NCBI GenBank assembly: GCA_008632985.1
Contig: QPGO01000134.1
Location: 62,001 to 126,000 of the forward strand
Direction: 5' to 3'
Length of the DNA: 64,000 nucleotides
Source of the DNA: Psammoneis japonica
Lineage: Eukaryota
Part shown: positions 1 through 64,000 of the stretch, in pieces
How the letters are laid out: each line of letters starts with the position of its first letter
Numbering within the stretch: the first letter of the stretch is position 1
The notes under the pieces: generated by a model
What the model was told of the DNA's origin: nothing
Seen by the model: only the letters and a program-made list of their open reading frames with translations
Databases searched by the model: none
Program-made: the position numbers and the translations under genes

Positions 1-12
1 CGGTGGTTCACG

Positions 13-1335
13 ATGCTGCCGTTGCCGATACAAGCTTCGTTCTTCCTCCTCGTCCTCCTTTCGTGTCATGCTTACATCCACAAGCCTTGTTCTCGATCGG
101 TTCGCCCGCAATTTCAATTCCCCGATTGTTATTTGCCGTCGATGAACACCGACCTTTTGCTCGCTGAAGCTTCGTTTGTGATGGCTCATAATTCTGGTAC
201 AGGCTACATTGTCCGAGGAAAGCCTACTCCATCTGGAGTTTCTTGGCCATCAAGTCAGAACCAAGTCGGATCGGCCTATCAGCAATTGCAAGACGGAGCT
301 CGCGCATTGGACGTACGGCCCAAGTTGTTGCTCAATGGCACTGTGATTTTGCAGCATGATTTCATTAATATCCCTGCAACTCTAGAACAGTTGGTGATGG
401 ATGCGATCGAATGGTGCAATGACAATCCCGACGAACTTGTTCTAATCTTAACATCCAATTACATGTATCAAGCATCCAACCTTACCTACACTGACATGGT
501 CTCAGCCTTGGCAAGCGTCTATGAGAAGCTGGGCGTAACGTATGCTTCCTGCAACGACGTGTCTGAATTGACGGTCGGAGAAACGATGCAACTAGCGTCT
601 CTATCCAACGGTGGGTATTTGATTGCCATGGGCCAATACGATGGAAACAGCGAAGGCGGGGTCTGTTATAAATCGAATTGGGTGCAGAGCCGGCTTGTGA
701 GTTGCTACAAGAAGGTTGACGGAAAAATCACTAGCTGCACGTCCGATGAACAACCATGGATTGACTTGCAGCAATACATGTTGGAAAGTACCAATAATGA
801 ACCAACCGATGATCAAAATACATTGGGTCCTCCGGCTAGCACCGATGAAGTGCCTTTGAACTGTGTACAAGCGATATGGCAGTACACGGTGGAGTCGACA
901 ACGATTGGTTTGGCAAAGTTTTCGTCACTCATCAAGGACAATACCAAGTCCAAAGTGAATGCCAAAGTGGTTGACATGATTTACGAAAACCGGGACGACT
1001 TTCAGACACCGATTTCGTTACTCATGGTGGACAATGTGGCCGTTAATGGCAATGCTCTCTTGTCCGTTTTGAGAACCACATGTGGGCAATCAACACTTGA
1101 CGAAGACGCTTGCGGCCAATTTGCGCCAAGACCGAGAATGAACTACTTTCATTTTTCATCTCTGTTGAGAGGCATCATGCTTATCATGTCCTTGGGCATA
1201 TTCTTTTCGATCGGGTACTTGCTCCTGAAAAAGGAAGGATACCATCCAAACAGAACAATTATGACCATAATTGACAGACTGAAAGGTCCTAACAGCTCAA
1301 AAGGTGACTACGAGTATGCGGATCCCAACTGGTAA
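13..1335 (+). CDS. Secreted/membrane-anchored PLC-like phosphodiesterase (PI-PLC X-domain-like)
   Basis: 440-aa ORF with a signal peptide, 'MAHNSG' and 'QQLQDGARALDVRP' motifs typical of PI-PLC X-box TIM barrels, and a C-terminal hydrophobic helix. Confidence 0.7.
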   Translation: MLPLPIQASFFLLVLLSCHAYIHKPCSRSVRPQFQFPDCYLPSMNTDLLLAEASFVMAHNSGTGYIVRGKPTPSGVSWPSSQNQVGSAYQQLQDGARALDVRPKLLLNGTVILQHDFINIPATLEQLVMDAIEWCNDNPDELVLILTSNYMYQASNLTYTDMVSALASVYEKLGVTYASCNDVSELTVGETMQLASLSNGGYLIAMGQYDGNSEGGVCYKSNWVQSRLVSCYKKVDGKITSCTSDEQPWIDLQQYMLESTNNEPTDDQNTLGPPASTDEVPLNCVQAIWQYTVESTTIGLAKFSSLIKDNTKSKVNAKVVDMIYENRDDFQTPISLLMVDNVAVNGNALLSVLRTTCGQSTLDEDACGQFAPRPRMNYFHFSSLLRGIMLIMSLGIFFSIGYLLLKKEGYHPNRTIMTIIDRLKGPNSSKGDYEYADPNW

Positions 1336-1599
1336 CTCTGGAATGACCGTAGCTCTCTTCTGACTTTGGTGGGAAAACACCACTCGCGGATTAAACGGTG
1401 GTAGGCCCTACGCTCGCGGATTACGCGGTTGATGACAAGACTGTCATGAAACTTCTATCCATAACCCCTAACATAACAACCATAACCCTTTGTACCCCGA
1501 AGCGCATATCTCGCGAGGCTTTTTTTTCAAATCCATATAATCCAGCATGAAGAACTTTTGCTGAACCTAACCATACGACGAAAACACGATGCTAGCGGT

Positions 1600-3010
1600 T
1601 CCAAACAGGTTGAATTGTTTCAGAACACATTGTCAGGACAACAAAGGCAACCAGGAGAGCCCCATCATTGTGCATTCCCTGGAGGTCCATGAGGAATTCT
1701 TTGTCTGGCAGCGCACACACGCACACACCCCTTGTCCAGCTCCTCATTCATTGCTGACCCCAATGGAAAAATGGGGCTTTTTGCAGTTGAAATGAAGGCA
1801 GTCTCTAACAATTTTTTGCATGCTTCCTGCACCCATCAACAAGGTCCTGAACATCATGGTTCAAACAAACATGGTTGACAATCCAATGAAGACTCTCCAG
1901 ACCCAAGCCATCAATTTGGCAAACTTCTTCATTCAATTGCTTGGATCCTGCAGTTTGGTGCCTTTGTTCTGTCCAGCAAACTCTTTTCTTCACTTGATCA
2001 TTGCTTGCTTCAGGATCTCCTCTTCACCTCCTCCTCAAACCTGCAGTTTCATCCCCTGAAGAACTGTTGTGTGAGATTGCGTCTCAAAGAATGGAGGAAG
2101 CCATGTGGCCCCTGTTGAAAGCAGCCAACAGAGTGCTGGCAGACTGGCCCTGCATTGCTCATTTTCCCACTCATGCTTGGACATGGAACCTCTCTCCCAC
2201 AGCAGCACCTCCCTGTCTTCTTGAAGGAGAAAGAGCTCCTGGCCTTGTCACACATTTTTTGGGGAGGGGGTTCAGCAATTGTCCTACACCGCTTTTGTTG
2301 CCTCTGAACAGTTTTGTCATTTTGTGCGCAGATCACTGATTTGCACTTCTCACTCTCCCTGTCAGATTTGGGCTCCACCAGCTGCTGGCTGGGCATGCCA
2401 CATGAGCCCTTGCAATCCAGCTTTGCTTTTCGTTTCTTGCTTGGGAAAGTGCTGACTGTTGTGGCCTTGATGACAGGTGCCATTCATGGCGAGAATGGGG
2501 AGAGCACTGTCGAGTGTGTGCACAAGGCTGGCATGGCGGCCAGAAGGAATCTTTTGCAGAAACTGTGGGGATGGCAAGTGTGGCAGCACTTGTCTTGTGG
2601 GCTCCAGTGGGCTCCACCGCTTTTTTGCTTGTCGTCAAAGGCACCTGCTGGAAGCTGGTGTTGCGCAAGTGCAAGAACCTGCTGGCAGAAACTCTTGTGT
2701 GTGCCCTTTGCGCTTGCCTGGTCTTCAAGGAGCCTGGGTCACTTTGACACAATTTGCTTTTTATCCAGAAGTGTTTGGAAGCACCAGCTGGTTGTGGAAA
2801 AGACACACAGGTGACGTGGTGTGTGCAGCTGGCGGCAGCCGAGGGCACTGGAGTGGGTTTGTGCTTCCCCAACTGTGAGATGTGAGAGAGGAACTTCTTT
2901 GGCATGTCACCACTTTGTGGCCTTTAGCATTTGTTGTAACACTGCATTTATGAGAGGCTTGTTTCTTTTCAGAATCCCACTTCAAAATGTGTGTGTTCGC
3001 ATTCATGTGA
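1600..3010. repeat. Decayed CpG- and TpA-depleted insertion, unclassified (probable TE relic)
   Basis: Abrupt compositional switch to TG/CA-rich DNA between two normal genes; no recognisable domain; boundaries approximate. Confidence 0.5.
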
Positions 3011-3267
3011 GCCTTGACGATTGACGATGCGTCGAGTGAGATGGGATTCGAAGGATTCATTCGACGAAAGATTTTGCGCGATGCAAACGCGAGAAAAGAT
3101 CGCGTTCGTCACAGCACACTGAACATCACATCATATCTTTGAATCTGATCCCATCAATGAACCAGAAACCAGAAGCCACCGTCACATCTAACATCATCGC
3201 GCTGTCAACAGCTTACACGCATCCAATGCAATAGCATCGTAATCACAAAATTGCCAATGCTCTTATC

Positions 3268-4689
3268 ATGAAGTGTTTGACTTTGGCTATAGCTTCGTGG
3301 GGATGCCTTTTCGATAGTCATGTTTCGACGGCTTTTCAGAACGTTCATGCCATTTCTCGCAGATTGGCAGCACCACGAAATGCGAGAATCACGGCTTTGG
3401 AGGCGGTCGTAAGCATTGACGAGAACACGGCCAGAGATGTTGGAACCATGCAAGAATGGGCCTCTTTGTATGGGGTTCAAACGGCGGACGGCTTTCAGCT
3501 CACCATAAGCGAAGATGGGCTGGATGTTGAAGTAATGACGACCCAGGATCTTCCCGCGGAGACTCCTGTGCTCTTTGTACCGAGGGAGATGATATTGACG
3601 GGAGCCGGTGCTCAAGAAGAACTCGGCCGTGTCGAAGCCGCCGAGGACTTGATGGATAGATTAGAGGCAACAGATCACCTGCCTCAATTATACCTGTTTC
3701 TCAAACTCTTGAGAGAGTATGAATTCGGCGACGAATCCCCATATTATCAGTGGTTGAATTCATTGCCGCGTTACTTTTCGAATGGTTCCTCAATGACACA
3801 TTTCTGTTGCACTGAATGTCTTCCTCCGCTAGTTGGAAAACTTGCGAATCAGGAGCGGATAAGATTCCTTCAGTTTTTCAGGGCTCTCAAGTACGTCCCT
3901 TTCTTATCAGATCAGACAAAGAACAACAGACCCTTGGCAAAATGGATTTTTGCCGTTGTCTACACCAGAAGCTTTTTATATGGTGATGGCGACGCAAGAA
4001 TTGTCCCAATGGCTGATATGGTACGTATGATACATTGGGATCTTGATCATACAGAACACTGCACATCGTTAATCGGTGTACACTTACGCTGTTCTCCATG
4101 CTCATAGTTCAACCACGGAACAGAGCCGGAAATTGAAATCAACTATGATGAAGATGGCAATTGCTATGCGTACACGACGATGGATGTGCCTGCAGGATCT
4201 CCATTGCGGATGTCGTACGGGGATCCAACAAACCCCTCTTTCTTGTTTGCCCGATACGGATTTCTAGATGAAACGTCACCCGCAACCTTTTGTAAAATCA
4301 TGATTTCTAATCCAAGTCAGCAACTCGTGGATATGGGATACGATCATTCTAGAATGCTGTTTTATAAGGATACTGGTGACGTATCGCAGGAGGTTTGGGA
4401 CGTTTTACTTTATCAGATCCTTGAAACCCACAACCCTGCCGATCAGCAAACATTATACCAAGCTCATATGAATGGCGACTACGAAACAAAGCAATCGATT
4501 CATGAGCAGTATTACTCAGCCACATCTGACGCACTGAAGAATCACATTGATACGTTTTTGGATCAGCTTGGTGAATTGTCAGCAAAGGCTGAAGGCAGGG
4601 ATCCAAACGTTCATCCGCGTATTCCCCTCATCATGAGGCACAATGAGTTCGTAAAGAATACATTTTTGTTGGTTAGGTCTCGTCTTTAA
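3268..4689 (+). CDS. SET-domain protein lysine methyltransferase (Rubisco LSMT-like), 2 exons (3268-4020, 4108-4689)
   Basis: Removing a GT-AG intron at 4021-4107 restores 'VPMADM-FNHG'; 'WLNSLP', 'VVYTRSF' and 'SYGDPTNP..LFARYGF' motifs; N-terminal presequence ending TAF. Confidence 0.85.
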
Positions 4690-7559
4690 TCATATCTTAC
4701 TCTGGACGCGGCAGGCAATGGACACTTCAGTCGGCATCGTCTTCAGATAGAAGTAGCTAAACGAAAGCAGGTTTATAGACTCAATCAATTGCTAGGTACA
4801 CATTAGACAGAATCTACGTTTTGCAACGTGACTGTTCCTCTGATAAAGCAACAAAATGGCTGTTCTCAAGCATCATCCTGTGTGGCTTCCAGCAGCGTGG
4901 TGTAATGACACTCAAAATGATTTTGGACTAGAGAAAACTAAAAACGAAGAGGAAGTTGCGACAAGTTGTTCTTGACTTCATGACTGATGTGACAAGGAAG
5001 GCCGGGCTCCTCAATCCAAGCGTGCAGACTCAAGGACCTCCACCTTACTTGCCATTTCCACCAGAAATGTTTCCAGATGTGTTGTCTTGCATCTTGCCAA
5101 GTCAACTGCAGAGGAGGGTTCCCATTGCAAGGTGCCACTTGATCTTTGTAGTGAGCTTTCCTTGCTGTGTGTGAAGGCGACTCTTTCCCCCACATTTGGG
5201 CCATCTCCCACACCAGCAGGCTGTGCTGTTGGATGCACCATCCATCAATTCCAAAGTCAGTGATTCTTTGGATGCTGCTGTGGTGAGCAACACTCTCTCT
5301 TTGGACACAAGGTGCACCAACCCCTGCAGCTGTTTTTGGAACTGCTCTTGTTGAGCCTCCAAAAATTGAGTGCCTGCATTCTCAAACTGTTCATGTTCCC
5401 CCACCAAGAGACTCCCACAGACATTGCAGCTGACATTTCTTGTGCAATGGCCAGCAATGAGTTGTGAGATGCTCCCTTGCTTGTGACAATGGTGGCACAC
5501 ATGTTGTGTTGACTTGGCATTGTTCTTGCACACAGCACTGCCAGACAGGGTGTCCTTGAGCATTGCATTTTTTGGGAGTCGTCATCCCCTGTCCACAGAG
5601 ATGCACGCATCACCTCATTGACAGTTTCTTTTACCTCCATGATCCAAGCTCCCCCCCCCCATGGAGACAGCATCTGCCTTCCTTTGTGAGTCTGACCAGG
5701 AGGACTGCCAAAACCATCCCTGCCATGAAGGAGCCATGCATTGACTCAAGAAAAACACACCATGGAGCGGATTGCCAATGAAGCCCCTCTCAGTGCAGCA
5801 TGGATTGACCACATTGACCATCCTCAAAAGAACATCTCCACTCTCAGGAGAGCAGTTGTTGACAGGCCTGCAATCATCAAGATGTTGGGAGAAGGTCCTC
5901 TGGCACTGTGATTGTGGGCAGAGAGATGACACGGAGTTCAGCATTTGTTGCACAACAGAGATTGCACCCAAGGCCATTTTGTTGTTCACTGTTCACTGCA
6001 CACAAGGCATCTCACATGCTCCTGCTGAGATGAGTTTTGTTGTCATGCCTCTTGGAAAGTGGGGCAGCTCTGGATGGGCAGAACCCCATGATGGCAAACC
6101 AGCCACAACTTCTTCACCATCAAAGACTGCAGATTGTGTGTTTTCATTGTCAGATCTGTTGCACTCAAACCTGCACTTTGTGGCACCAATGCTTTGGCCC
6201 ATCATGTGTCACCCTCCAGTCACTGTGAGTGAATGCAAGCCATGCATCTGACCTGCAGCACATCCTGGCCATGAATTTGATGCCCACAGCACATGTCAAC
6301 ATGGGCACAAGTTCAGTGTCAATGCATGTGGAAAATGCACCAGTGGGTGGGCGTGTCTCTGAGAAAACCTTCAACAGCTGCCTGAATGGAGGGACCCCTG
6401 TCCACTTTGCACTCACCTGGATGCTGCGGATTTGCAAATCTCCAAGGAGATTTGTCTTTTGCAAAGAGCTCCACAACTTTTGCCCTGTGACCCTCCATTG
6501 CTTTAAAACAAATGTCATGACAAAAAGAGTCACAAAATCTCCATGTCCACAATGGGGTGCCAATGGACAAGCAGCTGGTGTGGAGAGAGTGGCAGAGACC
6601 ACACACATGAAGCCTTGTTTGGAAGCAAAGCAAAGAAGCTGGGTCAGGATGGTGTCAGCTTGCACAAGACAATGCTCAGAAAGCCACAGCTCTTGCACAA
6701 TGAGAAAATGAAAGGGAAGTGCATCCTGAGAGGCATTGAGCTGGCATGAACTTTTTGACGCCATGATGTGCACTGTCATCTTCTTTCAACTCCATCTTGT
6801 CTCAGAGATCTGGTGGATTCACAGAGTGCAGCTGGATGGTGGCATTTCTTCAATGGACATTTCTCCATCCAGTGGGCTGTGCTTCAAGATGTGCACATCC
6901 AACAATCTGACATGTGGCACAAGTGCAACTCAGAAAACATGCACAAACCAGACTGGGTTTGGAATCTGCAGATCATCGGCACCCACATTTGGAAAGTCAT
7001 GAGGGCATGCTTTGGGAACAACACAATCAAGACAACTGTTGCAGAGACCAAACCACTGGGGACTCATCTGAGAGAAGAATGGCAAAAGCAAAGATCACAA
7101 GAATTGGGCATGAGCACAAAAAAGAAGACCTGGCCAAGGATTGTGATTGCCTGGTGTGTGATGACATGGAGGAGCATCTGAGTCACACTTCAACAAGTCA
7201 ATTTAAAATTGGTTGACAACGATGAAGCCAGTTTTCAACAATTGCATGAAAGAAGCACAAGACACAGCTGTGTGGGGTGCCTGCAAGACCACAAGTTGCT
7301 TTGGGTGGATGTCACATGATGCCAAGACAGGCAGTTGCACTCACTTTTGTCAGTGCCTGAAAGTGTGTGTTGCAGCAGTCTGTTTGGTTGGTGTCACTGG
7401 CAGAGCCGCAATGGCACTGTCAAGTTGGCGATGTTTGCTCTTGTCATCTTTTTAAATCAAACTTCTTAGAGTGTTTGTCAACTGTTGGTGCCACAAACAC
7501 AGCCTGCAGACACAAATGCATGCATTTGGTCTAAAGGGTGTGGAGTTGACTGCTGCAAT

Positions 7560-9600
7560 TTTGCTGGCACTGATGACACTGCTGGACATGAAATGGCAAG
7601 GTCATGCACATGACCCCACTTCTGTCTGGAAGGTTGATTTTGAATTTGGCTGCATGACATCTCACAGCTCCAAGCTTTTTGGATCTCCCACTCTAAACTT
7701 CCACTTTTTGTTCTTCTTTGCAACTTGCATGGTGCTGCCAACTGCTGCAGTGTCCTTGACCTTGCCAGCTTTGTCTGCAACTCCAACAATGCAGGTTAAG
7801 TCAGGCTCCATTCCACTGGCCACAAGATTGTCCACAACCACCCCGCCCATGCAGTCCTTCAGTTCAATCAGTGGCACAAGCTTGTGTCTCATGAAATCAC
7901 ATCCTCTTCTCTTCCAACTGGATGGGCAATGGAAGAAGTCTCCATTTCATGCTGGCAATTTGTGAATCTTCACTCAACCCCCATTGGATTTGTGGTTCTC
8001 ATGATGTTCAGCGCTGCTTGTTGCAAGCATTGCAGACACCATCCCCATCATTGTCCACCTGATTGGCATTTGACACAAAGGGCAGTTGTCAAGGTTGTCA
8101 GGCACACCATCTCCATCCACATCTGCACAATCTCTGTCTGTCAACTTCTCCAAAACCCAAAGAAGTTTGTCAGAATTTGCAACAAAATGCAAAGTTCCAT
8201 TGACTGGTGCCAGTTGCCTTGGAAATGAAGAACTGTGGCCAGAGCCAACATTCTCCAGCATTTTGCTTGCACTGCTGGTTGGGTCATGAACCCAGAGATT
8301 GCATCCATGAACAAAATCACTTGCACCAAAGCGCAACTTTCCATCCAGTGGAGTTAAATTCAAAGCAAACAAGAAAGTTCTGCAGTGAGCTGCATTCTCC
8401 ACCAATTGGGTTGTGCCAGCACTGGAATTGTGAACCCAAAGTTTGCCTCCAAGAGCTGCAAAGTGCAAAATCTGCCCACTGGTGTCAACTCATGTGGATC
8501 AGAAGGACTGCAACCAGGATTTTTGTGCTGCACCAGTTGAGTTGTGCTGCTGATGGGATCATGAACCCAAAGCTTGTGTTTGGGCTTTCCGTTGTTGGCA
8601 GAGCAGTGTGGCTTTCCTTCCATCAGCATCAAGCATTGTGTGTCACCCAACATTGCACCAGAGTGTGCAGAGCCTCCTCCACCAATTGAGTTGTGCCACT
8701 GGTGGGATTGTGAACCCAGAGCTCAAAAGTGCAGCTTTGCAGCCAGCAGTGTCAAAAAGCCAGGGCACAAGGAACTGCTGCCTTGGTTGACATTCTTCAC
8801 CAGCCCAGGTGTGTTGCTGATGGGGCTGTGAACCCGCAGCTCCAGTCTGTGCTTTCCATCATCTGCCACAAAGTGCAACTTTCCATCCATTGACACCAGG
8901 CCAAGCAGACCTCAAGAAGTGCCTTTTGGATTGACATCTTTCACCAACAATTGAGTTGTCCTGCTCAAGGGATCATGCACCCAGTGCTCACGTCTGTGTT
9001 TTCCATCATCAGCTGCAAAAACAAGTTGCCATTCATCAGTGTTTCCCAAATGTGCATTTTGGTTGGACCAAATTGGCATTTTGGTCGAACCAAAACACTT
9101 TTGTTGACCAAATTGCCAGACCGACCAAATCAATTTGGTCGACCAAATTGACATTTGCGAAATCTTGACCAAATTCATTTTCAAGTGCATTTCCACACAA
9201 ATTGTGCTGACGCAGCTTCTACGAAATTTGCGTGGCATGTTGACATGATTGCTTTCCAACGGAAGATTCCCTCCAAAGCACGCCAAATTCCGCTGACCAA
9301 AATGACGTTTTCGGGAAACAAAATCATTTTGGTTGTGAGCATCAAATTTGTCAACAAATTTGGTTCGACCAAAATGACAATTTGGTCCGACCAAAATGCA
9401 CATTCGGGAAACACTGTTGGCATCAAATTGTTGAACAAGCATGGCTCCCATTGTTCACAAATTCTGTTGTGTGCCACTCGTGGGATCATGAACCCAGAGC
9501 TCAAATCCACGCACTGCTTTGAACATGTCAAAGTGCAACTTTGAGAGAGATCCACCATCTGTGCAGGGGTGACCCTCTCCACTCACACCTGCCCACACTG
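7560..9600 (-). pseudogene. Degenerate ELWxxDGT-type repeat protein with a thrombospondin type-3-like Ca-binding motif
   Basis: Repeated 'GKLxF.A...ELWVHDP...TQLV' units across frames, followed by 'DVDGDGVPDNLDNCP'; frameshifted and interrupted by a MITE. Confidence 0.65.
9037..9416. mobile_element. MITE with ~58-bp terminal inverted repeats (CAGTGTTTCCC...GGGAAACACTG; hAT-like ends)
   Basis: 9037 cagtgtttcccaaatgtgcattttggttggaccaaattggcattttggtcgaaccaaa is the near-perfect reverse complement of the end at 9416; internal gaccaaa repeats; no clean TSD seen. Confidence 0.8.
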
Positions 9601-12600
9601 GGAGAATCAAAAGCCCCCGGCAAAAACAGGATTGAAGATCTTCTGGTGCAAAAGAGAAGTGGTGAGAGCAATGAGACTGCCAGATGGACAGACAGCCAAA
9701 TGGAAGCAACAAATCCATTTCTGTGCCCGACACCATGTGAAGAGGAAATTGGGTGGGTGACTGGAGCAGCACCAATTTGGCAGCAGCAAGTTGCCAGGGA
9801 GCAGCCAAGGCAACAAGCAACAATGACTCCAAGCAGTGCAACCCCCCACCATGGGAGGCTTGCAACATTGACAGGGTTGGGGCAAGCAGATTCCAAGATG
9901 CTTGACTTCCCAAAAAAGACAGTGGATTCATTTGCCTCATTTGCAGCATGCAGAGAATCCATCTGCATGATGCAGTGCACAGATGGAAGCTTGCAGCATG
10001 CAGGAAAGTGAGCTGTGCCAAGGAGAGAATGTGTGTCAACTGAGTCAATCACCTTTTTCATGATGCACCCAATGACAACTCAGTCAATGATGACACCAGC
10101 ATGCTTGCATTCAATCTGCTTTCCCAGAGCCATCTTAAAAGTGGCCAAAGGCAGGATCAGTCACTTCACCCACACTGCAAAATGGGAAGAAGAGACTCCC
10201 AGAGCTGTCTTGAAAGCAGCCAAAGGATGAGTCACTTCACATCTGTTGCAGAACAGGAAGAAGAGACAGCTGGAGAAGAGGTTGCCTTGGAGCAGCGGCA
10301 TGGGTGGGGGCTCTGTCTTGACATGAGGTAGTCTGGGCTGCACATCCATGGCAAAATGAGGTGGCAGTGTGGCCTTCTGGGGAGCAGCAGAGGCACTGGA
10401 GGCTGGAATGTGGGGTGGGTTCCAGGTTGATGGTGGTGGCAGCAGAAGACAGAGCAGTTGCTGCAGGGTGCAACTCAACAACAGGGTGAGTCACATTGTG
10501 TGCAGCAAGTGTCTCAGTGGATGGAGTGAGACAGCTGGGGGTCCACATGTTGCATCGGTTGCAGGTGCAATTGGCAAATTGCCATCTTGAGCCAATGCTG
10601 GGGAGGACAGAGTGGCCTGTGTCAAGGACAGTTTTGCTCACCAGAACGATGCTGTCATCATTTGCACAGCCAGAGCAACAAAGCCATGTGCCACAACCCT
10701 TTGCATGTGGCTGCCTTTCCTTTTTAGAGTTTGTCTGACATTCCAGCACAGCACACTGTGGCATTGTTGTCCAAAGATGCTGAAGAAGAAGAAGCTTCTT
10801 GATGATGGACATGTGATCTTTGTGCTGCCAACCATCAAAAAAGCAAAAAAAAGCCTTCAAAGTTGTGCAGCTGACCAATGTGCTGCATGGCAGAGTCATC
10901 TCTCTCTTGAGATTTTGGCCCAGGAAAAGCATGACAAACAGTGAGATGTCCCAAACATTTTTTCAATGAATTTTGTGCCAGAAAACATTGGCCCAAAACC
11001 TTTTTGAGGTTCACGCCCACTGCGCACACACCAGCAAAGCTCAAGCGGGTCCATGTCTCCCCACAGCAGTCTCAGCTGGACAGCAGCCATGCCTGCCAAA
11101 GCAGCTGGCCTTCTGAAATGGCTGCTGGCTGGCGGCAAGAGGCAGAGATTGTGCCTGCCATGTGAGCCAACAAGGGCTGCCTCAGCTGCGGGCCTGGCAC
11201 ACCAAAAAACAGATGTGTGACGTGTTCCAGTCCCAGGTGACGCACAAAACGACAATCGATTTTGAATATAAATTATGTATCTTTTAGTGTATGTAGCATT
11301 TTCATATAAAATACTTAAGCGGATTGGCTTTTATAGGCGTTGAGAGTATGGACATTTAAATAGTTTTTTGTGGGGTATTCAAGTCCTCATGGGATATGTA
11401 TCATAAACTTCCTCAGTAGACTCAATACTGATTGTACGTCAGTAGATTTATACTGAGATTTCTTTGTAGGTAGAAAACCTACCATGTAGCATCGTAGAAA
11501 GATATATTTAGGTAACATCCAAATAACGGCAATATTTTCGCCGAAAATCATCCGTTGTGTTACGAATCTATTAACGCAATGAAAAACATAGATAGCACAA
11601 TAACAATGACATTGCAACACTCACACGAGTCTTGTTAGTGTTGCAAAACATTTATATTTGTATAAATCTATACTTTTGGTGGTGAAAGTTCGATCGTAAG
11701 TTAGGGACCTCGCAAAAATCGCGCAAATGTCGTTTTTGTGCACGATTTGGTTCACGTGCGGCTGGAACACGTCGTGTGCAAAATGCGGCCTGGCCTGTGT
11801 CCCATCAACCACAAATGACCCAACATTTCTTTTCTCTCATTCTTTTTTATGACAGATGCTTTTGCACCAAAATTCTTTGCAGCAATGAGGCAAGTGACAC
11901 ATCACAATGGCGCAGGTGCAGCTCGTCTGCTTTTGAGAGTGCGGCAGCCAACATGGCTGGAGCTCCCATTGTTCCACAATCCCAAAAATTTGTTTGAAAT
12001 TCACGGCACTCGGGCAGAGGGAACCGTGGTGAAAGCAAGGTTCAGAGTGACAATGGGAAAGTGTGTCATGGCATTAACGACTTCAGCATAAAATGTGATC
12101 CCTTGGCATTGGTGTGTCATGCGTCAACAGGGTGCAACAGTGTGTGACGTCAGCGACAAAGTCCTGCTTGCGCTTGCTTGCTTGGTGAAGATTCGGCAGA
12201 ATGACCGCACATCACCATGAACAAAAAAATTTACATCACAATCAACATTGTCATGCATGAGTGATTTTAAAATTCTAACGGGACAAGGGACAACCAGACC
12301 CGCGAACCGACCAACACCGATGAAACTGCGACCGCACTGGCACATGCACATCGACCATGGCGTTGTCGGTGATCCTAAAGTAAAACTACAGTACATCGCT
12401 ACTCTAGAGGGGCACTGTAACACATAACAGCCGGGAAAGTCAACTCGTTCGTTCCATCTTTGCTCTCCCCTTGCTCACCCTGAACCCGTTAGTTGGAATG
12501 CACTATGTGTCATTATTTTTGGAATTTTCTGCATACATCATAATGGCGCGGTTTTTTATTCCATTATTCAGGGATATATATTTTAATTGAATATGTACTG

Positions 12601-12928
12601 GCGCTATATTTTGTTCTGCCATTAAAAAAAACATTATTCCGATTCTATCAACTAGGATCTGATACAAAGCAGTAATATAAGCTCTAGTGAATGAATACTC
12701 TTTTGGTTTAACGTTGTATATCTGCCAATGCATTCGAAATTTTGGATGGCCTCGAACTCATCCGTCACTTTTCTGTGCACGACCAGCACACACAACGACC
12801 ACACCAACACCCTCATTTTTCTTTTTGGCTACCACCGACGTCGCAGTCCCCATAGTCGTCCTCTTCGCTTCGCAACTGTTGTTCACTCTTGAACTTGTGC
12901 CGTCTCAAACGTAGACTACACCTCCACC

Positions 12929-14134
12929 ATGCGCTTTATATGCGGAGCTCCTCGATCAACGAAGCGCAAGACTCAGGCAGACGGCGAACTAGTTGTGCGC
13001 ATTCGTGGCATGTCCAGCGCTATTCCAGGCTTTAATGGGGTACCAGGAGCCAGTATCTCTACGGAAACCATTTGCCGGGAACTTCGTGAAAATTACGGTA
13101 TTCATAATCCCAAGAACGGCAAAAAATTAGCTGATGACTGGGCCGTTCGAAACCTAGACATGACGCACATTGCTGTAGGAAGGAAGCCAGAAGGTCTCGA
13201 GGGCCGTATCCCTGCGGAGGAAATGCAGTTCAACGGCGAAATCACGGAGGAAGAGCTCATGTTCCGCAGCTTTGACGAGGCTTTGAAGAAAGCGCAGACC
13301 AAGGTTGAAGACATTGACGTGTTACTCTACGTCTCCTGCACAGTTGATGAAGTTTACTTCAACGAAGCGGGGACTGAATGGTACAAGCGCTACCCGTCTC
13401 TTTCCAAAAGACTTCAAATTATGATTCTGCCTTACGGTTGTCCGGCATTGGTTCATGAACTCAGACTGGCCATGCAGTTGCTTCATTATCCGAAAAACAA
13501 GAACGTGGCCATCGTGATCAGCAACGGCACTTCCAAGTTTGCTGTACAGGAGAGGCAGAGGCAGGCTTTCTGCGAGGGCAACGAGCTTAAGCGGTGGGTG
13601 CATTCATGCATCTTTGGGGACGCAGCCTTTTCCTGTATTGTGTCGACCTCCACCAAAAACCTTCCAAAAACCACCTACAAGCTGGTGGACGTCGACATGG
13701 TATGTGATCCACAAACTACCATTTCATGGCGCTTTTCTATCAACCCCAACGACGGCGGTCCGCCACTGGATATGTTTGAACTGAACCCGGAAGGTACAGT
13801 GTTCATTAAAGATAGTCTTCGCTATTGGCTTGCTTCCTTGGCAAAGCAGGGTTACAAGTTGGATTCTTTCCAGCACGTTGCATTCCATCAGGCCAATCCC
13901 AAAGTTATCAGACTGGTAGCTGAATACTTGAAATGCTCGGATAAAACCTCAGTCGTTGGAGCAAAGTTTGGCAACTTGGCAGCTGCGTCAGTTGGATGTG
14001 CCTTACATCATCGTCTCGAGCTCTCCGAGAAGAGTCCGCAACACGGGGACCTGGTTTTTGGATATGCCTTGGGGTCCATCACGGGTAACTCTCATGGGAT
14101 CTTCATTCTAGAGTGCGACATTCGTGAGGAGTAA
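12929..14134 (+). CDS. 3-oxoacyl-ACP synthase III (FabH/KAS III)-like condensing enzyme, intronless
   Basis: Cys-His-Asn triad motifs 'YGCPA', 'FHQAN', 'FGNLAAAS'; 'IFGDAA'; 'EDIDVLLYVSCT'. Confidence 0.85.
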   Translation: MRFICGAPRSTKRKTQADGELVVRIRGMSSAIPGFNGVPGASISTETICRELRENYGIHNPKNGKKLADDWAVRNLDMTHIAVGRKPEGLEGRIPAEEMQFNGEITEEELMFRSFDEALKKAQTKVEDIDVLLYVSCTVDEVYFNEAGTEWYKRYPSLSKRLQIMILPYGCPALVHELRLAMQLLHYPKNKNVAIVISNGTSKFAVQERQRQAFCEGNELKRWVHSCIFGDAAFSCIVSTSTKNLPKTTYKLVDVDMVCDPQTTISWRFSINPNDGGPPLDMFELNPEGTVFIKDSLRYWLASLAKQGYKLDSFQHVAFHQANPKVIRLVAEYLKCSDKTSVVGAKFGNLAAASVGCALHHRLELSEKSPQHGDLVFGYALGSITGNSHGIFILECDIREE

Positions 14135-17100
14135 AAGCGTTGAAGAGGAAGCCACAGTGTTTGCTTGTTTTTGCATTGGAGTATGATATCTAAATGATTA
14201 TACTAGGAAAATTACGATTTTGTGTGAACTCCACTAGTGTTTCACTCATTGCGCACATTGGCTGGCATGGCTTCGGCGTTGATTCTTGGAGCAGGATGCA
14301 ACCGCTTGGAATTGAGCTTGTGTGAGAGGACACAGATGCGCACCGAGATGCGGTCAGAACACGCAGAGGTCTAAGATCATTGCATTGGGGCCCTGGCCGC
14401 AAATTGGTGTCCTTCGCTCACAACTGACATGGTGCTCTCCTGTTGATCTAAGAGATGCATGGCAACACTGCATTGAATCAAATTGGAGGACAGACAAGTG
14501 AGAAGATCTTGGTGGAGATCTGGCCAGGTCACTCTGGCCATTGATCTGTCTCCTGATGCTTGCAATGTCATTGAGAAGAGAGTGCCAATGATGACCCAGA
14601 GTTCCTTGATGGCAGAATGACTTGCAAAGGGCTGACCACAAAAAGGACAAATGGACAAGGCATTGAAAGAGACTGCAGAGAAATGACCCACATTTGCATG
14701 ATGTTTTTTGAAGCTCTGAATAAAGACTGGGAGTCATGAAAACCATGAAATGCATGACATGTTGAAGCACGCTTCTCTGCATTGGCAGGAAACTCAAAAT
14801 TTGGTTGCTCTGTGCTGCCATTGTTGTTGTTGTTGTAAAGAGCAGATTGGCGTTCACATGTGCTGCATTTTCCGTTCACAGGTGCAACTTGTTGTGTGCA
14901 CCGCTGGCCACAAAATCTGTGTTGTGGTCTTCTTCACCCCCCAACAAGAAGACATTGTAACAATGAACATTTGCCAAAGAAGATGTTCTTCCACATGACC
15001 ATGGAGAAACCAGACATTGCAGTTGAGGGAGCCAGGGAGTCATTGAATGTGTGGCAAAGTCCAAGCAAACATGAGGCTTGTGGCTCAAAATGAACAAATG
15101 GCTTGCAGATGCAGCTGGTGATGCAAAAGTGTTGCCCTTGCTAAAATTGCCAATGCTTTTTGCAGACATTTTTCTTTCTGAGTGGTGGAACACTAAAAAG
15201 CAGTGCATGCACTGACAAAAAGAAAAAGAAGAGTGCTGCATGATGGTGAAGAGAGCACAGTGTGCACTCTCATTTCGGCAATGGCAAAAGCTCATCACTG
15301 CCTCCTTTGCTGCTGCCATGCACTTGGCAGTGTGAACAATGCCTCATTGCAGAACACACTGTGCCACAAAACATGCAGTGAGTTGGTCTGCAATGTGCTT
15401 GTTGTTTGGAGCCAGTTTGCCTGCAGCAGCAGCTGTCCATCACATCAAATGTGGCACCTCTCTTGTTGAACCAACAGGTCAATGTCACCAAAAGGGAATC
15501 CTCTGAGGATTTTTGCACCACTTGTTGCACTGATCCTGGTCTCCATGGTGGTTGTGGTTGGCCCAGAAGTTCTCAACAAACATCAATCTTACAATGCAAT
15601 GGGAACCAACTGACACCACAATGTGGTTCATGCAAAGCAGCAGTTCACTCGAAAGAGTGAGCTGAAAAGAAGGTTGGTGAGATCATCAACAAGTGTGCAT
15701 TTATTTCCAAAGTGTCATCTGATCCACCACACCAGGATCTGAAGCATCTTCTCTTCAAAAGATTTGCTTCTAAGTCTCTCACATTTCCTGCTCATCTGGA
15801 TGCTCTGACACACTCCTGCTGCTCCAATTGATGTTTGGAACACTCGCTCCACACACACTGGAGCAATCCCATCAGGGATCTCCAAAATGAATTTGCTGGG
15901 CCATTGTCATTCACCACAGCACATTGCCAGTTGGCATGTCACCCTTCGTTGGCAAAATCCAACATGTCATTGAAGGCATTTCTTGCAATGTCTCAAATGC
16001 GTTCCACAAACTTGGCAATGTGGGCATGGTGAGTCCACTCCACTTGGTCCTGCAGTTTGTGAGGATCAACCGGTTGGTCCATGATCCAGCAGTTGAGGGC
16101 CACTTCAGGAATTGTCACAAATGGTCCCATCTTTGGACAATGCCGCTTTAAATGGGATCTTGACTTGATGATGTCATGACAAAAAAACAGCACCAACTTC
16201 TGTGCATCAAAGGCAAATCCATTCTTGTCTCAGACTGGTCCACACCAGACCTTCTTGCAATGCTCATCTTCCATCAAACTGAGCTTCATGGGCAGGCTGC
16301 AAACCCCTTTGTTGTCCATGCCACATCTGAGACAGCTGACTCTTGACATGTGTGTCAGTGCACAAATGTCTTGTTTGTCCAGGTCCAGAATGAGTTGCAG
16401 GTTCCCATTCCTGGACCCAGCCTTGCATTGGTCCGGAATCATCTTCTCATGCTTGTTGAGCTCTTTGTAATTTCAGCAACATGTCATGCCCTGGTGCAGT
16501 TTGAGATCAAATGACAAACCAAACATCTGTCATTGCTCACCAATTCCACACAGCCTTGCATCTTCCATGGTGTTTTTGTTGTCATGTGTGGAGAACATCA
16601 GTGCAGTGGCAGACACACACCTCAGCTGACTGTCGGTCCAATGCATCCCGTCAATTTTGTGCAACTGCTTCACAGCAATGTGCCTTTGCTTCCACAATTC
16701 AACCACAGTGGTTTGAGTGTCACAGTGTTTGTGCATGGCACATTTCCGACTGTGTTGTTCCCATCATCACAATTGATCATCAACTGACACAGGTCCACAG
16801 CATCCTCACACTGATGTGGACAGGCTGATGCGCTCATCTTGCTGCTTGCAAACCAATCTGTAAGATCCACTCTGCAAATGTGAAACTTGATGCTGCTCCC
16901 ACAACATGCTCTGTGGGATGACATCTGTCTTGCTGTGTTCCTCAGTCACCAGCAGTCTTGTGGGATCACCCAGCTCATCAAACCATGGCCAACAATCATT
17001 TGGCCACTTCTGTGCAATGGGTGCAAACTTCTCATCATCTGCAATGACAACCACTTCATCCATGATCATTGTTCTGTTGCACAATCAATGTGTGCAGGTC

Positions 17101-17229
17101 TTGAAGCTCTTGTTGCCATGTTCACTCTGAAAGTGGAGCTTTCAGGGATTCACCCACATGCATCAGAAATTCTTGCCTGACGTCACAAAGAACAGGTCTC
17201 ATGCCTGTTGGGCTTGAAGTCAACAACCC

Positions 17230-20200
17230 ATGATGGCTCACTTGAGCTTCTGAAACTTGCTTCTTGCCTTGCAACAGCTTCATCATGAAGTCTCCCAACA
17301 TGTCATGGCCAGGGCAATGCTGTGCTTGCAAGTTGTCCTTTTCAATCTGATTGGCAACAAAGAAATGTGGGATGTTGAGTGCTTGTGACCACTTGCCAGC
17401 ACTCCTGCACCCATTGGTCTCCAACAGGACGGCACTCTTGTTGTCCTGATGCAGGATGTTCTTGTCAATCAGATGCCCCTGGTGCTCCATGAAGAGCTTC
17501 ATCCACAGCATCATGGCCATGGCATCATTGACTCCAACAAGCTCAGCTTCTGTGCTGCTTTGGGTGTTGAGCTTCTGGTGCTTTGAGATGGCCTGCACTG
17601 CTCCATCACCCACAGTCACAACTCCTCTGGTGTGTCTCTTGAAATTGAGGAGTGCTGCAAATGATGCATCCACATGCCACTTGACAACTCGGAGGTCCTT
17701 TGCTCTTGATGCAGCAACTTTGTTTTCTTGTCCGGTTCATGCACTTGAGGCAATGGACCAGCTTCCCCCAATCCTTGTTGGTGGGGGCTCTTGCTCACAT
17801 GCATGATGTGGTGACAGTGGGGTGCACATCCATTTGGCCTCTCTCAGACAGGAACAGTCCCTTGGCCACCCACGTGTGGAAGATCTGAGCCTTCGCGTCC
17901 CACAATCTTGTGCCGCTGGTGTCAAACATCTTCTCTCTGGCTGGTGTCATCACAGAATCTGCACTCTTTGTCTTTTCTGGGAACTGATCAATTGTCTTGA
18001 AAATGCAGCCTGCAATGTCAACCCTCACTTTTCCTTTCTGGCTGAAGTCCAGGGTCATGCTGAGACAATTGTGTCTCTTCCCTCGTGCAATGACAACTTC
18101 TCCATGACTGCCACACACATTGTCAAGCCAGCGCAGGAATTCATCATTCACCTCTGGTTCTTGTGGCTTGACAACAGGTCATCCACATGAAATCAAATCA
18201 TGTGCTGCTTGCCGTGAACTGTGCAGTTGGCAATGCATGGATCACACAGGTTGAACTCAAAGCAACCCTGTCTTCTCCAAGTCTTTGTGGAATTTGCTGG
18301 TGAGAAACATCAAGGCTGCCATGGCCTTGGTCCTTTCAGTTGGAGTCACACACTTGACTGATGATGCTGGTGCACAAAGCACACTCATTCATGCGACTGC
18401 TTCATGTCTTTCTGCAAGTCTTCATGCCCCTTCTGGCCAAAATTCTTTGAGGACTTTGTGGAGCAAACATTGCTGGGCAAAACATGTGCCCTCTCCACTT
18501 TGGAGTTGGTTGCCAATCTTGCACATGAAGTGTGTGATTGTCATTGCTGTCTCCACTTCACACACTTGATGTTGTCTTTTGGATTAGGATGACTCACATC
18601 AGCAGGCAGGTGGTGGCTGCACTTGAGCTTGCACTGCTTTTTCACCATTCTGCCCACTTCTGCCACTCCTGCAAATCAAACTTTCTTCTTTTTATGTTCG
18701 CGCAACTTCATGTTGAAGGATGCTCCACTCCTTGGCATTCTGTCAGGAACATGGCTCTTGCTTCTTCCTCCAGTCAGTTTCCCACCCAACTGTCATCCTC
18801 TTTGGACTCTTTGTTGTCACACTCTTCATTCTCTTTGACTTTTTGCTCTTCATGAGCTTTGTGTTCCTCATGAGCTTTGTGCTGTTGATCAGGACTGGAC
18901 CTTTCATTGGCCAGCATCTCATTTGCTTGTTCTTTGCATTCATCATCTGACCCAGGTTTGTCTTCACAGTCTTTGTTTTCTAACTCAGTTGTGCAGCTTG
19001 CATCATGTTTGCTTTCTTTGCAGTCTTCTTCTTTGTCATCACTTTTGTTGTTGCTGTCACTGTCACTTTTGTCATTGTTCACTCCTGCAGTCCCATCAAC
19101 ATCACATGCTGGATTGTCTCCACATCTCACTGTAAACTTGAGTTCCTTGATGCCCTGTTGCATGGCCTTTTCCTTGACAGCCACAATGCACAGGTTGGCC
19201 AAGTGAGTGGAGGTGCACTTGTGGAGATTCAACAACTTGTTGCTTGTGTGCAAATTCACAGCACAGTGGCCACCCTTGGGTGAGTTGAAATGTGGTTGCA
19301 GGTGGATGCTGTTGACACCATGTGCTTTCACAGTGTTGGTGTTGTCACACTCAATCAGCATTTGATCATCTTGTCAAACACATGCAGTGTCAAAACACTG
19401 CACACTTCTGCTGTGTCAATGCAGAGGGTCACACACCTTCTCTCTGTTCCTCACAGATCTCAGGCAGAACGGAGACAATGTCGTTCCTCTCATGGTGGGA
19501 ATGGCGCACATGCTTGGTCTTGCTTTTGAGTGTGTGTCCATTGGTGGACCCCACATGGCCGCCATTCTGTCAACATCTTCAGGTGTGATGGATGGGTTCT
19601 TCACCTGATTGGATCACAGCGACAGCTTGAAATCCATTGCAATGGCTGTTCCAGCCGTGCAACGCAGTCTCAATGCTTCCGCAGTGCTAGACACTTCTCA
19701 TTTAGTGCAGCCTTTCATGCTCTGTTTCACAGTTGGGACAACAGCTCCTGATGCACTGCTGTGCATCTTGTTGATCTTCTTCATGACCTTCTTGTCCTTG
19801 GACAGCGTGCTCACATGTGACTCATCTTCTTGGAGTTCTTTTGTGTGGTCAAAGAATCACTGGCTTGTTGCAAACATGCACAGTCCAACGTTGTTCACTT
19901 TGAACACCGTGACCTGCTTGCCAGTTCTTTTTTGTCTGATGGATGAAGCTCATCTGCCACTCGGTTGTCACACACAATGCAGTGCTTGCTGCTCTTTGCA
20001 TCCTTGAGACTCAGGATGTTTGGCTGTTGCATTCTGTGATCCAAGCTTCACATCACCCCATCCAGGCATGGTGCAGTCTTCATCTGGGGCATCCACTCAT
20101 GCATTGGTGGATAGATCAATGTCCTGATCCTTGCTGGTCATGCATTGTGCACTGATCTCTGGCTCACTGCCATGCCAAGGGCAGAGCCATTTTGAAGGAT

Positions 20201-22660
20201 GATCTCATTTGACTTGACAAATGTGTTGGCTTGGCTCAAACTTGTCTCTGGCCCTTCTTTGGCCTGTTCATCCAATTGGAGCCCATGCCATGTGATGTGT
20301 CTTCTGCTGGAGCTTGCAGATTGACTTGATCTGTGGGTGTTAATGCTGGCATTGTTGCTGCTTGCAGACAAGGTGTCTTCATTTCTCTGTGTGTGACTCT
20401 GTCCCCTGATGTCCAGTTTCCTGCCAGCGTTCTTGTGCCAGTCCTTCTGCAGAATCTCATCCTCACACCTGCAGTCTGGGGACTTGCAATTTGCTTTGCC
20501 ACAACAATGGCATGCCATCTTGCCACTCTGTGCATGACTTTGGTCTTGTGGATTCTTGGACTTGTCATTGCTCTCATTCTCTTTCTTGTCACTCAGATGT
20601 TTGTCACTCTTCTTGTTCCACCTCTTGTGTGAATGGTCATCTTTTGTTGGATGGTTCAGCAACACATCCATTGCCTTCTCAAGGGTCTTTGGATGTGTGA
20701 ATCCCTCCCTGGGCTGCAATCTCTCACAAGGCTCTCCTTGAGAATCTTGCAGCAGCAGTCATCACTGTTCTCCATGAACAGGTGTGTTGTCCATGTCTTG
20801 AACATGCAGCATCACTCAGCACTTTCTGGTCCACTGCATCAGTGCAGTCCTTGCACTCCATGGCATTCTTGATGAATCCATTTGACATCTTGCTGCCAAG
20901 ATCTTTGCTTGCAGTGTCCCATTGATTGCTGAATCTTGACAGGCCGTCATTCAGTGACTTGTCCTCCAACTGCTTCAATTCCAGCACGTGCCTCACAGAC
21001 TTGACAAGTGCACGGAACAGGTGTCGACCTCGCATGGAGTCGAGTGCAAGCAACTGGATTGGCTTCAGTGGCTTGATTGGGTTGTCACTGATCCCTGCAC
21101 AACTGGGATTGGCTTGCACTGTTTGCTTCATTTGCTTGGAACAGTGATCTTTTAGGATCACTGTGAGTGCAGCACTCTTGTTCTCTTTGAGCTTCTTGAC
21201 TTTGTTGTTGTGGTCATGCCACTTGATCTTGTGCTCACATTCCAGTTGCCTTTCTTCTCTGGCCCTCTCATCTTTCAGGGTCTGGCAGTCTTTGGCTGAG
21301 CTTTCTGGCACTGCGGTTGTTGCCTTTGCCAGTGTTGGTTTCTCACCATCGAACTTCATGCATTTCATGTCTTCCAGGGACCTTGCCATGCACATGCCTC
21401 TGTCATGCTCCTTCTGCACATGGTTGATGATCTTCTCCTTGTCTTCTTTGAATGTCACATTGCATGAGTTGCTGTTGATTGATGATGGGCAAAACTTCAT
21501 TTCTGGCTTGAACCTCTTCTTGGGGTCAGTCTTCTTGTTCTTGTCACAGCAAGACTGACAGAAATTGAAGGCAAATGGCAAGAATTCAAACAACAACTCC
21601 TTGCTGCTGTCTAAACAGCAGATGAGTCTCCGCTCAGAGACCGTCACAGGAGCCGAAAGACGTGCAAGTTGGTGCAATTGGGCCACTGTTGTTGTTCTTG
21701 TGAGCCGAGTGGCTCAAAAGCAAACTACATCGCATGCACACGCGCGGAACTGAAGAGCACAAAACTGTGCGTGGCAAACTAAACAGCGCGTGACATGTCG
21801 CGCGCACCTGAATCCTGTTCAAATCCTGTCACTCCCCAGTTTGCTTGAGGAGTCACAGAAACAGATTCGACTTCGGGTTGACTAAAGAACTTTGGAGTCA
21901 AAGCACCAAAACATGAGGAGACAAGAAAGGATCAAGATCCGAGAGCAATGTTGCATTCTCCAAGTGGGTCATCTTGAGATGAGCTGCGTCTCCCCAATTG
22001 CAGATGCCGTTGTGCTTTTCAAAGCTCAAGGCACACTTGGGATCTTGTGGGATTGCACATCCGCACTTGCAATGGAAGGAGCAAAGCTTGGTCTGGTTGA
22101 CAATGTTGAATGGCGGGGCAACATTGCAGGACAATGCAAACAAGTTGACATCGCCTTCACTTCCTGAGCAAAGGTCGTAAAGACTGATGGCCGTCTGTTG
22201 GTTCTTGGAACGGTTGCCACACTGGGCTGCTGCTGGAAAAACAGAGCAGTGCTCGTGCAGGGTGGCATGGCATTTGCACGACTCGGGGAACAGAGCAAGC
22301 ATGAGTTCAAAGGCACAAGCGGTGGCAAGAATTCAAACAATGACTCCTCACTGCTGTCTAAATGGCAGATGAGTCTCCGCTCAGAGACCGTCACAGCCGA
22401 AAGACGTGTGAGTCGGTGTGATCGGGCTGCTGTTGTCATTCTTGTGAGCCGAGTGGCTCGAAAGCAAACTACATCGCGCGCGCATGCGCGGAACTAAAGA
22501 GCACAAAACTGTGCGCGGTAAACTAAACAGCGCGTGACATGTCGCGCCCACCCAAATCCTGTTCAAATCCTGTCAAAGACTTCCTGCCTCTGCCGCCCCT
22601 GCCTTGGGCACATCCTCAGCTTTTAGCAGCACTCATTCTTCCTCCTCCTCTGCCACTCAT
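17230..22660 (-). mobile_element. Degenerate Ty1/Copia (CoDi-like) retrotransposon: gag, Zn knuckle, protease, partial integrase, RT, RNase H
   Basis: RNase H 'DASFA...QKLNTQSSTEAELVG...QDNKSA...DMLGDFMMKLLQG' (17122-17673 ORF); RT 'FEFNLCDPC..FHVDDL' near 18170-18265; knuckle 'CHCCGKANCKSPDC'; gag starts MSGRGGGR at 22660; many stops and frameshifts; its own LTRs not identified. Confidence 0.9.
21556..22575 (-). mobile_element. Short (1020 bp) non-autonomous LTR element nested in the Copia gag, TSD AAGAC
   Basis: TGACAG...CTGTCA termini; AAGAC at 21551-21555 and 22576-22580; full LTR at 21556-21831 with the PPT (ctccccag on +) beside it; second LTR 22323-22575 truncated. Confidence 0.9.
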
Positions 22661-22737
22661 GGCTCAGGTTTCCTGTTTCAGATGATTGAATGGAGGCCAG
22701 TGCTGCATGCACCAAATGCAGTGCCTGTGACTCTTTG

Positions 22738-25113
22738 TGACAGGATTTGAACAGGATTTGGGTGCGCGCGAAATGTCGTGCGCTGTTTAGTTTACCGCGC
22801 ACAGTTTTGTGTGCTTTAGTTCCGCGCGTTCGCTCGCGATGTAGTTTGCTTTCGAGCCACAAGGCTCACAAGAATAACGACAGTGGCCCGATTGTGCCGA
22901 CTTGCACGTCTTTCGGCTCCTGTGATGGTCTCTGAGCGGAGACTCATCTGCTGTTTAGACAGCAGTGAGGAGTCATTGTTTGAATTCTTGCCATTTGCCT
23001 TCAATTTCTGTCAGATTAACAGTCTTGTTTGTTCGTTCGTCCACAGCGCCTAACGCCTGCGTCAACTGGCCAGCCTGATCGGGAAATCCAACCGATGTAA
23101 AATAAGAACGGTTCGGGGGTCTTGTCCACCTCTAGTCAGCTTACCTGCAGGGGTTTGCAACCCGCTGCTCCGCTTGCAAGCAACCCAAAGCGCCACTGGC
23201 TGCGGGTTCGGACGTGCCGGCACAACTCTATGGACCGGATGGGAAGTTTAGCACTTGACAACGAACGGGATAGCACACCCCGGCGACTTCTGATTTTAAG
23301 ACAGTCCAAGATTGGATCCCCCAAGTCTCGTACCTCGAGACCAGGCCTCCTGATTGGATGTCCCAAGTCTCGTACCTCGAGACCAGGTCTCCTGATTGGA
23401 TGTCCCAAGTCTCGCACCTCGAGACTGGGCCTCCTGATTGGATGCCTCAAGTCTCGTGCCTCGAGACTGGGCCTCCTGGTTGGATCCCCCAAGTCTCGTA
23501 CCTCGAGACTAGGCCTCCTGATCGGATGCCTCAAGTCTCGTACATCGAGACTGGGCCTCCTGATCGGATGCCCCAAGTCTCGTGCCTTGAGACCAGGCCT
23601 CCCAACTGGACTCTCCACGTTTCGTACCTCGAGACCAGGCCTCCTGACTGGATGCCCCAAGTCTCGTACCTCGAGACCAGGCCTCCTGATTGGATGCCTC
23701 AAGTCTCGTGCCTCGAGACCAGGCCTCCTGATTGGATGCCCCAAGTCTCGTACCTCGAGACCAGGTCTCCTGATCGGATGTCCCAAGTCTCGCACCTCGA
23801 GACTGGGCCTCCTGATTGGATGCCTCAAGCCTCGTGCCTCGAGACTGGGCCTCCTGGTTGGTTCCCCCAAGTCTCGTACCTCGAGACTGGGCCTCCTGAT
23901 CGGATGCCTCAAGTCTCGTACATCGAGACTGGGCCTCCTGATCGGATGCCCCAAGTCTCGTGCCTTGAGACCAGGCCTCCCAACTGGACTCTCCACGTCT
24001 CGTGCCTCGGGCCTCCCAGTTGGATCCTCCACGTCTCGCACCTCAAGACTCGGCCTCCGGATTGGATCCCTCAAGTCTTGCACCACAAGACTCGGCCTCC
24101 TGATTGGATCCCCCAAGTCTCGCACCTCAAGACTTGGCCTCCTGATTGGATCCCCGAAGACTCGTGTCACAAGACTGGCAAGTCCTTTTAGATCCCAGAA
24201 GTCTTGCAGCACGGGACTGGTTGCCCCAATCAGACATCTGCAGCCTTGCACCACAAGATGTCTTGCTCCAATCCAATCCCCGAAGGCTTGCACCTTGAGA
24301 CTCGTTTCTCCAATTGGATCAGTCTCTCAGGAGATGCAGCTGAGCTTGCAATCGGATTGGTGGAACACAAGACCACCGCTTGTGCCTTTGAACTCATGCT
24401 TGCTCTGTTCCCCGAGTCGTGCAAACGCCATGCCACCCTGCACGAGCACTGCTCTGTTTTTCCAGCAGCAGCCCAGTGTGGCAACCGTTCCAAGAACCAA
24501 CAGACGGCCATCAGTCTTTACGATCTTCGCTCAGGAAGTGAAGGCAATGTCAACTTGTTTGCATTGTCCTGCAATGTTGCCCCGCCGTTCAACATTGTCA
24601 ACCAGACCAAGCTTTGCTCCTTCCATTGCAAGTGCGGATGTGGAATCCCACAAGATCCCAAGTGTGCCTTGAGCTTTGAAAAGCACAACGGCATCTACAA
24701 TTGGGGAGATGCAGCTCATCTCAAGATGACCCACTTGAAGAATGCAACGTTGCTCTAGGATCTTGATCCTTTCTTGTCTCCTCATGTTTTGGTGCTTTGA
24801 CTCCAAAGTTCTTCAGTCAATCCGAAGTCGAATCTGTTTCTGTGACTCCTCAAGCAAACTGGGGAGTGACAGGATTTGAACAGGATTTAGGTGCGCGCGA
24901 AATGTCGCATGCTGTTTAGTTTACCGCGCACAGTTTTGTGTGCTTTAGTTCCGCGCGTTCGCGCGCGATGCAGTTTGCTTTCGAGCCACAAGGCTCACAA
25001 GAATGACAACAGCAGCCCGATTGTGCCGACTTGCACGTCTTTTGGCTCTGCTGTTTAGACAGCAGCAAGGAGTCATTGTTTGAATTCTTGCCATTTGCCT
25101 TCAATTTCTGTCA
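22738..25113 (+). mobile_element. Non-autonomous LTR element (2376 bp) of the same family, TSD CTTTG
   Basis: LTRs at 22738-23013 and 24867-25113 (the latter with a ~29-bp deletion); CTTTG at 22733-22737 and 25114-25118; PPT-like aactggggag before the 3' LTR; no gag/pol inside. Confidence 0.92.
23311..24320 (+). repeat. 42-bp minisatellite, ~24 units, with a higher-order 9-unit duplication
   Basis: Unit ~ccaagtctcgtacctcgagaccaggcctcctgattggatgcc, translating as PKSRTSRPGLLIGC; degenerates towards the right end. Confidence 0.95.
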
Positions 25114-26011
25114 CTTTGGAGTGAACATTGAACCAACAGATGTCAATGTCGCCAAAAGGGAGTCCTCAAAGGTTTCCTGCGCTGCTCATCACACCTGTCC
25201 TGGTCTCTGTGGAGGCTGTGATTTGTCTTGAAGTTCTCAACAAACATTGATCTTGTGATGCAATGGGCACCCACTGACACCACAAAGCAATTCGTTTGAA
25301 CCAGATGATCAACTCCGAAGAGCGAGATGAAAAGAATGTTGGTGATGTCGGCAATGAAGAATGCACACTCATTTCCAAGTGTCACCCAATCCACCACATC
25401 AGGATCCAAAGCATCTTCTCTTCAACAGATTTGCTTCTAGGTCTCTCATGTTTTTGCTCATCCAGATGATGTTGTTCCAACATCTCTTGCACCGAGATCA
25501 CACCGCTCCAAAGCAAGCACTGAAAAATGTCGCCAGTGCTCGCGAGACCCAGGTTGTGCCTCTGAATGTTGAACCAGCATGATCAGCCTTTGAAATTCAG
25601 TGCCATTGTTTTGCTGACTTTTCTTGTCTTGACGGCTTTCAATGATGAAGTGCAAGGTGGTCCACACACATGGGGTTGGGGTTAATTTCCTCAGAACCCG
25701 CCTGACACAACGCACAACTGGCGATGGGCCGTCACACGTCAAAACCTACTCCTACATGTACAATAAGCACAGTACGTGGTAAACAATGAACATTTTCATT
25801 AATAATTTTTTTGAATTGACCGAATTTCAGAGTATTCCGTTGAACACTGAATAAATGTATAAGATGCTTAATGCCATCATTTCATCCTGAAGCCGATACT
25901 GTTCAGATGATCTCCAATCGCCCACTTTTTGCGATTTATTAGGTCAGTCGCAATACTTTTCAAAGCATAAAAAACACTAGCCGACGAATTCGAACAGAAC
26001 AGAGAATTAAA

Positions 26012-26497
26012 ATGGTCGTAAGTAATAAGGACCGCTGGTTTCGAAAAATGGAGCAACCTGCGGATGAAGCGCTCATATCGTCCTCAGCAGCTTGCGACTC
26101 AATGAGGGAACTAAAGAAAAAGAAGAATTCGAGACTTCGTAAAAAGAAGAGAAGGGACACATCAGTCATAAGTAACGAATATCATGACAGCCCTTTATAT
26201 GGCGACAGTCCTGTTCTGAACGAGAGTCATTTTTCTACGTCCTCCGGTATCATCGATTCAGAACAGAGCAGCTTTCGCACTGTGGATGATGTCACTACTC
26301 ATTGTGTGAGCAAGACCTGTCACTTGAAGATTACAGTGGAGACGACAGAGAAATCTGTGGCGAACAAAGTGCCGCCACCAAAGAGGACAGAGCCTCAACC
26401 GCAGCTCAGATCATCCGAGGCTTCCGTCGTTCAGAACTCAACCACGATTACTTCCGATGCGATAGCTGATTTACTATTCATTGGTTTCTGTTCTTGA
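26012..26497 (+). CDS. Hypothetical protein (basic patch, Ser-rich)
   Basis: 161-aa ATG ORF in normal-composition DNA; no domain recognised. Confidence 0.4.
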   Translation: MVVSNKDRWFRKMEQPADEALISSSAACDSMRELKKKKNSRLRKKKRRDTSVISNEYHDSPLYGDSPVLNESHFSTSSGIIDSEQSSFRTVDDVTTHCVSKTCHLKITVETTEKSVANKVPPPKRTEPQPQLRSSEASVVQNSTTITSDAIADLLFIGFCS

Positions 26498-26593
26498 TAA
26501 CTGGTTGGAAGTTTTCTAATATGATTCATAATTCTAGGAAAGGCTAAAGCCGAAGCACGAAATTTCTTCCTCCCATAACTAGCTATGGTCATT

Positions 26594-28987
26594 TTACACT
26601 CCCATGAGGTCTCTCAAGCGATTGAAGTCTTTCTTTGCTTCTTTGTTTTCTTCAAAGGGGTACTTTGCGCCAACGGCATGAGCACAAACAAATCCAGAGA
26701 GAAGAGACATGTCGTGACAGTTTCCGGGAGTTGTCCAATTTGAGCAATAGTAAATCCCGTCCTGTCCCTGAACGAGTCGTAGGCTCAACATTGCTGCAAC
26801 ATTCCACCCCGAGTACAGAGGATGTGCCCTGGCATGGTTTCCTGTGCCTCTGATCAAACTGGGGTCAATAGCTTTACCTTCACCCAAAGCATGGCTGATC
26901 AACATGACTGGCTTCTGATCCAGTGGCAAATCGTATACCCCTGGTCCCGACGTCTGAACTCCAAAATTGTATTGGTTCTCAATGTTGATCGTACCATCCT
27001 TCAGACGCGTAACTTCCACATAGTTGGATGCTCGTTTCAAACAGTCCTCTCGGCACGAGGCATCAATAACGGAACCATCAGAATGCATCACTGCATGCAT
27101 ATGACCAGTAGATGGATGGTGGTCATCGGCGTAAACCGGTGTCGACAAAATTGCACCGGCCAACCGACCGTGGGTCTTGCAAATGTTACCCACAGCATTT
27201 GCTGGACACGCAAATATGACACGGTCCACGTCCACAAACCCGTCATGTTCGTCGTGGACACGTTTCTTGCCATTGTCAAGAACCTCTACATGACGAACGC
27301 GGGCGTCTTGCCTCAAATCGACTCCGTCCACCAGCGAATCAAAAACCTGGCGAATGCCTTTTCCGGCATCTTTCCACGTCACACAAGTCGTGATGTTGCA
27401 GTCCTGCTCACTGCGTTTCGAGGGTCCTTGCCATGAGTTGGAGGAATTGGGATTCAATGGAATCTGAGCCTCGATAAGCGGACCAAAGACGGCGGGAAAG
27501 GGTCGTAGTTCGTCCACCAAAAAGGATGCCGTGTATTGCGGCGTAAAGACGACATCCCACCACAAATCAGAGCCACCGACAACCTTGAAGAGTGAATAGA
27601 GCGGAATCACAGTCAGAGGATTTAGCAATCCTAAACCTTGATGGGTATCGTACATGGACGGCAAGTCGTTGCGTCTCCAAGGAGCCCACCTCAGCGTAAA
27701 GAACTTGGTAACGCTGTCACTGAAGTCCACAACTCGCTTGTAAAGTTGAAAGTCTCGTTCAAACACTTTACGGAGTGAACCTTCATAAACGGTAGGATCC
27801 GCCTCCCACAGGGTTCCTTCGGCTCCCTCCACCTTTGAATTGATAAACCACGAGAGAGGAATATGAACCGTCTCGACACCCAGTTTTTCCAAGAGCGCAG
27901 TGTAATTCTTGTAGAAAATTGGAGGCCAGGCCGTAACAGAGACACACGATTTGACAATCTTATCCGTCACGCCGTTGCGAAACGCAGAAAAGTCCCAATC
28001 AAATGTGCGAGCATTGCCACTAATTTGAGGACGCGCCTCGTACAAGACGACATCAAAACCAGATTCCTTCAATGCCCACGCGGCTCCACACCCCGCGACA
28101 CCACCTCCCACCACTGCAACTTTGTACTTGATCTCGTCGGGCTGCTGCTTTTCCGGTTCGAGTCGTTCAGCTCCACGCGACAGTCCAGGTACCGACACGG
28201 GCACGGTCCATGCCAAGAAACGTCCAAGAGGAGGAATCACGGATCCCACCATTCGAATCAAGGATCGTACCGTCATCCAAAAAGGCAAGGTTGATGCCAC
28301 GAGCAAAATACGAAATCGTTTCTTTTTCAAAATCTTCATGCGCTTCTTTACATGAGCCTGCGGTGTGCTGGTCTCCTTGGCTCGCTGTGTATCCTCTGGC
28401 GTGAGTTTGCCCACAGCCAGGGGTGCCAACCAAGTGGCCGCCTTGTCGGATTGTCCATGGACGGTGTAATTGTCAAAAAAGTGTTGTAAATCCAATCCTG
28501 CTGCCGTCAAGAGCAAATCGCGCCCACCGGGATGGTCATTGACAAACTCCGTCACGTCATAAACAATGCCGTCGTGCGTCACCAATAGACGGTCTTGCTT
28601 TGAGTTCAATCCGTTGCACTCTTGAACCTCCTCCAAGCTCATGACGGGCAACGACTCGACGACTTCGTCTTCCAATTCAACTACAACCTTTTTCCCCGGT
28701 CCATCTTGCTTGGTTGTGGTCGTTGTTTCCTCCTGAACGCTCGTACTTAGTACAGCAGCTTCGGCTTGCGTTTTGGTAGACTTTTGCAAGGACTGCGTGG
28801 ATGCTGCAGCAGCTGAAAGAGATACGAGTACGACTCCAATACCCACACCGCGACGGCTGTTGGCAAGGAGACTTGTAGCTGCCTTGTGAGATACAGTCGT
28901 CAATGTGCGATTACCACTGCAACTCTTGAAGAGCGCATAACTATGGTTGGAAAACAATCTGCCTGCAGCTCTTGTAGAGACAAGCAT
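26594..28987 (-). CDS. Cytochrome b5-domain / FAD-dependent oxidoreductase (amine-oxidase-like) fusion
   Basis: 'VYDVTEFVNDHPGG' heme b5 motif, a TM segment, the Rossmann motif 'VAVVGGGVAGCGAA...LYEAR..ISGNART'; Ser/Ala/Arg-rich presequence. Confidence 0.85.
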   Translation of the reverse strand: MLVSTRAAGRLFSNHSYALFKSCSGNRTLTTVSHKAATSLLANSRRGVGIGVVLVSLSAAAASTQSLQKSTKTQAEAAVLSTSVQEETTTTTKQDGPGKKVVVELEDEVVESLPVMSLEEVQECNGLNSKQDRLLVTHDGIVYDVTEFVNDHPGGRDLLLTAAGLDLQHFFDNYTVHGQSDKAATWLAPLAVGKLTPEDTQRAKETSTPQAHVKKRMKILKKKRFRILLVASTLPFWMTVRSLIRMVGSVIPPLGRFLAWTVPVSVPGLSRGAERLEPEKQQPDEIKYKVAVVGGGVAGCGAAWALKESGFDVVLYEARPQISGNARTFDWDFSAFRNGVTDKIVKSCVSVTAWPPIFYKNYTALLEKLGVETVHIPLSWFINSKVEGAEGTLWEADPTVYEGSLRKVFERDFQLYKRVVDFSDSVTKFFTLRWAPWRRNDLPSMYDTHQGLGLLNPLTVIPLYSLFKVVGGSDLWWDVVFTPQYTASFLVDELRPFPAVFGPLIEAQIPLNPNSSNSWQGPSKRSEQDCNITTCVTWKDAGKGIRQVFDSLVDGVDLRQDARVRHVEVLDNGKKRVHDEHDGFVDVDRVIFACPANAVGNICKTHGRLAGAILSTPVYADDHHPSTGHMHAVMHSDGSVIDASCREDCLKRASNYVEVTRLKDGTINIENQYNFGVQTSGPGVYDLPLDQKPVMLISHALGEGKAIDPSLIRGTGNHARAHPLYSGWNVAAMLSLRLVQGQDGIYYCSNWTTPGNCHDMSLLSGFVCAHAVGAKYPFEENKEAKKDFNRLRDLMGV

Positions 28988-29336
28988 GTGATCTGAAAAA
29001 CAGACTAGCACTTAATAGTCGAAAGATCCCTGAGTGTGTGACTTTCTATATCCTCTCCAAGCCCTAAGCGTGTGGCTTAAAGTGTATCCTCTACAACAGC
29101 GTCGAAGGCAACGGCAGATGCTACTCTCTCGTGTCGGAGGGAGAAAAGTGAGGTGGTGTGTGACGCGAACCATTCCAAAAAAAGAGGCGGGAAATGGATC
29201 ATTGGAATTGATTATAAATTTACTTCGAATACGAACAATATTATTAAACCGTAATTTAACGTCCTAAGTCTGTCTATCGTCCGTTTCTTTCACACCATAC
29301 TTTTTTCCACACTTCACGTCACAAAAGCAAACCACC

Positions 29337-30013
29337 ATGACGGACGCCGCCGCTGCTGTCAGTGATGACCAACTCGCCGAGTATGAAACTCAGTTGAAAG
29401 AAATCAATGATCTCCTGAGTCTAACGCCCAATGATGAATCTTTGTTGTCGGTAAAGGCTGATTTAGAAGAGCTCCTTGCGTTGACTCGCGGTGCTTCTGC
29501 TGTTACTCAAGCAGAGACTCCGTCAGAAGTCGCTGCTGCTGCTGCTGCTGCACCCACGACAATTCCGCCGCCACCACCTCCAGAAGCATTGCCTGCAGAG
29601 ACATTAGAAGATGATGTCAAGTTTTCTGCTGTGACTGCCACTACAGAAGAGCCTTCTGCTCCAGCGGCTGCAACAACAACAACAGAGAAAGAAGTTCCAA
29701 AAAAGAAAAAGAAGAAACAGAAAATCAAAGACTTTGAAGTCCCGGCTCACTTGATACCCTTGGAATCTGACTCGAATGCGGAACGCAAGAAGAAGAAACG
29801 GGCCATTAAGATGCTCAAGAATGCATGGCGTGAACGAAAAAAGGAGGTGGAATCGTCCAACAAGCAACAATCGTGGCAATCCTTTCAGAAATCTTCCAGT
29901 AGCAAAAAGTCGTCGTCGATTTTGCCACCAAGGATGGAGATACCAAAGTGGGCGTCATTTCTGCGGGGTCAATGACGGAGTTTCAAGAACGAAAACGGCA
30001 TCAAAGGACGTGA
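29337..30013 (+). CDS. SPF30/SMNDC1-like splicing factor lacking an obvious Tudor domain; 1-bp frameshift near 29920
   Basis: N-terminal 'LAEYETQL..INDLL...P.DESLLSVKADLEELLALT'; C-terminal 'KQQSWQSF...KSSSI[F]ATKDGDTKVGV' needs one extra T. Confidence 0.65.
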
Positions 30014-30187
30014 GGGCACTTGTAAGGTGCTTAGACAACACAAACTGGAGTTCAGGCGGATGTCGTAAGCGAAGACTGAAGAGCGCAAATAGAAGTGTAC
30101 TTGAATTACTTATAAAGAATATCTATGGAACATTATGTATGGATTCTGTGTTTCCCTACCTCTTTTCTGCGTGTGTGTCGTCTCCGT

Positions 30188-32448
30188 TTAGAAGAACTTG
30201 CTGGCTTTTCTCCTGAGCAAAAACAAGGCCAGGAACCTGAAGAATGCAAACAAAACCACCAACAGTAGCCAATACCACCACGCCTCATCAGGATCAGCCC
30301 CCACATTGTTCAAAACTTGATTGCAATTAAAATCGGCCCTATCACTACCACAGTCGCGATCAAACTCATTGATGAGAGCCAGGCGGACCGCATAGGTCAG
30401 CGAACAAATGTATTGAGCCCAACGCAGCCAGCTTGGAATAAGATCCGGAGTTACAAAGAACCCAGCAAACAACATTTGAGGTACAAACAGGACCGGAAGA
30501 GCCTCGGAAGCAAGTTTCGGATCTTCCACGGCGCATCCAAGACAAACCGCGAGTGCGGTACTGGCCATGGCAAGTAGATAACAAACAGCAAAGAAGCTTC
30601 CGAAACCTTGCTGAAAACCAATCATCCAAAAGCCAATCAAGAGCTATGTGCGACAGATGAATCAGTATGGTCAGTTTTCGTCGATTACACTGAAACATAC
30701 GCAATCAAACAACAAGACTCACCATTACAAGGACGTGCAAGGCAGTAATGAACGCTTCCATGGTGAGGCGAGACAAAAAGTAAGAAGCTACCCTATAGTG
30801 ACCTGTCGAATACTCTCGCAAAAAGACGGGGCGTTCTTCAGGGAATTGTAAGAGAGCTGGCTGTGCAGTTCCGAACATGCCACCCATCAACGTCATGATG
30901 ACTGCTCCGAAAACGCTGTTGATGTTCTGTTGTCATTGAACATGATACCGTCGGCGGGTGAGACGCGTTTCAATAAACACACTGATATCGCCCTCTATAC
31001 TTACACTAATCACTGCCAAATCTGACTTTCCAACCTCAAAAAAGATGGCTCCGACCAAGAGACTCAAGAATATGGCGATTCCAAACCGGGACACGACAGC
31101 CACGTAGTCGCGTCTAAAGTTCTTGAGCTCCCTGTTAAAGAGCTCATACGTTTGGGTTGGCATTCCTGGAGGTCTCGTGTCAAAGTCCATTTCGTCGCAT
31201 GAACCAAATCCAAAGTGTTTGGTAATCGAAATACCCAAGGAATCGTGCTTTTCATCTGCTTCGAATGGTTCTGGCATTTCTCGCTCGTCTTTCGGAAAGA
31301 AACCTGCCTTGTCGAGCTCGTCAATCTCGACGGATTGTGCCACGGTCTACCGTACGGTAAAGACACCAAATAGTGAGACTCTAGAGGAGTCCAGTACAAA
31401 ACGTATTGGACTGACAACAGCATAGACACTCACCATAATCCAATCGGCAGGGTTGTAATTGGGTGGGTTGGGCCTACCACGCGCAGCAAAGTATTCAGGC
31501 ACGTCCGCCACTGCGCCCTGATACATGACACGCCCCTTGTTGAGTAAAATCAAGTGATCAAACGAGTTGAAGATCTCAGAGGACGGCTGATGAATGGTAA
31601 AGAGCACACTTGCACCCGCGTTTGCGACTTTTTTGAGCACCTGGCACAATTGAACAGCACTAAAACTGTCAAGACCAGAAGTAGGCTCGTCCAAAAAGAC
31701 CAAGGCTGGCTTGACTACGAGCTCCACCCCGACAGAAGTACGCTTGCGTTCTCCTCCCGAGATGCCTTTTATGAGAGCCCCACCAACGATTGTATCAGCG
31801 CATTGAGTCAGGCCCAGTTCTTCCAGCATTCGGTTTGTAAGCTTTTCTAGCTGATGATCCGTAGTCGAACGTGGTAGACGTAGCTTGGCAGAAAAAAGAA
31901 TGGCCTCACGGGGCGTCGATGTCACTTGGAGAGAGTCGTCCTGGGCAACATAGGCGATTTGCTTTCGAACCTCCACGTCCGTTGGATCGACCACGAAATT
32001 GTTGAGCCGGACATCGGCTTCAATCGAAAGTCTGCCTCTAGATACGGCTCGACCGGACAAAATGTTGAGGAGCGAAGTCTTGCCTGAACCAGAGGGCCCC
32101 ATAATGGCAGTGGTTTCCTTCGGAGGCACTTCTCCCCACACATTCTCCAAGATCTTCTTGTCATCGTCATCTTTCTTTCGTGCAGCCTAAAGCGTAAGTT
32201 CATCACGTGTGCGTGTTACCCAAAAAGTGTATGACCAAACAACATATTTCTGCACCGGCAGACAAAGCACTTACTACGGACATGTTGATTCTCTGCCATG
32301 TTAGAGCCTTCCCTTCACGAACAGAGAAAGGGTCAACCCTTGTATCGAGCCTACTGATTTGGGAGTCCATCACCGGTTTTTCTTTGAATCCTTCCGGTTC
32401 TTCCCCACCCATCGGAACTGTTGTTCCGTCGTAAACGTCTTTAGACAT
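30188..32448 (-). CDS. ABCG (White-family) half transporter, multi-exon, copy 1
   Basis: Walker A GPSGSGKT, signature ISGGERKR, 'FLDEPTSGLDS', 'NPPNYNPADW', 'ERPVFLREY', and a TMD; GT-AG introns. Confidence 0.92.
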
Positions 32449-32990
32449 GCCTTTTAGAGTCAACAAACTATTGCTTTTAAGATTCGGAGATAATCTGTGA
32501 AACGAATGAGCTATGATGATTGTCTTTTGAGCACTTGTGTCAACCGGAAGTTGTCTTCAAAAGTCAGAGTTCGCGTTGCTTGATGGAGGTGGAGGGAAAT
32601 TCTGACCAAAAAAAAAAATTATAATATATTTATCCATGAATGATTACAAAAAAGAATCTGCAAGAAGCGATTCGAAGTTCGACGGGTGCTGGTCCGATAC
32701 ATAGACGACAGAGATGAGTGGAAGTAGGCAACTAATCTAAACAGGGAGTAAAAGCTGCTCCTGCCTTCCATAGAGTTTGTTCCTTTATTGGTAGATACTC
32801 TCTCTAGTAGAGCAAGTACAGTAACTATTCTCTAGCTAGAGCAGGGTGACAGAAACTCTCGCGAAAGACTAAAAGTGGTGTGTGTATCCGATTATCAATT
32901 GTGCGTGCATCAACAGATTCAAGATGGACCGGACAAGGACCAAGAATCAAATAAAAAATTACATCCACCTGACTCACTCTAACGCTCTGT

Positions 32991-35260
32991 CTAGAAGAAC
33001 TTCGTAGCCTTCATCTTCAGCAGGAGCAATGCCACAAACCTAGGGATAGTAAATAAGATGACCAACATTAGCCAGTACCACCAGGATTCGTCGGGATCGG
33101 CCTCCACATTGCTCAAGACCTGATTACAATTCATATCGGCCTTATCACTACCACAGTCACGATCGAATTCGCCAATTAGCACAAGGCGTACAGCATATGT
33201 CAAGGAACAAATGTACTGAGCCCAGCGCAGCCAGGTTGGGATGAGATCCGGAGTCACGAAAAATCCGGCAAACAGCATTTGAGGAACAAAGAGAATCGGG
33301 AGCGCTTCCGTAGCAAGTTTTGGATCTTCCACCGCACACCCAAGACAAACAGCGAGTGCCGTACTGGCCATGGCAAGAATGTAAGATACACCGTAGAAAT
33401 ACCCAAAGCTTTGCTGAAACCCAATCATGAAGAAGGATATTAAATTCTGGTTGAGAGAAATGAAGAAGAAGAATTGTGAGGCTAATGGACCTAACAGTGT
33501 CGACGAGGTATAAAGATAAAAGATATTGAGCAAGACTTACCGACACCAAGACTTGCATTGCAGTAATGAAAGCTTCCATAGTGAGACGAGAAGCAAAGTA
33601 CGACGCAACCGAGTAGTGGTCGGTTGAGTACTCGCGAAGGAAAACGGGTCGCTCCTCAGGGAATTGTAAAAGAGCTGGCTGTGCAGTTCCGAACATACCC
33701 ATCAATAGAACCATGATCATACCTCCAAACACACTGTTAATGTTCTGTATTCAAAGAAAACAATGGATCGAGATGAGAAACGGGCCAGACCAATGCAACA
33801 ACCAAACTCGATCACACAATTCAATCTTCACGTACACTTTGAACCGCCAAATCGGATTTTCCAACCTCGAAAAAGATGATTCCAATCAAGAGACTCAAAA
33901 AGATGGAAATGCCAAATCTGGATCCCACCGCCATTGTGTCGCGTTTAATGTTTTTGAGCTCCCGCCGAAAGAGTTCATAGGTTTCCGTCATCATGCCAAC
34001 GGGGCGAGTATCAAAGTCTTCGTCATCGTTGGACCCAAAGCCAAAGTGTTTGGTAATCGAAATACCCAAAGCATCGTGCTTCTCGTCGGCCTCAAAGGGT
34101 TCCGGCATTTCACGGTCATCCTTGGGGAAGAAACCGGCTTCATTGAGCTCCTCGATTTTTACCGATTGTGCCACGTTCTAAAAGGGATAAAATACGTACA
34201 GGAACGAATGAGAGAGACTCTGAATCAATCGAGTAAAATTCTGTCAAGGATACTTACCATGATCCAATCAGCAGGGTTGTAATTGGGTGGGTTGGGCCTA
34301 CCACGCGCAGCAAAGTATTCAGGCACGTCCGCCACTGCGCCCTGATACATGACACGCCCCTTGTTGAGCAAAATCAAGTGATCAAACGAGTTGAAAATCT
34401 CAGAGGACGGCTGATGAATGGTAAAGAGCACACTTGCACCCGCGTTTGCGACTTTTTTGAGTACTTGGCATAATTGAACAGCACTAAAACTGTCTAAACC
34501 CGAAGTGGGCTCATCCAAAAAGACCAGAGCAGGCTTGACCACGAGCTCCACGCCGACAGAAGTACGCTTGCGTTCTCCGCCAGAAATACCCTTGATGAGG
34601 GCACCACCCACAATCGTGTCGGCACAATGAGTCAAGCCAAGTTCTTCCAACATGCGATCCGTAAGTTTTTCCAATTGATGATCCGTAGTGGAACGAGGCA
34701 AACGAAGCTTGGCAGAAAAGCGAATTGCTTCACGGGGCGTGGATGTTACCTGGAGAGAATCGTCCTGAGCAACAAAGGCGATTTGCTGCCGAACTTCGAC
34801 CTTGGTTGGGTCCACCACGAAATTGTTGAGACGAACATCTGCTTCAATGGAAAGCTTTCCACGAGAAGCAGCTCGACCGGACAGAATATTGAGTAGAGAC
34901 GACTTTCCCGCTCCAGATGGTCCCATAATTGCTGTGGTTTCTTTCGGAGGTACTTCTCCCCACACATCTTCCAAGAGCTTCCTGTCCTCTTCACCTTTCT
35001 TGCTCCCAGCCTAAAAATTCAACAGCATAAGGGGCATATGGGTAAATAACTCGACGTTCATGCAATTAGATTTGCATACATGCACTTACCAGCGTCATGT
35101 TAATTCCCTGCCATGTCAAAGCCTTACCCTCTCGAACTGAGAAAGGGTCAACTCTGGTGTCGAGCTTACTGACTTGACTGTCAATCACCGGCTTTGACAC
35201 GGCTACTTCCGGCTCATCCGGATCCATAGCAACCGGTGATTGATCCTCAATGTCGGACAT
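32991..35260 (-). CDS. ABCG (White-family) half transporter, multi-exon, copy 2 (tandem paralogue)
   Basis: Same motifs (GPSGAGKS, ISGGERKR, LDEPTSGLDS) and apparently the same exon structure as copy 1. Confidence 0.92.
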
Positions 35261-35611
35261 GGTGGTTTCGAAAGATTATTCTTATGATACAACGCAACGT
35301 AAACAAGAAGAACTTGTGAGATGCATCAAAGGCAAGTCCGCAACACTCAACACGATGTTCCAAGCTGTTCACAAAAAATGAAGTCGAAGTGCATCCAACG
35401 CAATGTCACGTAGAAATCGTACTGGCATTGAGTACGTCATCTCAAATTTACAGAGGCAATTGCCTTCCTTATTTATGTACTCGCCATCCATCAATTATGT
35501 ATTATTGCCCTTGTTTCTTTTTCTGATGAAGGACAGAACGCCGCGCCACTTGGAGGAAGAAATAATGAAGAATCGATCGAGTTGGTCGTTTCATCATCTG
35601 CTCTCTGCTCT

Positions 35612-35616
35612 CTACT

Positions 35617-35658
<42 letters not shown>

Positions 35659-35736
35659 TAGCTACTAGTAGCTACTCCACTCTAGTAGAGTAGCTAGAGC
35701 TAGAGTAGGTAGTAGCTACTATTCATAGAGAGTCTT

Positions 35737-35770
<34 letters not shown>
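35612..35770. repeat. Compound (TAC)n / (AG)n microsatellite with CTAG/AGCT-rich linker
   Basis: Visible tactactac... run and gagagaga... run. Confidence 0.9.
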
Positions 35771-35872
35771 GAACTGCAGTAGTGGAAAGAGGTATTTTTT
35801 AGAATGCGTTGGAGCACAAGTTGACGACGTTTTTGAAACTAAAGTATGAGCATCCTGTCTTATAAAACGGAT

Positions 35873-37306
35873 TCATAGCTCCGCATCTTCTTCTGGATTC
35901 CGCCCGCTTGTTCCTTCCTTGAGCTCGTTAATTGCTTCCAGAATGCTGTTTAGCTGGGTTGTTAATTTTCCCATTTCTGCCATTAGCTCTGTCATTTCAT
36001 CTTTTGTTTCGTGAACAAGTTTGTGAGTCGCGTCCTGACTATTTTTCACATGCTTGACGTTTGAGCTCATCTCCAAATTCAACTCCGCCTGCGCTCGAAC
36101 GATTTCGCCAATGTGGTCAATCTCTGCCCGTTGACTTCCAATGTGTTCATATATGGATTCCAATACAGCATTTTCTTCTTCATCATCTCCAGACTCCTCC
36201 TCATTGTCCTTTACGAGCTCTGGTCGATACTCTCCGTCGCTCATGCCTTCCCTCCCGTTTTCCTTGAGCCATTTGTCTACTTCTTCATCGGAAGGAAACA
36301 AATAGCGAAGGTCACTCATATCAACCTCGCCGTCCTTTTCGTAGTTTTCAAGAAACAGTTCCATGGTTTCCAATCGAGGTCGGAAATAGGGCCACGGAGG
36401 ATCTTCGTATTTCCACAGCTCGTTGGTGAACATTTGCCGATGACCCGAGACAATGTCTGTTACTCCGTGGTAGGATTCCGAAAGAAAGACAATGGCCGAG
36501 TACTTTTCTGGCTTCATGTAGTGCACTAGGTCTTGATCCTTGCCATCTCGAATGTAGTATTCTCCTCCTTCGTACTCTTCTGGATCCGACAGGGCAAACA
36601 GAATAGTGTACAAACTGCCAGCATCATCGTGTTCCGAGAGGTTGTTGTGCCCCTTGTAACTGAGATATTCCGAAGTACGTAATCCACATTGCGCTGGAGG
36701 AGGATAGTCGTCAAAGGACGCCTGGGTATGTTTTTCTCCATGATGGACCCAGTCTCCTTGAGCATATGCCAGCTTGGCAATCCGATAGACGTGCTCGGCA
36801 ACGGAGGGGAGAAAAATCTTCATCATGCCCAAAAAGGTTACATCGTTGCCTCCTCCGTCTTGAAAGGGACGATGCTCAAACGCATTCGAAATGTGCTCTC
36901 GGGCACAAAACGCAAGCGCCTTTACCGCCTCGGCTTGATCCGGTGAAATGGCATTCTCGACTTGAATCAAGATTGTGCGATTCTGATTGCTTTCCTCCAG
37001 CGTGCGACTAATGGAAGGAGTGGGTGGATTCTCGGATAAGCTGCGGGCTACATTCTCGGGTATGTTCTCCTCGAGACACGAGCGTAAATCGTCATAGTGA
37101 TCCACGGTGTGTTCCCAATCCGTTAAGCCAGATTGGGTTTCAGCAATGTGCTTCCAAAAGCGCGTTGTTTGTGGGGTCCACAGCTCTGATGAGTCGTCTT
37201 CCAGCTCGTCATCAGCTGACACCGCCTCGCTTAGGAATAACAACGGTAGGATAAATGAAAGGATCTTCATTCTATGACGCCTATAAAGACGAAATAACGC
37301 CGCCAT
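35873..37306 (-). CDS. Secretory-pathway 2OG-Fe(II) oxygenase-like protein with C-terminal coiled coil
   Basis: Signal peptide MKILSFILPLLFLSEAVSA; HxD (EHDD), 'YEGGEY', distal H (YHGV) and R (GHRQ); ends in DAEL (ER-retention-like). Confidence 0.7.
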   Translation of the reverse strand: MAALFRLYRRHRMKILSFILPLLFLSEAVSADDELEDDSSELWTPQTTRFWKHIAETQSGLTDWEHTVDHYDDLRSCLEENIPENVARSLSENPPTPSISRTLEESNQNRTILIQVENAISPDQAEAVKALAFCAREHISNAFEHRPFQDGGGNDVTFLGMMKIFLPSVAEHVYRIAKLAYAQGDWVHHGEKHTQASFDDYPPPAQCGLRTSEYLSYKGHNNLSEHDDAGSLYTILFALSDPEEYEGGEYYIRDGKDQDLVHYMKPEKYSAIVFLSESYHGVTDIVSGHRQMFTNELWKYEDPPWPYFRPRLETMELFLENYEKDGEVDMSDLRYLFPSDEEVDKWLKENGREGMSDGEYRPELVKDNEEESGDDEEENAVLESIYEHIGSQRAEIDHIGEIVRAQAELNLEMSSNVKHVKNSQDATHKLVHETKDEMTELMAEMGKLTTQLNSILEAINELKEGTSGRNPEEDAEL

Positions 37307-37339
37307 GGAGAGTTGTGCGATGATGGGTGATGGGAATAA

Positions 37340-38670
37340 GGCACGTTCCCACCCCGATAATTTCGGCCGTAAAATAAATATAATTTCGTTCTACACAAAA
37401 TTCCTGTAGAAACTCTCGTACAAGAAAAATCGCACGTCTGTTTTCCATCCTTCAATTTACAGCCGTAATTATCAGCAAATTACGACGACAGGTGTCGGTC
37501 GTCGTAAATTCTCTCCCGTAAATATAATTTTCACGGTAAATTCGGCGTTTTGGGAGCTCGAACGTGCCACGTCACAAGCTCCCCATTTTTCTTTCTCCGC
37601 TCCGATCGCACAACAACCATGATGGCTGCTGCGATGAACGGACCCGTTCATACACGAACGACCGTCCTGTCTACGAAGGTAAGAATATAGAGACAGGTTA
37701 ATAATACTACGCTTGATGCGATCAAGTTGTCAGAATTATGATTTTTCGTTGTTGTTGTGGCTTATGACGACCGTGTCGACTAACAGTATTTTTGATGTCT
37801 TTGTTTCTCTTGTTCAGATTTCGCGTTGGGATTCTTCACAAACCATAAGTCTACAGACTTGAGGCCGAATCTTCATAGCAACATATGATCTGATGTTACA
37901 TTGAGGGGGTTCTTTGGTGCATGCTCGAGGTTGTTACTTGATGGACTGTCAAGAGTCAAGAATGCAAGAATTTTGGTCACGTCGACGACAACAGCAAGGC
38001 TTGTGCTCCGTTTTGATGGAACATGACTATGAAGAAGGCTGTGTGCACTCATTTCATTAATCTTGTAGTAAGTTTGGACAATGATGCTGGTGGGGGTCAA
38101 TGTTTTGCACAACGTCGTTGGCTCCATTGTCTGCAGCCCTTCTGTTGCTCTTTGAAATGGATTTAGGCCATTGGTAAACCGCAAGAGTTAAGAACAGTGC
38201 CTTTTAGCACCTAACATTCTGTAGAAATTTCATTTAATAGTTTTGCATGCTGTGGTCTTACTGCATGCCAATGTTTCGTGCTTTTTCATGCTCGCTCTGC
38301 AACTCTTGCTATCAACAGAGGATTGAATGTTGGTGTGTTTCTTCTGTCCTTCACTGGTGTTATCATTGGTCTTGGGTTGCCGCAGAGCAATCGCAAAATG
38401 GACAACGATTGTCCCTGACAATGTCATGGTGACTCTCTAGTCCTAATAGCTAGCAGCTCTCTAGAGCTAGCTACTACTAGCAATAGAGAGTAGTAGTGTA
38501 AACAGTGCTGTAGCGTGGTACTGTAGCGTGTAGCGTCCTCACCGAGCTCGACATGAGATTTTGATCTTTTTTACCGATCGAATCCGTTCCCAGCCTGACG
38601 CCCGTAAATACGTAAATTTGGCCAAATTATATTTATTTTACGGCCGAAATTATCAGGGTGGGAACGTGCC
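37340..38670. mobile_element. Non-autonomous PIF/Harbinger-type DNA transposon, ~47-bp TIRs, TAA TSD
   Basis: TAA|GGCACGTTCCCACCCCGATAATTTCGGCCGTAAAATAAATATAATTT ... AAATTATATTTATTTTACGGCCGAAATTATCAGGGTGGGAACGTGCC|TAA; no transposase ORF. Confidence 0.9.
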
Positions 38671-38972
38671 TAAGATATCGTGAGTTCTCATCGAATACCA
38701 TGACCCAACGGAAGCTCTCATCACGCGCGCGTTCGCGCACTCTTTATTTCTGGCGCACGACGATTTTTGGCGGGAAATCAGCGCGAGATTGTTGCTGTCT
38801 GCGCGCGAGCGAAAAGACTGTGGGATTATGCCGACGACCGAACGGGACACGCACTCACAGGCAGGCCACAACGAAACCACCAGAGCAATCACAAGCACCA
38901 CTCTTTCACCTTGCAACTAAAAAGTCACAGCCGGTAGATACCTTTGCCTCTTTTTTTTAAAATAGAAACATC

Positions 38973-41468
38973 ATGTCAAAACGAGGGCTGGGTGACCTGA
39001 GCGCCATTATGGCGAAAAAAGCAAAAACCGATGCAGACACGGAAGCGGCACGAAAGCAGCAGGAATCGTCGGATGCCAATCGCAGAAGTCGTCAGAATCC
39101 CTATTTAAGTAATCCAATCAAACAACCAGAAAGCGTGAGTATCCGTGTGGAGTGTAATAAGGCTCTGTGTTATGTTTTTTGCTACTTTTTATAAACTCAT
39201 GACTCGTTTTTGTTGTTTGCCTCTTTTGAAACAGGCGCTGGCAATTTTCTTACAGCAAGCTCGGGCCACGGCTCGAAAGACTATTCCGCCGGGTTCACTT
39301 CCCATGAAAACGGTAAGTGAAACGAATCATTGATACCCATCAAAAGTGGCGTCTCTCGTGTTTCCTAATCACCCCCTCTTTTTTCTTCTTTTCAACGAAA
39401 AAGCCTTGTGTCGAGATTGAAGCCCGTATTGGGATCCTGAAATTACCGTATGGGCTGCACGACTCTCGAGTCGTGTCTTCGGGTGCCAAGAGCAATGGAC
39501 GTGCCTTTGTATGCACAAACCAAGATCCAAGAGCCTTGTTTGAAAGCGGCATTACGCGATCCCACTATGTCCACTGGACGCAATCGGGTCTGAGTGAAGT
39601 TGGTCCGATTTCTCAAGCACTCGGCGTTTCCAAGGAACAGGCGTTGAAGAGAGACTTGGTTCAAGTTGAATATGTGGAAACAGTGTATGGAGGATACAAG
39701 GATGATGTGAGAGTGTGTTTTCCTGGAGTCCACCCCCAACAGAGAGGCACTCGTGTCACGGGTAGGATGGAACACAAGGCCAAGTTGGATGTCGTGGACA
39801 TTACCTTACCCGCAGCGCCGTATGATTTGAGAATGACGCTTGCTACAGAAAAGACAATGGACAGTTCGATTCAAGATGCTCCTCCTCCTGGATGGACCAC
39901 GAGACGCATCAAACGCCGAAGGTCGTATACTCGACGTGACAAGAGTATTGCATGGCAACTGGATGTGACAGAAGTGACAACGTTTGCCGGAGCACAAAAT
40001 CAAAACCAGAATACCATCGGCGAGGTTACCTTTGAAATTGAAATGGAACTGAATGGACCTGCCACCTTGCAGCTTGTCAATGAAACAAACGAAGCCGCGG
40101 CTCAAAAAATGGCCGGTCAGCTCGCGCAGCAATTGTGGTGGATGTTGTATCAACTGAATCCGCTTTCCGATGTTTTGGATGTCGAAAACTACTTGACAGA
40201 TCACCCGGATAAGCAAGCTGTCAAGTTGGCAATAGCTCAATGTGCCGCATTAAAGAAGTTTATGGACAGTCATCAGCAGTCGTACGAGTCTCCCATTGCA
40301 AACCCCGACCTGGCCAACAAGAATCTGTCCAATGTCAAGTTTACCGGTTGCATGCCTGTGAACTTTTCGCGACACAACATTGAAGAGATCCAGCAAGGGC
40401 CTGAGAATGGATACTTTTTGAGTGAAAAGACAGACGGCGTTCGACACTTTATGATTTTTACCGGGACCACGGCGGTCCTTATCGACCGAGCCATGGAGGG
40501 AAAGCAAGTCGTTCTCGGGACCAAATCCAATGAGAATGGCAAACAGGATCCCATGAGCTCTGTACTCCCACTCATCAAAGCTGGAACAGTGTTGGACGGC
40601 GAGGTTGTCATGCATCGCAAATTGAGACGACCCATTTTCATTGTCTTTGATGTGTTGGCCAATTCTACAACGGAACCAATATTGCATTTACCCTTTGAAC
40701 AACGGCTCTATCATTTGAAGAAAGCGTCATTCAGGACCCCCACGGCAAATCGTGACATGTTTGCGGACTCTGCTGTCTCGGATCCCAAGGTGGCATTACC
40801 GCTGGTCCGAAAGAATTTCGTCAAGAGGATGGATCTCGATAATTTGATCTCACATGTCGTGGAGGAGCGGGGTACACGAAGCTATCGAAATGGTGACATT
40901 CACTATCATTTGACGGATGGGATCATCTTTCAACCCAACACCCCCTATGTTTGTGGACCGACCATCGCCTACTGAAATGGAAATATTTGACACTGTCACG
41001 ATCGATGTGGAGATCCTTCCTCCAAGAAACGACAAGAATGACGACGAGGATCGACTGTACGTTGGTGTTTTGGGCGAAGAGGGGACAACGGTTGATATGA
41101 GTCGCTATGTCCACTTGCCCCGAAGTGAACGTCAGCGTCTCGAGGCAGACCGAGCTGAGACTGGATCAAAGATTGCTGAGGTTGGATTTGATGCCACTAC
41201 AGGAGAGTGGTATTATCTTACCATGAGGCCAGACAAGGTCGCCCCCAACCATATTTCAACCGTGTTGGGAACTCTTCTAGAACTTGCAGAGAGCCTCACG
41301 ACTGAAGAATTGCGTTACCGTATGAGTATTCCTGTTGGAGGACGAGACACCTATCGAAAGGATGTACGTGGTATGCAAAAGCAACTTTTGGACCATCAAC
41401 GCAAGAAAAACAGAGCCGCTGCTGCAGCTGCTGCTTCGTCCGCTAAGCCCTCTGCTACCGGTAGATAA
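38973..41468 (+). CDS. mRNA capping enzyme: TTM/CYTH-type RNA triphosphatase fused to guanylyltransferase and OB domain
   Basis: 'EIEARIG' and 'FEIEME' TTM motifs; GTase motifs SEKTDG, LDGE, FDVL, TDGIIF, LLKWK; introns ~39135-39234 and ~39313-39403; two 1-bp frameshifts at ~40957 and ~40989. Confidence 0.88.
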
Positions 41469-42253
41469 GTTGTAAAAGAGAAAAATGTAAACAAAAGCAG
41501 CGCATCCGTATCGACTGTAGCTGCTTGCAATTTGCGGACGTCCCATGTTGTACGTTGACGTGAGTTGTTGGAAATGCAAAATGTGAGCATCCCGCGAACT
41601 GACGAACTCAGGCAATTAGGGCCTAAGTTCTGACAGAAGCGGAGTCATATTCGTTATCGTTTGCCGTACCGGTCTACACGACCTTCGTAGTAAAATGTTT
41701 TCAATTAACGATCAGCACACAGTGCGTGACTCCCCCTAAATGTTTACAATTAACAAAAGTCATTTCTTGTTAGACAAAATGTTATTGCCCATCAGATTTA
41801 ATGTTATCTTAAAATATTAGGATAACATTAAAGACAAATACAAATAACCTTACTTTGAGTTTATTTATTATGATCTACATAATAGTAAGTATTGTCGTTA
41901 AGTCATTTTCATAGCTACTACTTATGCATCTAAGTGTTTTCGAAATTTTGAGCACGGTCGTCGAAGTCGCTGAAGAGACATTCTCATTTCGCGCTTCAAC
42001 CGGCACAAAAACCCAAAAAGGTGACTCGAACAGCCTTCGTGGCTTGCACGACCTGTTGAAAACGACACAACACATCATCGGGGGCAGGCAAAGCGGCTAC
42101 AATGCATCACCGACCGGCTGGGTTTTCCATCACAATAGACCGACAAGAATCTCGAGAGCTATCCAAGATTGGTGGTACAAGAAAAGACTCTTTCACAAAT
42201 CAGCCGACCTAAAATTGCACATGTCTGACAAGGACTTGTGGTCACAGATTAGA

Positions 42254-44274
42254 ATGAGGAGGAGAATCTACTCCTTCTAGTCTTTGGTGTGCTTCCTTTG
42301 TGCTTGCGGTCGGTATTCTTTGGGGTGTCTTTGGTGCCAATCGACATGTTGGGAGATCTGTCACATATTGCTGATGAGACGGATGTTTCGAGGGTTCCGG
42401 ACGTTCTTTTCATCGGGGCTCCAGAGTCAGGCACCGCAGAAATGGCCGATTGGATCATGAAGCACAATCAAGTATGTATGCCGCGGCATACTAGGGATCA
42501 TACGCCGATGAAGGAGGTTCATTTCTTTGACAAGGACGAACTGTATTTACATGATGTTCCCTACTACGCAAAGCACTTTTCCCATTGCGACGACGATGAC
42601 ATTGTGGTGGACGCAACTCCCGACTACCTGATGCACTCCTATCGTGTGCGAGATCTGTACAACAGGATGGATGATGCATCAGCAGAAGACCTCAAGATTG
42701 TTATTTTTCTGCGTGATCCAGTGTCTCGGGAGTTTGCGTGGTACAATAAACTTGCTGTCAAATCTCACACCGAAAACCCGCCGGATTATGTAGACAGCAT
42801 CTTTGACGATGATGGACGGCTCATGAGCTTTGAAGAATACACTGACCGTTCCGTTCTACCTAAGATCAGGTATTCACCTGCCCAGCATTCGAAATGGCTA
42901 CGGCGATGGCTGCAGCACTTTGATCGCAAGCAGATTTTGCTCGTGAAATATGAAGATCTCGTATCCATGCCCGAGTCGTCGATCGATCGAGTCGGCAAGT
43001 TCTTAGGCCTCAAGATCGACAAGAGACTACGAAGAGCCTCCGTACTAGAGACAAGTGAAAATGACTCACCGTTGCCATGCGAGGCTCGTAGGCAACTTTC
43101 AGACGCGTTCAGACCCGCCAACAAGGATTTGTATGAGCTGCTGAAGGAATCAGAAGGACCCAAAGAGGAACAGAGGCCTTTCCCCGAGTTTCAACCCTCT
43201 TCGGCTTGTGTTCCATCTACTAACGGGAGCAAGAGGAGGAAGCAAGCAAATCCAGTACCAGCAACCGTCAAGCAGAATAATAAGAAACAGGGAGGGAGTG
43301 ATAACGTCGCCAAGAAGAGTGCCAAAAGTGACGTCCCGGCGAAACGAACCACATTATTTTTTGCAGCCCACCACAAGACCGGCACATCTTTATCGCAGCT
43401 TGTTGCCAAAAGACTTGCGTCTCAGAATTTGGTGCAATTCAATGAGACTCAACAAATGAACGAACAGGTGCTGAACAAGAATTCGGAGGGAAATGTGGTT
43501 AAGTGTGTGGGAACAGAAGAGAAACAGGAGCTCCGCAGTTACCTCCACTGGCCGACATGGATGATTGATAAGTTGTGGTCGCAATGCGTCGAAAACTGGT
43601 GGGAGAATTGGCCAAGTCTCAAGAGTCGCACAGATCAATTGATATCGCAATGTGACTCCGGCATGATTGACGTCTTGACGGGAGAGTTGAGGCAAGCAGC
43701 TTGCGGAAATGACTATTTTGTCGTTCATTTCGTGCGAAGCCCCATAGACATTGTGCTTAGCTCCTACAAATATACAAGAAAGGGAGAAGAGCAATGGATG
43801 CATGACAAGCTTGAAAAGCATCCAAGATTCACGCCAAGCCTGTGTGGGGAACACTCTTGTCAGCACATGTCCATCCACGAGGCTGTGAACCAACTTCCGG
43901 TATGCCAGGGTTTGATATTGGAAATGAAACTTGTGAGTTTGGAAATTATCAAGCAAATGCTGGTAGGGGCGACGTTGGCTAGAGCGGATCCAGAGCATCA
44001 CACTACGGTCAACCTTTCAGCGTTAATGAAATCGTCAGAAGAATATAACAATGCCTGGACAAAAGCCCTGAAGGAAGCGTTTCCACGTAGAGGACCGAAT
44101 GCTATTGCACGAATAGTCGAGGCCCTCCAGGAATTCGACATTAGCAATGATCCAGCTAGAACTCTAGCGCAAAGTGAAACCGAGACAATGACACAGATGC
44201 AATGCCTATTTCAAGATGCCGAGGTTCGATTGTTGCTGAACGACCCGCTAGTGAAGCAAATTACGAGCTTATAG
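42254..44274 (+). CDS. Type II membrane protein with two tandem sulfotransferase domains
   Basis: Domain 1 'FIGAPESGT','KEVHFFD','DATPDY','LRDPVSR'; domain 2 'AAHHKTGT','VHFVRSPIDIVLSSY'; start uncertain (possible frameshift near 42267). Confidence 0.75.
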
Positions 44275-44692
44275 AGAATGTGAAGGGAACTGAAGAAAAG
44301 CGTGAGCTCGAAACAGGGGATACGGTTGTTGCATGATAGTGTACGGTAGAGAAAGTTGATCATTACATAGTTACACGTTTGATACGGAATACGGATGCTC
44401 CAGTTTCAATTTCTAGAGCGACTTCAGCTACTAGAGAGGCCTTGCATTATGTAGCCATTACAAGCAATCGAACTACTGAGAGTAGAAGCTACTTCTATCT
44501 TGGTCAACTCGTGGCGGCTGTATGGTAGGATGCATCAGTGAGGATAGCGAAGGACAAATTCAGTCACGAGTTGCAGCACGACCGGCGTCGTGGCATTTTA
44601 TTATCGCTCTTCGCACTGCATCGATCAGCGATCAGTGTTGGAGGGTGGCAATGACGAAATGAGCGCACCGTTAGAGTAGTCATTACTGAGCC

Positions 44693-45613
44693 ATGAGACC
44701 TTCCTTCGCGGTGCTATTCTCAAGTCTTGCTTCAAAATCGGGGAGGCTGATGTACGACCACGGTCATCATTGCGGGAATTTTGCGGATGTTGTCAAGCAC
44801 TCCGTTTTGATACTCTTATTGCAACACATGCAGCGCAAGAGCTCTCCGTTTGCTTACGTTGAGACACACTCGGGTGCGGGGTTGTACTCGCTCTCACCTT
44901 CTTTGCCTGGATCACAGCGTCCACCAGAACACGAGAGAGGAATATCTTTGCTTTTGAACGAGATTACGAAGAACTCGGACGTGAGCATACCTCAGTCAAC
45001 TCAGGATCTTTTGAACCTCATATCCAAAGTTAGCGTCGACGATAGCAAAATGTATCCTGGGTCGCCATTGATTGCTGCCGACTTGTGTCGACAGACAGAT
45101 TCTTTGCTCTTTTGTGAGAACGCTCCAGATCCGTTTGCCATGTTGAAATCCAACCTTGGAATGGATCCTCGTGCGAAGCTGCTCCACGAAAATGGTTACA
45201 AGGCGCTCAAACAAAGAGAAAATATTGATTCTCAAAAACGTGCTCTTATCTTTATTGATCCTCCATATCAGTTAGGCTCAGATACAGAGCAGATTGCGTC
45301 TCTTGTATCATATCTGCAAAAGCATTGGAGATCGGCTAGAATTGCCATTTGGCATCCTCTGTCAGAAACCAATGTTGAGAAAACCTCGAAACTCTACGAC
45401 GCTGTCCAGAAAGTGGTCTCTCACGACAGTGGCCTCTTGGCCTGCGAACTCGAAAGTGGAACTAGTGATGTTGGAAGTGCTATGCTAATGATAAATCCTC
45501 CTTACGGGATAGACAAAGAAATTCAGGAGCTCTTTTGCGAGTTGGGCCACCTTCTCCGCCCAGCTGATGAAACGAGTGAACCAAGTATGCTCGTCAAGTG
45601 GCTCGACAAATGA
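44693..45613 (+). CDS. rlmJ: RlmJ-family rRNA adenine-N6 methyltransferase
   Basis: 'YDHGHHCGNFADVVKH', 'YVETHSGAGLY', 'YPGSP', catalytic 'FIDPPY', 'MLMINPPY'. Confidence 0.88.
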   Translation: MRPSFAVLFSSLASKSGRLMYDHGHHCGNFADVVKHSVLILLLQHMQRKSSPFAYVETHSGAGLYSLSPSLPGSQRPPEHERGISLLLNEITKNSDVSIPQSTQDLLNLISKVSVDDSKMYPGSPLIAADLCRQTDSLLFCENAPDPFAMLKSNLGMDPRAKLLHENGYKALKQRENIDSQKRALIFIDPPYQLGSDTEQIASLVSYLQKHWRSARIAIWHPLSETNVEKTSKLYDAVQKVVSHDSGLLACELESGTSDVGSAMLMINPPYGIDKEIQELFCELGHLLRPADETSEPSMLVKWLDK

Positions 45614-45673
45614 GCACCTGAGGTTTCAGCAAGTGCACCGACTGAATAAGTATCAAATGGATCGGATCGGTAT

Positions 45674-46819
45674 TCATTTGACATTCTCTAGCTGCGATTT
45701 CGACAAGAAATCAGCTCCTGCATATTGTAACAACTCGTTGCCTACTTCTCTCCCGAGATCGAGCGCATCTTGTTCATTCAAGCAGTCTCTGCAAGGAACG
45801 CGTCGTTCCGCCCGTACAATCTCGGTTCCGTCGGGCTTTGCCAAGAGTGCTCGTAGCAACCACTGCTCATCTTTACTACTCTCCTTTTCCAAATAGGCAG
45901 CCACTGGTGGACGCCCTTCCCATGGAGCCAACCCGTCCACGGCATCCAATACCGCACGTTCGACAATTGCGGCCATTGCTGAATCTTGGTTGTTGATCAT
46001 CTGCAAGTGCTCAAGCACATGAACATTATCAGCTCGACAAACAACGCCTACAATACCCTGTCCGGGACAGGGAAGCATTTCGTGTGATTCCAACACGGCT
46101 TTTGCATTATTATCCAATTGTAGTCCAAGACGATCTAAACCAGCCTTAGCCATGACTAGGGCATCCACCAAACCGTCATTGAGAGCCTTGAGGCGAGTTT
46201 GGACGTTTCCTCGAAGGTTGACCGGCTTGCAATCAGGACGAATGGCCAGCAGTTGCGCTTGTCGACGCATCGACGCGGAACCGATACGAGCACCCAAAGG
46301 CAACTCTTTCAATGATACATCATTATACCCATCTTTGGCATTATTTGTAGTGACTAAAACATCCAATGGACAGACTCGTGGCATGCACGCACCAATCACG
46401 AGTTGATTCTTCTTCCATCGATGAGCGGGAGGAATGTCCTTGACGCTGTGAACACCCACATCAACATGTCCGTTTAGTATTGCGTTGTCAATCGTCGACG
46501 TAAAGTCAACAGACGGTGTCATGGCTAGCGGAAGGTCTTGAGCTGCCTTGTCAACCCCGGCCTTGTGTTCACCAAGGGACTCAATTACAACGATTTCCGT
46601 GGAAATACGGAATGAATCATCATCATCACGTTGTTGTTGGGCTTTCTCCAAAGCTGTTGCAACAGATTGTGCCTGCTTCTGTGCTAGAGGGGAAGGGCGT
46701 GTCCCAATCTTTAGGTGAAGATTCCCTTGTTGCGAAAGGGCTGCTGCTACCTTGAAGTATGGGTTACAAACATGTTGAAGAAACAGTAGCAAGACCACAC
46801 GCAGCTGATGGCGGCACAT
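45674..46819 (-). CDS. hemC: Porphobilinogen deaminase (HemC)-like protein
   Basis: 'KIGTRPSPLAQKQA', 'VHSVKD', 'IGSASMRRQAQL', 'LRGNVQTRL', 'AGLDRL', 'MLPCPGQG'. Confidence 0.8.
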   Translation of the reverse strand: MCRHQLRVVLLLFLQHVCNPYFKVAAALSQQGNLHLKIGTRPSPLAQKQAQSVATALEKAQQQRDDDDSFRISTEIVVIESLGEHKAGVDKAAQDLPLAMTPSVDFTSTIDNAILNGHVDVGVHSVKDIPPAHRWKKNQLVIGACMPRVCPLDVLVTTNNAKDGYNDVSLKELPLGARIGSASMRRQAQLLAIRPDCKPVNLRGNVQTRLKALNDGLVDALVMAKAGLDRLGLQLDNNAKAVLESHEMLPCPGQGIVGVVCRADNVHVLEHLQMINNQDSAMAAIVERAVLDAVDGLAPWEGRPPVAAYLEKESSKDEQWLLRALLAKPDGTEIVRAERRVPCRDCLNEQDALDLGREVGNELLQYAGADFLSKSQLENVK

Positions 46820-47413
46820 GTTTTCGTATGGCTGACGACTCCTCTGCGGCGCCCGCACTGTTGTGATTTTTGTTTCGTGACAAGAAACGGTGACACTTCA
46901 CCACGTGACGAGAATATCAATGTCTAGGCATTCACAACAAAACCGTTGCTTTAATCGCAGCTCGCTTTGTTTCGCGCTGCAGTCATGGTTTGCTGCAACG
47001 TTATCATCGCAGGGATTTTTGATGAAAGATACCTCCGAGACTTCCCTCCAAAAGCTACAATGCAACCAGTATCGATTCTACGTGTGACGTCATTCGGAAT
47101 CTTGAAAAAATCTAAATCTCATCAACAAACACTGAATGACAACGGTGAACTTCAAACGCTGTACTAATGCAAACTGAAAATATGTGTTACGAAGATACTA
47201 CCGGTATATGGCGTCACAACCTGCTTCTCGAGTCACTTTCACCAAAACGCCATTACCCATGCCCATGGGAATGGTTGGCGAGCTCTTGCGACATGCTGCA
47301 ATTCTCGATGACAGCACGAGTGGATGGAGCACGGGAAGCTCACGGCATCAATCAGGCTCGCCGCATGCACACCACATCGGCATGTCATGTCTAGTTTGCT
47401 TGCTTCTATTTTA

Positions 47414-48808
47414 TTATGAATTACGTGCCGAAACCCGCCTCCATCTCTGCCAAGCTTCATCCGTCCATTGCTGGAGAGACCGCCTCTTTTCTTGAACACT
47501 CGACTCATTGGAGGCAGTTGAGCCATCGTCACTGCGACCATCGCCTCGCACTTCTTTACTCTTTTCACTGCTGATGCTGTGTTCAATCGAATGAAACATT
47601 TCATCAATGGCTTGGCCATTGTGTCCCCTTGGTGTGACGATCAGAGTCTTGACGCCAGTTTGCAACAGTTGCGCGCAACAAAATGTTGGCAAAAAGTGCA
47701 GTCGTCGCGAGATTGCGTCCAAAAGCTTCAAAAAGAGTTTGACCACCAACCCGTATGACACAATTGAGTCGTTTCCATCACCGAGGATTTTGAAGTCTAG
47801 CACATCTCCAGTGAAAGCCCAAACAACAAAGAAGATGCTGCCCAACTTTGCAAGGATTCCAGCGACCATCTGTGTCCTGTCCAGCTGGTTCTCCCTCTCC
47901 TCGGTCGGAACGCCCACGTAGATTTTGTGATGAATCACGCAAATCAAGGGAGCACAAAAGAGAAAGATGGCCCCAATGAAGAGAGCCACGTTTCCTGATG
48001 GCAAGATGAGCAGTGCGAGCGCCATGAGGAAAATGATTGACTGGAACGGCACTGAAACAACCAACATCCAACTGGACAAGGTCGACTCTGGAAAGAGTCC
48101 TCACATCTTGAGCAACGTGCGTGCAAGACCACCAGAGAAGGCAATGAGAACCAGAAAGAGCTGAGAGGCATGCTGGATGGCAAGAGCAAACTCAAGGATG
48201 CTCGCTCGAGCCCTCAACTCTTCGCGACGGTTTTCACCACAGGCCTTCCCGGCTGGGGTGTCACAAGAATCCAAGAGCATGCCAATGGGAAAGATGGATG
48301 GCAAGAAGGGCAAGAGAAAAGAAATTGCCCATCCTGCCCGAAAGATGTGCGTCGTCTGTCTCCAGTTGCTCCAATGAAAAAGAGTTGCAGTGCTGGAAAT
48401 GAAAAGCCCCGTGGAAGCAGCGGATGGGATGAAGTGGACAAAGTCACCAAGCCCATTAAGAACTGCCTTGTTGTCAGCGCAGGTCATGGTCAAGTCAACC
48501 CAAGCCAGAATCGCACTGACTGGGACTGCTGGGGTGGATGCAAGAAGCATGGATCGGTGCTGCACAAGACAGGCCCTCAAGGTTTCGTTTGAAACGGCAC
48601 TCTTCTCCAAGGCTTTCGCCTCCTTTTCAGTGGGCTCCAACTTTGCAAGTTGCCACTGCCTGATGCATGTTGCATGGAGCCAAATAGAGGAGGATGCACC
48701 AAGGTCTGCAGCTTCTTGACGTTGGTCATCCTCTTCTTCGTTTAACTGAACCGTCGTAAACCTTGACTCTCCCACCTCCATCGCAGTCACTTGGCTTGCT
48801 TCTTCCAT
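47414..48808 (-). pseudogene. Multi-pass membrane protein gene with an in-frame premature TGA; TpA-eroded
   Basis: ORFs 48101-48808 and 47414-48079 are in the same frame and separated by a single TGA (KM*GLFPESTLSSW); several hydrophobic helices; Tyr nearly absent. Confidence 0.7.
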
Positions 48809-49503
48809 TGCTTTGCAGCTTAATCATAACGTTCAAGGGTCTCAATTATGTTTTGTGAGTGACTTCTCTTGTTTTGAAGAATGTGAACGCCAATGTTGGT
48901 CATGCCGCGCGTCCACAAAGCTTGGTGACGCAACATTGCACAAGCAACCACTGATGGCATTTTCGCCACCACCTGGATTATCGTTCGAATAGAAGTAATT
49001 TCAAGCTGCTCCCTGCTGGTAGTGAGCCCATAGTAAGTTTTTGGTAGCTTAGAGTTTAAGCATTAGCCACGCATTGGCTACAAGCTGATACAGTGACGAA
49101 ACAAGTGAAATTTTGCCCTGATGAGCTTTGGCATCTGTCAAAAAAGATGGACTTTGAGAGTGTCCTTGTATTGTTACCTCTCTACTAGTTGTATTGTTGA
49201 GCGCATTTTAACCCGAGGATTCAACATTGATAATGGCAATGTCAAAGTCTGGGCGGCTCGCATGCGCAAAAGTAATGGACACATTGGCACTCTCGAGTTT
49301 GGTGAAAAATTGACCGAACGCGAGCAAGTGTCGTGATGCTTGCTCTTGCTGATAGCAGCGAAACGACATCTAATGAACACTATTCTGTTAAAATTACACA
49401 AATGGTCGTCCAGGGGGTGGTATGTAGAGTTGGACCTGCAGCAGATACTCATTGAGCGAAGATAAGTACCTCGTTGTGAAAGCGTGAAAGAAGCGATAGC
49501 GAG

Positions 49504-50547
49504 TCAGTTTTCTCTGCGTCTCGCCTTCTGTACAAACTTTGCCAACTTGTGATCTACCGAGGATTGGCCGAAATGTATTTTGCATTTCCCACCATATTCT
49601 GGAAGGAGTTGCTTAGGATGGATGATCTTGGTCATTTCTCCGGCTTTCACATCTTCTTCAGAAAGAAGTTTGATTTTGCTTTTCGTTTGATCTGATAATA
49701 GATGCTCGGCGAGATGATAGACGCCAGAGAAAAAAGAGGGGACATTCACAACGAGCAAATGAGCACCACGGTTCGGGTAGTGCTGGCAACCAATGTTGAT
49801 TCTGTCTCTCACAAAATGCATCGTCTCCCATGCCGTGAACTGAGCAAAGGTCACGCCACCAACGTCCATAATGAGCGTAATTTTGTCCTTTGAATTAGGG
49901 ACGACAACAGAATATAGCCATTCCAATTCAAACATGTATGCGTAAACAAGGTCTTCGTGAGTTACACCTTGGCGTTTGAGCTCTTGGACATCTACTTCGC
50001 CCCACTTTTCGACCACAACTTGGTGGTTTTCGATGTCATGTTGATAATAGCTGGTGGGGACAAGTTCTCGAATCAGCTCGTGACGTTCTGGAGGACGCTG
50101 TAGAATTGTGCCCATGCCATTTTTGAGGCGCCATCGACGTGTGGCATCCCAGTTTTCTTGCGCTTTCCGACGACTAGTTCCTTCAAGAAAGTGTGGCGGG
50201 GGAGTGTTACTGTCGCTGAAGGGATCATCCGAGCACGGATGGCGGTGGCGCCATCTCCACCAAGTGGCGTTTCTTTCAGCAATTTCGCTGCTTGCGATGC
50301 ACTGAGTGGGACTGTGATGAGTAGCTCCAAAAAGAATGGTGAAAAAAGCGAGAGAAGCGGAGAGGAGAACAGCGGCCAGGTGGGAAGTTCTCTGAGAATT
50401 AACCCACACTTGGACGGCTTCACTCATCGTCCCCAACTTTAGTTTCCTTTGGCTTGCCACTGTAGAACGGTTTGCTGTAGACAAATGCGTGATCTTGCGT
50501 CTGGCAGTTTCTGACGATGATTTTTTTATTGCAAACTTTCTCAACAT
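49504..50547 (-). CDS. CRAL-TRIO/Sec14 lipid-binding domain protein
   Basis: 'TRRWRLKNGMGTIL', 'ITLIMDVGG', 'QHYPNRGAHLLVVNVPSFF', 'LLPEYGG'. Confidence 0.85.
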   Translation of the reverse strand: MLRKFAIKKSSSETARRKITHLSTANRSTVASQRKLKLGTMSEAVQVWVNSQRTSHLAAVLLSASLAFFTILFGATHHSPTQCIASSEIAERNATWWRWRHRHPCSDDPFSDSNTPPPHFLEGTSRRKAQENWDATRRWRLKNGMGTILQRPPERHELIRELVPTSYYQHDIENHQVVVEKWGEVDVQELKRQGVTHEDLVYAYMFELEWLYSVVVPNSKDKITLIMDVGGVTFAQFTAWETMHFVRDRINIGCQHYPNRGAHLLVVNVPSFFSGVYHLAEHLLSDQTKSKIKLLSEEDVKAGEMTKIIHPKQLLPEYGGKCKIHFGQSSVDHKLAKFVQKARRREN

Positions 50548-51118
50548 ACCCGATGCAGTTTTGGTTGATACTGCTGGTACCTCCGATTTAGGGAGAAGCG
50601 ATCAAGTCGCTGTTTGGAAATGTAAAGAGCGATGCGCTCAGAGCCCAAAGAGTCTTTGACTAGCTTTATAAAGTGGAACGCTTGAACGCGGATGTATGTA
50701 CCTTACATCCAAGCGCGTCTTCATTGACAAGGAACAACAGAAGAACAAACGGCTTTGATCGTGAAGATTCCAAGATTGAAGATGGGAGATGAGAAAGCTC
50801 TTTGTGCAAAAACGTACGGGATGTTGAGCACTGATGACGTCATATTTAACGGATAAGCGTCAACATGCAACCAATCAGGGTGACCGGTCTGGTCGCCGGC
50901 TCCACCAGGCCGATTTGCGCGCGAGGGAGCCCTCCCGCTCCGCGGGAGCAAATGTCCCTCCAGCTCGCAGGGACGCGCGCGGAGCGTCCCTCCAAAAAAA
51001 TTTTCATCATTCATACCAGAGACGCGACTTCGACTTCGGCATCTCACAGCAGACTGACTCCATTTCGAGTACTCTAGGGCCTAGAAAGGACACCAAATAC
51101 TCCTTGATAGGAGCAAAG

Positions 51119-52565
51119 ATGGACGATCCAACAATTTCAGAAACTGGCATCATTGGAACTGCCGAGTTATCTAATCGAAGTGCAGGAACAACGAAGACAA
51201 CAGCTACTCCTCAAGATGGAGAGCAAGAAATGAAAGAGGAAAACGAAGAAGACTGTCACAACTGCGATGCACGTGGAGACGATAGCGTAGACGACACGTC
51301 GAAATTATCCGATGCAGAAATATGGGAGTCATCAGTTGCCGCTTCTCATGAACGCCTGCTGAATTCAAGGTCTACAACTGCGTCCATACCAAGTGGTTTG
51401 GTGGTATTGGATACTGATAAAACCTTGCGTCAGTCTGATGTATTCAGCTCCAAGATCTCGTATTCTCGAAACCATCCGGGCAATGTGTTCTACCGCAGTA
51501 TCTGTGAAAAATACAGTCATCTCGTTTATGAATTAAAGCACGAGGACAAGCAAGTATGTCAACAAGTCTTCAATGTTGTCACAGAGGATTTCAACGGACG
51601 TTTTCTGCGTCAAGGACCCAGTGGAGATGTTTGGCGCATCATGCCGAAAGATGCCGTTCTTCGTAAAATTGGTTTGGCATTGAGACAGAGCGCTGTTAAA
51701 AGCGGAAGCCACAAGCCTTCCGCCTCTGATGTCGTTTCTACGCGCAAAAAGCAGAGTAGATCGAAACCAACAGCCCGGCGTGGGAGTAGTAGCAACACTA
51801 GAAAAGCACCGCAAGGCAAGAAACGACGCACGAGTGAAATTGTACCGGTAGTCTACCAAGCTCAGGCGGGAAGCAGCTACATTCATCCACACACTCTAAA
51901 AATCATATCGGAGGTGTGCAATGCAAGTACGACTGATGTAGAGGAAGCTTTGACTTTGATGGACTCCGACATGAAGTCAAAGACACAGCAGAATGAAAAG
52001 GAATCGAAAGAAGAACGACTTCAACGACTACAGGTAAGCACTGGGTATAATACCCGCGTAGTTGGCCAAACTTTTTACATCTAGGTTTGCTTATATCATT
52101 TTGCTTGTTTAGCTACGACATCGGTTCTATGCAGCATGGAATGGTGACATGACACCTGTCGAATTTGCAAAAAAACTCATGGAGTTTTGGGGTGGTCATC
52201 TAGTTGAAACAACACCGCGAAATACAGTCGAGAAGAAAGCGAAGACTCCTCGCTCGACCACTACACGTAGAGTCAACAAAGCCGTGACGCAAGATGAGCA
52301 AACAGAAGTAAGTTCTCTAGAAGCCGTGAAGCCCCGTCGCATTAAGACCACTTCTAAGGTCAAACTTCCAGAATCAATGACAGAAGAAGATATCGACGGC
52401 ATGAACTGTTCCATGACACTGGAAATTTGCCGCATGTACAAGCACATTGGACTCATATGCAGGGAAACCAAAAAAGGGCGTGCGGATCAAGTGCGGAAAC
52501 TCTTTGCCGGCAAACCGAAGGGATACGTTCACTACTTTTTTCCTGGAGCGAATCATGACGCGTGA
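51119..52565 (+). CDS. Hypothetical nuclear protein with a diatom-type DUF6824-like domain; intron 52034-52112
   Basis: 'NHPGNVFYR...GRFL...W....KIGLALRQ' motif; the GT-AG intron joins in frame to ORF 52149-52565; start uncertain. Confidence 0.6.
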
Positions 52566-53165
52566 TTGGAGCACTGAAAAGGGGGCCCGAGTGTCAGGCA
52601 AGCTGCGAGGCAACGGTAACAATCCCAATGCAAACGCTAAGGAAAAGTGGTCCACGTAGTAGAGACTCTTAAGAACTTCTTAGCTTTCACAAATGCATGC
52701 TATTAAAGGTAATCGGGCCGTCTGGGGTAGAGGGAAGTCAAACCAAAGGATTAGCATGTGCTACTTCAGGGGTTGTCTTGTCATCCGCACGGTCACACGA
52801 GAACCCCTAAACAGGTTGCCCAGCAAATCGACACCATCTACGAGTATGCCTGGTGCTCAACCTGAAAGATCAAGGGCGTGGGTTAAGTGAAAACAAGCAA
52901 AATTTCAAGGTGTCGTACTGCCAAGCCAGAAGGTAGAAAGGTACCTACCGGTAGTGGAATTAGGCACTTTTACTTGTGAACAAGTGGCTGTTTTTTCACG
53001 ACGTCGTTTGAGCAACACGTTTACTTTGAGCCGGACGCTGCTCAATCATAAACATAATGACCCACCCTTTTTGCGATTTAGTTAGCGGATCGGTTCTCAT
53101 CTTTGTACAACTAGCTTGGAACATCAGGACATGATTCTCGGTTTATTTCAAGCGTCATGGAGGAT

Positions 53166-54542
53166 TCAGTTATCAGGATTCTGCTCTTTTCCTTCAATCT
53201 TGAGCAAGTTGTGGAGTGCCTCTTTCGTACTATTTTTGCAGCTGTGCCCATGTGTACATTGGCCCTCCAAGTTTTCTTGTACAATGTCAGCAAGGTGACT
53301 CTGCACAAACGAGTTGGTTTCCACGACTGTGGAAATGTCAATGGAAAAGCATAGTCTCAAAATGGCTCGCAATTGTTTGTGATCCACATGCATTGCAATT
53401 TTGGATAGCGCCGTGGAATCCTGGGGTCGTGTCGGTATGTTCTTCATCCCGGCGCTGGTGGCTGTTCTAGAGCGAATGGCAGCCAAGAAGGGCTCTTGGA
53501 CCATTCGCAAGCACTTGTCGTCGCTGTTCCCACAGAATCCGGGCTTTGGCTTTTTGGCTCTCAGCTCATGGTACAACTCATCGTGAGGAAATGATGGAGG
53601 CTGCGTTTCACCCACTGATATGGCCACAGTAAGACCTGGAGTTATGCACTGATGAGGACCTCGGAGTGGAACGAATATGCCGATCTCTTTGTATGCAGCC
53701 TCCTCTGACGAGTTTCGATGCTTTTTCGAATTCAGAATTGAAGGTGGGGTGGGGTTCCACTCCAAATGATTAATAATACACCAATATCGCCACTTCATTC
53801 GACTTTCAGATCCATGGTGTCCCCACTTTAATTTCTTCAAGGCTTCGCTCTGAATGGATTGTAGGTAGCGAATATGGAGGCCATCGTCGGCATCCAATCT
53901 AGTTTCCAACACAAGTTTTCTTTCCCTAGCCTCGTGAGCCAACCGCAACCATGCTATCTCACCTGTAAATATTGTTGAGTTCAGTACATCTTCTCCAGCC
54001 TCGCCACCTCTCCATCCGCCGGGAAGGACACCAATACCGAAATTGACATTGGAGCCCACCAAGTATACAAACGGATACGGCTCCAAAAGCTGCACCATCT
54101 CGTCTCGCACCGTTTCATTCAATTGCGGATCGGTCTTTATGATCCACAAGAACGATGGAACATCGGCATCTGGGTAGATGGACTCGTTATATAGTAAAGT
54201 TTGATTCAGCACAGTCGGTAAACAAAACGTCTTGAACAACACGAGGCGTGCACGAGCTAATTCCACTAAATTTCCTTGATGCTGCATAAACCGTGTATTG
54301 ATTACATGAATAAACGGAAGTGACCAATCATTCTTTTGGTGAAACTGAACTAATTTCGGTTGACCATCAATCAAGGCTCCGCTTCTCTGGTTTTCCTCCA
54401 TGATTTCGTCGAGTAGATTCACCATGTAAATTGTGCTCAAAACAAAGAAGCAACCAACCGTGATGAGAGCCCATTTCGAAATACAAAGCAACAAATTGAG
54501 CATCCTAGCGTCTTTAGTCTTCTTATCAGTTCCTAAACGCAT
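53166..54542 (-). CDS. Type II membrane protein, putative glycosyltransferase (rhamnosyltransferase-like)
   Basis: N-terminal TM; 'TRFMQ..L.RARLVLFKTFCLPTVLNQT', 'WIIKTDP', DxD-containing 'TRLDADDGL'. Confidence 0.6.
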   Translation of the reverse strand: MRLGTDKKTKDARMLNLLLCISKWALITVGCFFVLSTIYMVNLLDEIMEENQRSGALIDGQPKLVQFHQKNDWSLPFIHVINTRFMQHQGNLVELARARLVLFKTFCLPTVLNQTLLYNESIYPDADVPSFLWIIKTDPQLNETVRDEMVQLLEPYPFVYLVGSNVNFGIGVLPGGWRGGEAGEDVLNSTIFTGEIAWLRLAHEARERKLVLETRLDADDGLHIRYLQSIQSEALKKLKWGHHGSESRMKWRYWCIINHLEWNPTPPSILNSKKHRNSSEEAAYKEIGIFVPLRGPHQCITPGLTVAISVGETQPPSFPHDELYHELRAKKPKPGFCGNSDDKCLRMVQEPFLAAIRSRTATSAGMKNIPTRPQDSTALSKIAMHVDHKQLRAILRLCFSIDISTVVETNSFVQSHLADIVQENLEGQCTHGHSCKNSTKEALHNLLKIEGKEQNPDN

Positions 54543-54916
54543 CTTTAGTTCTTTCTTATCCCTCAGAAATATCGTTCCAAAGCGCCATGGCGAACGTTGC
54601 TTTTTGTATGCGAGCCTGGAGCCATCACGGAGGAAGGCAGACAGACAGAAATGACCTGTCGCGCGATCGAAGTGCGCGAAAGAAAGTGCATCACTTCTTC
54701 AGTCTTGTAGGTCATTATGAAAAATGTATTGGCCGATCCTACATTCCAGTTACGTAAGTAGAACAATATTGGGTCTCTACGTACTTTGCGCCACGCACTT
54801 TTTGGGCGCCGCAGAAACCAAAAAAACGGCAAACGCGTCATCACGTTGCAACCATCAACTTGACGTCCCGACTTGAGCAACCCAAATCTATCTTACGGCG
54901 TGCGCCTCTTGCGAAA

Positions 54917-55828
54917 ATGATAATGATGGATTTCAGGAGAAATTGCTGTCGGTTCTTTCTGGTTTTGATCTTTTTGTCATCAACAGCTCCATGTAGGACC
55001 ACCGCCTTTGTCGCATCTCGTTCCTCGAGCATTGGTGGCAGACGTTCAGCGCAGTCACCACCTCTGAAAGATGGGTGTAAGCAGAGAAAAGCGAGCTTGT
55101 CGAAACTCAAAGCCACTTCAGCTACTAGGTCGTCGTCTTCCGCCGTACCCTTGAGTCGCTCACAACAACAACAAAGACGAGAGTTGTTGCGAAAGAAGGG
55201 ACCACACTTCAAACTGGATTTCTTTTCCGGCAAAGTTGAATTCGGTTCTTCCTTTGATCTCGTGACAAAGTTCCCGGTACCCAACGGACAAGAAGAATTA
55301 ATATCTCAGTGGATATTACAAGAAGAACGCGTTGCCATGGCGATTTGGGACAAGGACCTGATCCAGCGCAAGGGGAATTCGGTGTTTGAATTAAAAGTCA
55401 TGACGCTGCAATTTGTAACGATCCAACTGGCACCGACCGTCAATGTCAAGGCATGGACCGATAATACGTCTTCTTCGGAACCCGTCTTTTATTTACAGTC
55501 GGTTGGGTTTGATCCGAAAATATCCATCTTACCCGGGATTGGCATGAATCCCGAATCTCTTGGGATTCAAATACAGGTTGTCGGTGAAATGCGTCCGTCG
55601 GCTGGTGGTGGTGTTTCGGGTAACATTGCCTTTCGTTCCTCGGGTGTGCTGCCACCGCCTCTGCGAGTCATGCCAGAGCCTGCACTCAAGGCGGCCAGCA
55701 ATGTCATTGTCGACACGATTACCAAGTTTGCCATTGCGAGCTTTGAAAAGAGTGCGATTGCTAGTTTTCGGGAATTCGCTGCAGAGAAACAACAACAACG
55801 AAAAGAAGAAACGTCGGCAGCCAGATAA
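54917..55828 (+). CDS. Probable plastid-targeted DUF1997/START-like protein
   Basis: Signal peptide, TAF, then a Ser/Arg-rich transit peptide; 'LQFVTIQLAP', 'LPPPLRVMPEPALKAASN'. Confidence 0.55.
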   Translation: MIMMDFRRNCCRFFLVLIFLSSTAPCRTTAFVASRSSSIGGRRSAQSPPLKDGCKQRKASLSKLKATSATRSSSSAVPLSRSQQQQRRELLRKKGPHFKLDFFSGKVEFGSSFDLVTKFPVPNGQEELISQWILQEERVAMAIWDKDLIQRKGNSVFELKVMTLQFVTIQLAPTVNVKAWTDNTSSSEPVFYLQSVGFDPKISILPGIGMNPESLGIQIQVVGEMRPSAGGGVSGNIAFRSSGVLPPPLRVMPEPALKAASNVIVDTITKFAIASFEKSAIASFREFAAEKQQQRKEETSAAR

Positions 55829-56530
55829 AAGGTAGATTCATAAGATCTAGACGTGGCAGTCCGAATGTAGCATGACAAGAAGGAGGGGAGCAAGTTGTTG
55901 TGGTTGACATCTTGATTATCCCAAGCACGAAGCTCGACGCTGTAGTAAGTGTCCCAAACATTGTTAGGTTTAGAACCAGTCACAGGTTTAGCGAGTATAA
56001 TCATTGTCTCTGCAGTATCTTTCAAGGCTTGCGCAAAAGACTTGTGGAAATGACTCATCCCTCTGCCAATATGTCATCGGACAAGGTCCGATTCAAGAAT
56101 CTATCCGATCTGGGTAGTGGGCGCCTTCAAAATGCTGTTAACCATGCCACAGCTCTTCCTACGGTAACGGTGGTTGCCTGCTTCCACAATGCTCAATTTC
56201 CCAGTCGATTAAGTCTTTTATTCTTCCACTACTGTACCGCTCAGCCGGCATGTCGAAGCAAGCTGTCAACGGAAGGTTCTACCACAGCTCTACGCAAAGT
56301 CATCGGAGGAAACGTTGTCTTCGTTGTCCCTGCCGAAGCTACCATATGGAAAGTAATTGTAGGGTGGGCCAAGATTGAATCAGTACCGGTACTGTTTCAT
56401 CTATTAAATGACCTCAAATTTGTTTCTTAGCTTTGACATGAGTTAACTCTATTACCGCCAATCTTCACGAACAACCCATCAAGGCATGCTTCGCGTATGG
56501 TAGCCCATTTTTGTATTGTTGCCTGCGAGG

Positions 56531-57631
56531 TCACATGAACCGCATCAGACTGGTTCGATACGCAACGTCCGGGCTGGAATGAACCACATCCACATCTCGA
56601 TACACCAACAGTTCATTGTCAATTGAGAATTCGGGACGGATAATGCATTCTGGCGGGATGGCGCCATCAAACAGCACTGGTTGCATGTGAGGATGATCTT
56701 GAGGTGCAACACAAACGTCTTTTAATATTGCAATGTGTGAAAAGACTCCAGTGCCCCGGTAGTTGTCTGCAGGTGGAAATCCCCACAGGACAGTCTTGGT
56801 CTCCGCTTCTGCTCCGTTTGGAGGAGAGAGCACGCCTGTATCCTGATGAAATGAGTGACTTATGATTCGATCTTGTACGCCCACAATATCTATCCAATGT
56901 GTGCTTGGATTCGAACCGCAGAGTGATCCAATGGTGTGCATTAGATCGTCTCCGGAAACGGCAAAGTCTTTCCCAAAAACTCGGCGTAGCAGTTTTGTTG
57001 TGTGCTTCATTCGAATTTCTTCGTCACTTGATTGTTTTCTCCAAGACCCCTGCAATGACGAATCGGGCAACAACAAAACTGCAGCCGCCTTTTCCGACAA
57101 GTTTGCATAGGCGGGAGTTGTATCAAACACATCCTGTCGAATGGCACTGCGCAACTCGTTTCGAAAGTCAGTGTCGGAATGAAAGGTTTCCGAAAAGTCC
57201 GTACCAAACAATTTTTTCAAGGAATAAAAAGCAAACGGTGATTGATCGACAGACTCTCCCCACTGAAGCTGTGTATAGTCGTCACTCACGCATCTTACGG
57301 ACCCGTCTTGAAGTTTTGCTTTCAAATCGAGAGTCTCTGCGGTATCTTGATTGGAATTCTGAGCTTGTGTCAAGACCTTTCCATCAAAGGGAACCGCGAT
57401 AGCTGGAGCTCGTCTACTTGGACGGGAACGGTCTTGTGACGATGCCCGATTTTCAGATCGTCGTCGTTGTCGTCTCGCGCCTTCGCTTTTTGGGCCTGCC
57501 GCAAAAAGAGGTGCTGTCGAGCCGCGAATGAGCGGCCGTGACTTTAGAGAAATTGGAAAGGCTAACGAGGGAACCAACACTGCACTGGTCCAGAACAAAA
57601 AGAATTTAGCCAGAGTGCGTATGCGATGCAT
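56531..57631 (-). CDS. Probable plastid-targeted hypothetical protein with 2OG-Fe(II)-like HxD...H...R motif
   Basis: Signal peptide ending SLAF; 'HSFHQD', 'VVHSSPD', 'YRTS'. Confidence 0.55.
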   Translation of the reverse strand: MHRIRTLAKFFLFWTSAVLVPSLAFPISLKSRPLIRGSTAPLFAAGPKSEGARRQRRRSENRASSQDRSRPSRRAPAIAVPFDGKVLTQAQNSNQDTAETLDLKAKLQDGSVRCVSDDYTQLQWGESVDQSPFAFYSLKKLFGTDFSETFHSDTDFRNELRSAIRQDVFDTTPAYANLSEKAAAVLLLPDSSLQGSWRKQSSDEEIRMKHTTKLLRRVFGKDFAVSGDDLMHTIGSLCGSNPSTHWIDIVGVQDRIISHSFHQDTGVLSPPNGAEAETKTVLWGFPPADNYRGTGVFSHIAILKDVCVAPQDHPHMQPVLFDGAIPPECIIRPEFSIDNELLVYRDVDVVHSSPDVAYRTSLMRFM

Positions 57632-57804
57632 TGTAAAGGAGACGATCTTTAGCTTTTCTTGGTGATGCGATTGTTTGTGTTCATTGTGGCGGGCGTCGTT
57701 CCTGCGCGAATAGCCAAAAAATGTGGCGCAGCGATGCTCTAACCGCTATTTCGTTTAGCTAGCTGTGCTGCTCTTCCTTCGCTTGAGAGATAGATTGATA
57801 TCAA

Positions 57805-57814
57805 AGATAGAGCA

Positions 57815-57849
<35 letters not shown>

Positions 57850-57975
57850 TAGAGCCACAGGCTCCTCTCTAGCTAGAGAGTGTAGTCGAGAGGAGTAGCT
57901 AGCTAGCGGTAGTAGCCAGCTCTCTAGTAGAGATGGCTCCACTACTACCGGTAGCTGGAGGCAGCTAGCAGCCTA
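57805..57975. repeat. (AG)n microsatellite with AGCT/CTAG-rich low-complexity tail
   Basis: Visible gagagaga run followed by agctagctag repeats. Confidence 0.85.
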
Positions 57976-58099
57976 CCGGTGCCATCCACGTGCCAAACGG
58001 TCACGATATGCTAGTTGCTCTATGATAGGCCTAATAGAGTTTTCCAACCATCTTTGAGCAAGGAATGATGTTGGATGTGCTATAAAAGAACATATATTT

Positions 58100-59344
58100 T
58101 TAATTTTCTTTGCAGGTCCTCTTTCGTCTTTGACTGCATTGGAAGATCAGTGTGATTAGCCCAATTTGAAATGTCAACAGCATCCACCAAAGAGTAGCTA
58201 GATTTTCCTCAGCCGCATCTGTAGCGGCAAGGTAGTTCATTGCTTGAGGGAGAGACAGTGGCTCGTTTGCTGGTAGCTGCCCACTTTCTTGATACAAAGA
58301 TAGTCTGTAGAGGAACTCGTACATGTGCTCTTGGTTTCGTTCCATCGAAAGATGTGTCTGATAAAACTCGTGACCTTTACTTGCAATCTGCTTGACTTGG
58401 AGAGGATTATCTCGGACCCACACCATGACTGTTTCGAGATCACGCAGATCCTCGGCGAGTGGAATGTAATGTACGTAGGGTTCCATCATGTTTGTAAACC
58501 ACTCCTTGTACTTGTAGTCTTGCAGCACGATTGCGGTTCCTGTAGACAAGTGAATCGAAGTTCGAAAGGCGGCTCCTTTCCCTCCTAGAACCAGAGCTAC
58601 TTGGTACTGACTAAAGTACTCATCTGGAGGAATGGGCTGGATTGGTAAAAAACGATCCAAGCCATTCGTGGCACTGTTGGCCCAGATCTCGTCATTCAAT
58701 GTCAAGTCCGAGCCAATACGAGCATCCAACAACGATGGGTGCTGTATGGACCAATCCACAGCCTTTAACCGATATGGAGGAGATGATAGTGCACGGTAAA
58801 CTGTACTCTTGGAGGCGTCATGCTCTTTGTCATCAAAGATCCACGCGGTACCACGCCAAACTGGTACTCTACTCCGGCTCTCCCAGGGAGTCATTTCGTA
58901 CGTTTCATTGTAGCGGTAGCGCTGAAGCTCCATTATGTTGGGGATGCAAAAGTTTCCTTCTGGAGCGGAGCTTCGCAAACGTGAAAAGTCGACATCTTCG
59001 TCCATGTCTTTTTTCGAAAACACCAGAGATACGTTGTACGGCAAGACGTTGCCGGTTTTCGAAAAGAAACCTTCGAGAAAATAGCACCACTCCTCTCGAG
59101 CAAGAAAGGACCAATACGCGGCAAAGTCCTTTTCATCTTGGGGAACTGGCAACTTCTCTTGTTGACACTCGATAATACGTGGTACCGAATGCGGGGTTGC
59201 TACTTGGAAATGGAGCACGTCGTCGTGCTTGACGTTGTTCCACTCGTCTAAGTCAATCTGCTGAAGCAGTTTGACAACATGAGGGGTAAAAGCTGTGTTC
59301 GGGAATGAAGTCGGCTCACTCATGGTGGTAAATGTTGTTGGCAT
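58100..59344 (-). CDS. Glycosyltransferase family 90 (CAP10-domain) protein with C-terminal TM
   Basis: 'PWESR..VPVWRG', 'YKEWFTNMMEPYVHYIPL..DLRDL....WVRDN..QVKQIASKG'. Confidence 0.8.
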   Translation of the reverse strand: MPTTFTTMSEPTSFPNTAFTPHVVKLLQQIDLDEWNNVKHDDVLHFQVATPHSVPRIIECQQEKLPVPQDEKDFAAYWSFLAREEWCYFLEGFFSKTGNVLPYNVSLVFSKKDMDEDVDFSRLRSSAPEGNFCIPNIMELQRYRYNETYEMTPWESRSRVPVWRGTAWIFDDKEHDASKSTVYRALSSPPYRLKAVDWSIQHPSLLDARIGSDLTLNDEIWANSATNGLDRFLPIQPIPPDEYFSQYQVALVLGGKGAAFRTSIHLSTGTAIVLQDYKYKEWFTNMMEPYVHYIPLAEDLRDLETVMVWVRDNPLQVKQIASKGHEFYQTHLSMERNQEHMYEFLYRLSLYQESGQLPANEPLSLPQAMNYLAATDAAEENLATLWWMLLTFQIGLITLIFQCSQRRKRTCKEN

Positions 59345-61298
59345 AGTTTTTTCGGTAAGAAGGATCAAATCCAAAAATGGAGGGTGCGTTGAAGCGTTGG
59401 ATCGAGACGTTGATGCGTTGGGGACAGAAAGTTGTCTCAATGTATTTTAAAATGTATTCATGTCTATATAATAAAGACTCATTTCGAAATTTGAATTCGA
59501 TGATTCAAGAGAGTGTTAGATCGTTTGTGGAAAACAAAAATTGCAACACGACTCTTTCTCGTTTGTCGAGCTTGCGACAAAGGAAAATAAAAGAGTAAAG
59601 TAATGTAAAGAATACGCTTCTAGTCACAACTACTTTACAATGTCAATTTGGTGCTCAGATTCGAATCTTTCCTCCTTTCTTCTGTAAGCTGATCCGACAG
59701 TCTCGCGCTCTTCTGCAGTGCTTCGAAAGACAAAACTCTTTTCCCACTGTTCCCAAATTCTATCGGTCACTTTAACATTCTCTTACTTTTGTCTTCCCTT
59801 TTGTTTCTTTGTTCCGCCAACAACACAAAAATTTTGCAGCAGCTGTCCCACGTGGAGTTATTCCACCGTTTGTTTCGCAGTGATTATTGTAGCATCACTT
59901 TGGAAATTGAAGAAAAGCTACTACTGAAGGCAACTTAAAAACAAAGCATGTGAGCCAAGGACCAAGGAATGGTATGCTATAGAAAACTGAAGAACATGAC
60001 TAAAGCTCGTCCACATATTTACGTGGCGTCGGTGCACCATAATTCATGAAATGAGTCGGTGTAAACTAGTGACGAGACCTTCACATATCGCATGTCATGC
60101 GCTATAGACCAGTTGTCCTCCACAATGCTTTGTCCATTTATCATCAAAAATGTAGAGATTACTATCCAAGGTTCTGTGCTAGTGATTGGGTTCGCTGGAC
60201 TTTACCGCATTGCTGAACGCTGTCAGAGTAATGAACAAGGTCTACGTAAGAGCAGGTGAGAAAGAGCCGGATTTCGTTCTATTTTACTGGCATGGCTCGC
60301 GTGAGTAGACTACAGAAGATATTATACGTCAGAGCCGTTTTCTCTAGCAGTGCAATTCGATATTTCTTCTGGTTCTGCCGTAGTCACTTTCAAAAGTTCA
60401 TTCAACGTCACTGAGTCCTATCACTCACTTCTAATACTGCCGCATTTATGCTTAGGCAGACTCGTCATAAGAAGAAAGTTGTGTGTGTCTCTACTGAGGC
60501 CGATGTGTTACTTCCAACTCGGACGATATGCTTGAGAGTTTGTCGCCTTGACTATCGTAGAATCCCCATGATTCTTCTGTCCCTGGACCGACTGGGTTCA
60601 CACAATCTTGAGAGCCGTTAGTTGAGTGTTGATCTTGATTGAGTTCCACAAGGCATTCGACAGTCTCGTGTTTTCTTATCAGTTTGATGAGAGGAGAGCT
60701 AGTCTCTTTCTCTGCATCATTCTCATTTGACGTTTCTCCCTCCGACTCCACCTCGTCTGGGGACTCGGGAATAGCATAAAGGCATTGGCTCGTAATACAA
60801 AACTTTCCTACTTCACAAGATTCTCGCAAGTTTTGCAGAAACTGCACTGCCTTCTTGTAGTCGTTGCTGATCCGGGACTCGGGTTCCATGGTTCCTGACT
60901 GATTTCACTTCGCACGATGCGACGAATCCGGTATTTTGATGTGGCACCGGCGGTGTGTTGGAATCGTCCCTTTCACAAAGCGTACAGCTCTGCGACTTTG
61001 CATCGATTCTCGGCTGGTTTGCAAAGTATTGGCACCCACATCAAATGACCCCTCTAATCGCGGAACGAACACAATAAGCGTTGCAATCCCACTCAGCATG
61101 TCAAAACATGACGTGCTGCCATCATGAGTCCCGGGTGGCGGCAAATTTTGCTTTCCGTGGTGTCAACTGTGCATGCGCGATTCATTCGCGCGCTGATCAG
61201 AACCCCGTGTCATGTCAGTCGTGTCAAGCGGACTATGCGAACCCCGAGAGATGTGTCTTCTGTCTCTTTTTCCATTTCCTCTTTGAGCAATAGCAATC

Positions 61299-63466
61299 AT
61301 GATATCAACAGAAGCATTGTTTCCCTGGGCAAATTGGCCTCTCGCAGCCTATCTTCCGGTCCTCGCACTGGGTGGCTTACTTGTATTCGTGTTTTATGTT
61401 ACCCGTTGGCCCAAACCACGTCCCATTACAATTCGACGAGCAAGTGTTTTTCGTCCCGAGCTCGTCCCGAAGAAGCTTGATACAATTGTTATTGGGTCTG
61501 GCTCAGGTGCGTCTACATGTGCAAATCTACTTGCACAATCTGGTCAGAAGGTTTTGATCCTCGAGCAGCATTCCATTACTGGTGGCTGTACCCATTCGTT
61601 CCGAGAACAAGGATGCGAATGGGATACTGGTCTGGTAGGTCCCCATGTCAAAGAAACCTCTGCATGTTGCCTTAGCCATCATCTTATTTTCTTGTTGTTT
61701 CAGCACTACACGTCCATAGCAATGAGTCAGAAAACAGCAAGACCCGGCGCGATCATGGACTTCATGTCAAGAGGAAGGCAACACTGGACGCCGTTACCTG
61801 CTAACGAGCCCTACGATGAGATAGTGTTTCCGAAAGACCCATACGTTCGCCCTGGAGCTCCAAACTTGTCGTCTTATCCATTCTACAACGGGAAGGACAG
61901 GATGTTGGACTCAATTCTTGACAACATTGATCCTCGGGACAAAGAGCTAAAAGATAGAGCCAACACATACATGGATATTTGTGAAGACATCCACCAAGGG
62001 TTTGTGGCTCTGGGCATCTCACGGTTGCTGCCTTCTTGGTTACAGTTCTTGGTAAAGTCCAAAGTCGACAGGTAAGGGAGAAGTTTGCAAAGAATCTCAT
62101 TTGCAATCGTTGAAGTTCGTTGCTTACCCCTGCCACGCTCACCTTCAACAACAACAAAAAAAGACTCATGAAGTACGCATCCATGACGGTGCGAGATGTT
62201 CAATATGCAGTATTGAAACTTGGCCTTTCCCAGCAAGACATTCTGAACAGCTGCCCGAAAGCTCCCTCTGGAACCGAAGACGACCCTGCCGTGCGGCGGC
62301 TGCAGGCCGTTCTTACCCATCCCATTGGCGACTATGCAGTGCAGCCCAAAGAAGCAACAATGGGCGCCCATGGAGTAACCATGCAGCATTACATTGATGG
62401 TGGATCATACACAGTCGGGGCAACGCAGAACATTTCGGTCCGCCTCACGAGTGTTGTTCGATCGTTTGGCGGAGATGTGCTGGTGGATTCAACTGTCCGA
62501 GGTATCATTGTCGAGAACGGACGTGCTGTGGGAGTGCGTGTCAGTAATACATCTGCACTTAGCGAATGTCACACGGATGAGGAGAGGGCCAGGGTCCCAG
62601 TCACTGAGCTCCGTGCCAAGAACATAGTTTGCGGCACTTCCGTCTACAACCTGTACAACAAGTTTCTCCCCAAGGACCTGCCGGTCGTTCAGCGGTTCCA
62701 GGACCCTACCCAGCGAAGCGTGCGGCAAAGCAATGGCCACGTTTTTCTTTTCTGCAAGATTAAAGGAGATCCAGACGAACTGCGGCTTCCTCATCACAAC
62801 CTTTGGTACTTCAATGGGTACGACATGGACAAAGCTTTTGATGAATACTTTGCAAATCCAACAGATGTCCGGCCACCGACGGCGTACATTGGCTTTCCTT
62901 GCACCAAGGACACAACTTGGAAGAAGCGATTTCATGGAGTTTCCAACTGCATCCTCATCTCGGATGGTCTGTATGAATGGTTTGAAAAGTGGGCTGACAA
63001 GCCTGTACGTCATCGTGGAGACGACTACATGGCGTTCAAGGAAAAGTTAACCAAGCACCTTCTCGATATCCTCTACGAGTTTGTTCCGCAAGTAAAAGGC
63101 AAGGTGGAGTTTCATCACTTAGGGACTCCCCTATCCGAAGTTACCTATCTTGCATCCTTTCGCGGTGGCTCCTACGGTACCAAGTGCACTCCGGAAATGT
63201 TCGCTCCCATCAACAGAAACTGGACGACTACACCCCACACAGAAATCCCAGGGCTTTACGTTGCCGGGTCTGACGCCTTTCTTCCTTCTGTGGTAGGGGC
63301 AATGTATGGCGGATGTCTGGGTGCATGCGCAGTCTTGGGGCATCTTGGATCCATCCGTTTGGGTCACGCTATCCTTGGCCACCTAGCAACGAACCTTCAG
63401 GAGGAGAACCCAAAGCTTTCGCGTATTCAAGCCTATCGCGAGGCGATCAATAAGTTTATGAGTTAG
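61299..63466 (+). CDS. All-trans-retinol 13,14-reductase / phytoene-dehydrogenase-like FAD oxidoreductase; introns 61635-61703, 62072-62163
   Basis: N-terminal TM; 'DTIVIGSG..GA...LEQH..GGCTHSF...WDTGL|HY'; 'GTPLS', 'TEIPGLYVAGSD'. Confidence 0.85.
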
Positions 63467-63689
63467 ACGTTGCACAAGGACGCGTTTGAATCAGGAATGC
63501 TGCATATATATTTCTATTCCATTTCCATTATTTAGAGACATAAACAGTATCAGTATGTTGTACGTGCTCATACCTGTTCTATTCAGTAGGTTTGGTCATT
63601 GCTCTGCTGCTGGGATCATCGAAGAGGAGCACTCTCTACTAGAGCAAGCGTTTCCTGTGCATCGGAACGTTCACGCACCACGCCATCTT

Positions 63690-64000
63690 CTAATCTTCAG
63701 CTTCGTCAGTGCCTGTTGACGAAACGGAAGTTTGGTCGGTTACAGAATCGGATGAAGCTTTCTCGTTCTTTTCTGCCTTCTGTTTCTTGTTCTTGTACGC
63801 TTTTCTGTAAAAATGCGTAAACAAAATAACCATACTCGACATTTCCAAAAACTGAATAGTCCAGGCCGTGTAATGATTCCACTGCGCTTTGCCCACCAAC
63901 TTGTACATGCTCACGCCCGTGTAGGCAATGACGGACATGAACTGAGCCAGTTGCGCTTGTGTCAGGTATCGTTTCCAAGGACAAGATATTTTGAGCAAGC
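63690..64000 (-). CDS. ELO/GNS1-SUR4 fatty-acid elongase, 3' end only
   Basis: 'CPWKRYLTQAQLAQF', 'LFTHFYRKAY', Lys-rich tail; truncated by the window edge. Confidence 0.85.
   Translation of the reverse strand, partial: LLKISCPWKRYLTQAQLAQFMSVIAYTGVSMYKLVGKAQWNHYTAWTIQFLEMSSMVILFTHFYRKAYKNKKQKAEKNEKASSDSVTDQTSVSSTGTDEAED

Follow-up and report, generated by a model that had tools for sequence, protein, structure and literature searches.

Loss of TpA as well as CpG from selfish and decayed DNA of a diatom suggests targeted hypermutation in place

Introduction

Why should parts of a diatom's nuclear DNA be almost free of TpA as well as CpG, when the decay of 5-methylcytosine can remove only the second? 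All results given here come from one window, a stretch of 64,000 nt of Psammoneis japonica. An earlier note had described such erosion over 4850-25745 and proposed that a second process mutates A:T to G:C at TpA in silenced repeats. The erosion of that span is confirmed, but further eroded blocks lie outside it (1600-3130 and 47423-48978), and the near-total loss of TA and CG, true of most of the span, gives way at 21555-25113 to partial erosion. The note's counts are exact: 0 TA and 3 CG in 18001-18300, and 5 TA in 13021-13080.

Results

The dinucleotide signature. TpA stands at 0.03 to 0.24 of expectation in four blocks: 1600-3130, 4950-11218 (block 1), 14236-25752 (block 2), and 47423-48978. 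Across 5000-11000 and 14500-21400, the dinucleotide table gives TA at 0.04 and CG at 0.12 to 0.13 of expectation, with CA raised to 1.84 to 2.01 and TG to 1.84 to 1.87; the 12 remaining dinucleotides lie within 0.75 to 1.23, and AA, AT, and TT are normal. In the remainder of the window, TA is 0.57 to 0.59 and CG 0.92 to 0.96, and a 1-kb sliding profile agrees with the table. Measured against the window's own background, 4950-11266 holds 15 TA versus 245 expected (P = 2e-83) and 52 CG versus 355, and 14236-25746 holds 70 TA versus 429 (P = 9e-103) and 254 CG versus 662. As only TA and CG are depleted while CA and TG are about doubled, Y-R steps are preserved and only their identity has shifted, which is the outcome of transitions. 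Both strands are affected equally and without runs (TG:CA of 669:720 and 861:771; runs-test Z of 0.0 to 1.7).

Block edges. The sharp edges that had been placed near 11250, 14230, and 25745 hold for TA. Block 1 has its final TA at 10725, and TA becomes dense again from 11267, leaving a margin (10726-11266) with 0 TA versus 19.9 expected, and the other TA edges fall at 14235/14372 and 25683/25747. The left edge of block 1, however, is gradual (about 4850-5150), and CG boundaries are softer than those of TA; the first 185 bp of 14236-15463 keep 10 CG (12.6 expected) and just 1 TA. Between the blocks lies an intact 3-ketoacyl-synthase-like gene on the plus strand (12893-14131; Pfam ACP_syn_III_C, E = 1.9e-9, and FAE1_CUT1_RppA), which serves as an internal control, with both TA (0.59) and CG (0.92) normal over 11500-14100.

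Content of the blocks. Block 1 retains 15 TA and 48 CG in 6,269 bp (0.04 and 0.13 of expectation), with 698 TG and 751 CA, and six-frame Pfam scans of it gave no match. Within it, 7977-10048 (minus strand) carries a decayed, frame-shifted gene for an ELWxxDGT-repeat/thrombospondin-type-3-repeat protein. TIGR04534 (ELWxxDGT_rpt) is matched in four of eight ORF pieces (E = 7.6e-10, 2.2e-5, 1.6e-4, and 0.026), each match being one repeat and under the whole-protein cut-off, and TSP_3 is matched weakly (E = 3.6e-4). This is the pseudogene of an ordinary-looking gene and no transposon. Positions 4800-8800 are single-copy at ≥80% likeness, with a depth of ~65 in the public sequencing run X1.

Block 1 ends sharply on the right where it meets a MITE-like insertion of 555 bp (11219-11773), which has inverted ends of 22 nt (11219-11240 and 11752-11773). 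This element is uneroded (TA 0.93, CG 1.37), although summed contig depth over it is 5,428 to 16,527 versus ~63 in single-copy DNA; contigs break or show loose ends at its termini. As a high-copy element is thus untouched, high copy number does not by itself set off erosion; with single-copy DNA and a decayed gene eroded nearby, the description "repeat-targeted" is not supported.

The block at 1600-3130 retains 6 TA and 31 CG in 1,531 bp (TA 0.06, CG 0.33), and its scanned ORFs of ≥100 aa gave no Pfam match. Left of the copia element described below, 14236-15463 retains 7 TA and 15 CG in 1,228 bp. The TA-poor island at 47423-48978 is flanked by two normal genes; it has 11 TA versus 56 expected (0.12; P = 3e-13) and 64 CG versus 94 (0.65). 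A 470-codon minus-strand frame with one stop inside runs through it; the ORFs 47414-48100 and 48101-48823 adjoin each other and share a frame. No Pfam family was matched at 0.01 and no relatives were found.

A copia element eroded after insertion. Block 2 holds an old Ty1/copia element on the minus strand. Its 5' LTR (25126-25752), whose outer end lies within ~15 bp of the TA edge at 25747, aligns to the 3' LTR (15464-16106); the 5' LTR retains 3 TA and 17 CG, the 3' LTR 3 TA and 5 CG. The decayed internal region (16107-21554; TA 0.03, CG 0.13) was identified by tblastn with intact polyproteins and carries a gag zinc knuckle (~20468-20695), integrase (~18660-19733), reverse transcriptase (RT; ~17700-18322), and RNase H (17260-17706). 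The ORF at 17125-17736 (minus strand) has 7,816 relatives at E ≤ 0.001, with a top identity of 59%.

To read the direction of change, we used 124 Pol codons conserved at ≥70% in ≥20 relatives, of which the window retains 88. Conserved Tyr is retained at none of six positions (four are TGY Cys and two CAT His) versus 88 of 118 other codons (Fisher P = 4e-4), and the RT motif YVDD reads HVDD. Conserved Arg is kept at two of seven positions, the others reading CAA (twice), TGA, CAT, and CCA, whereas every conserved Ala, Cys, Glu, Ile, Asn, and Gln codon is retained. Also seen are V to A at two positions (GCA), L to S (TCA), T to M at three (ATG), and P to L at two (CTG). The earlier note had named a lack of TA excess among polarised changes as grounds for dropping its proposal; the changes in Pol are TA-specific.

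The two LTRs give the timing. Over 599 bp aligned with transition-tolerant scoring, they differ by 138 transitions and 56 transversions and show 30 TG-versus-CA discordant steps, former TA and former CG pooled (ordinary scoring aligns 335 bp and gives 13). About 28 are expected if decay of ~25 ancestral TA and ~31 ancestral CG sites ran independently in the two LTRs, while decay of CG only predicts ~15.6 (P[≥30] = 8e-4); a control gene duplicate has 4 such steps among 488 mismatches. These data support a copia element that was TA- and CG-normal at insertion and was eroded afterwards.

Relatives elsewhere agree. Among 80 related metagenome copia loci, 76 have TA of at least 0.44 (median ~0.64), which, with the normal content at insertion, speaks for copia against the idea that active copies are already TpA-free. 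Three of the 80, all short (1,138 to 2,256 bp), have TA of 0.23 to 0.25 and CG of 0.65 to 0.86. In these three, 9 of 12 conserved-Tyr cells hold His or Cys versus 19 of 308 in the other 77 loci (P = 1.5e-8), and conserved Arg is kept at 11 of 12. Tyr is absent altogether from two library proteins, which show H or C at the same columns; P0255 and P0225 could originate from the same species as the window.

A nested element and recent change. The partly eroded 21555-25113 (TA 0.24, CG 0.70) is a nested element of very high copy number, with inverted ends of ~770 bp and, inside, an array of 42-bp units; summed contig depth is 56,505 to 120,595 over 21475-23475. In it, TA was lost first. Its arms (21556-22325 and 24373-25113) are 90.8% identical, and their differences lie at Y-R steps in 31 of 42 cases versus 88 of 488 in the control (P = 1e-13). 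Six differences are TA/TG or TA/CA steps, and three TA are common to both arms. Arithmetic on these small counts gives an arm ancestor with ~12 TA in 741 bp, so the family was probably TA-poor before its arms diverged. Per site and per arm, the rate relative to background is ~90-fold for TA and ~45-fold for CG, as calculated from counts of 3, 6, 21, 17, and 11. In single-copy eroded DNA, an X1 contig and the window disagree: CATG of the window is CGTA in the contig (6607 and 6609), and TG of the window at 8818-8819 is CA. The TpA process is recent or still running.

Discussion

The second, TpA-specific A:T-to-G:C process that had been proposed beside CpG decay is borne out by the polarised Pol codons, the LTR discordance, and the arm differences. 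For the copia element, the outcome favours the earlier note on all three grounds that it had named for refutation, the agreement of independent contigs on the bases included. We suggest that the blocks are silent DNA, made up of an old Ty1/copia element, a nested inverted-repeat element, a decayed repeat-protein gene, and other pieces, on which two processes would act. One would be ordinary decay of CpG to TpG or CpA, presumably by 5-methylcytosine deamination. The other would convert TpA to TpG or CpA, equally on both strands and site by site; by a rough estimate from small counts it would be at least as fast as CpG decay, and it would halt at element junctions instead of fading. The data establish the signature and its polarity, that it arose after insertion, that the strands are symmetrical, and that CpG loss can be told apart from it; we infer that the process is enzymatic and targeted, and likewise what its guide and its enzyme would be. 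The likeliest chemistry would be enzymatic adenine deamination in DNA to inosine, copied as G, and the likeliest agent a deaminase of the tRNA-adenosine-deaminase kind; the natural substrate of tRNA adenosine deaminase, A34, is always preceded by U33.

A possible though unlikely variant is that a TET/JBP-type dioxygenase oxidises T at TpA to 5-hydroxymethyl- or 5-formyluracil, which mispairs with G and yields T-to-C changes with the same signature and targeting. T to C on one strand is A to G on the other, so signature, polarity, and strand data fit equally well, and the sequence gives no preference for thymine oxidation over adenine deamination. Dinoflagellate hydroxymethyluracil occurs preferentially at TpA and TpC, and 5-formyluracil causes T-to-C mutations; in the eroded blocks, however, TC is not depleted (0.96 to 1.10).

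Could the double erosion be a single system, one deaminase acting on C at CpG and A at TpA? TA and CG depletion do overlap across the greater part of blocks 1 and 2, and there is precedent in amphioxus and Trypanosoma ADAT2, which act on A and C in DNA as cited in bioRxiv 10.64898/2026.01.13.699255. TA loss is nevertheless separable from CG loss. The two LTRs, which are of the same age, keep 3 and 3 TA but 5 and 17 CG (binomial P = 0.017), and TA has gone while most CG has stayed in the nested element, at the block margins, in the island, and in the three metagenome loci. In the alga Bigelowiella natans, the changes of that preprint are at TpA only. We regard a dual-specificity enzyme as improbable.

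Hyper-editing of retrotransposon RNA or cDNA by an ADAR- or APOBEC-like enzyme, with copies inserting already mutated, predicts erosion that ends at element ends, as is seen. Yet strands are equal and Tyr becomes both Cys and His, the LTR disagreements match independent decay, an inverted-repeat element that is no retroelement and a decayed gene are also eroded, and the X1 contig and the window differ at TA/TG and CG/CA steps in single-copy DNA. Near-complete conversion would also need many rounds of editing, and we consider this explanation very unlikely. Animal ADAR/APOBEC hyper-editing of retroelements does resemble the present case in its deaminase-driven, clustered transitions in selfish elements; unlike it, the changes here fall evenly on both strands, without runs, and after integration, whereas hyper-editing targets RNA or cDNA in strand-asymmetric clusters. 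According to bioRxiv 10.64898/2026.01.13.699255, ADAR preferably edits an A that follows U.

An intrinsic or selected composition, in which active forms avoid TA and CG, for instance to escape RNA-level sensors or nucleases, is still harder to sustain. The nested family, which by calculation seems to have been poor in TA already when its arms diverged, would fit, but 76 of the 80 related copia loci have TA of at least 0.44, the LTRs indicate normal content at insertion, and erosion has destroyed conserved residues, the Tyr of YVDD included, and created stops. Error-prone, Pol-eta-like repair synthesis (WA to WG) drawn to methylated DNA, one of the candidates first put forward, does yield A to G after T; it also predicts AA depletion, and it is strongly disfavoured because AA is undepleted (1.15 to 1.16 inside the eroded blocks versus 1.13 to 1.17 outside), and TA loss is complete where CG, and with it presumably damage from methylation, is least affected. 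Finally, an artefact of sequencing, base calling, or polishing at modified bases has next to no chance of being the cause: although X1 has no recorded library type and may be the assembly's own data, its independently built long k-mer contigs, at an even depth of ~63, carry the same bases (5 differences over the 4,269 bases of 4800-9068, 0 over 13246-15507, and 1 over 15479-17366), a strand-dependent miscall at palindromic TA would give conflicting TG/CA reads and broken contigs, and the Tyr-to-His/Cys pattern recurs in contigs of other collections.

We return to a TpA-specific process acting beside CpG decay, and to how it compares with known systems. CpG decay in methylated transposons accounts for the conversion of CG to TG or CA; it cannot remove TpA, and CG loss here is patchier than TA loss. 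For diatoms, PMC9998398 reports transposon methylation as well as DNMT4 enzymes that are relatives of RID of fungi. RIP of ascomycete fungi likewise makes context-specific transitions in selfish DNA in place and within fairly sharp limits. In contrast to the present case, in which TpA is destroyed and CpA gained, RIP turns C into T, chiefly at CpA, and thereby makes TpA; it also requires duplicated sequence, whereas here a high-copy element is spared and single-copy DNA eroded.

Among known cases, the nearest is hypermutation, at TpA only, of viruses integrated in Bigelowiella natans (Mettrop et al., 2026 preprint; bioRxiv 10.64898/2026.01.13.699255). There, a mutation-accumulation experiment showed integrated giant-virus and virophage DNA to be the target, with 230 of 231 mutations in hypermutable regions being A to G or T to C, all of those at TpA. 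The two cases share conversion of TpA to TpG or CpA on either strand with A:T-to-G:C changes only, restriction to bounded stretches of foreign or selfish DNA, and long-term TpA depletion with CpA and TpG gain, which there includes reverse-transcriptase and DDE genes. They differ in host (a rhizarian there, a stramenopile diatom here), in target (viruses there; here an LTR retrotransposon, an inverted-repeat element, and a decayed repeat-protein gene), and in degree (TA 0.45 in the hypermutable virus region versus near saturation, 0.03 to 0.08, here); CpG decay is overlaid here, and the rate, inferred only in the diatom, was measured directly there in mutation-accumulation lines. The diatom process is probably the same kind of locally targeted hypermutation.

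The earlier note knew of no description of such a system in diatoms, and our literature searches likewise found no diatom report of TpA erosion; the signature itself, however, is described in B. natans. A TA-specific mutating process has so far been reported solely in that one unrelated alga, and we think it likely that in this diatom, too, silent selfish or dead nuclear DNA is rewritten in place, by CpG decay together with targeted TpA hypermutation.

Loss of TA and CG in delimited blocks

Two dinucleotides are almost eliminated from parts of the window. In a 1-kb sliding profile and full dinucleotide table, 5000-11000 and 14500-21400 show TA at 0.04 and CG at 0.12-0.13 of expectation, with CA raised to 1.84-2.01 and TG to 1.84-1.87, and the remaining twelve dinucleotides at 0.75-1.23. 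Outside the eroded blocks, TA is 0.57-0.59 and CG 0.92-0.96. The total of pyrimidine-purine steps is normal and only the identity of the step has changed, as transitions would bring about. Measured against the window background, 4950-11266 has 15 TA where 245 are expected (P = 2e-83), and 14236-25746 has 70 where 429 are expected (P = 9e-103). An earlier note, a first look at the sequence alone, had described TpA and CpG erosion aimed at silenced repeats; its counts are reproduced exactly (0 TA and 3 CG in 18001-18300; 5 TA in 13021-13080). The sharp edges it reported hold for TA (10725 then 11267; 14235; 25747) but not for CG, where they are softer. Two further TA-poor blocks lie beyond the span it gave, at 1600-3130 (6 TA, 31 CG) and 47423-48978, and intact genes a few hundred bases from eroded DNA have normal dinucleotides.

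The table also bears on how the changes arose. AA is undepleted, at 1.15-1.16 in eroded blocks versus 1.13-1.17 elsewhere, which disfavors error-prone synthesis of the Pol-eta type (WA to WG), a candidate of the earlier note. AT and TT are normal as well, arguing against GC-biased conversion as the cause. TG and CA are balanced in the eroded blocks (669:720 and 861:771), and their order along the DNA lacks strand-coherent runs (runs-test Z = 0.0-1.7), consistent with numerous separate single changes on both strands. Neither the balance nor the lack of runs fits a mechanism confined to one strand, whether RNA editing or processive DNA deamination. Among the 102 TA sites that survive in all TA-poor blocks, CTAA/TTAG and TTAA are enriched, and ATAT and ATAC/GTAT are nearly absent. 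This skew may reflect a flanking-base preference or an effect of repeated units, many survivors being non-independent.

Support for the bases

The bases were compared with X1, a public sequencing run with contigs, which contains 91% of sampled words of 14000-22000. Its independently built contigs, of even depth (~63), agree with the window throughout 13246-15507 and carry 1 difference in 15479-17366 and 5 in 4800-9068; the library type of X1 is not on record, and the run may itself be the source data of the assembly. Base-calling error had been named as a possible source of the pattern, and the X1 contigs carry the same bases as the window. A modified-base miscall at the palindromic TA would make reads disagree between TG and CA and would break the contigs, and the contrary is seen. 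Independent support for the signature comes from other collections, namely metagenome copia loci and library proteins. The double-dinucleotide erosion is real.

Identity of the eroded DNA

The flanking cytochrome-b5/amine-oxidase gene (26597-29011, minus strand) has its best named relatives in Thalassiosirales diatoms at ~70% identity, and one further relative at 76%, which identifies the window as diatom nuclear DNA. The largest eroded feature is a Ty1/copia element at 15464-25752 on the minus strand, with direct long terminal repeats (LTRs) and the order gag, integrase, reverse transcriptase (RT), and RNase H. Transition-tolerant alignment places its LTRs at 15464-16106 and 25126-25752 (minus strand), the outer end of the right one lying at most ~15 bp from the TA edge at 25747. 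Mapping with intact polyproteins locates the zinc knuckle at 20468-20695, integrase at 18660-19733, RT at 17700-18322, and RNase H at 17260-17706, all on the minus strand. A search of a representative library with the open reading frame (ORF) at 17125-17736 (minus strand) gives 7816 relatives (E <= 0.001), the best being 59% identical.

Other searches returned little. Pfam gave no matches on the copia Pol frames, including six-frame read-throughs of the eroded DNA with X at stops, and among 41 ORFs of the region only a KCS-like gene matched, apart from three hits that lie below threshold and at chance level. Rfam and tRNA scans found nothing, and self-comparison in a purine/pyrimidine alphabet found no repeats beyond those of BLAST. 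Long transition-tolerant alignments between blocks (scores 98-295 over 1-5 kb) were low scoring and are regarded as meaningless.

Within the copia element lies a nested element of 3.56 kb (21555-25113), with inverted ends of ~770 bp that are 90.8% identical and assembled from ~277-bp units, and with a central array of 42-bp units (~23310-24178). Its summed contig depth is 56505-120595 (single-copy DNA, ~63), and other contigs join its unit to sequence resembling 15464, the LTR start.

Block 1 (4950-11218) contains a decayed, frame-shifted ELWxxDGT-repeat gene at ~7977-10048 on the minus strand, with TIGR04534 in 4 of 8 ORF pieces (best E 7.6e-10) and a thrombospondin-type-3-like motif. By eye, four repeat units in the translations read LHF; LYF is the consensus of the ELWxxDGT family. 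The right edge of block 1 is the junction of a MITE-like element of 555 bp (11219-11773), which is AT-rich (GC 0.36) and has 22-nt inverted ends. The TA-poor island at 47423-48978, with a porphobilinogen deaminase gene on one side and a CRAL/TRIO gene on the other, has 11 TA versus 56 expected and a minus-strand frame of 470 codons interrupted by one stop; its ORF at 48104-48823 (minus strand) has no relatives and no Pfam families. A tandem duplicate of ~2.2 kb elsewhere in the window (30182-32418 and 32985-35233, 75% identity) served as a control.

Polarity of the changes

Polarity was scored at 124 Pol codons conserved at >=70% among at least 20 relatives, of which the window retains 88. Conserved Tyr (TAY) is retained at none of six positions, having become Cys (TGY) at four and His (CAT) at two, against 88/118 for the other codons (Fisher P = 4e-4). 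Val has become GCA twice and Leu TCA once, consistent with TA to CA; Thr has become ATG three times and Pro CTG twice, consistent with CG to TG. Arg is retained in 2/7 cases, the replacements being CAA (twice), TGA, CAT, and CCA, and Ala, Cys, Glu, Ile, Asn, and Gln are retained throughout. These codon changes indicate that the TG and CA steps now present were TA or CG in the ancestor, and the occurrence of both Tyr-to-Cys and Tyr-to-His changes indicates that both strands are affected. The polarized A:T transitions are specific to TA, as the earlier note had supposed.

Erosion after insertion

The two LTRs of a retrotransposon are identical at the time of insertion. Over 599 aligned bp, those of the copia element differ by 138 transitions and 56 transversions, with TG in one LTR and CA in the other at 30 steps. 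If ~25 TA and ~31 CG ancestral sites, taken from background frequencies, had decayed independently, half of the decayed sites would disagree, giving ~28 discordant steps; decay of CG alone predicts ~15.6 (P(>=30) = 8e-4). The control duplicate has 4 TG-versus-CA steps in 488 mismatches, with transitions and transversions at 242:246. The discordance of 30 versus ~28 expected implies that the copia element was TA- and CG-normal at insertion and eroded in place, and thus speaks against an element that arrived TpA-free.

The inverted ends, or arms, of the nested element differ at 42 sites, 31 of which fall at pyrimidine-purine steps versus 88/488 in the control (P = 1e-13). Six are TA/TG or TA/CA differences, with only 3 TA common to both arms, and 17 are CG/TG or CG/CA differences. 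From these very small arm counts, per-arm decay is estimated at 0.50 for TA, 0.29 for CG, and 0.7% for other sites, which indirectly puts TA at ~90x and CG at ~45x the background rate. In single-copy eroded DNA, an X1 contig has CGTA where the window has CATG, and CA where the window has TG. The TpA process looks recent or still running.

TA loss is separable from CG loss

The LTRs share one age and one original sequence, and they retain 3 and 3 TA but 5 and 17 CG (P = 0.017). TA is lower than CG in every eroded block of the window, including the nested element (TA 0.24, CG 0.70) and the island (TA 0.12, CG 0.65). At block margins CG is kept and TA lost, as in 10726-11266, where 0 TA are found versus 19.9 expected. 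The differing survival of TA and CG points to two processes rather than one and shows that TpA erosion proceeds apart from CpG methylation decay. With only TA and CG depleted, and TA loss separable, the second, TpA-specific A:T-to-G:C process that the earlier note had proposed for silent DNA is borne out.

Its description of the process as repeat targeted is not. The MITE-like element at 11219-11773 has normal dinucleotides (TA 0.93, CG 1.37) and a summed depth of 5428-16527, yet adjoins eroded DNA, whereas 4800-8800 is eroded though single copy at >=80% likeness, as is the decayed, ordinary-looking gene at ~7977-10048. The untouched high-copy element argues against copy number as the trigger, but old families may once have been repeats.

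The signature in other sequences

Most metagenome copia loci (n = 80) have ordinary TA, with a median of ~0.64 and 76/80 at >=0.44. Three loci (L020, L059, and L042) have TA of 0.23-0.25, CG of 0.65-0.86, and TG/CA of 1.31-1.65. In these, His or Cys occupies 9/12 conserved-Tyr cells versus 19/308 in the other 77 loci (P = 1.5e-8), and conserved Arg is kept in 11/12. They are cases of TA-only erosion outside the Psammoneis japonica genome, in other hosts. Two proteins from a public library, P0255 (504 aa) and P0225 (151 aa), have no Tyr at all; these columns hold H or C instead.

Comparison with known systems

Fungal RIP predicts C-to-T change at CpA or another CpN and enrichment of TpA, and the eroded DNA has TpA at 0.03-0.08 and CpA at 1.84-2.01; since RIP creates TpA, it is not the process in the window. 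According to Hoguin et al. (PMC9998398), many diatoms have DNMT4 enzymes, which are relatives of RID, the protein of fungal RIP. RNA hyper-editing of the ADAR type, which is clustered and changes A to G on the sense strand, does not fit four Tyr-to-Cys with two Tyr-to-His changes or a runs-test Z of 0.0-1.7. The CG component resembles 5mC-driven CpG decay, with CG changed to TG or CA at Arg, Thr, and Pro codons and in 17 arm differences.

The closest likeness is to Bigelowiella natans. As described in the text of a preprint by Mettrop et al., 231 of 302 nuclear mutations in mutation-accumulation lines fell in two integrated-virus regions; 230 of these changed A to G or T to C, always on TpA, at ~6e-7 per site per generation and in only some lines, and DNA adenine deamination was proposed, with an ADAT2 homologue as candidate (bioRxiv 10.64898/2026.01.13.699255). 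The window shares the near-exclusive A-to-G/T-to-C change (TA 0.04, CA/TG ~1.9; Tyr to Cys or His 6/6) and the restriction to TpA on either strand, with TA-only loss in the island, nested element, margins, and three metagenome loci. It also shares delimited blocks of selfish DNA, with edges at 11218/11267, 14235, and 25747 (the last coinciding with an LTR end); in all but two blocks, their contents are the copia element, the inverted-repeat element, and a pseudogene. The Bigelowiella rate was measured directly, whereas that of the window (TA ~90x) is an indirect estimate from small counts. A full-text literature search turned up the signature only in Mettrop et al. (bioRxiv 10.64898/2026.01.13.699255) and nothing on TpA erosion for diatoms. 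The window thus adds a diatom, and transposons as targets, to a kind of system that had been described only in one preprint.

Mechanism and implications

We favor adenine deamination in DNA as the chemistry that would produce the TpA changes, partly because tRNA adenosine deaminases, to our knowledge, always act on A preceded by U. Thymine oxidation at TpA may be an alternative. It is possible, though we hold it somewhat short of probable, that the TpA changes are the work of an active diatom genome defense, an editing of DNA at TpA that does not depend on cytosine methylation, drives selfish and dead sequence to saturation, and is homologous to that of the rhizarian Bigelowiella.

Targeted A:T-to-G:C mutation at TpA had been reported for one chlorarachniophyte (a single 2026 preprint, within the literature searched). 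The saturated footprint in a diatom brings a second lineage, and an ecologically dominant one, into the range of the process and extends its targets beyond integrated viruses to retrotransposons and dead genes. Eroded elements evade domain searches, Pfam being blank on the copia Pol frames, so transposon content in such genomes will be under-annotated unless searches tolerate pyrimidine-purine transitions. Some diatoms are transformable and gene-editable, which could make the questions of enzyme and guide accessible to knockouts and reporter transgenes. If the defense reading is true, the TA-only eroded copia loci in unrelated metagenome contigs would be footprints of editing in further hosts, and TpA-directed DNA editing would count as an ancient form of immunity in the SAR supergroup, in which an enzyme related to the tRNA adenosine deaminases probably deaminates adenine.

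Follow-up and report, generated by a model that had tools for sequence, protein, structure and literature searches.

Transitions at pyrimidine-purine steps in retrotransposons and flanking repeats of Psammoneis japonica suggest loss of TpA alongside CpG

The window analysed here, a 64,000-nucleotide stretch of Psammoneis japonica DNA (assembly GCA_008632985.1, contig QPGO01000134.1, positions 62,001 to 126,000 of the forward strand), contains two non-autonomous LTR retrotransposons arranged head to head, each with a 5-bp target-site duplication of its own sequence, together with three blocks depleted in TA and CG (Table 1) and genes at 26–64 kb with a TA rho of about 0.6. A giant-virus origin of the genic part was considered because its capping enzyme is a fused triphosphatase-guanylyltransferase, and was dropped: no viral hallmark domain is present in the scanned reading frames, and several genes are frame-split as by short introns. 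The DUF6824 protein of the window had no matches in a similarity search and no papers in a literature search, and the Rfam and tRNA searches each gave 0 matches. The best database match of the porphobilinogen deaminase is 54% identical.

Table 1. Coordinates of the repeats and depleted blocks in the window
Feature	Positions	Strand	Remarks
Third, smaller block, poor in TA and CG	1501..3000	.	
Second block nearly without TA and CG	5001..11000	.	0–3 TA per 500 nt
Block into which both elements inserted	14501..21555	.	0–3 TA, 1–10 CG per 500 nt; rho(CA+TG) 1.8–2.2
Element 2 target-site duplication AAGAC	21551..21555, second copy 22576–22580	.	
LTR copy C, 3' LTR of element 2	21556..21831	-	276 nt; private changes most numerous
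Element 2 segment X	21832..22322	-	13/494 positions differ from element 1 segment X
LTR copy D, 5' LTR of element 2	22323..22575	-	without last 20 nt
Element 1 target-site duplication CTTTG	22733..22737, second copy 25114–25118	.	
LTR copy A, 5' LTR of element 1	22738..23013	+	276 nt, TG...CA ends
Element 1 internal part	23014..24866	+	no protein families found
LTR copy B, 3' LTR of element 1	24867..25113	+	247 nt, internal 29-nt deletion

The four LTR copies lie where a sequence-only reading of this DNA had placed them, and pair as A with B in element 1 (2,376 nt) and D with C in element 2 (1,020 nt). Both pairs start with TGACAG and finish with CTGTCA, except that the terminal 20 nt of D have been lost through an internal deletion joining it to segment X, which is common to both elements (24373–24866 in element 1). 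Element 1 also carries a tandem array of 20.5 copies of a 42-bp unit (23310–24165). Its A–B identity of 94.7% marks it as the younger element, with 89.3% for C–D in element 2. Several traits are shared with terminal-repeat retrotransposons in miniature and other such non-autonomous LTR elements: short LTRs (276 nt here) bounded by TG...CA, target duplications of 5 bp, a run of purines (ACTGGGGAG) ahead of the 3' LTR, present before B as well as C, and a lack of coding capacity. A search for gag/pol capacity found no Pfam family above threshold among the internal reading frames. By sequence alone, no primer-binding site that would pair with the end of a tRNA was recognised here, a difference from those elements; the sequence after A has no TGG start. 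The start of that sequence recurs after the LTR in other family copies, in loose ends.

Site states were read from a four-copy LTR alignment (A1, 276 columns) and agree with those first described. The motif ggatt-NN-ggt (columns 22–23) holds TG, TA, CA and TG in A, B, C and D respectively, and aagaa-NN-ac (columns 138–139) holds TA, TG, CA and TG; C alone has TG at gtttacc and CA at ctttagtt, and B alone has CA at gatgtag. Counting substitutions by dinucleotide context, one step of the check proposed with that reading and made here on the four copies, places 35 of 36 transition columns in pyrimidine-purine (YR) steps, which occupy 136 of the 276 columns (binomial p = 3e-10). Of the 68 YR sites in the LTR, TG/CA alternates with CG at 13 and with TA at 5, and no site has both CG and TA. 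The assertion that most other differences set CG against TG/CA thus holds for 13 of the 25 variable YR sites but omits a class of 7 with TG versus CA and neither CG nor TA, beside the 5 that involve TA. Two sites of the 42-bp array vary likewise (TA 9, TG 5, CA 2 and CA 8, TG 7, TA 1), with CG absent at both.

The four copies alone are insufficient to polarise these changes. At columns 22–23 and 138–139 an ancestral TA and an ancestral TG require three changes each, and the argument that three-state sites are most simply derived from TA is not enough by itself. As C and D retain CG at columns 42–43, at least one within-element TG/CA pair derives from CG, so that the 7 TG/CA-only sites are unassignable from four copies; site classes with fast TA and fast CG loss are indistinguishable with four sequences. 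The segment X pair has two TA-versus-TG/CA differences, but its ~96 TG/CA targets would give as many at the background transition rate, and this pair therefore does not polarise the change. Of 20 TA site-copies 3 carry a singleton change to TG/CA, whereas the 132 TG/CA site-copies include no new TA (p = 0.002), and at the hypervariable LTR sites TA is kept only in the younger element and is absent from the older. One difficulty for loss from TA is its unevenness: arithmetic from the state counts requires a rate spread among TA sites of at least 13-fold, and 4 of the 5 slow LTR TA sites lie in TTTA. Columns 22–23 are themselves in a TTTA context, and the TTTA rule accounts for the spread only in part.

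Direction is better indicated by evidence outside the LTR coordinates, namely the TA- and CG-poor flanking blocks and an excess of TG-versus-CA doubles in a block pair, together with the presence of TA in the younger element only. The block that received both elements resumes in the 162-nt spacer between them (22576–22737) and at 25114–25500, and its final 156 nt are multi-copy in sequencing run X1. Block boundaries are sharp, within 500 nt. Over 14,942 nt in total the blocks hold 48 TA, 124 CG and 3,440 TG+CA, the last making up 95% of YR steps compared with 62% in genes; in 500-nt bins rho is 0.0–0.18 for TA, 1.57–2.18 for CA+TG and 0.03–0.34 for CG. Given that YR steps per base (0.242 in blocks, 0.240 in genes) and G+C (47.9% and 47.1%) are equal in both, transitions alone can explain the difference in composition, under the assumption that ancestral block composition was gene-like. 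In each of the repeats analysed, depletion is stronger for TpA than for CpG. The TA that remains in the blocks is concentrated in TTTA/TAAA (22 of 48, against 266 of 1,787 in genes; p = 5e-7). Between the paralogous block stretches 15466–15802 and 25128–25468, 14 of 64 YR sites are TG-versus-CA doubles and transitions to transversions stand at 58:18, whereas a control gene pair of equal identity has doubles at 7 of 374 and a ratio of 264:263 (Fisher p = 3e-8). These 14 doubles exceed what CG alone would give at genic composition (p = 0.007) and are compatible with CG plus TA (p = 0.33). A palindrome at 9020–9432, of which only ~100 nt can be aligned, has doubles at 5 of 30 sites and was set aside as uninformative; a search for old LTR pairs inside the blocks found none.

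The family to which the LTRs belong provides a wider sample, with frequencies taken as summed word depths of contigs from runs X1–X4 rather than copy counts and covering the listed columns only, to which 105 and 138–139 do not belong. The LTR is extremely abundant, with a summed word depth of 66,000–780,000 in X1 against ~59 for a flanking contig. A family consensus other than TA had been named as the observation that would overturn an ancestral TA, and the consensus is divided: TG has the plurality at columns 22–23 (no higher than 49%, against 34% or more for TA and 17% or less for CG), CA has it at 147–148 and TG and CA tie at 215–216, yet TA is the majority at column 80 (81%) and narrowly so at column 57 (55%). 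TA exceeds CG at all three of the three-state or TG/CA-only sites with a readable family frequency among the listed columns, by 34, 23 and 7 points at columns 22–23, 147–148 and 215–216. The small runs X2–X4 have no CG at columns 147–148; at 22–23 X2 and X4 again lack it and X3 has no more than 6%, while TA in X2 and X3 is 15–44% at both sites. The TA share of the LTR family is far above equilibrium, the blocks holding TA at 1.3% of YR steps. The excess of TG over CA at columns 22–23 (49% versus 17%) is at odds with strand-symmetric decay from TA. A metagenome scan for phased family copies with a 20-nt LTR word matched 9 loci, all chance matches of 20–30 nt.

A RIP-like change from TG/CA to TA fails as an account of these sites because the elements are TA-poor, with an observed/expected ratio of 0.07–0.37 for TA in the LTRs and segment X (0.49–1.17 for CG). 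With that direction excluded by composition, TA is left as the most likely ancestral state, and the original proposal of TA ancestral and TG/CA derived stands as the best-supported reading. The end state in the blocks, the trend with element age and the family frequencies point in the same direction, and TA has most likely disappeared no more slowly than CpG.

The decay of CpG alone, in which all hypervariable sites were once CG, deamination of methylated cytosines on either strand gave TG or CA, and TA came later from ordinary further transitions or a RIP-like conversion of CpA to TpA, probably explains part of the pattern. The 13 variable sites that go from CG to TG/CA, the family CG of 93–99% at sites lost privately by C (columns 41, 60, 153 and 162), the TG/CA pair derivable from CG at columns 42–43, and the CG carried by other copies of the flank-repeat family at positions that are TG or CA in the window would all be expected from it. 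As the whole explanation it is improbable. Ordinary CpG loss of ~13–17% per copy predicts, by arithmetic, 0.2–0.4 TG/CA pairs per element compared with the 3 and 8 observed, and the disputed sites in the family hold CG at 0 to at most 34% and TA at at least 7–34% (listed columns). TA does not build up with age, neither at the disputed sites of the older element, which have none, nor in the blocks; no other step in the elements is as depleted as TA, the opposite of RIP, and the doubles of the block pair lie above the expectation from CG only.

A second alternative is that TG, CA and TA variants are old polymorphisms of separate source lineages, shuffled such that the LTRs of one element differ through gene conversion or through strand transfer between two packaged RNAs. 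In this case the four copies would be uninformative on direction. The identity of an LTR pair at insertion is a premise, and in-situ change is inseparable here from conversion or recombination in a family as large as the word depths indicate. Shuffling would also make hot spots unnecessary as a cause of the marked rate difference between sites, and is in keeping with disputed sites that are ~50:50 across the family where ordinary CpG sites are 93–99% uniform, and with four-copy states that resemble independent draws from the family frequencies. We nevertheless consider it unlikely, as it requires A/B to carry at least three distinct short tracts and C/D still more, all within a divergence of 5–11%, and leaves unexplained the near-restriction of differences to YR-step transitions, the TA- and CG-poor blocks and the block-pair doubles. 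Adjacent copies A and D, in opposite orientation, also both favour TG on the + strand (14 versus 4; p = 0.03, post hoc), a hint that some local process operates in situ.

Long-read base-calling error at modified bases, or selection against TA and CG, would be a very improbable source of the pattern. Run X1 contains only 0.71 of the words sampled from 20500–26500, and the library type is unrecorded. Against error, a 297-nt contig of depth 58.9 matches the block stretch 21400–21543 with 0 differences, and the TG/CA/TA variation is family-wide and present within the contigs themselves. Selection is unlikely where the 88 block reading frames include no Pfam match above threshold and a single one below the score cut-off of its family, and the abrupt block edges speak against both.

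Our preferred reading, to which we assign a probability of roughly two in three, is that in repeats of this genome transitions limited to YR steps turn TpA and CpG, the two YR steps that are self-complementary, into TpG/CpA. The disputed LTR sites would have been TA at insertion, an A-to-G change then giving TG and the same change on the opposite strand CA. The four LTRs may thus be a snapshot of an ongoing process in two young elements, and the flanking blocks its end state, with TpA lost at a rate at least equal to that of CpG and TA within TTTA/TAAA lost more slowly. The loss of CpG may reflect cytosine-methylation decay, and that of TpA the targeted deamination of adenine in DNA, a mechanism put forward for Bigelowiella natans. 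More speculatively, a single targeting system might hit adenine in TpA and cytosine in CpG of silenced repeats, both giving TpG on the edited strand; such a G+C-neutral counterpart of RIP, acting outside Bigelowiella and on retrotransposons, is a rather unlikely extension. As base composition is unaltered, transposon erasure of this kind would be invisible to GC-based scans.

In our literature search on TpA-directed mutation of repeats the only precedent found, apart from work on RIP, CpG decay and APOBEC, was a preprint describing A-to-G/T-to-C hypermutation, at TpA only, of giant-virus and virophage DNA integrated in B. natans (Mettrop et al., bioRxiv 10.64898/2026.01.13.699255). The parallels are conversion of TpA to TpG or CpA according to strand (a direction inferred here and observed there in some mutation-accumulation lines), confinement to particular regions with sharp limits, and genes that are spared, the affected DNA here being a multi-copy flank and blocks devoid of above-threshold Pfam matches. 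The block bins pass both of the 5% cut-offs given there, a rho of at most 0.43 for TpA depletion and at least 1.52 for CpA+TpG enrichment. The TpA-depleted coding sequences of B. natans are reported there to be enriched in reverse-transcriptase and DDE domains. The differences are that the affected DNA here consists of LTR retrotransposons and anonymous repeats rather than viral insertions, that our evidence is comparative, and that TTTA/TAAA is a protective context here. G/C-to-A/T changes are nearly absent in B. natans, whereas CG to TG/CA is the largest LTR class here and block CG is nearly gone; with CpG lost together with TpA, G+C stays level. The words CpG and LTR do not occur in the available preprint text.

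Fungal RIP is similarly aimed at repeats and restricted by dinucleotide, and erodes transposons until their protein domains are unrecognisable, but it converts CpA/TpG to TpA and lowers G+C, whereas in the present case TpA is removed, TpG/CpA build up and G+C stays the same. The decay of methylated CpG in silenced transposons of vertebrates, plants and some algae, with methylation here putative, fits the CG-to-TG/CA sites of the LTRs and the low CG of the blocks; it leaves TpA alone, unlike the process proposed here. APOBEC-type editing of cDNA produces strand-specific clusters of G-to-A changes before integration, in contrast to changes in both directions at YR steps, LTRs that differ within one element, and non-LTR blocks that are also affected.

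TpA-directed hypermutation of foreign DNA has thus one prior report, a preprint of 2026 that deals with a single alga. If seen a second time, the process would be a general defence of the genome, or a side effect of silencing, and not a peculiarity of two viral insertions; the present case concerns retrotransposons in another organism, with blocks nearly free of TA and CG at unchanged G+C as its proposed end state. The TG+CA share of YR steps, in combination with TG/CA doubles between repeat copies, offers a statistic for genome scans, and the protection of TTTA/TAAA is a testable clue to the site preference of the putative enzyme. LTR-divergence dating would be badly biased in such genomes: between elements 1 and 2 the LTRs are 88–90% identical, as against 97% for the internal segment.

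The decay of TpA to TpG or CpA in repeated DNA is probably real here, at odds that we put at roughly two in three, and probably accounts for the sites at which copies of one LTR carry TA, TG or CA. The four copies, A to D, lie exactly where a sequence-only reading had placed them, bounding two elements that stand head to head, 162 nt apart, inside the block at 14.5–25.5 kb, which is almost without TA and CG. LTRs start with TGACAG and end with CTGTCA, with a short purine run just before each 3' LTR. Element 1 contains a 42-bp tandem array and the 494-nt segment X, the internal part common to both elements; in element 2 the truncated 5' LTR is directly joined to X. Reading frames inside the two elements gave no Pfam protein-family match and both are therefore non-autonomous. 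LTR identity is 94.7% for A–B, 89.3% for C–D and 88–90% between elements, while the two copies of X differ at only 13 of 494 positions. The array includes a nine-unit higher-order repeat and, at its 3' end, older, degenerate units.

Coordinates of the elements, blocks and other features
Feature	Position (nt)	Strand	Remarks
LTR A	22738-23013	+	Element 1
LTR B	24867-25113	+	Element 1
LTR C	21556-21831	-	Element 2
LTR D	22323-22575	-	Element 2
Element 1 (A...B)		+	2,376 nt; target-site duplication CTTTG
Element 2 (D...C)		-	1,020 nt; target-site duplication AAGAC
Segment X	24373-24866; 21832-22322		Elements 1; 2
42-bp array	23310-24165		Element 1
Higher-order repeat stretches	23310-23609; 23688-23987		97% identity
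Blocks	1501-3000; 5001-11000; 14501-21555		Sharply bounded; continuing in spacer between elements and at 25114-25500
Degenerate tandem repeat	8150-9030		Second block
Imperfect palindrome	9020-9432		Second block
CG-retaining bin	9001-9500		16 CG
Block paralogues	15466-15802; 25128-25468		77% identity
Flank of element 2	21400-21555		156 nt beside C
Exact contig match	21400-21543		Depth 58.9
LTR last ~90 nt; middle	21555-21647; 21679-21771		Compared for depth
D and A	22323-23013		Adjacent, opposite orientation
ABCG-type transporter duplicate	30182-32418; 32985-35233		76% identity
Capping enzyme	39317-41468

Every site state quoted in the sequence-only reading is correct in the 276-column alignment of the four LTRs, and the pattern is wider than it described. 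Pyrimidine–purine (YR) steps cover 136 of the 276 columns and take in 35 of the 36 transition-variable columns (p = 3e-10). As transitions preserve the pyrimidine/purine skeleton, each YR step is a four-state character (CG, TG, CA, TA). Among 68 YR sites so classified, 43 are invariant, 13 vary between CG and TG and/or CA, five between TA and TG and/or CA and seven between TG and CA only; none has both CG and TA. The array splits in the same way, with two positions per unit at TA 9/TG 5/CA 2 and CA 8/TG 7/TA 1, both with CG 0, and with true CG positions showing CG and TG only. A TG/CA pair at columns 42–43 derives from CG, so the seven TG/CA-only sites are assignable to neither a TA nor a CG origin. 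Segment X has two TA differences and needs no special rate.

That TA is ancestral and TG/CA derived had been argued from the four copies; the conclusion is supported by the surroundings, but not by that argument. The copies alone do not fix the direction, since the two three-state sites cost three changes from a TA ancestor and likewise three from a TG ancestor. At the three 3:1 sites the alternative is that the family was already polymorphic and that the sister LTR underwent one TG/CA-to-TA change. Gene conversion or recombination in so large a family could also bring long-standing variants into just one of two paired LTRs, undercutting change in situ, although this leaves the block evidence untouched. 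A metagenome scan for further copies of the LTR family gave chance matches only.

Across the whole window the observed/expected ratio is 0.43 for TA and about 1.35 for CA and TG, an average that masks the blocks. Per 500 nt the blocks hold 0–3 TA and mostly 1–4 CG, with a CA+TG ratio of 1.8–2.2; the genes at 26–64 kb are ordinary (TA about 0.6, CG about 0.9–1.0). YR steps per base are 0.242 in the blocks (14,942 nt) and 0.240 in genic DNA, and G+C is 47.9% and 47.1%. The TG+CA share of YR steps is 95.2% versus 61.9%, with TA and CG counts of 48 and 124 versus 1,787 and 2,317. Such a composition would be expected if transitions had turned CG and TA alike into TG/CA, and as the two losses offset each other G+C is unchanged. 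The blocks are invisible in GC profiles. Because TAA and TAG stops are missing they hold many long spurious reading frames, and of 88 with at least 80 residues none had a Pfam match above threshold and one had a sub-threshold match. A sequencing contig matches part of the flank of element 2 with zero differences over a segment that itself lacks TA and CG, which argues against an assembly artefact. The second block includes an imperfect palindrome, a degenerate tandem repeat and one bin that retains CG, unlike neighbouring bins.

If every ancestral CG or TA decays separately in each of two repeat copies, half of such sites are expected to read TG in one copy and CA in the other, here called doubles. 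The block paralogues have doubles at 14 of 64 YR sites and 58 transitions to 18 transversions, against 7 of 374 and 264:263 in control tandem ABC-transporter genes of 76% identity (Fisher p = 3e-8). At genic composition, a loss confined to CG would give 10.7% doubles (p = 0.007 for 14/64) and loss of CG plus TA 19% (p = 0.33), a prediction that presupposes a gene-like starting composition of the repeat. TA and CG content is normal in the tandem ABCG-type transporter duplicate, so gene duplicates of that age are not targeted. The flank of element 2 is multi-copy in sequencing run X1; each polymorphic site has its variant letter on 4–16 contigs, those listed being 13–18% different from the window, and the other copies show doubles, plus CG opposite the window's TG or CA.

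TG+CA outnumber TA by 72:1 in the blocks. The TA share in the LTR family, 7–34% or more, lies far over this equilibrium, and inheritance is the best explanation of it. Singletons comprise three TA losses in 20 TA site-copies versus no TA gains in 132 TG/CA site-copies (p = 0.002). At ten hypervariable LTR sites the younger element keeps TA twice and CG once, the older element neither. At five sites TG or CA is common to both LTRs of element 1 while those of element 2 differ, which fits a source lineage losing TA over time. Across all the repeats TA is depleted more than any other step (0.07–0.10 in X and 0.18–0.37 in LTRs; CG 0.49–1.17), so TA disappears no more slowly than CpG. The same depletion rules out a RIP-like direction, TG/CA to TA.

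The locus was found in X1 and three small runs (X2–X4), all from one sample, and contigs were aligned to C plus X. The LTR has a summed word depth in X1 of 66,000–780,000 against about 59 for the flanking contig, this depth not being a copy number. Family frequencies are per column and unphased, from the rows listed, and TA minus CG is the T frequency at the first column minus the G frequency at the second. In X1, columns 22–23 have T at 83% followed by G at 49% and A at 51% (TA minus CG +34 points), columns 147–148 T at 57% and A at 66% (+23 points) and columns 215–216 T at 52% and A at 55% (+7 points); A is 55% at column 57 and T 81% at column 80. X2–X4 have no CG at columns 147–148, and at columns 22–23 CG is again 0 in X2 and in X4, with X3 at 6% or less; TA in X2–X3 is 15–44% at both pairs. 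TA is thus the sole self-complementary state shown present at the contested sites. At columns 41, 60, 153 and 162, where C has private CpG losses, the family keeps CG at 93–99%. Were CG or TG/CA the consensus of the family, this would speak for the reverse direction; the outcome is mixed, with no such consensus at columns 57 and 80 and a near tie at columns 22–23 (TG at most 49%, TA at least 34%). Besides the CG-derived pair at columns 42–43 and the two TA differences in X, two observations count against the present reading: the plurality state in the family is TG or CA at every hypervariable site measured, and the TG excess at columns 22–23 is at odds with strand-symmetric decay. In X1 the LTR's final ~90 nt have about 10 times the summed depth of its middle, and segment X about 100 times less; LTR ends seem common to other, more abundant elements or fragments.

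The slow LTR TA sites (n = 5) are intact in 17 of 20 copies and four of the five lie in TTTA; LTR sites listed with surviving TA in TTTA/TAAA context are columns 51–52, 56–57, 80–81 and 219–220. This context surrounds 22 of 48 surviving block TA, versus 266 of 1,787 genic TA and 512 of 3,440 block TG/CA sites (p ~5e-7). The enrichment suggests that the process favours some sites over others; the rule is imperfect, as columns 22–23 are also in TTTA. In a post hoc count of hypervariable sites, D and A lean towards TG on the + strand (14 TG versus 4 CA), and neighbouring block bins (20001–21500) are biased likewise, for example 73 versus 45. The process may be locally biased between strands.

In the literature on TpA-directed mutation of repeats, one directly relevant report was found (bioRxiv 10.64898/2026.01.13.699255). 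In that preprint, 230 of 231 mutations in an integrated giant virus and a virophage of Bigelowiella natans mutation-accumulation lines are A-to-G or T-to-C. All GC-biased mutations in those regions are on TpA according to the authors, who propose an ADAT2-like adenine deaminase, and among coding sequences poor in TpA, reverse-transcriptase and DDE domains are over-represented. Regional targeting, the long-term signature and probably the dinucleotide rule are common to both cases, and the repeats here would be a further instance of this recently described process. The targets differ, being LTR retrotransposons and anonymous repeats here, depletion is complete, unlike in B. natans, and the near absence of G/C-to-A/T changes fails here. 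CpG is lost in parallel here; the preprint text makes no mention of CpG. Ordinary methylated-CpG decay in the same silenced DNA is the simplest explanation of this loss; a single system acting on both TpA and CpG is a bolder alternative.

The host appears to be other than B. natans, the best porphobilinogen deaminase match being 54% identical. The window's own porphobilinogen deaminase gene lies in a gene-dense eukaryotic stretch in which Pfam also identifies a capping enzyme, a sulfotransferase, glycosyltransferases and ABC transporters. A single reading frame of the capping enzyme joins Cet1-type triphosphatase and guanylyltransferase domains, and the enzyme's C-terminal domain is in another frame, which indicates a short intron or a frameshift.
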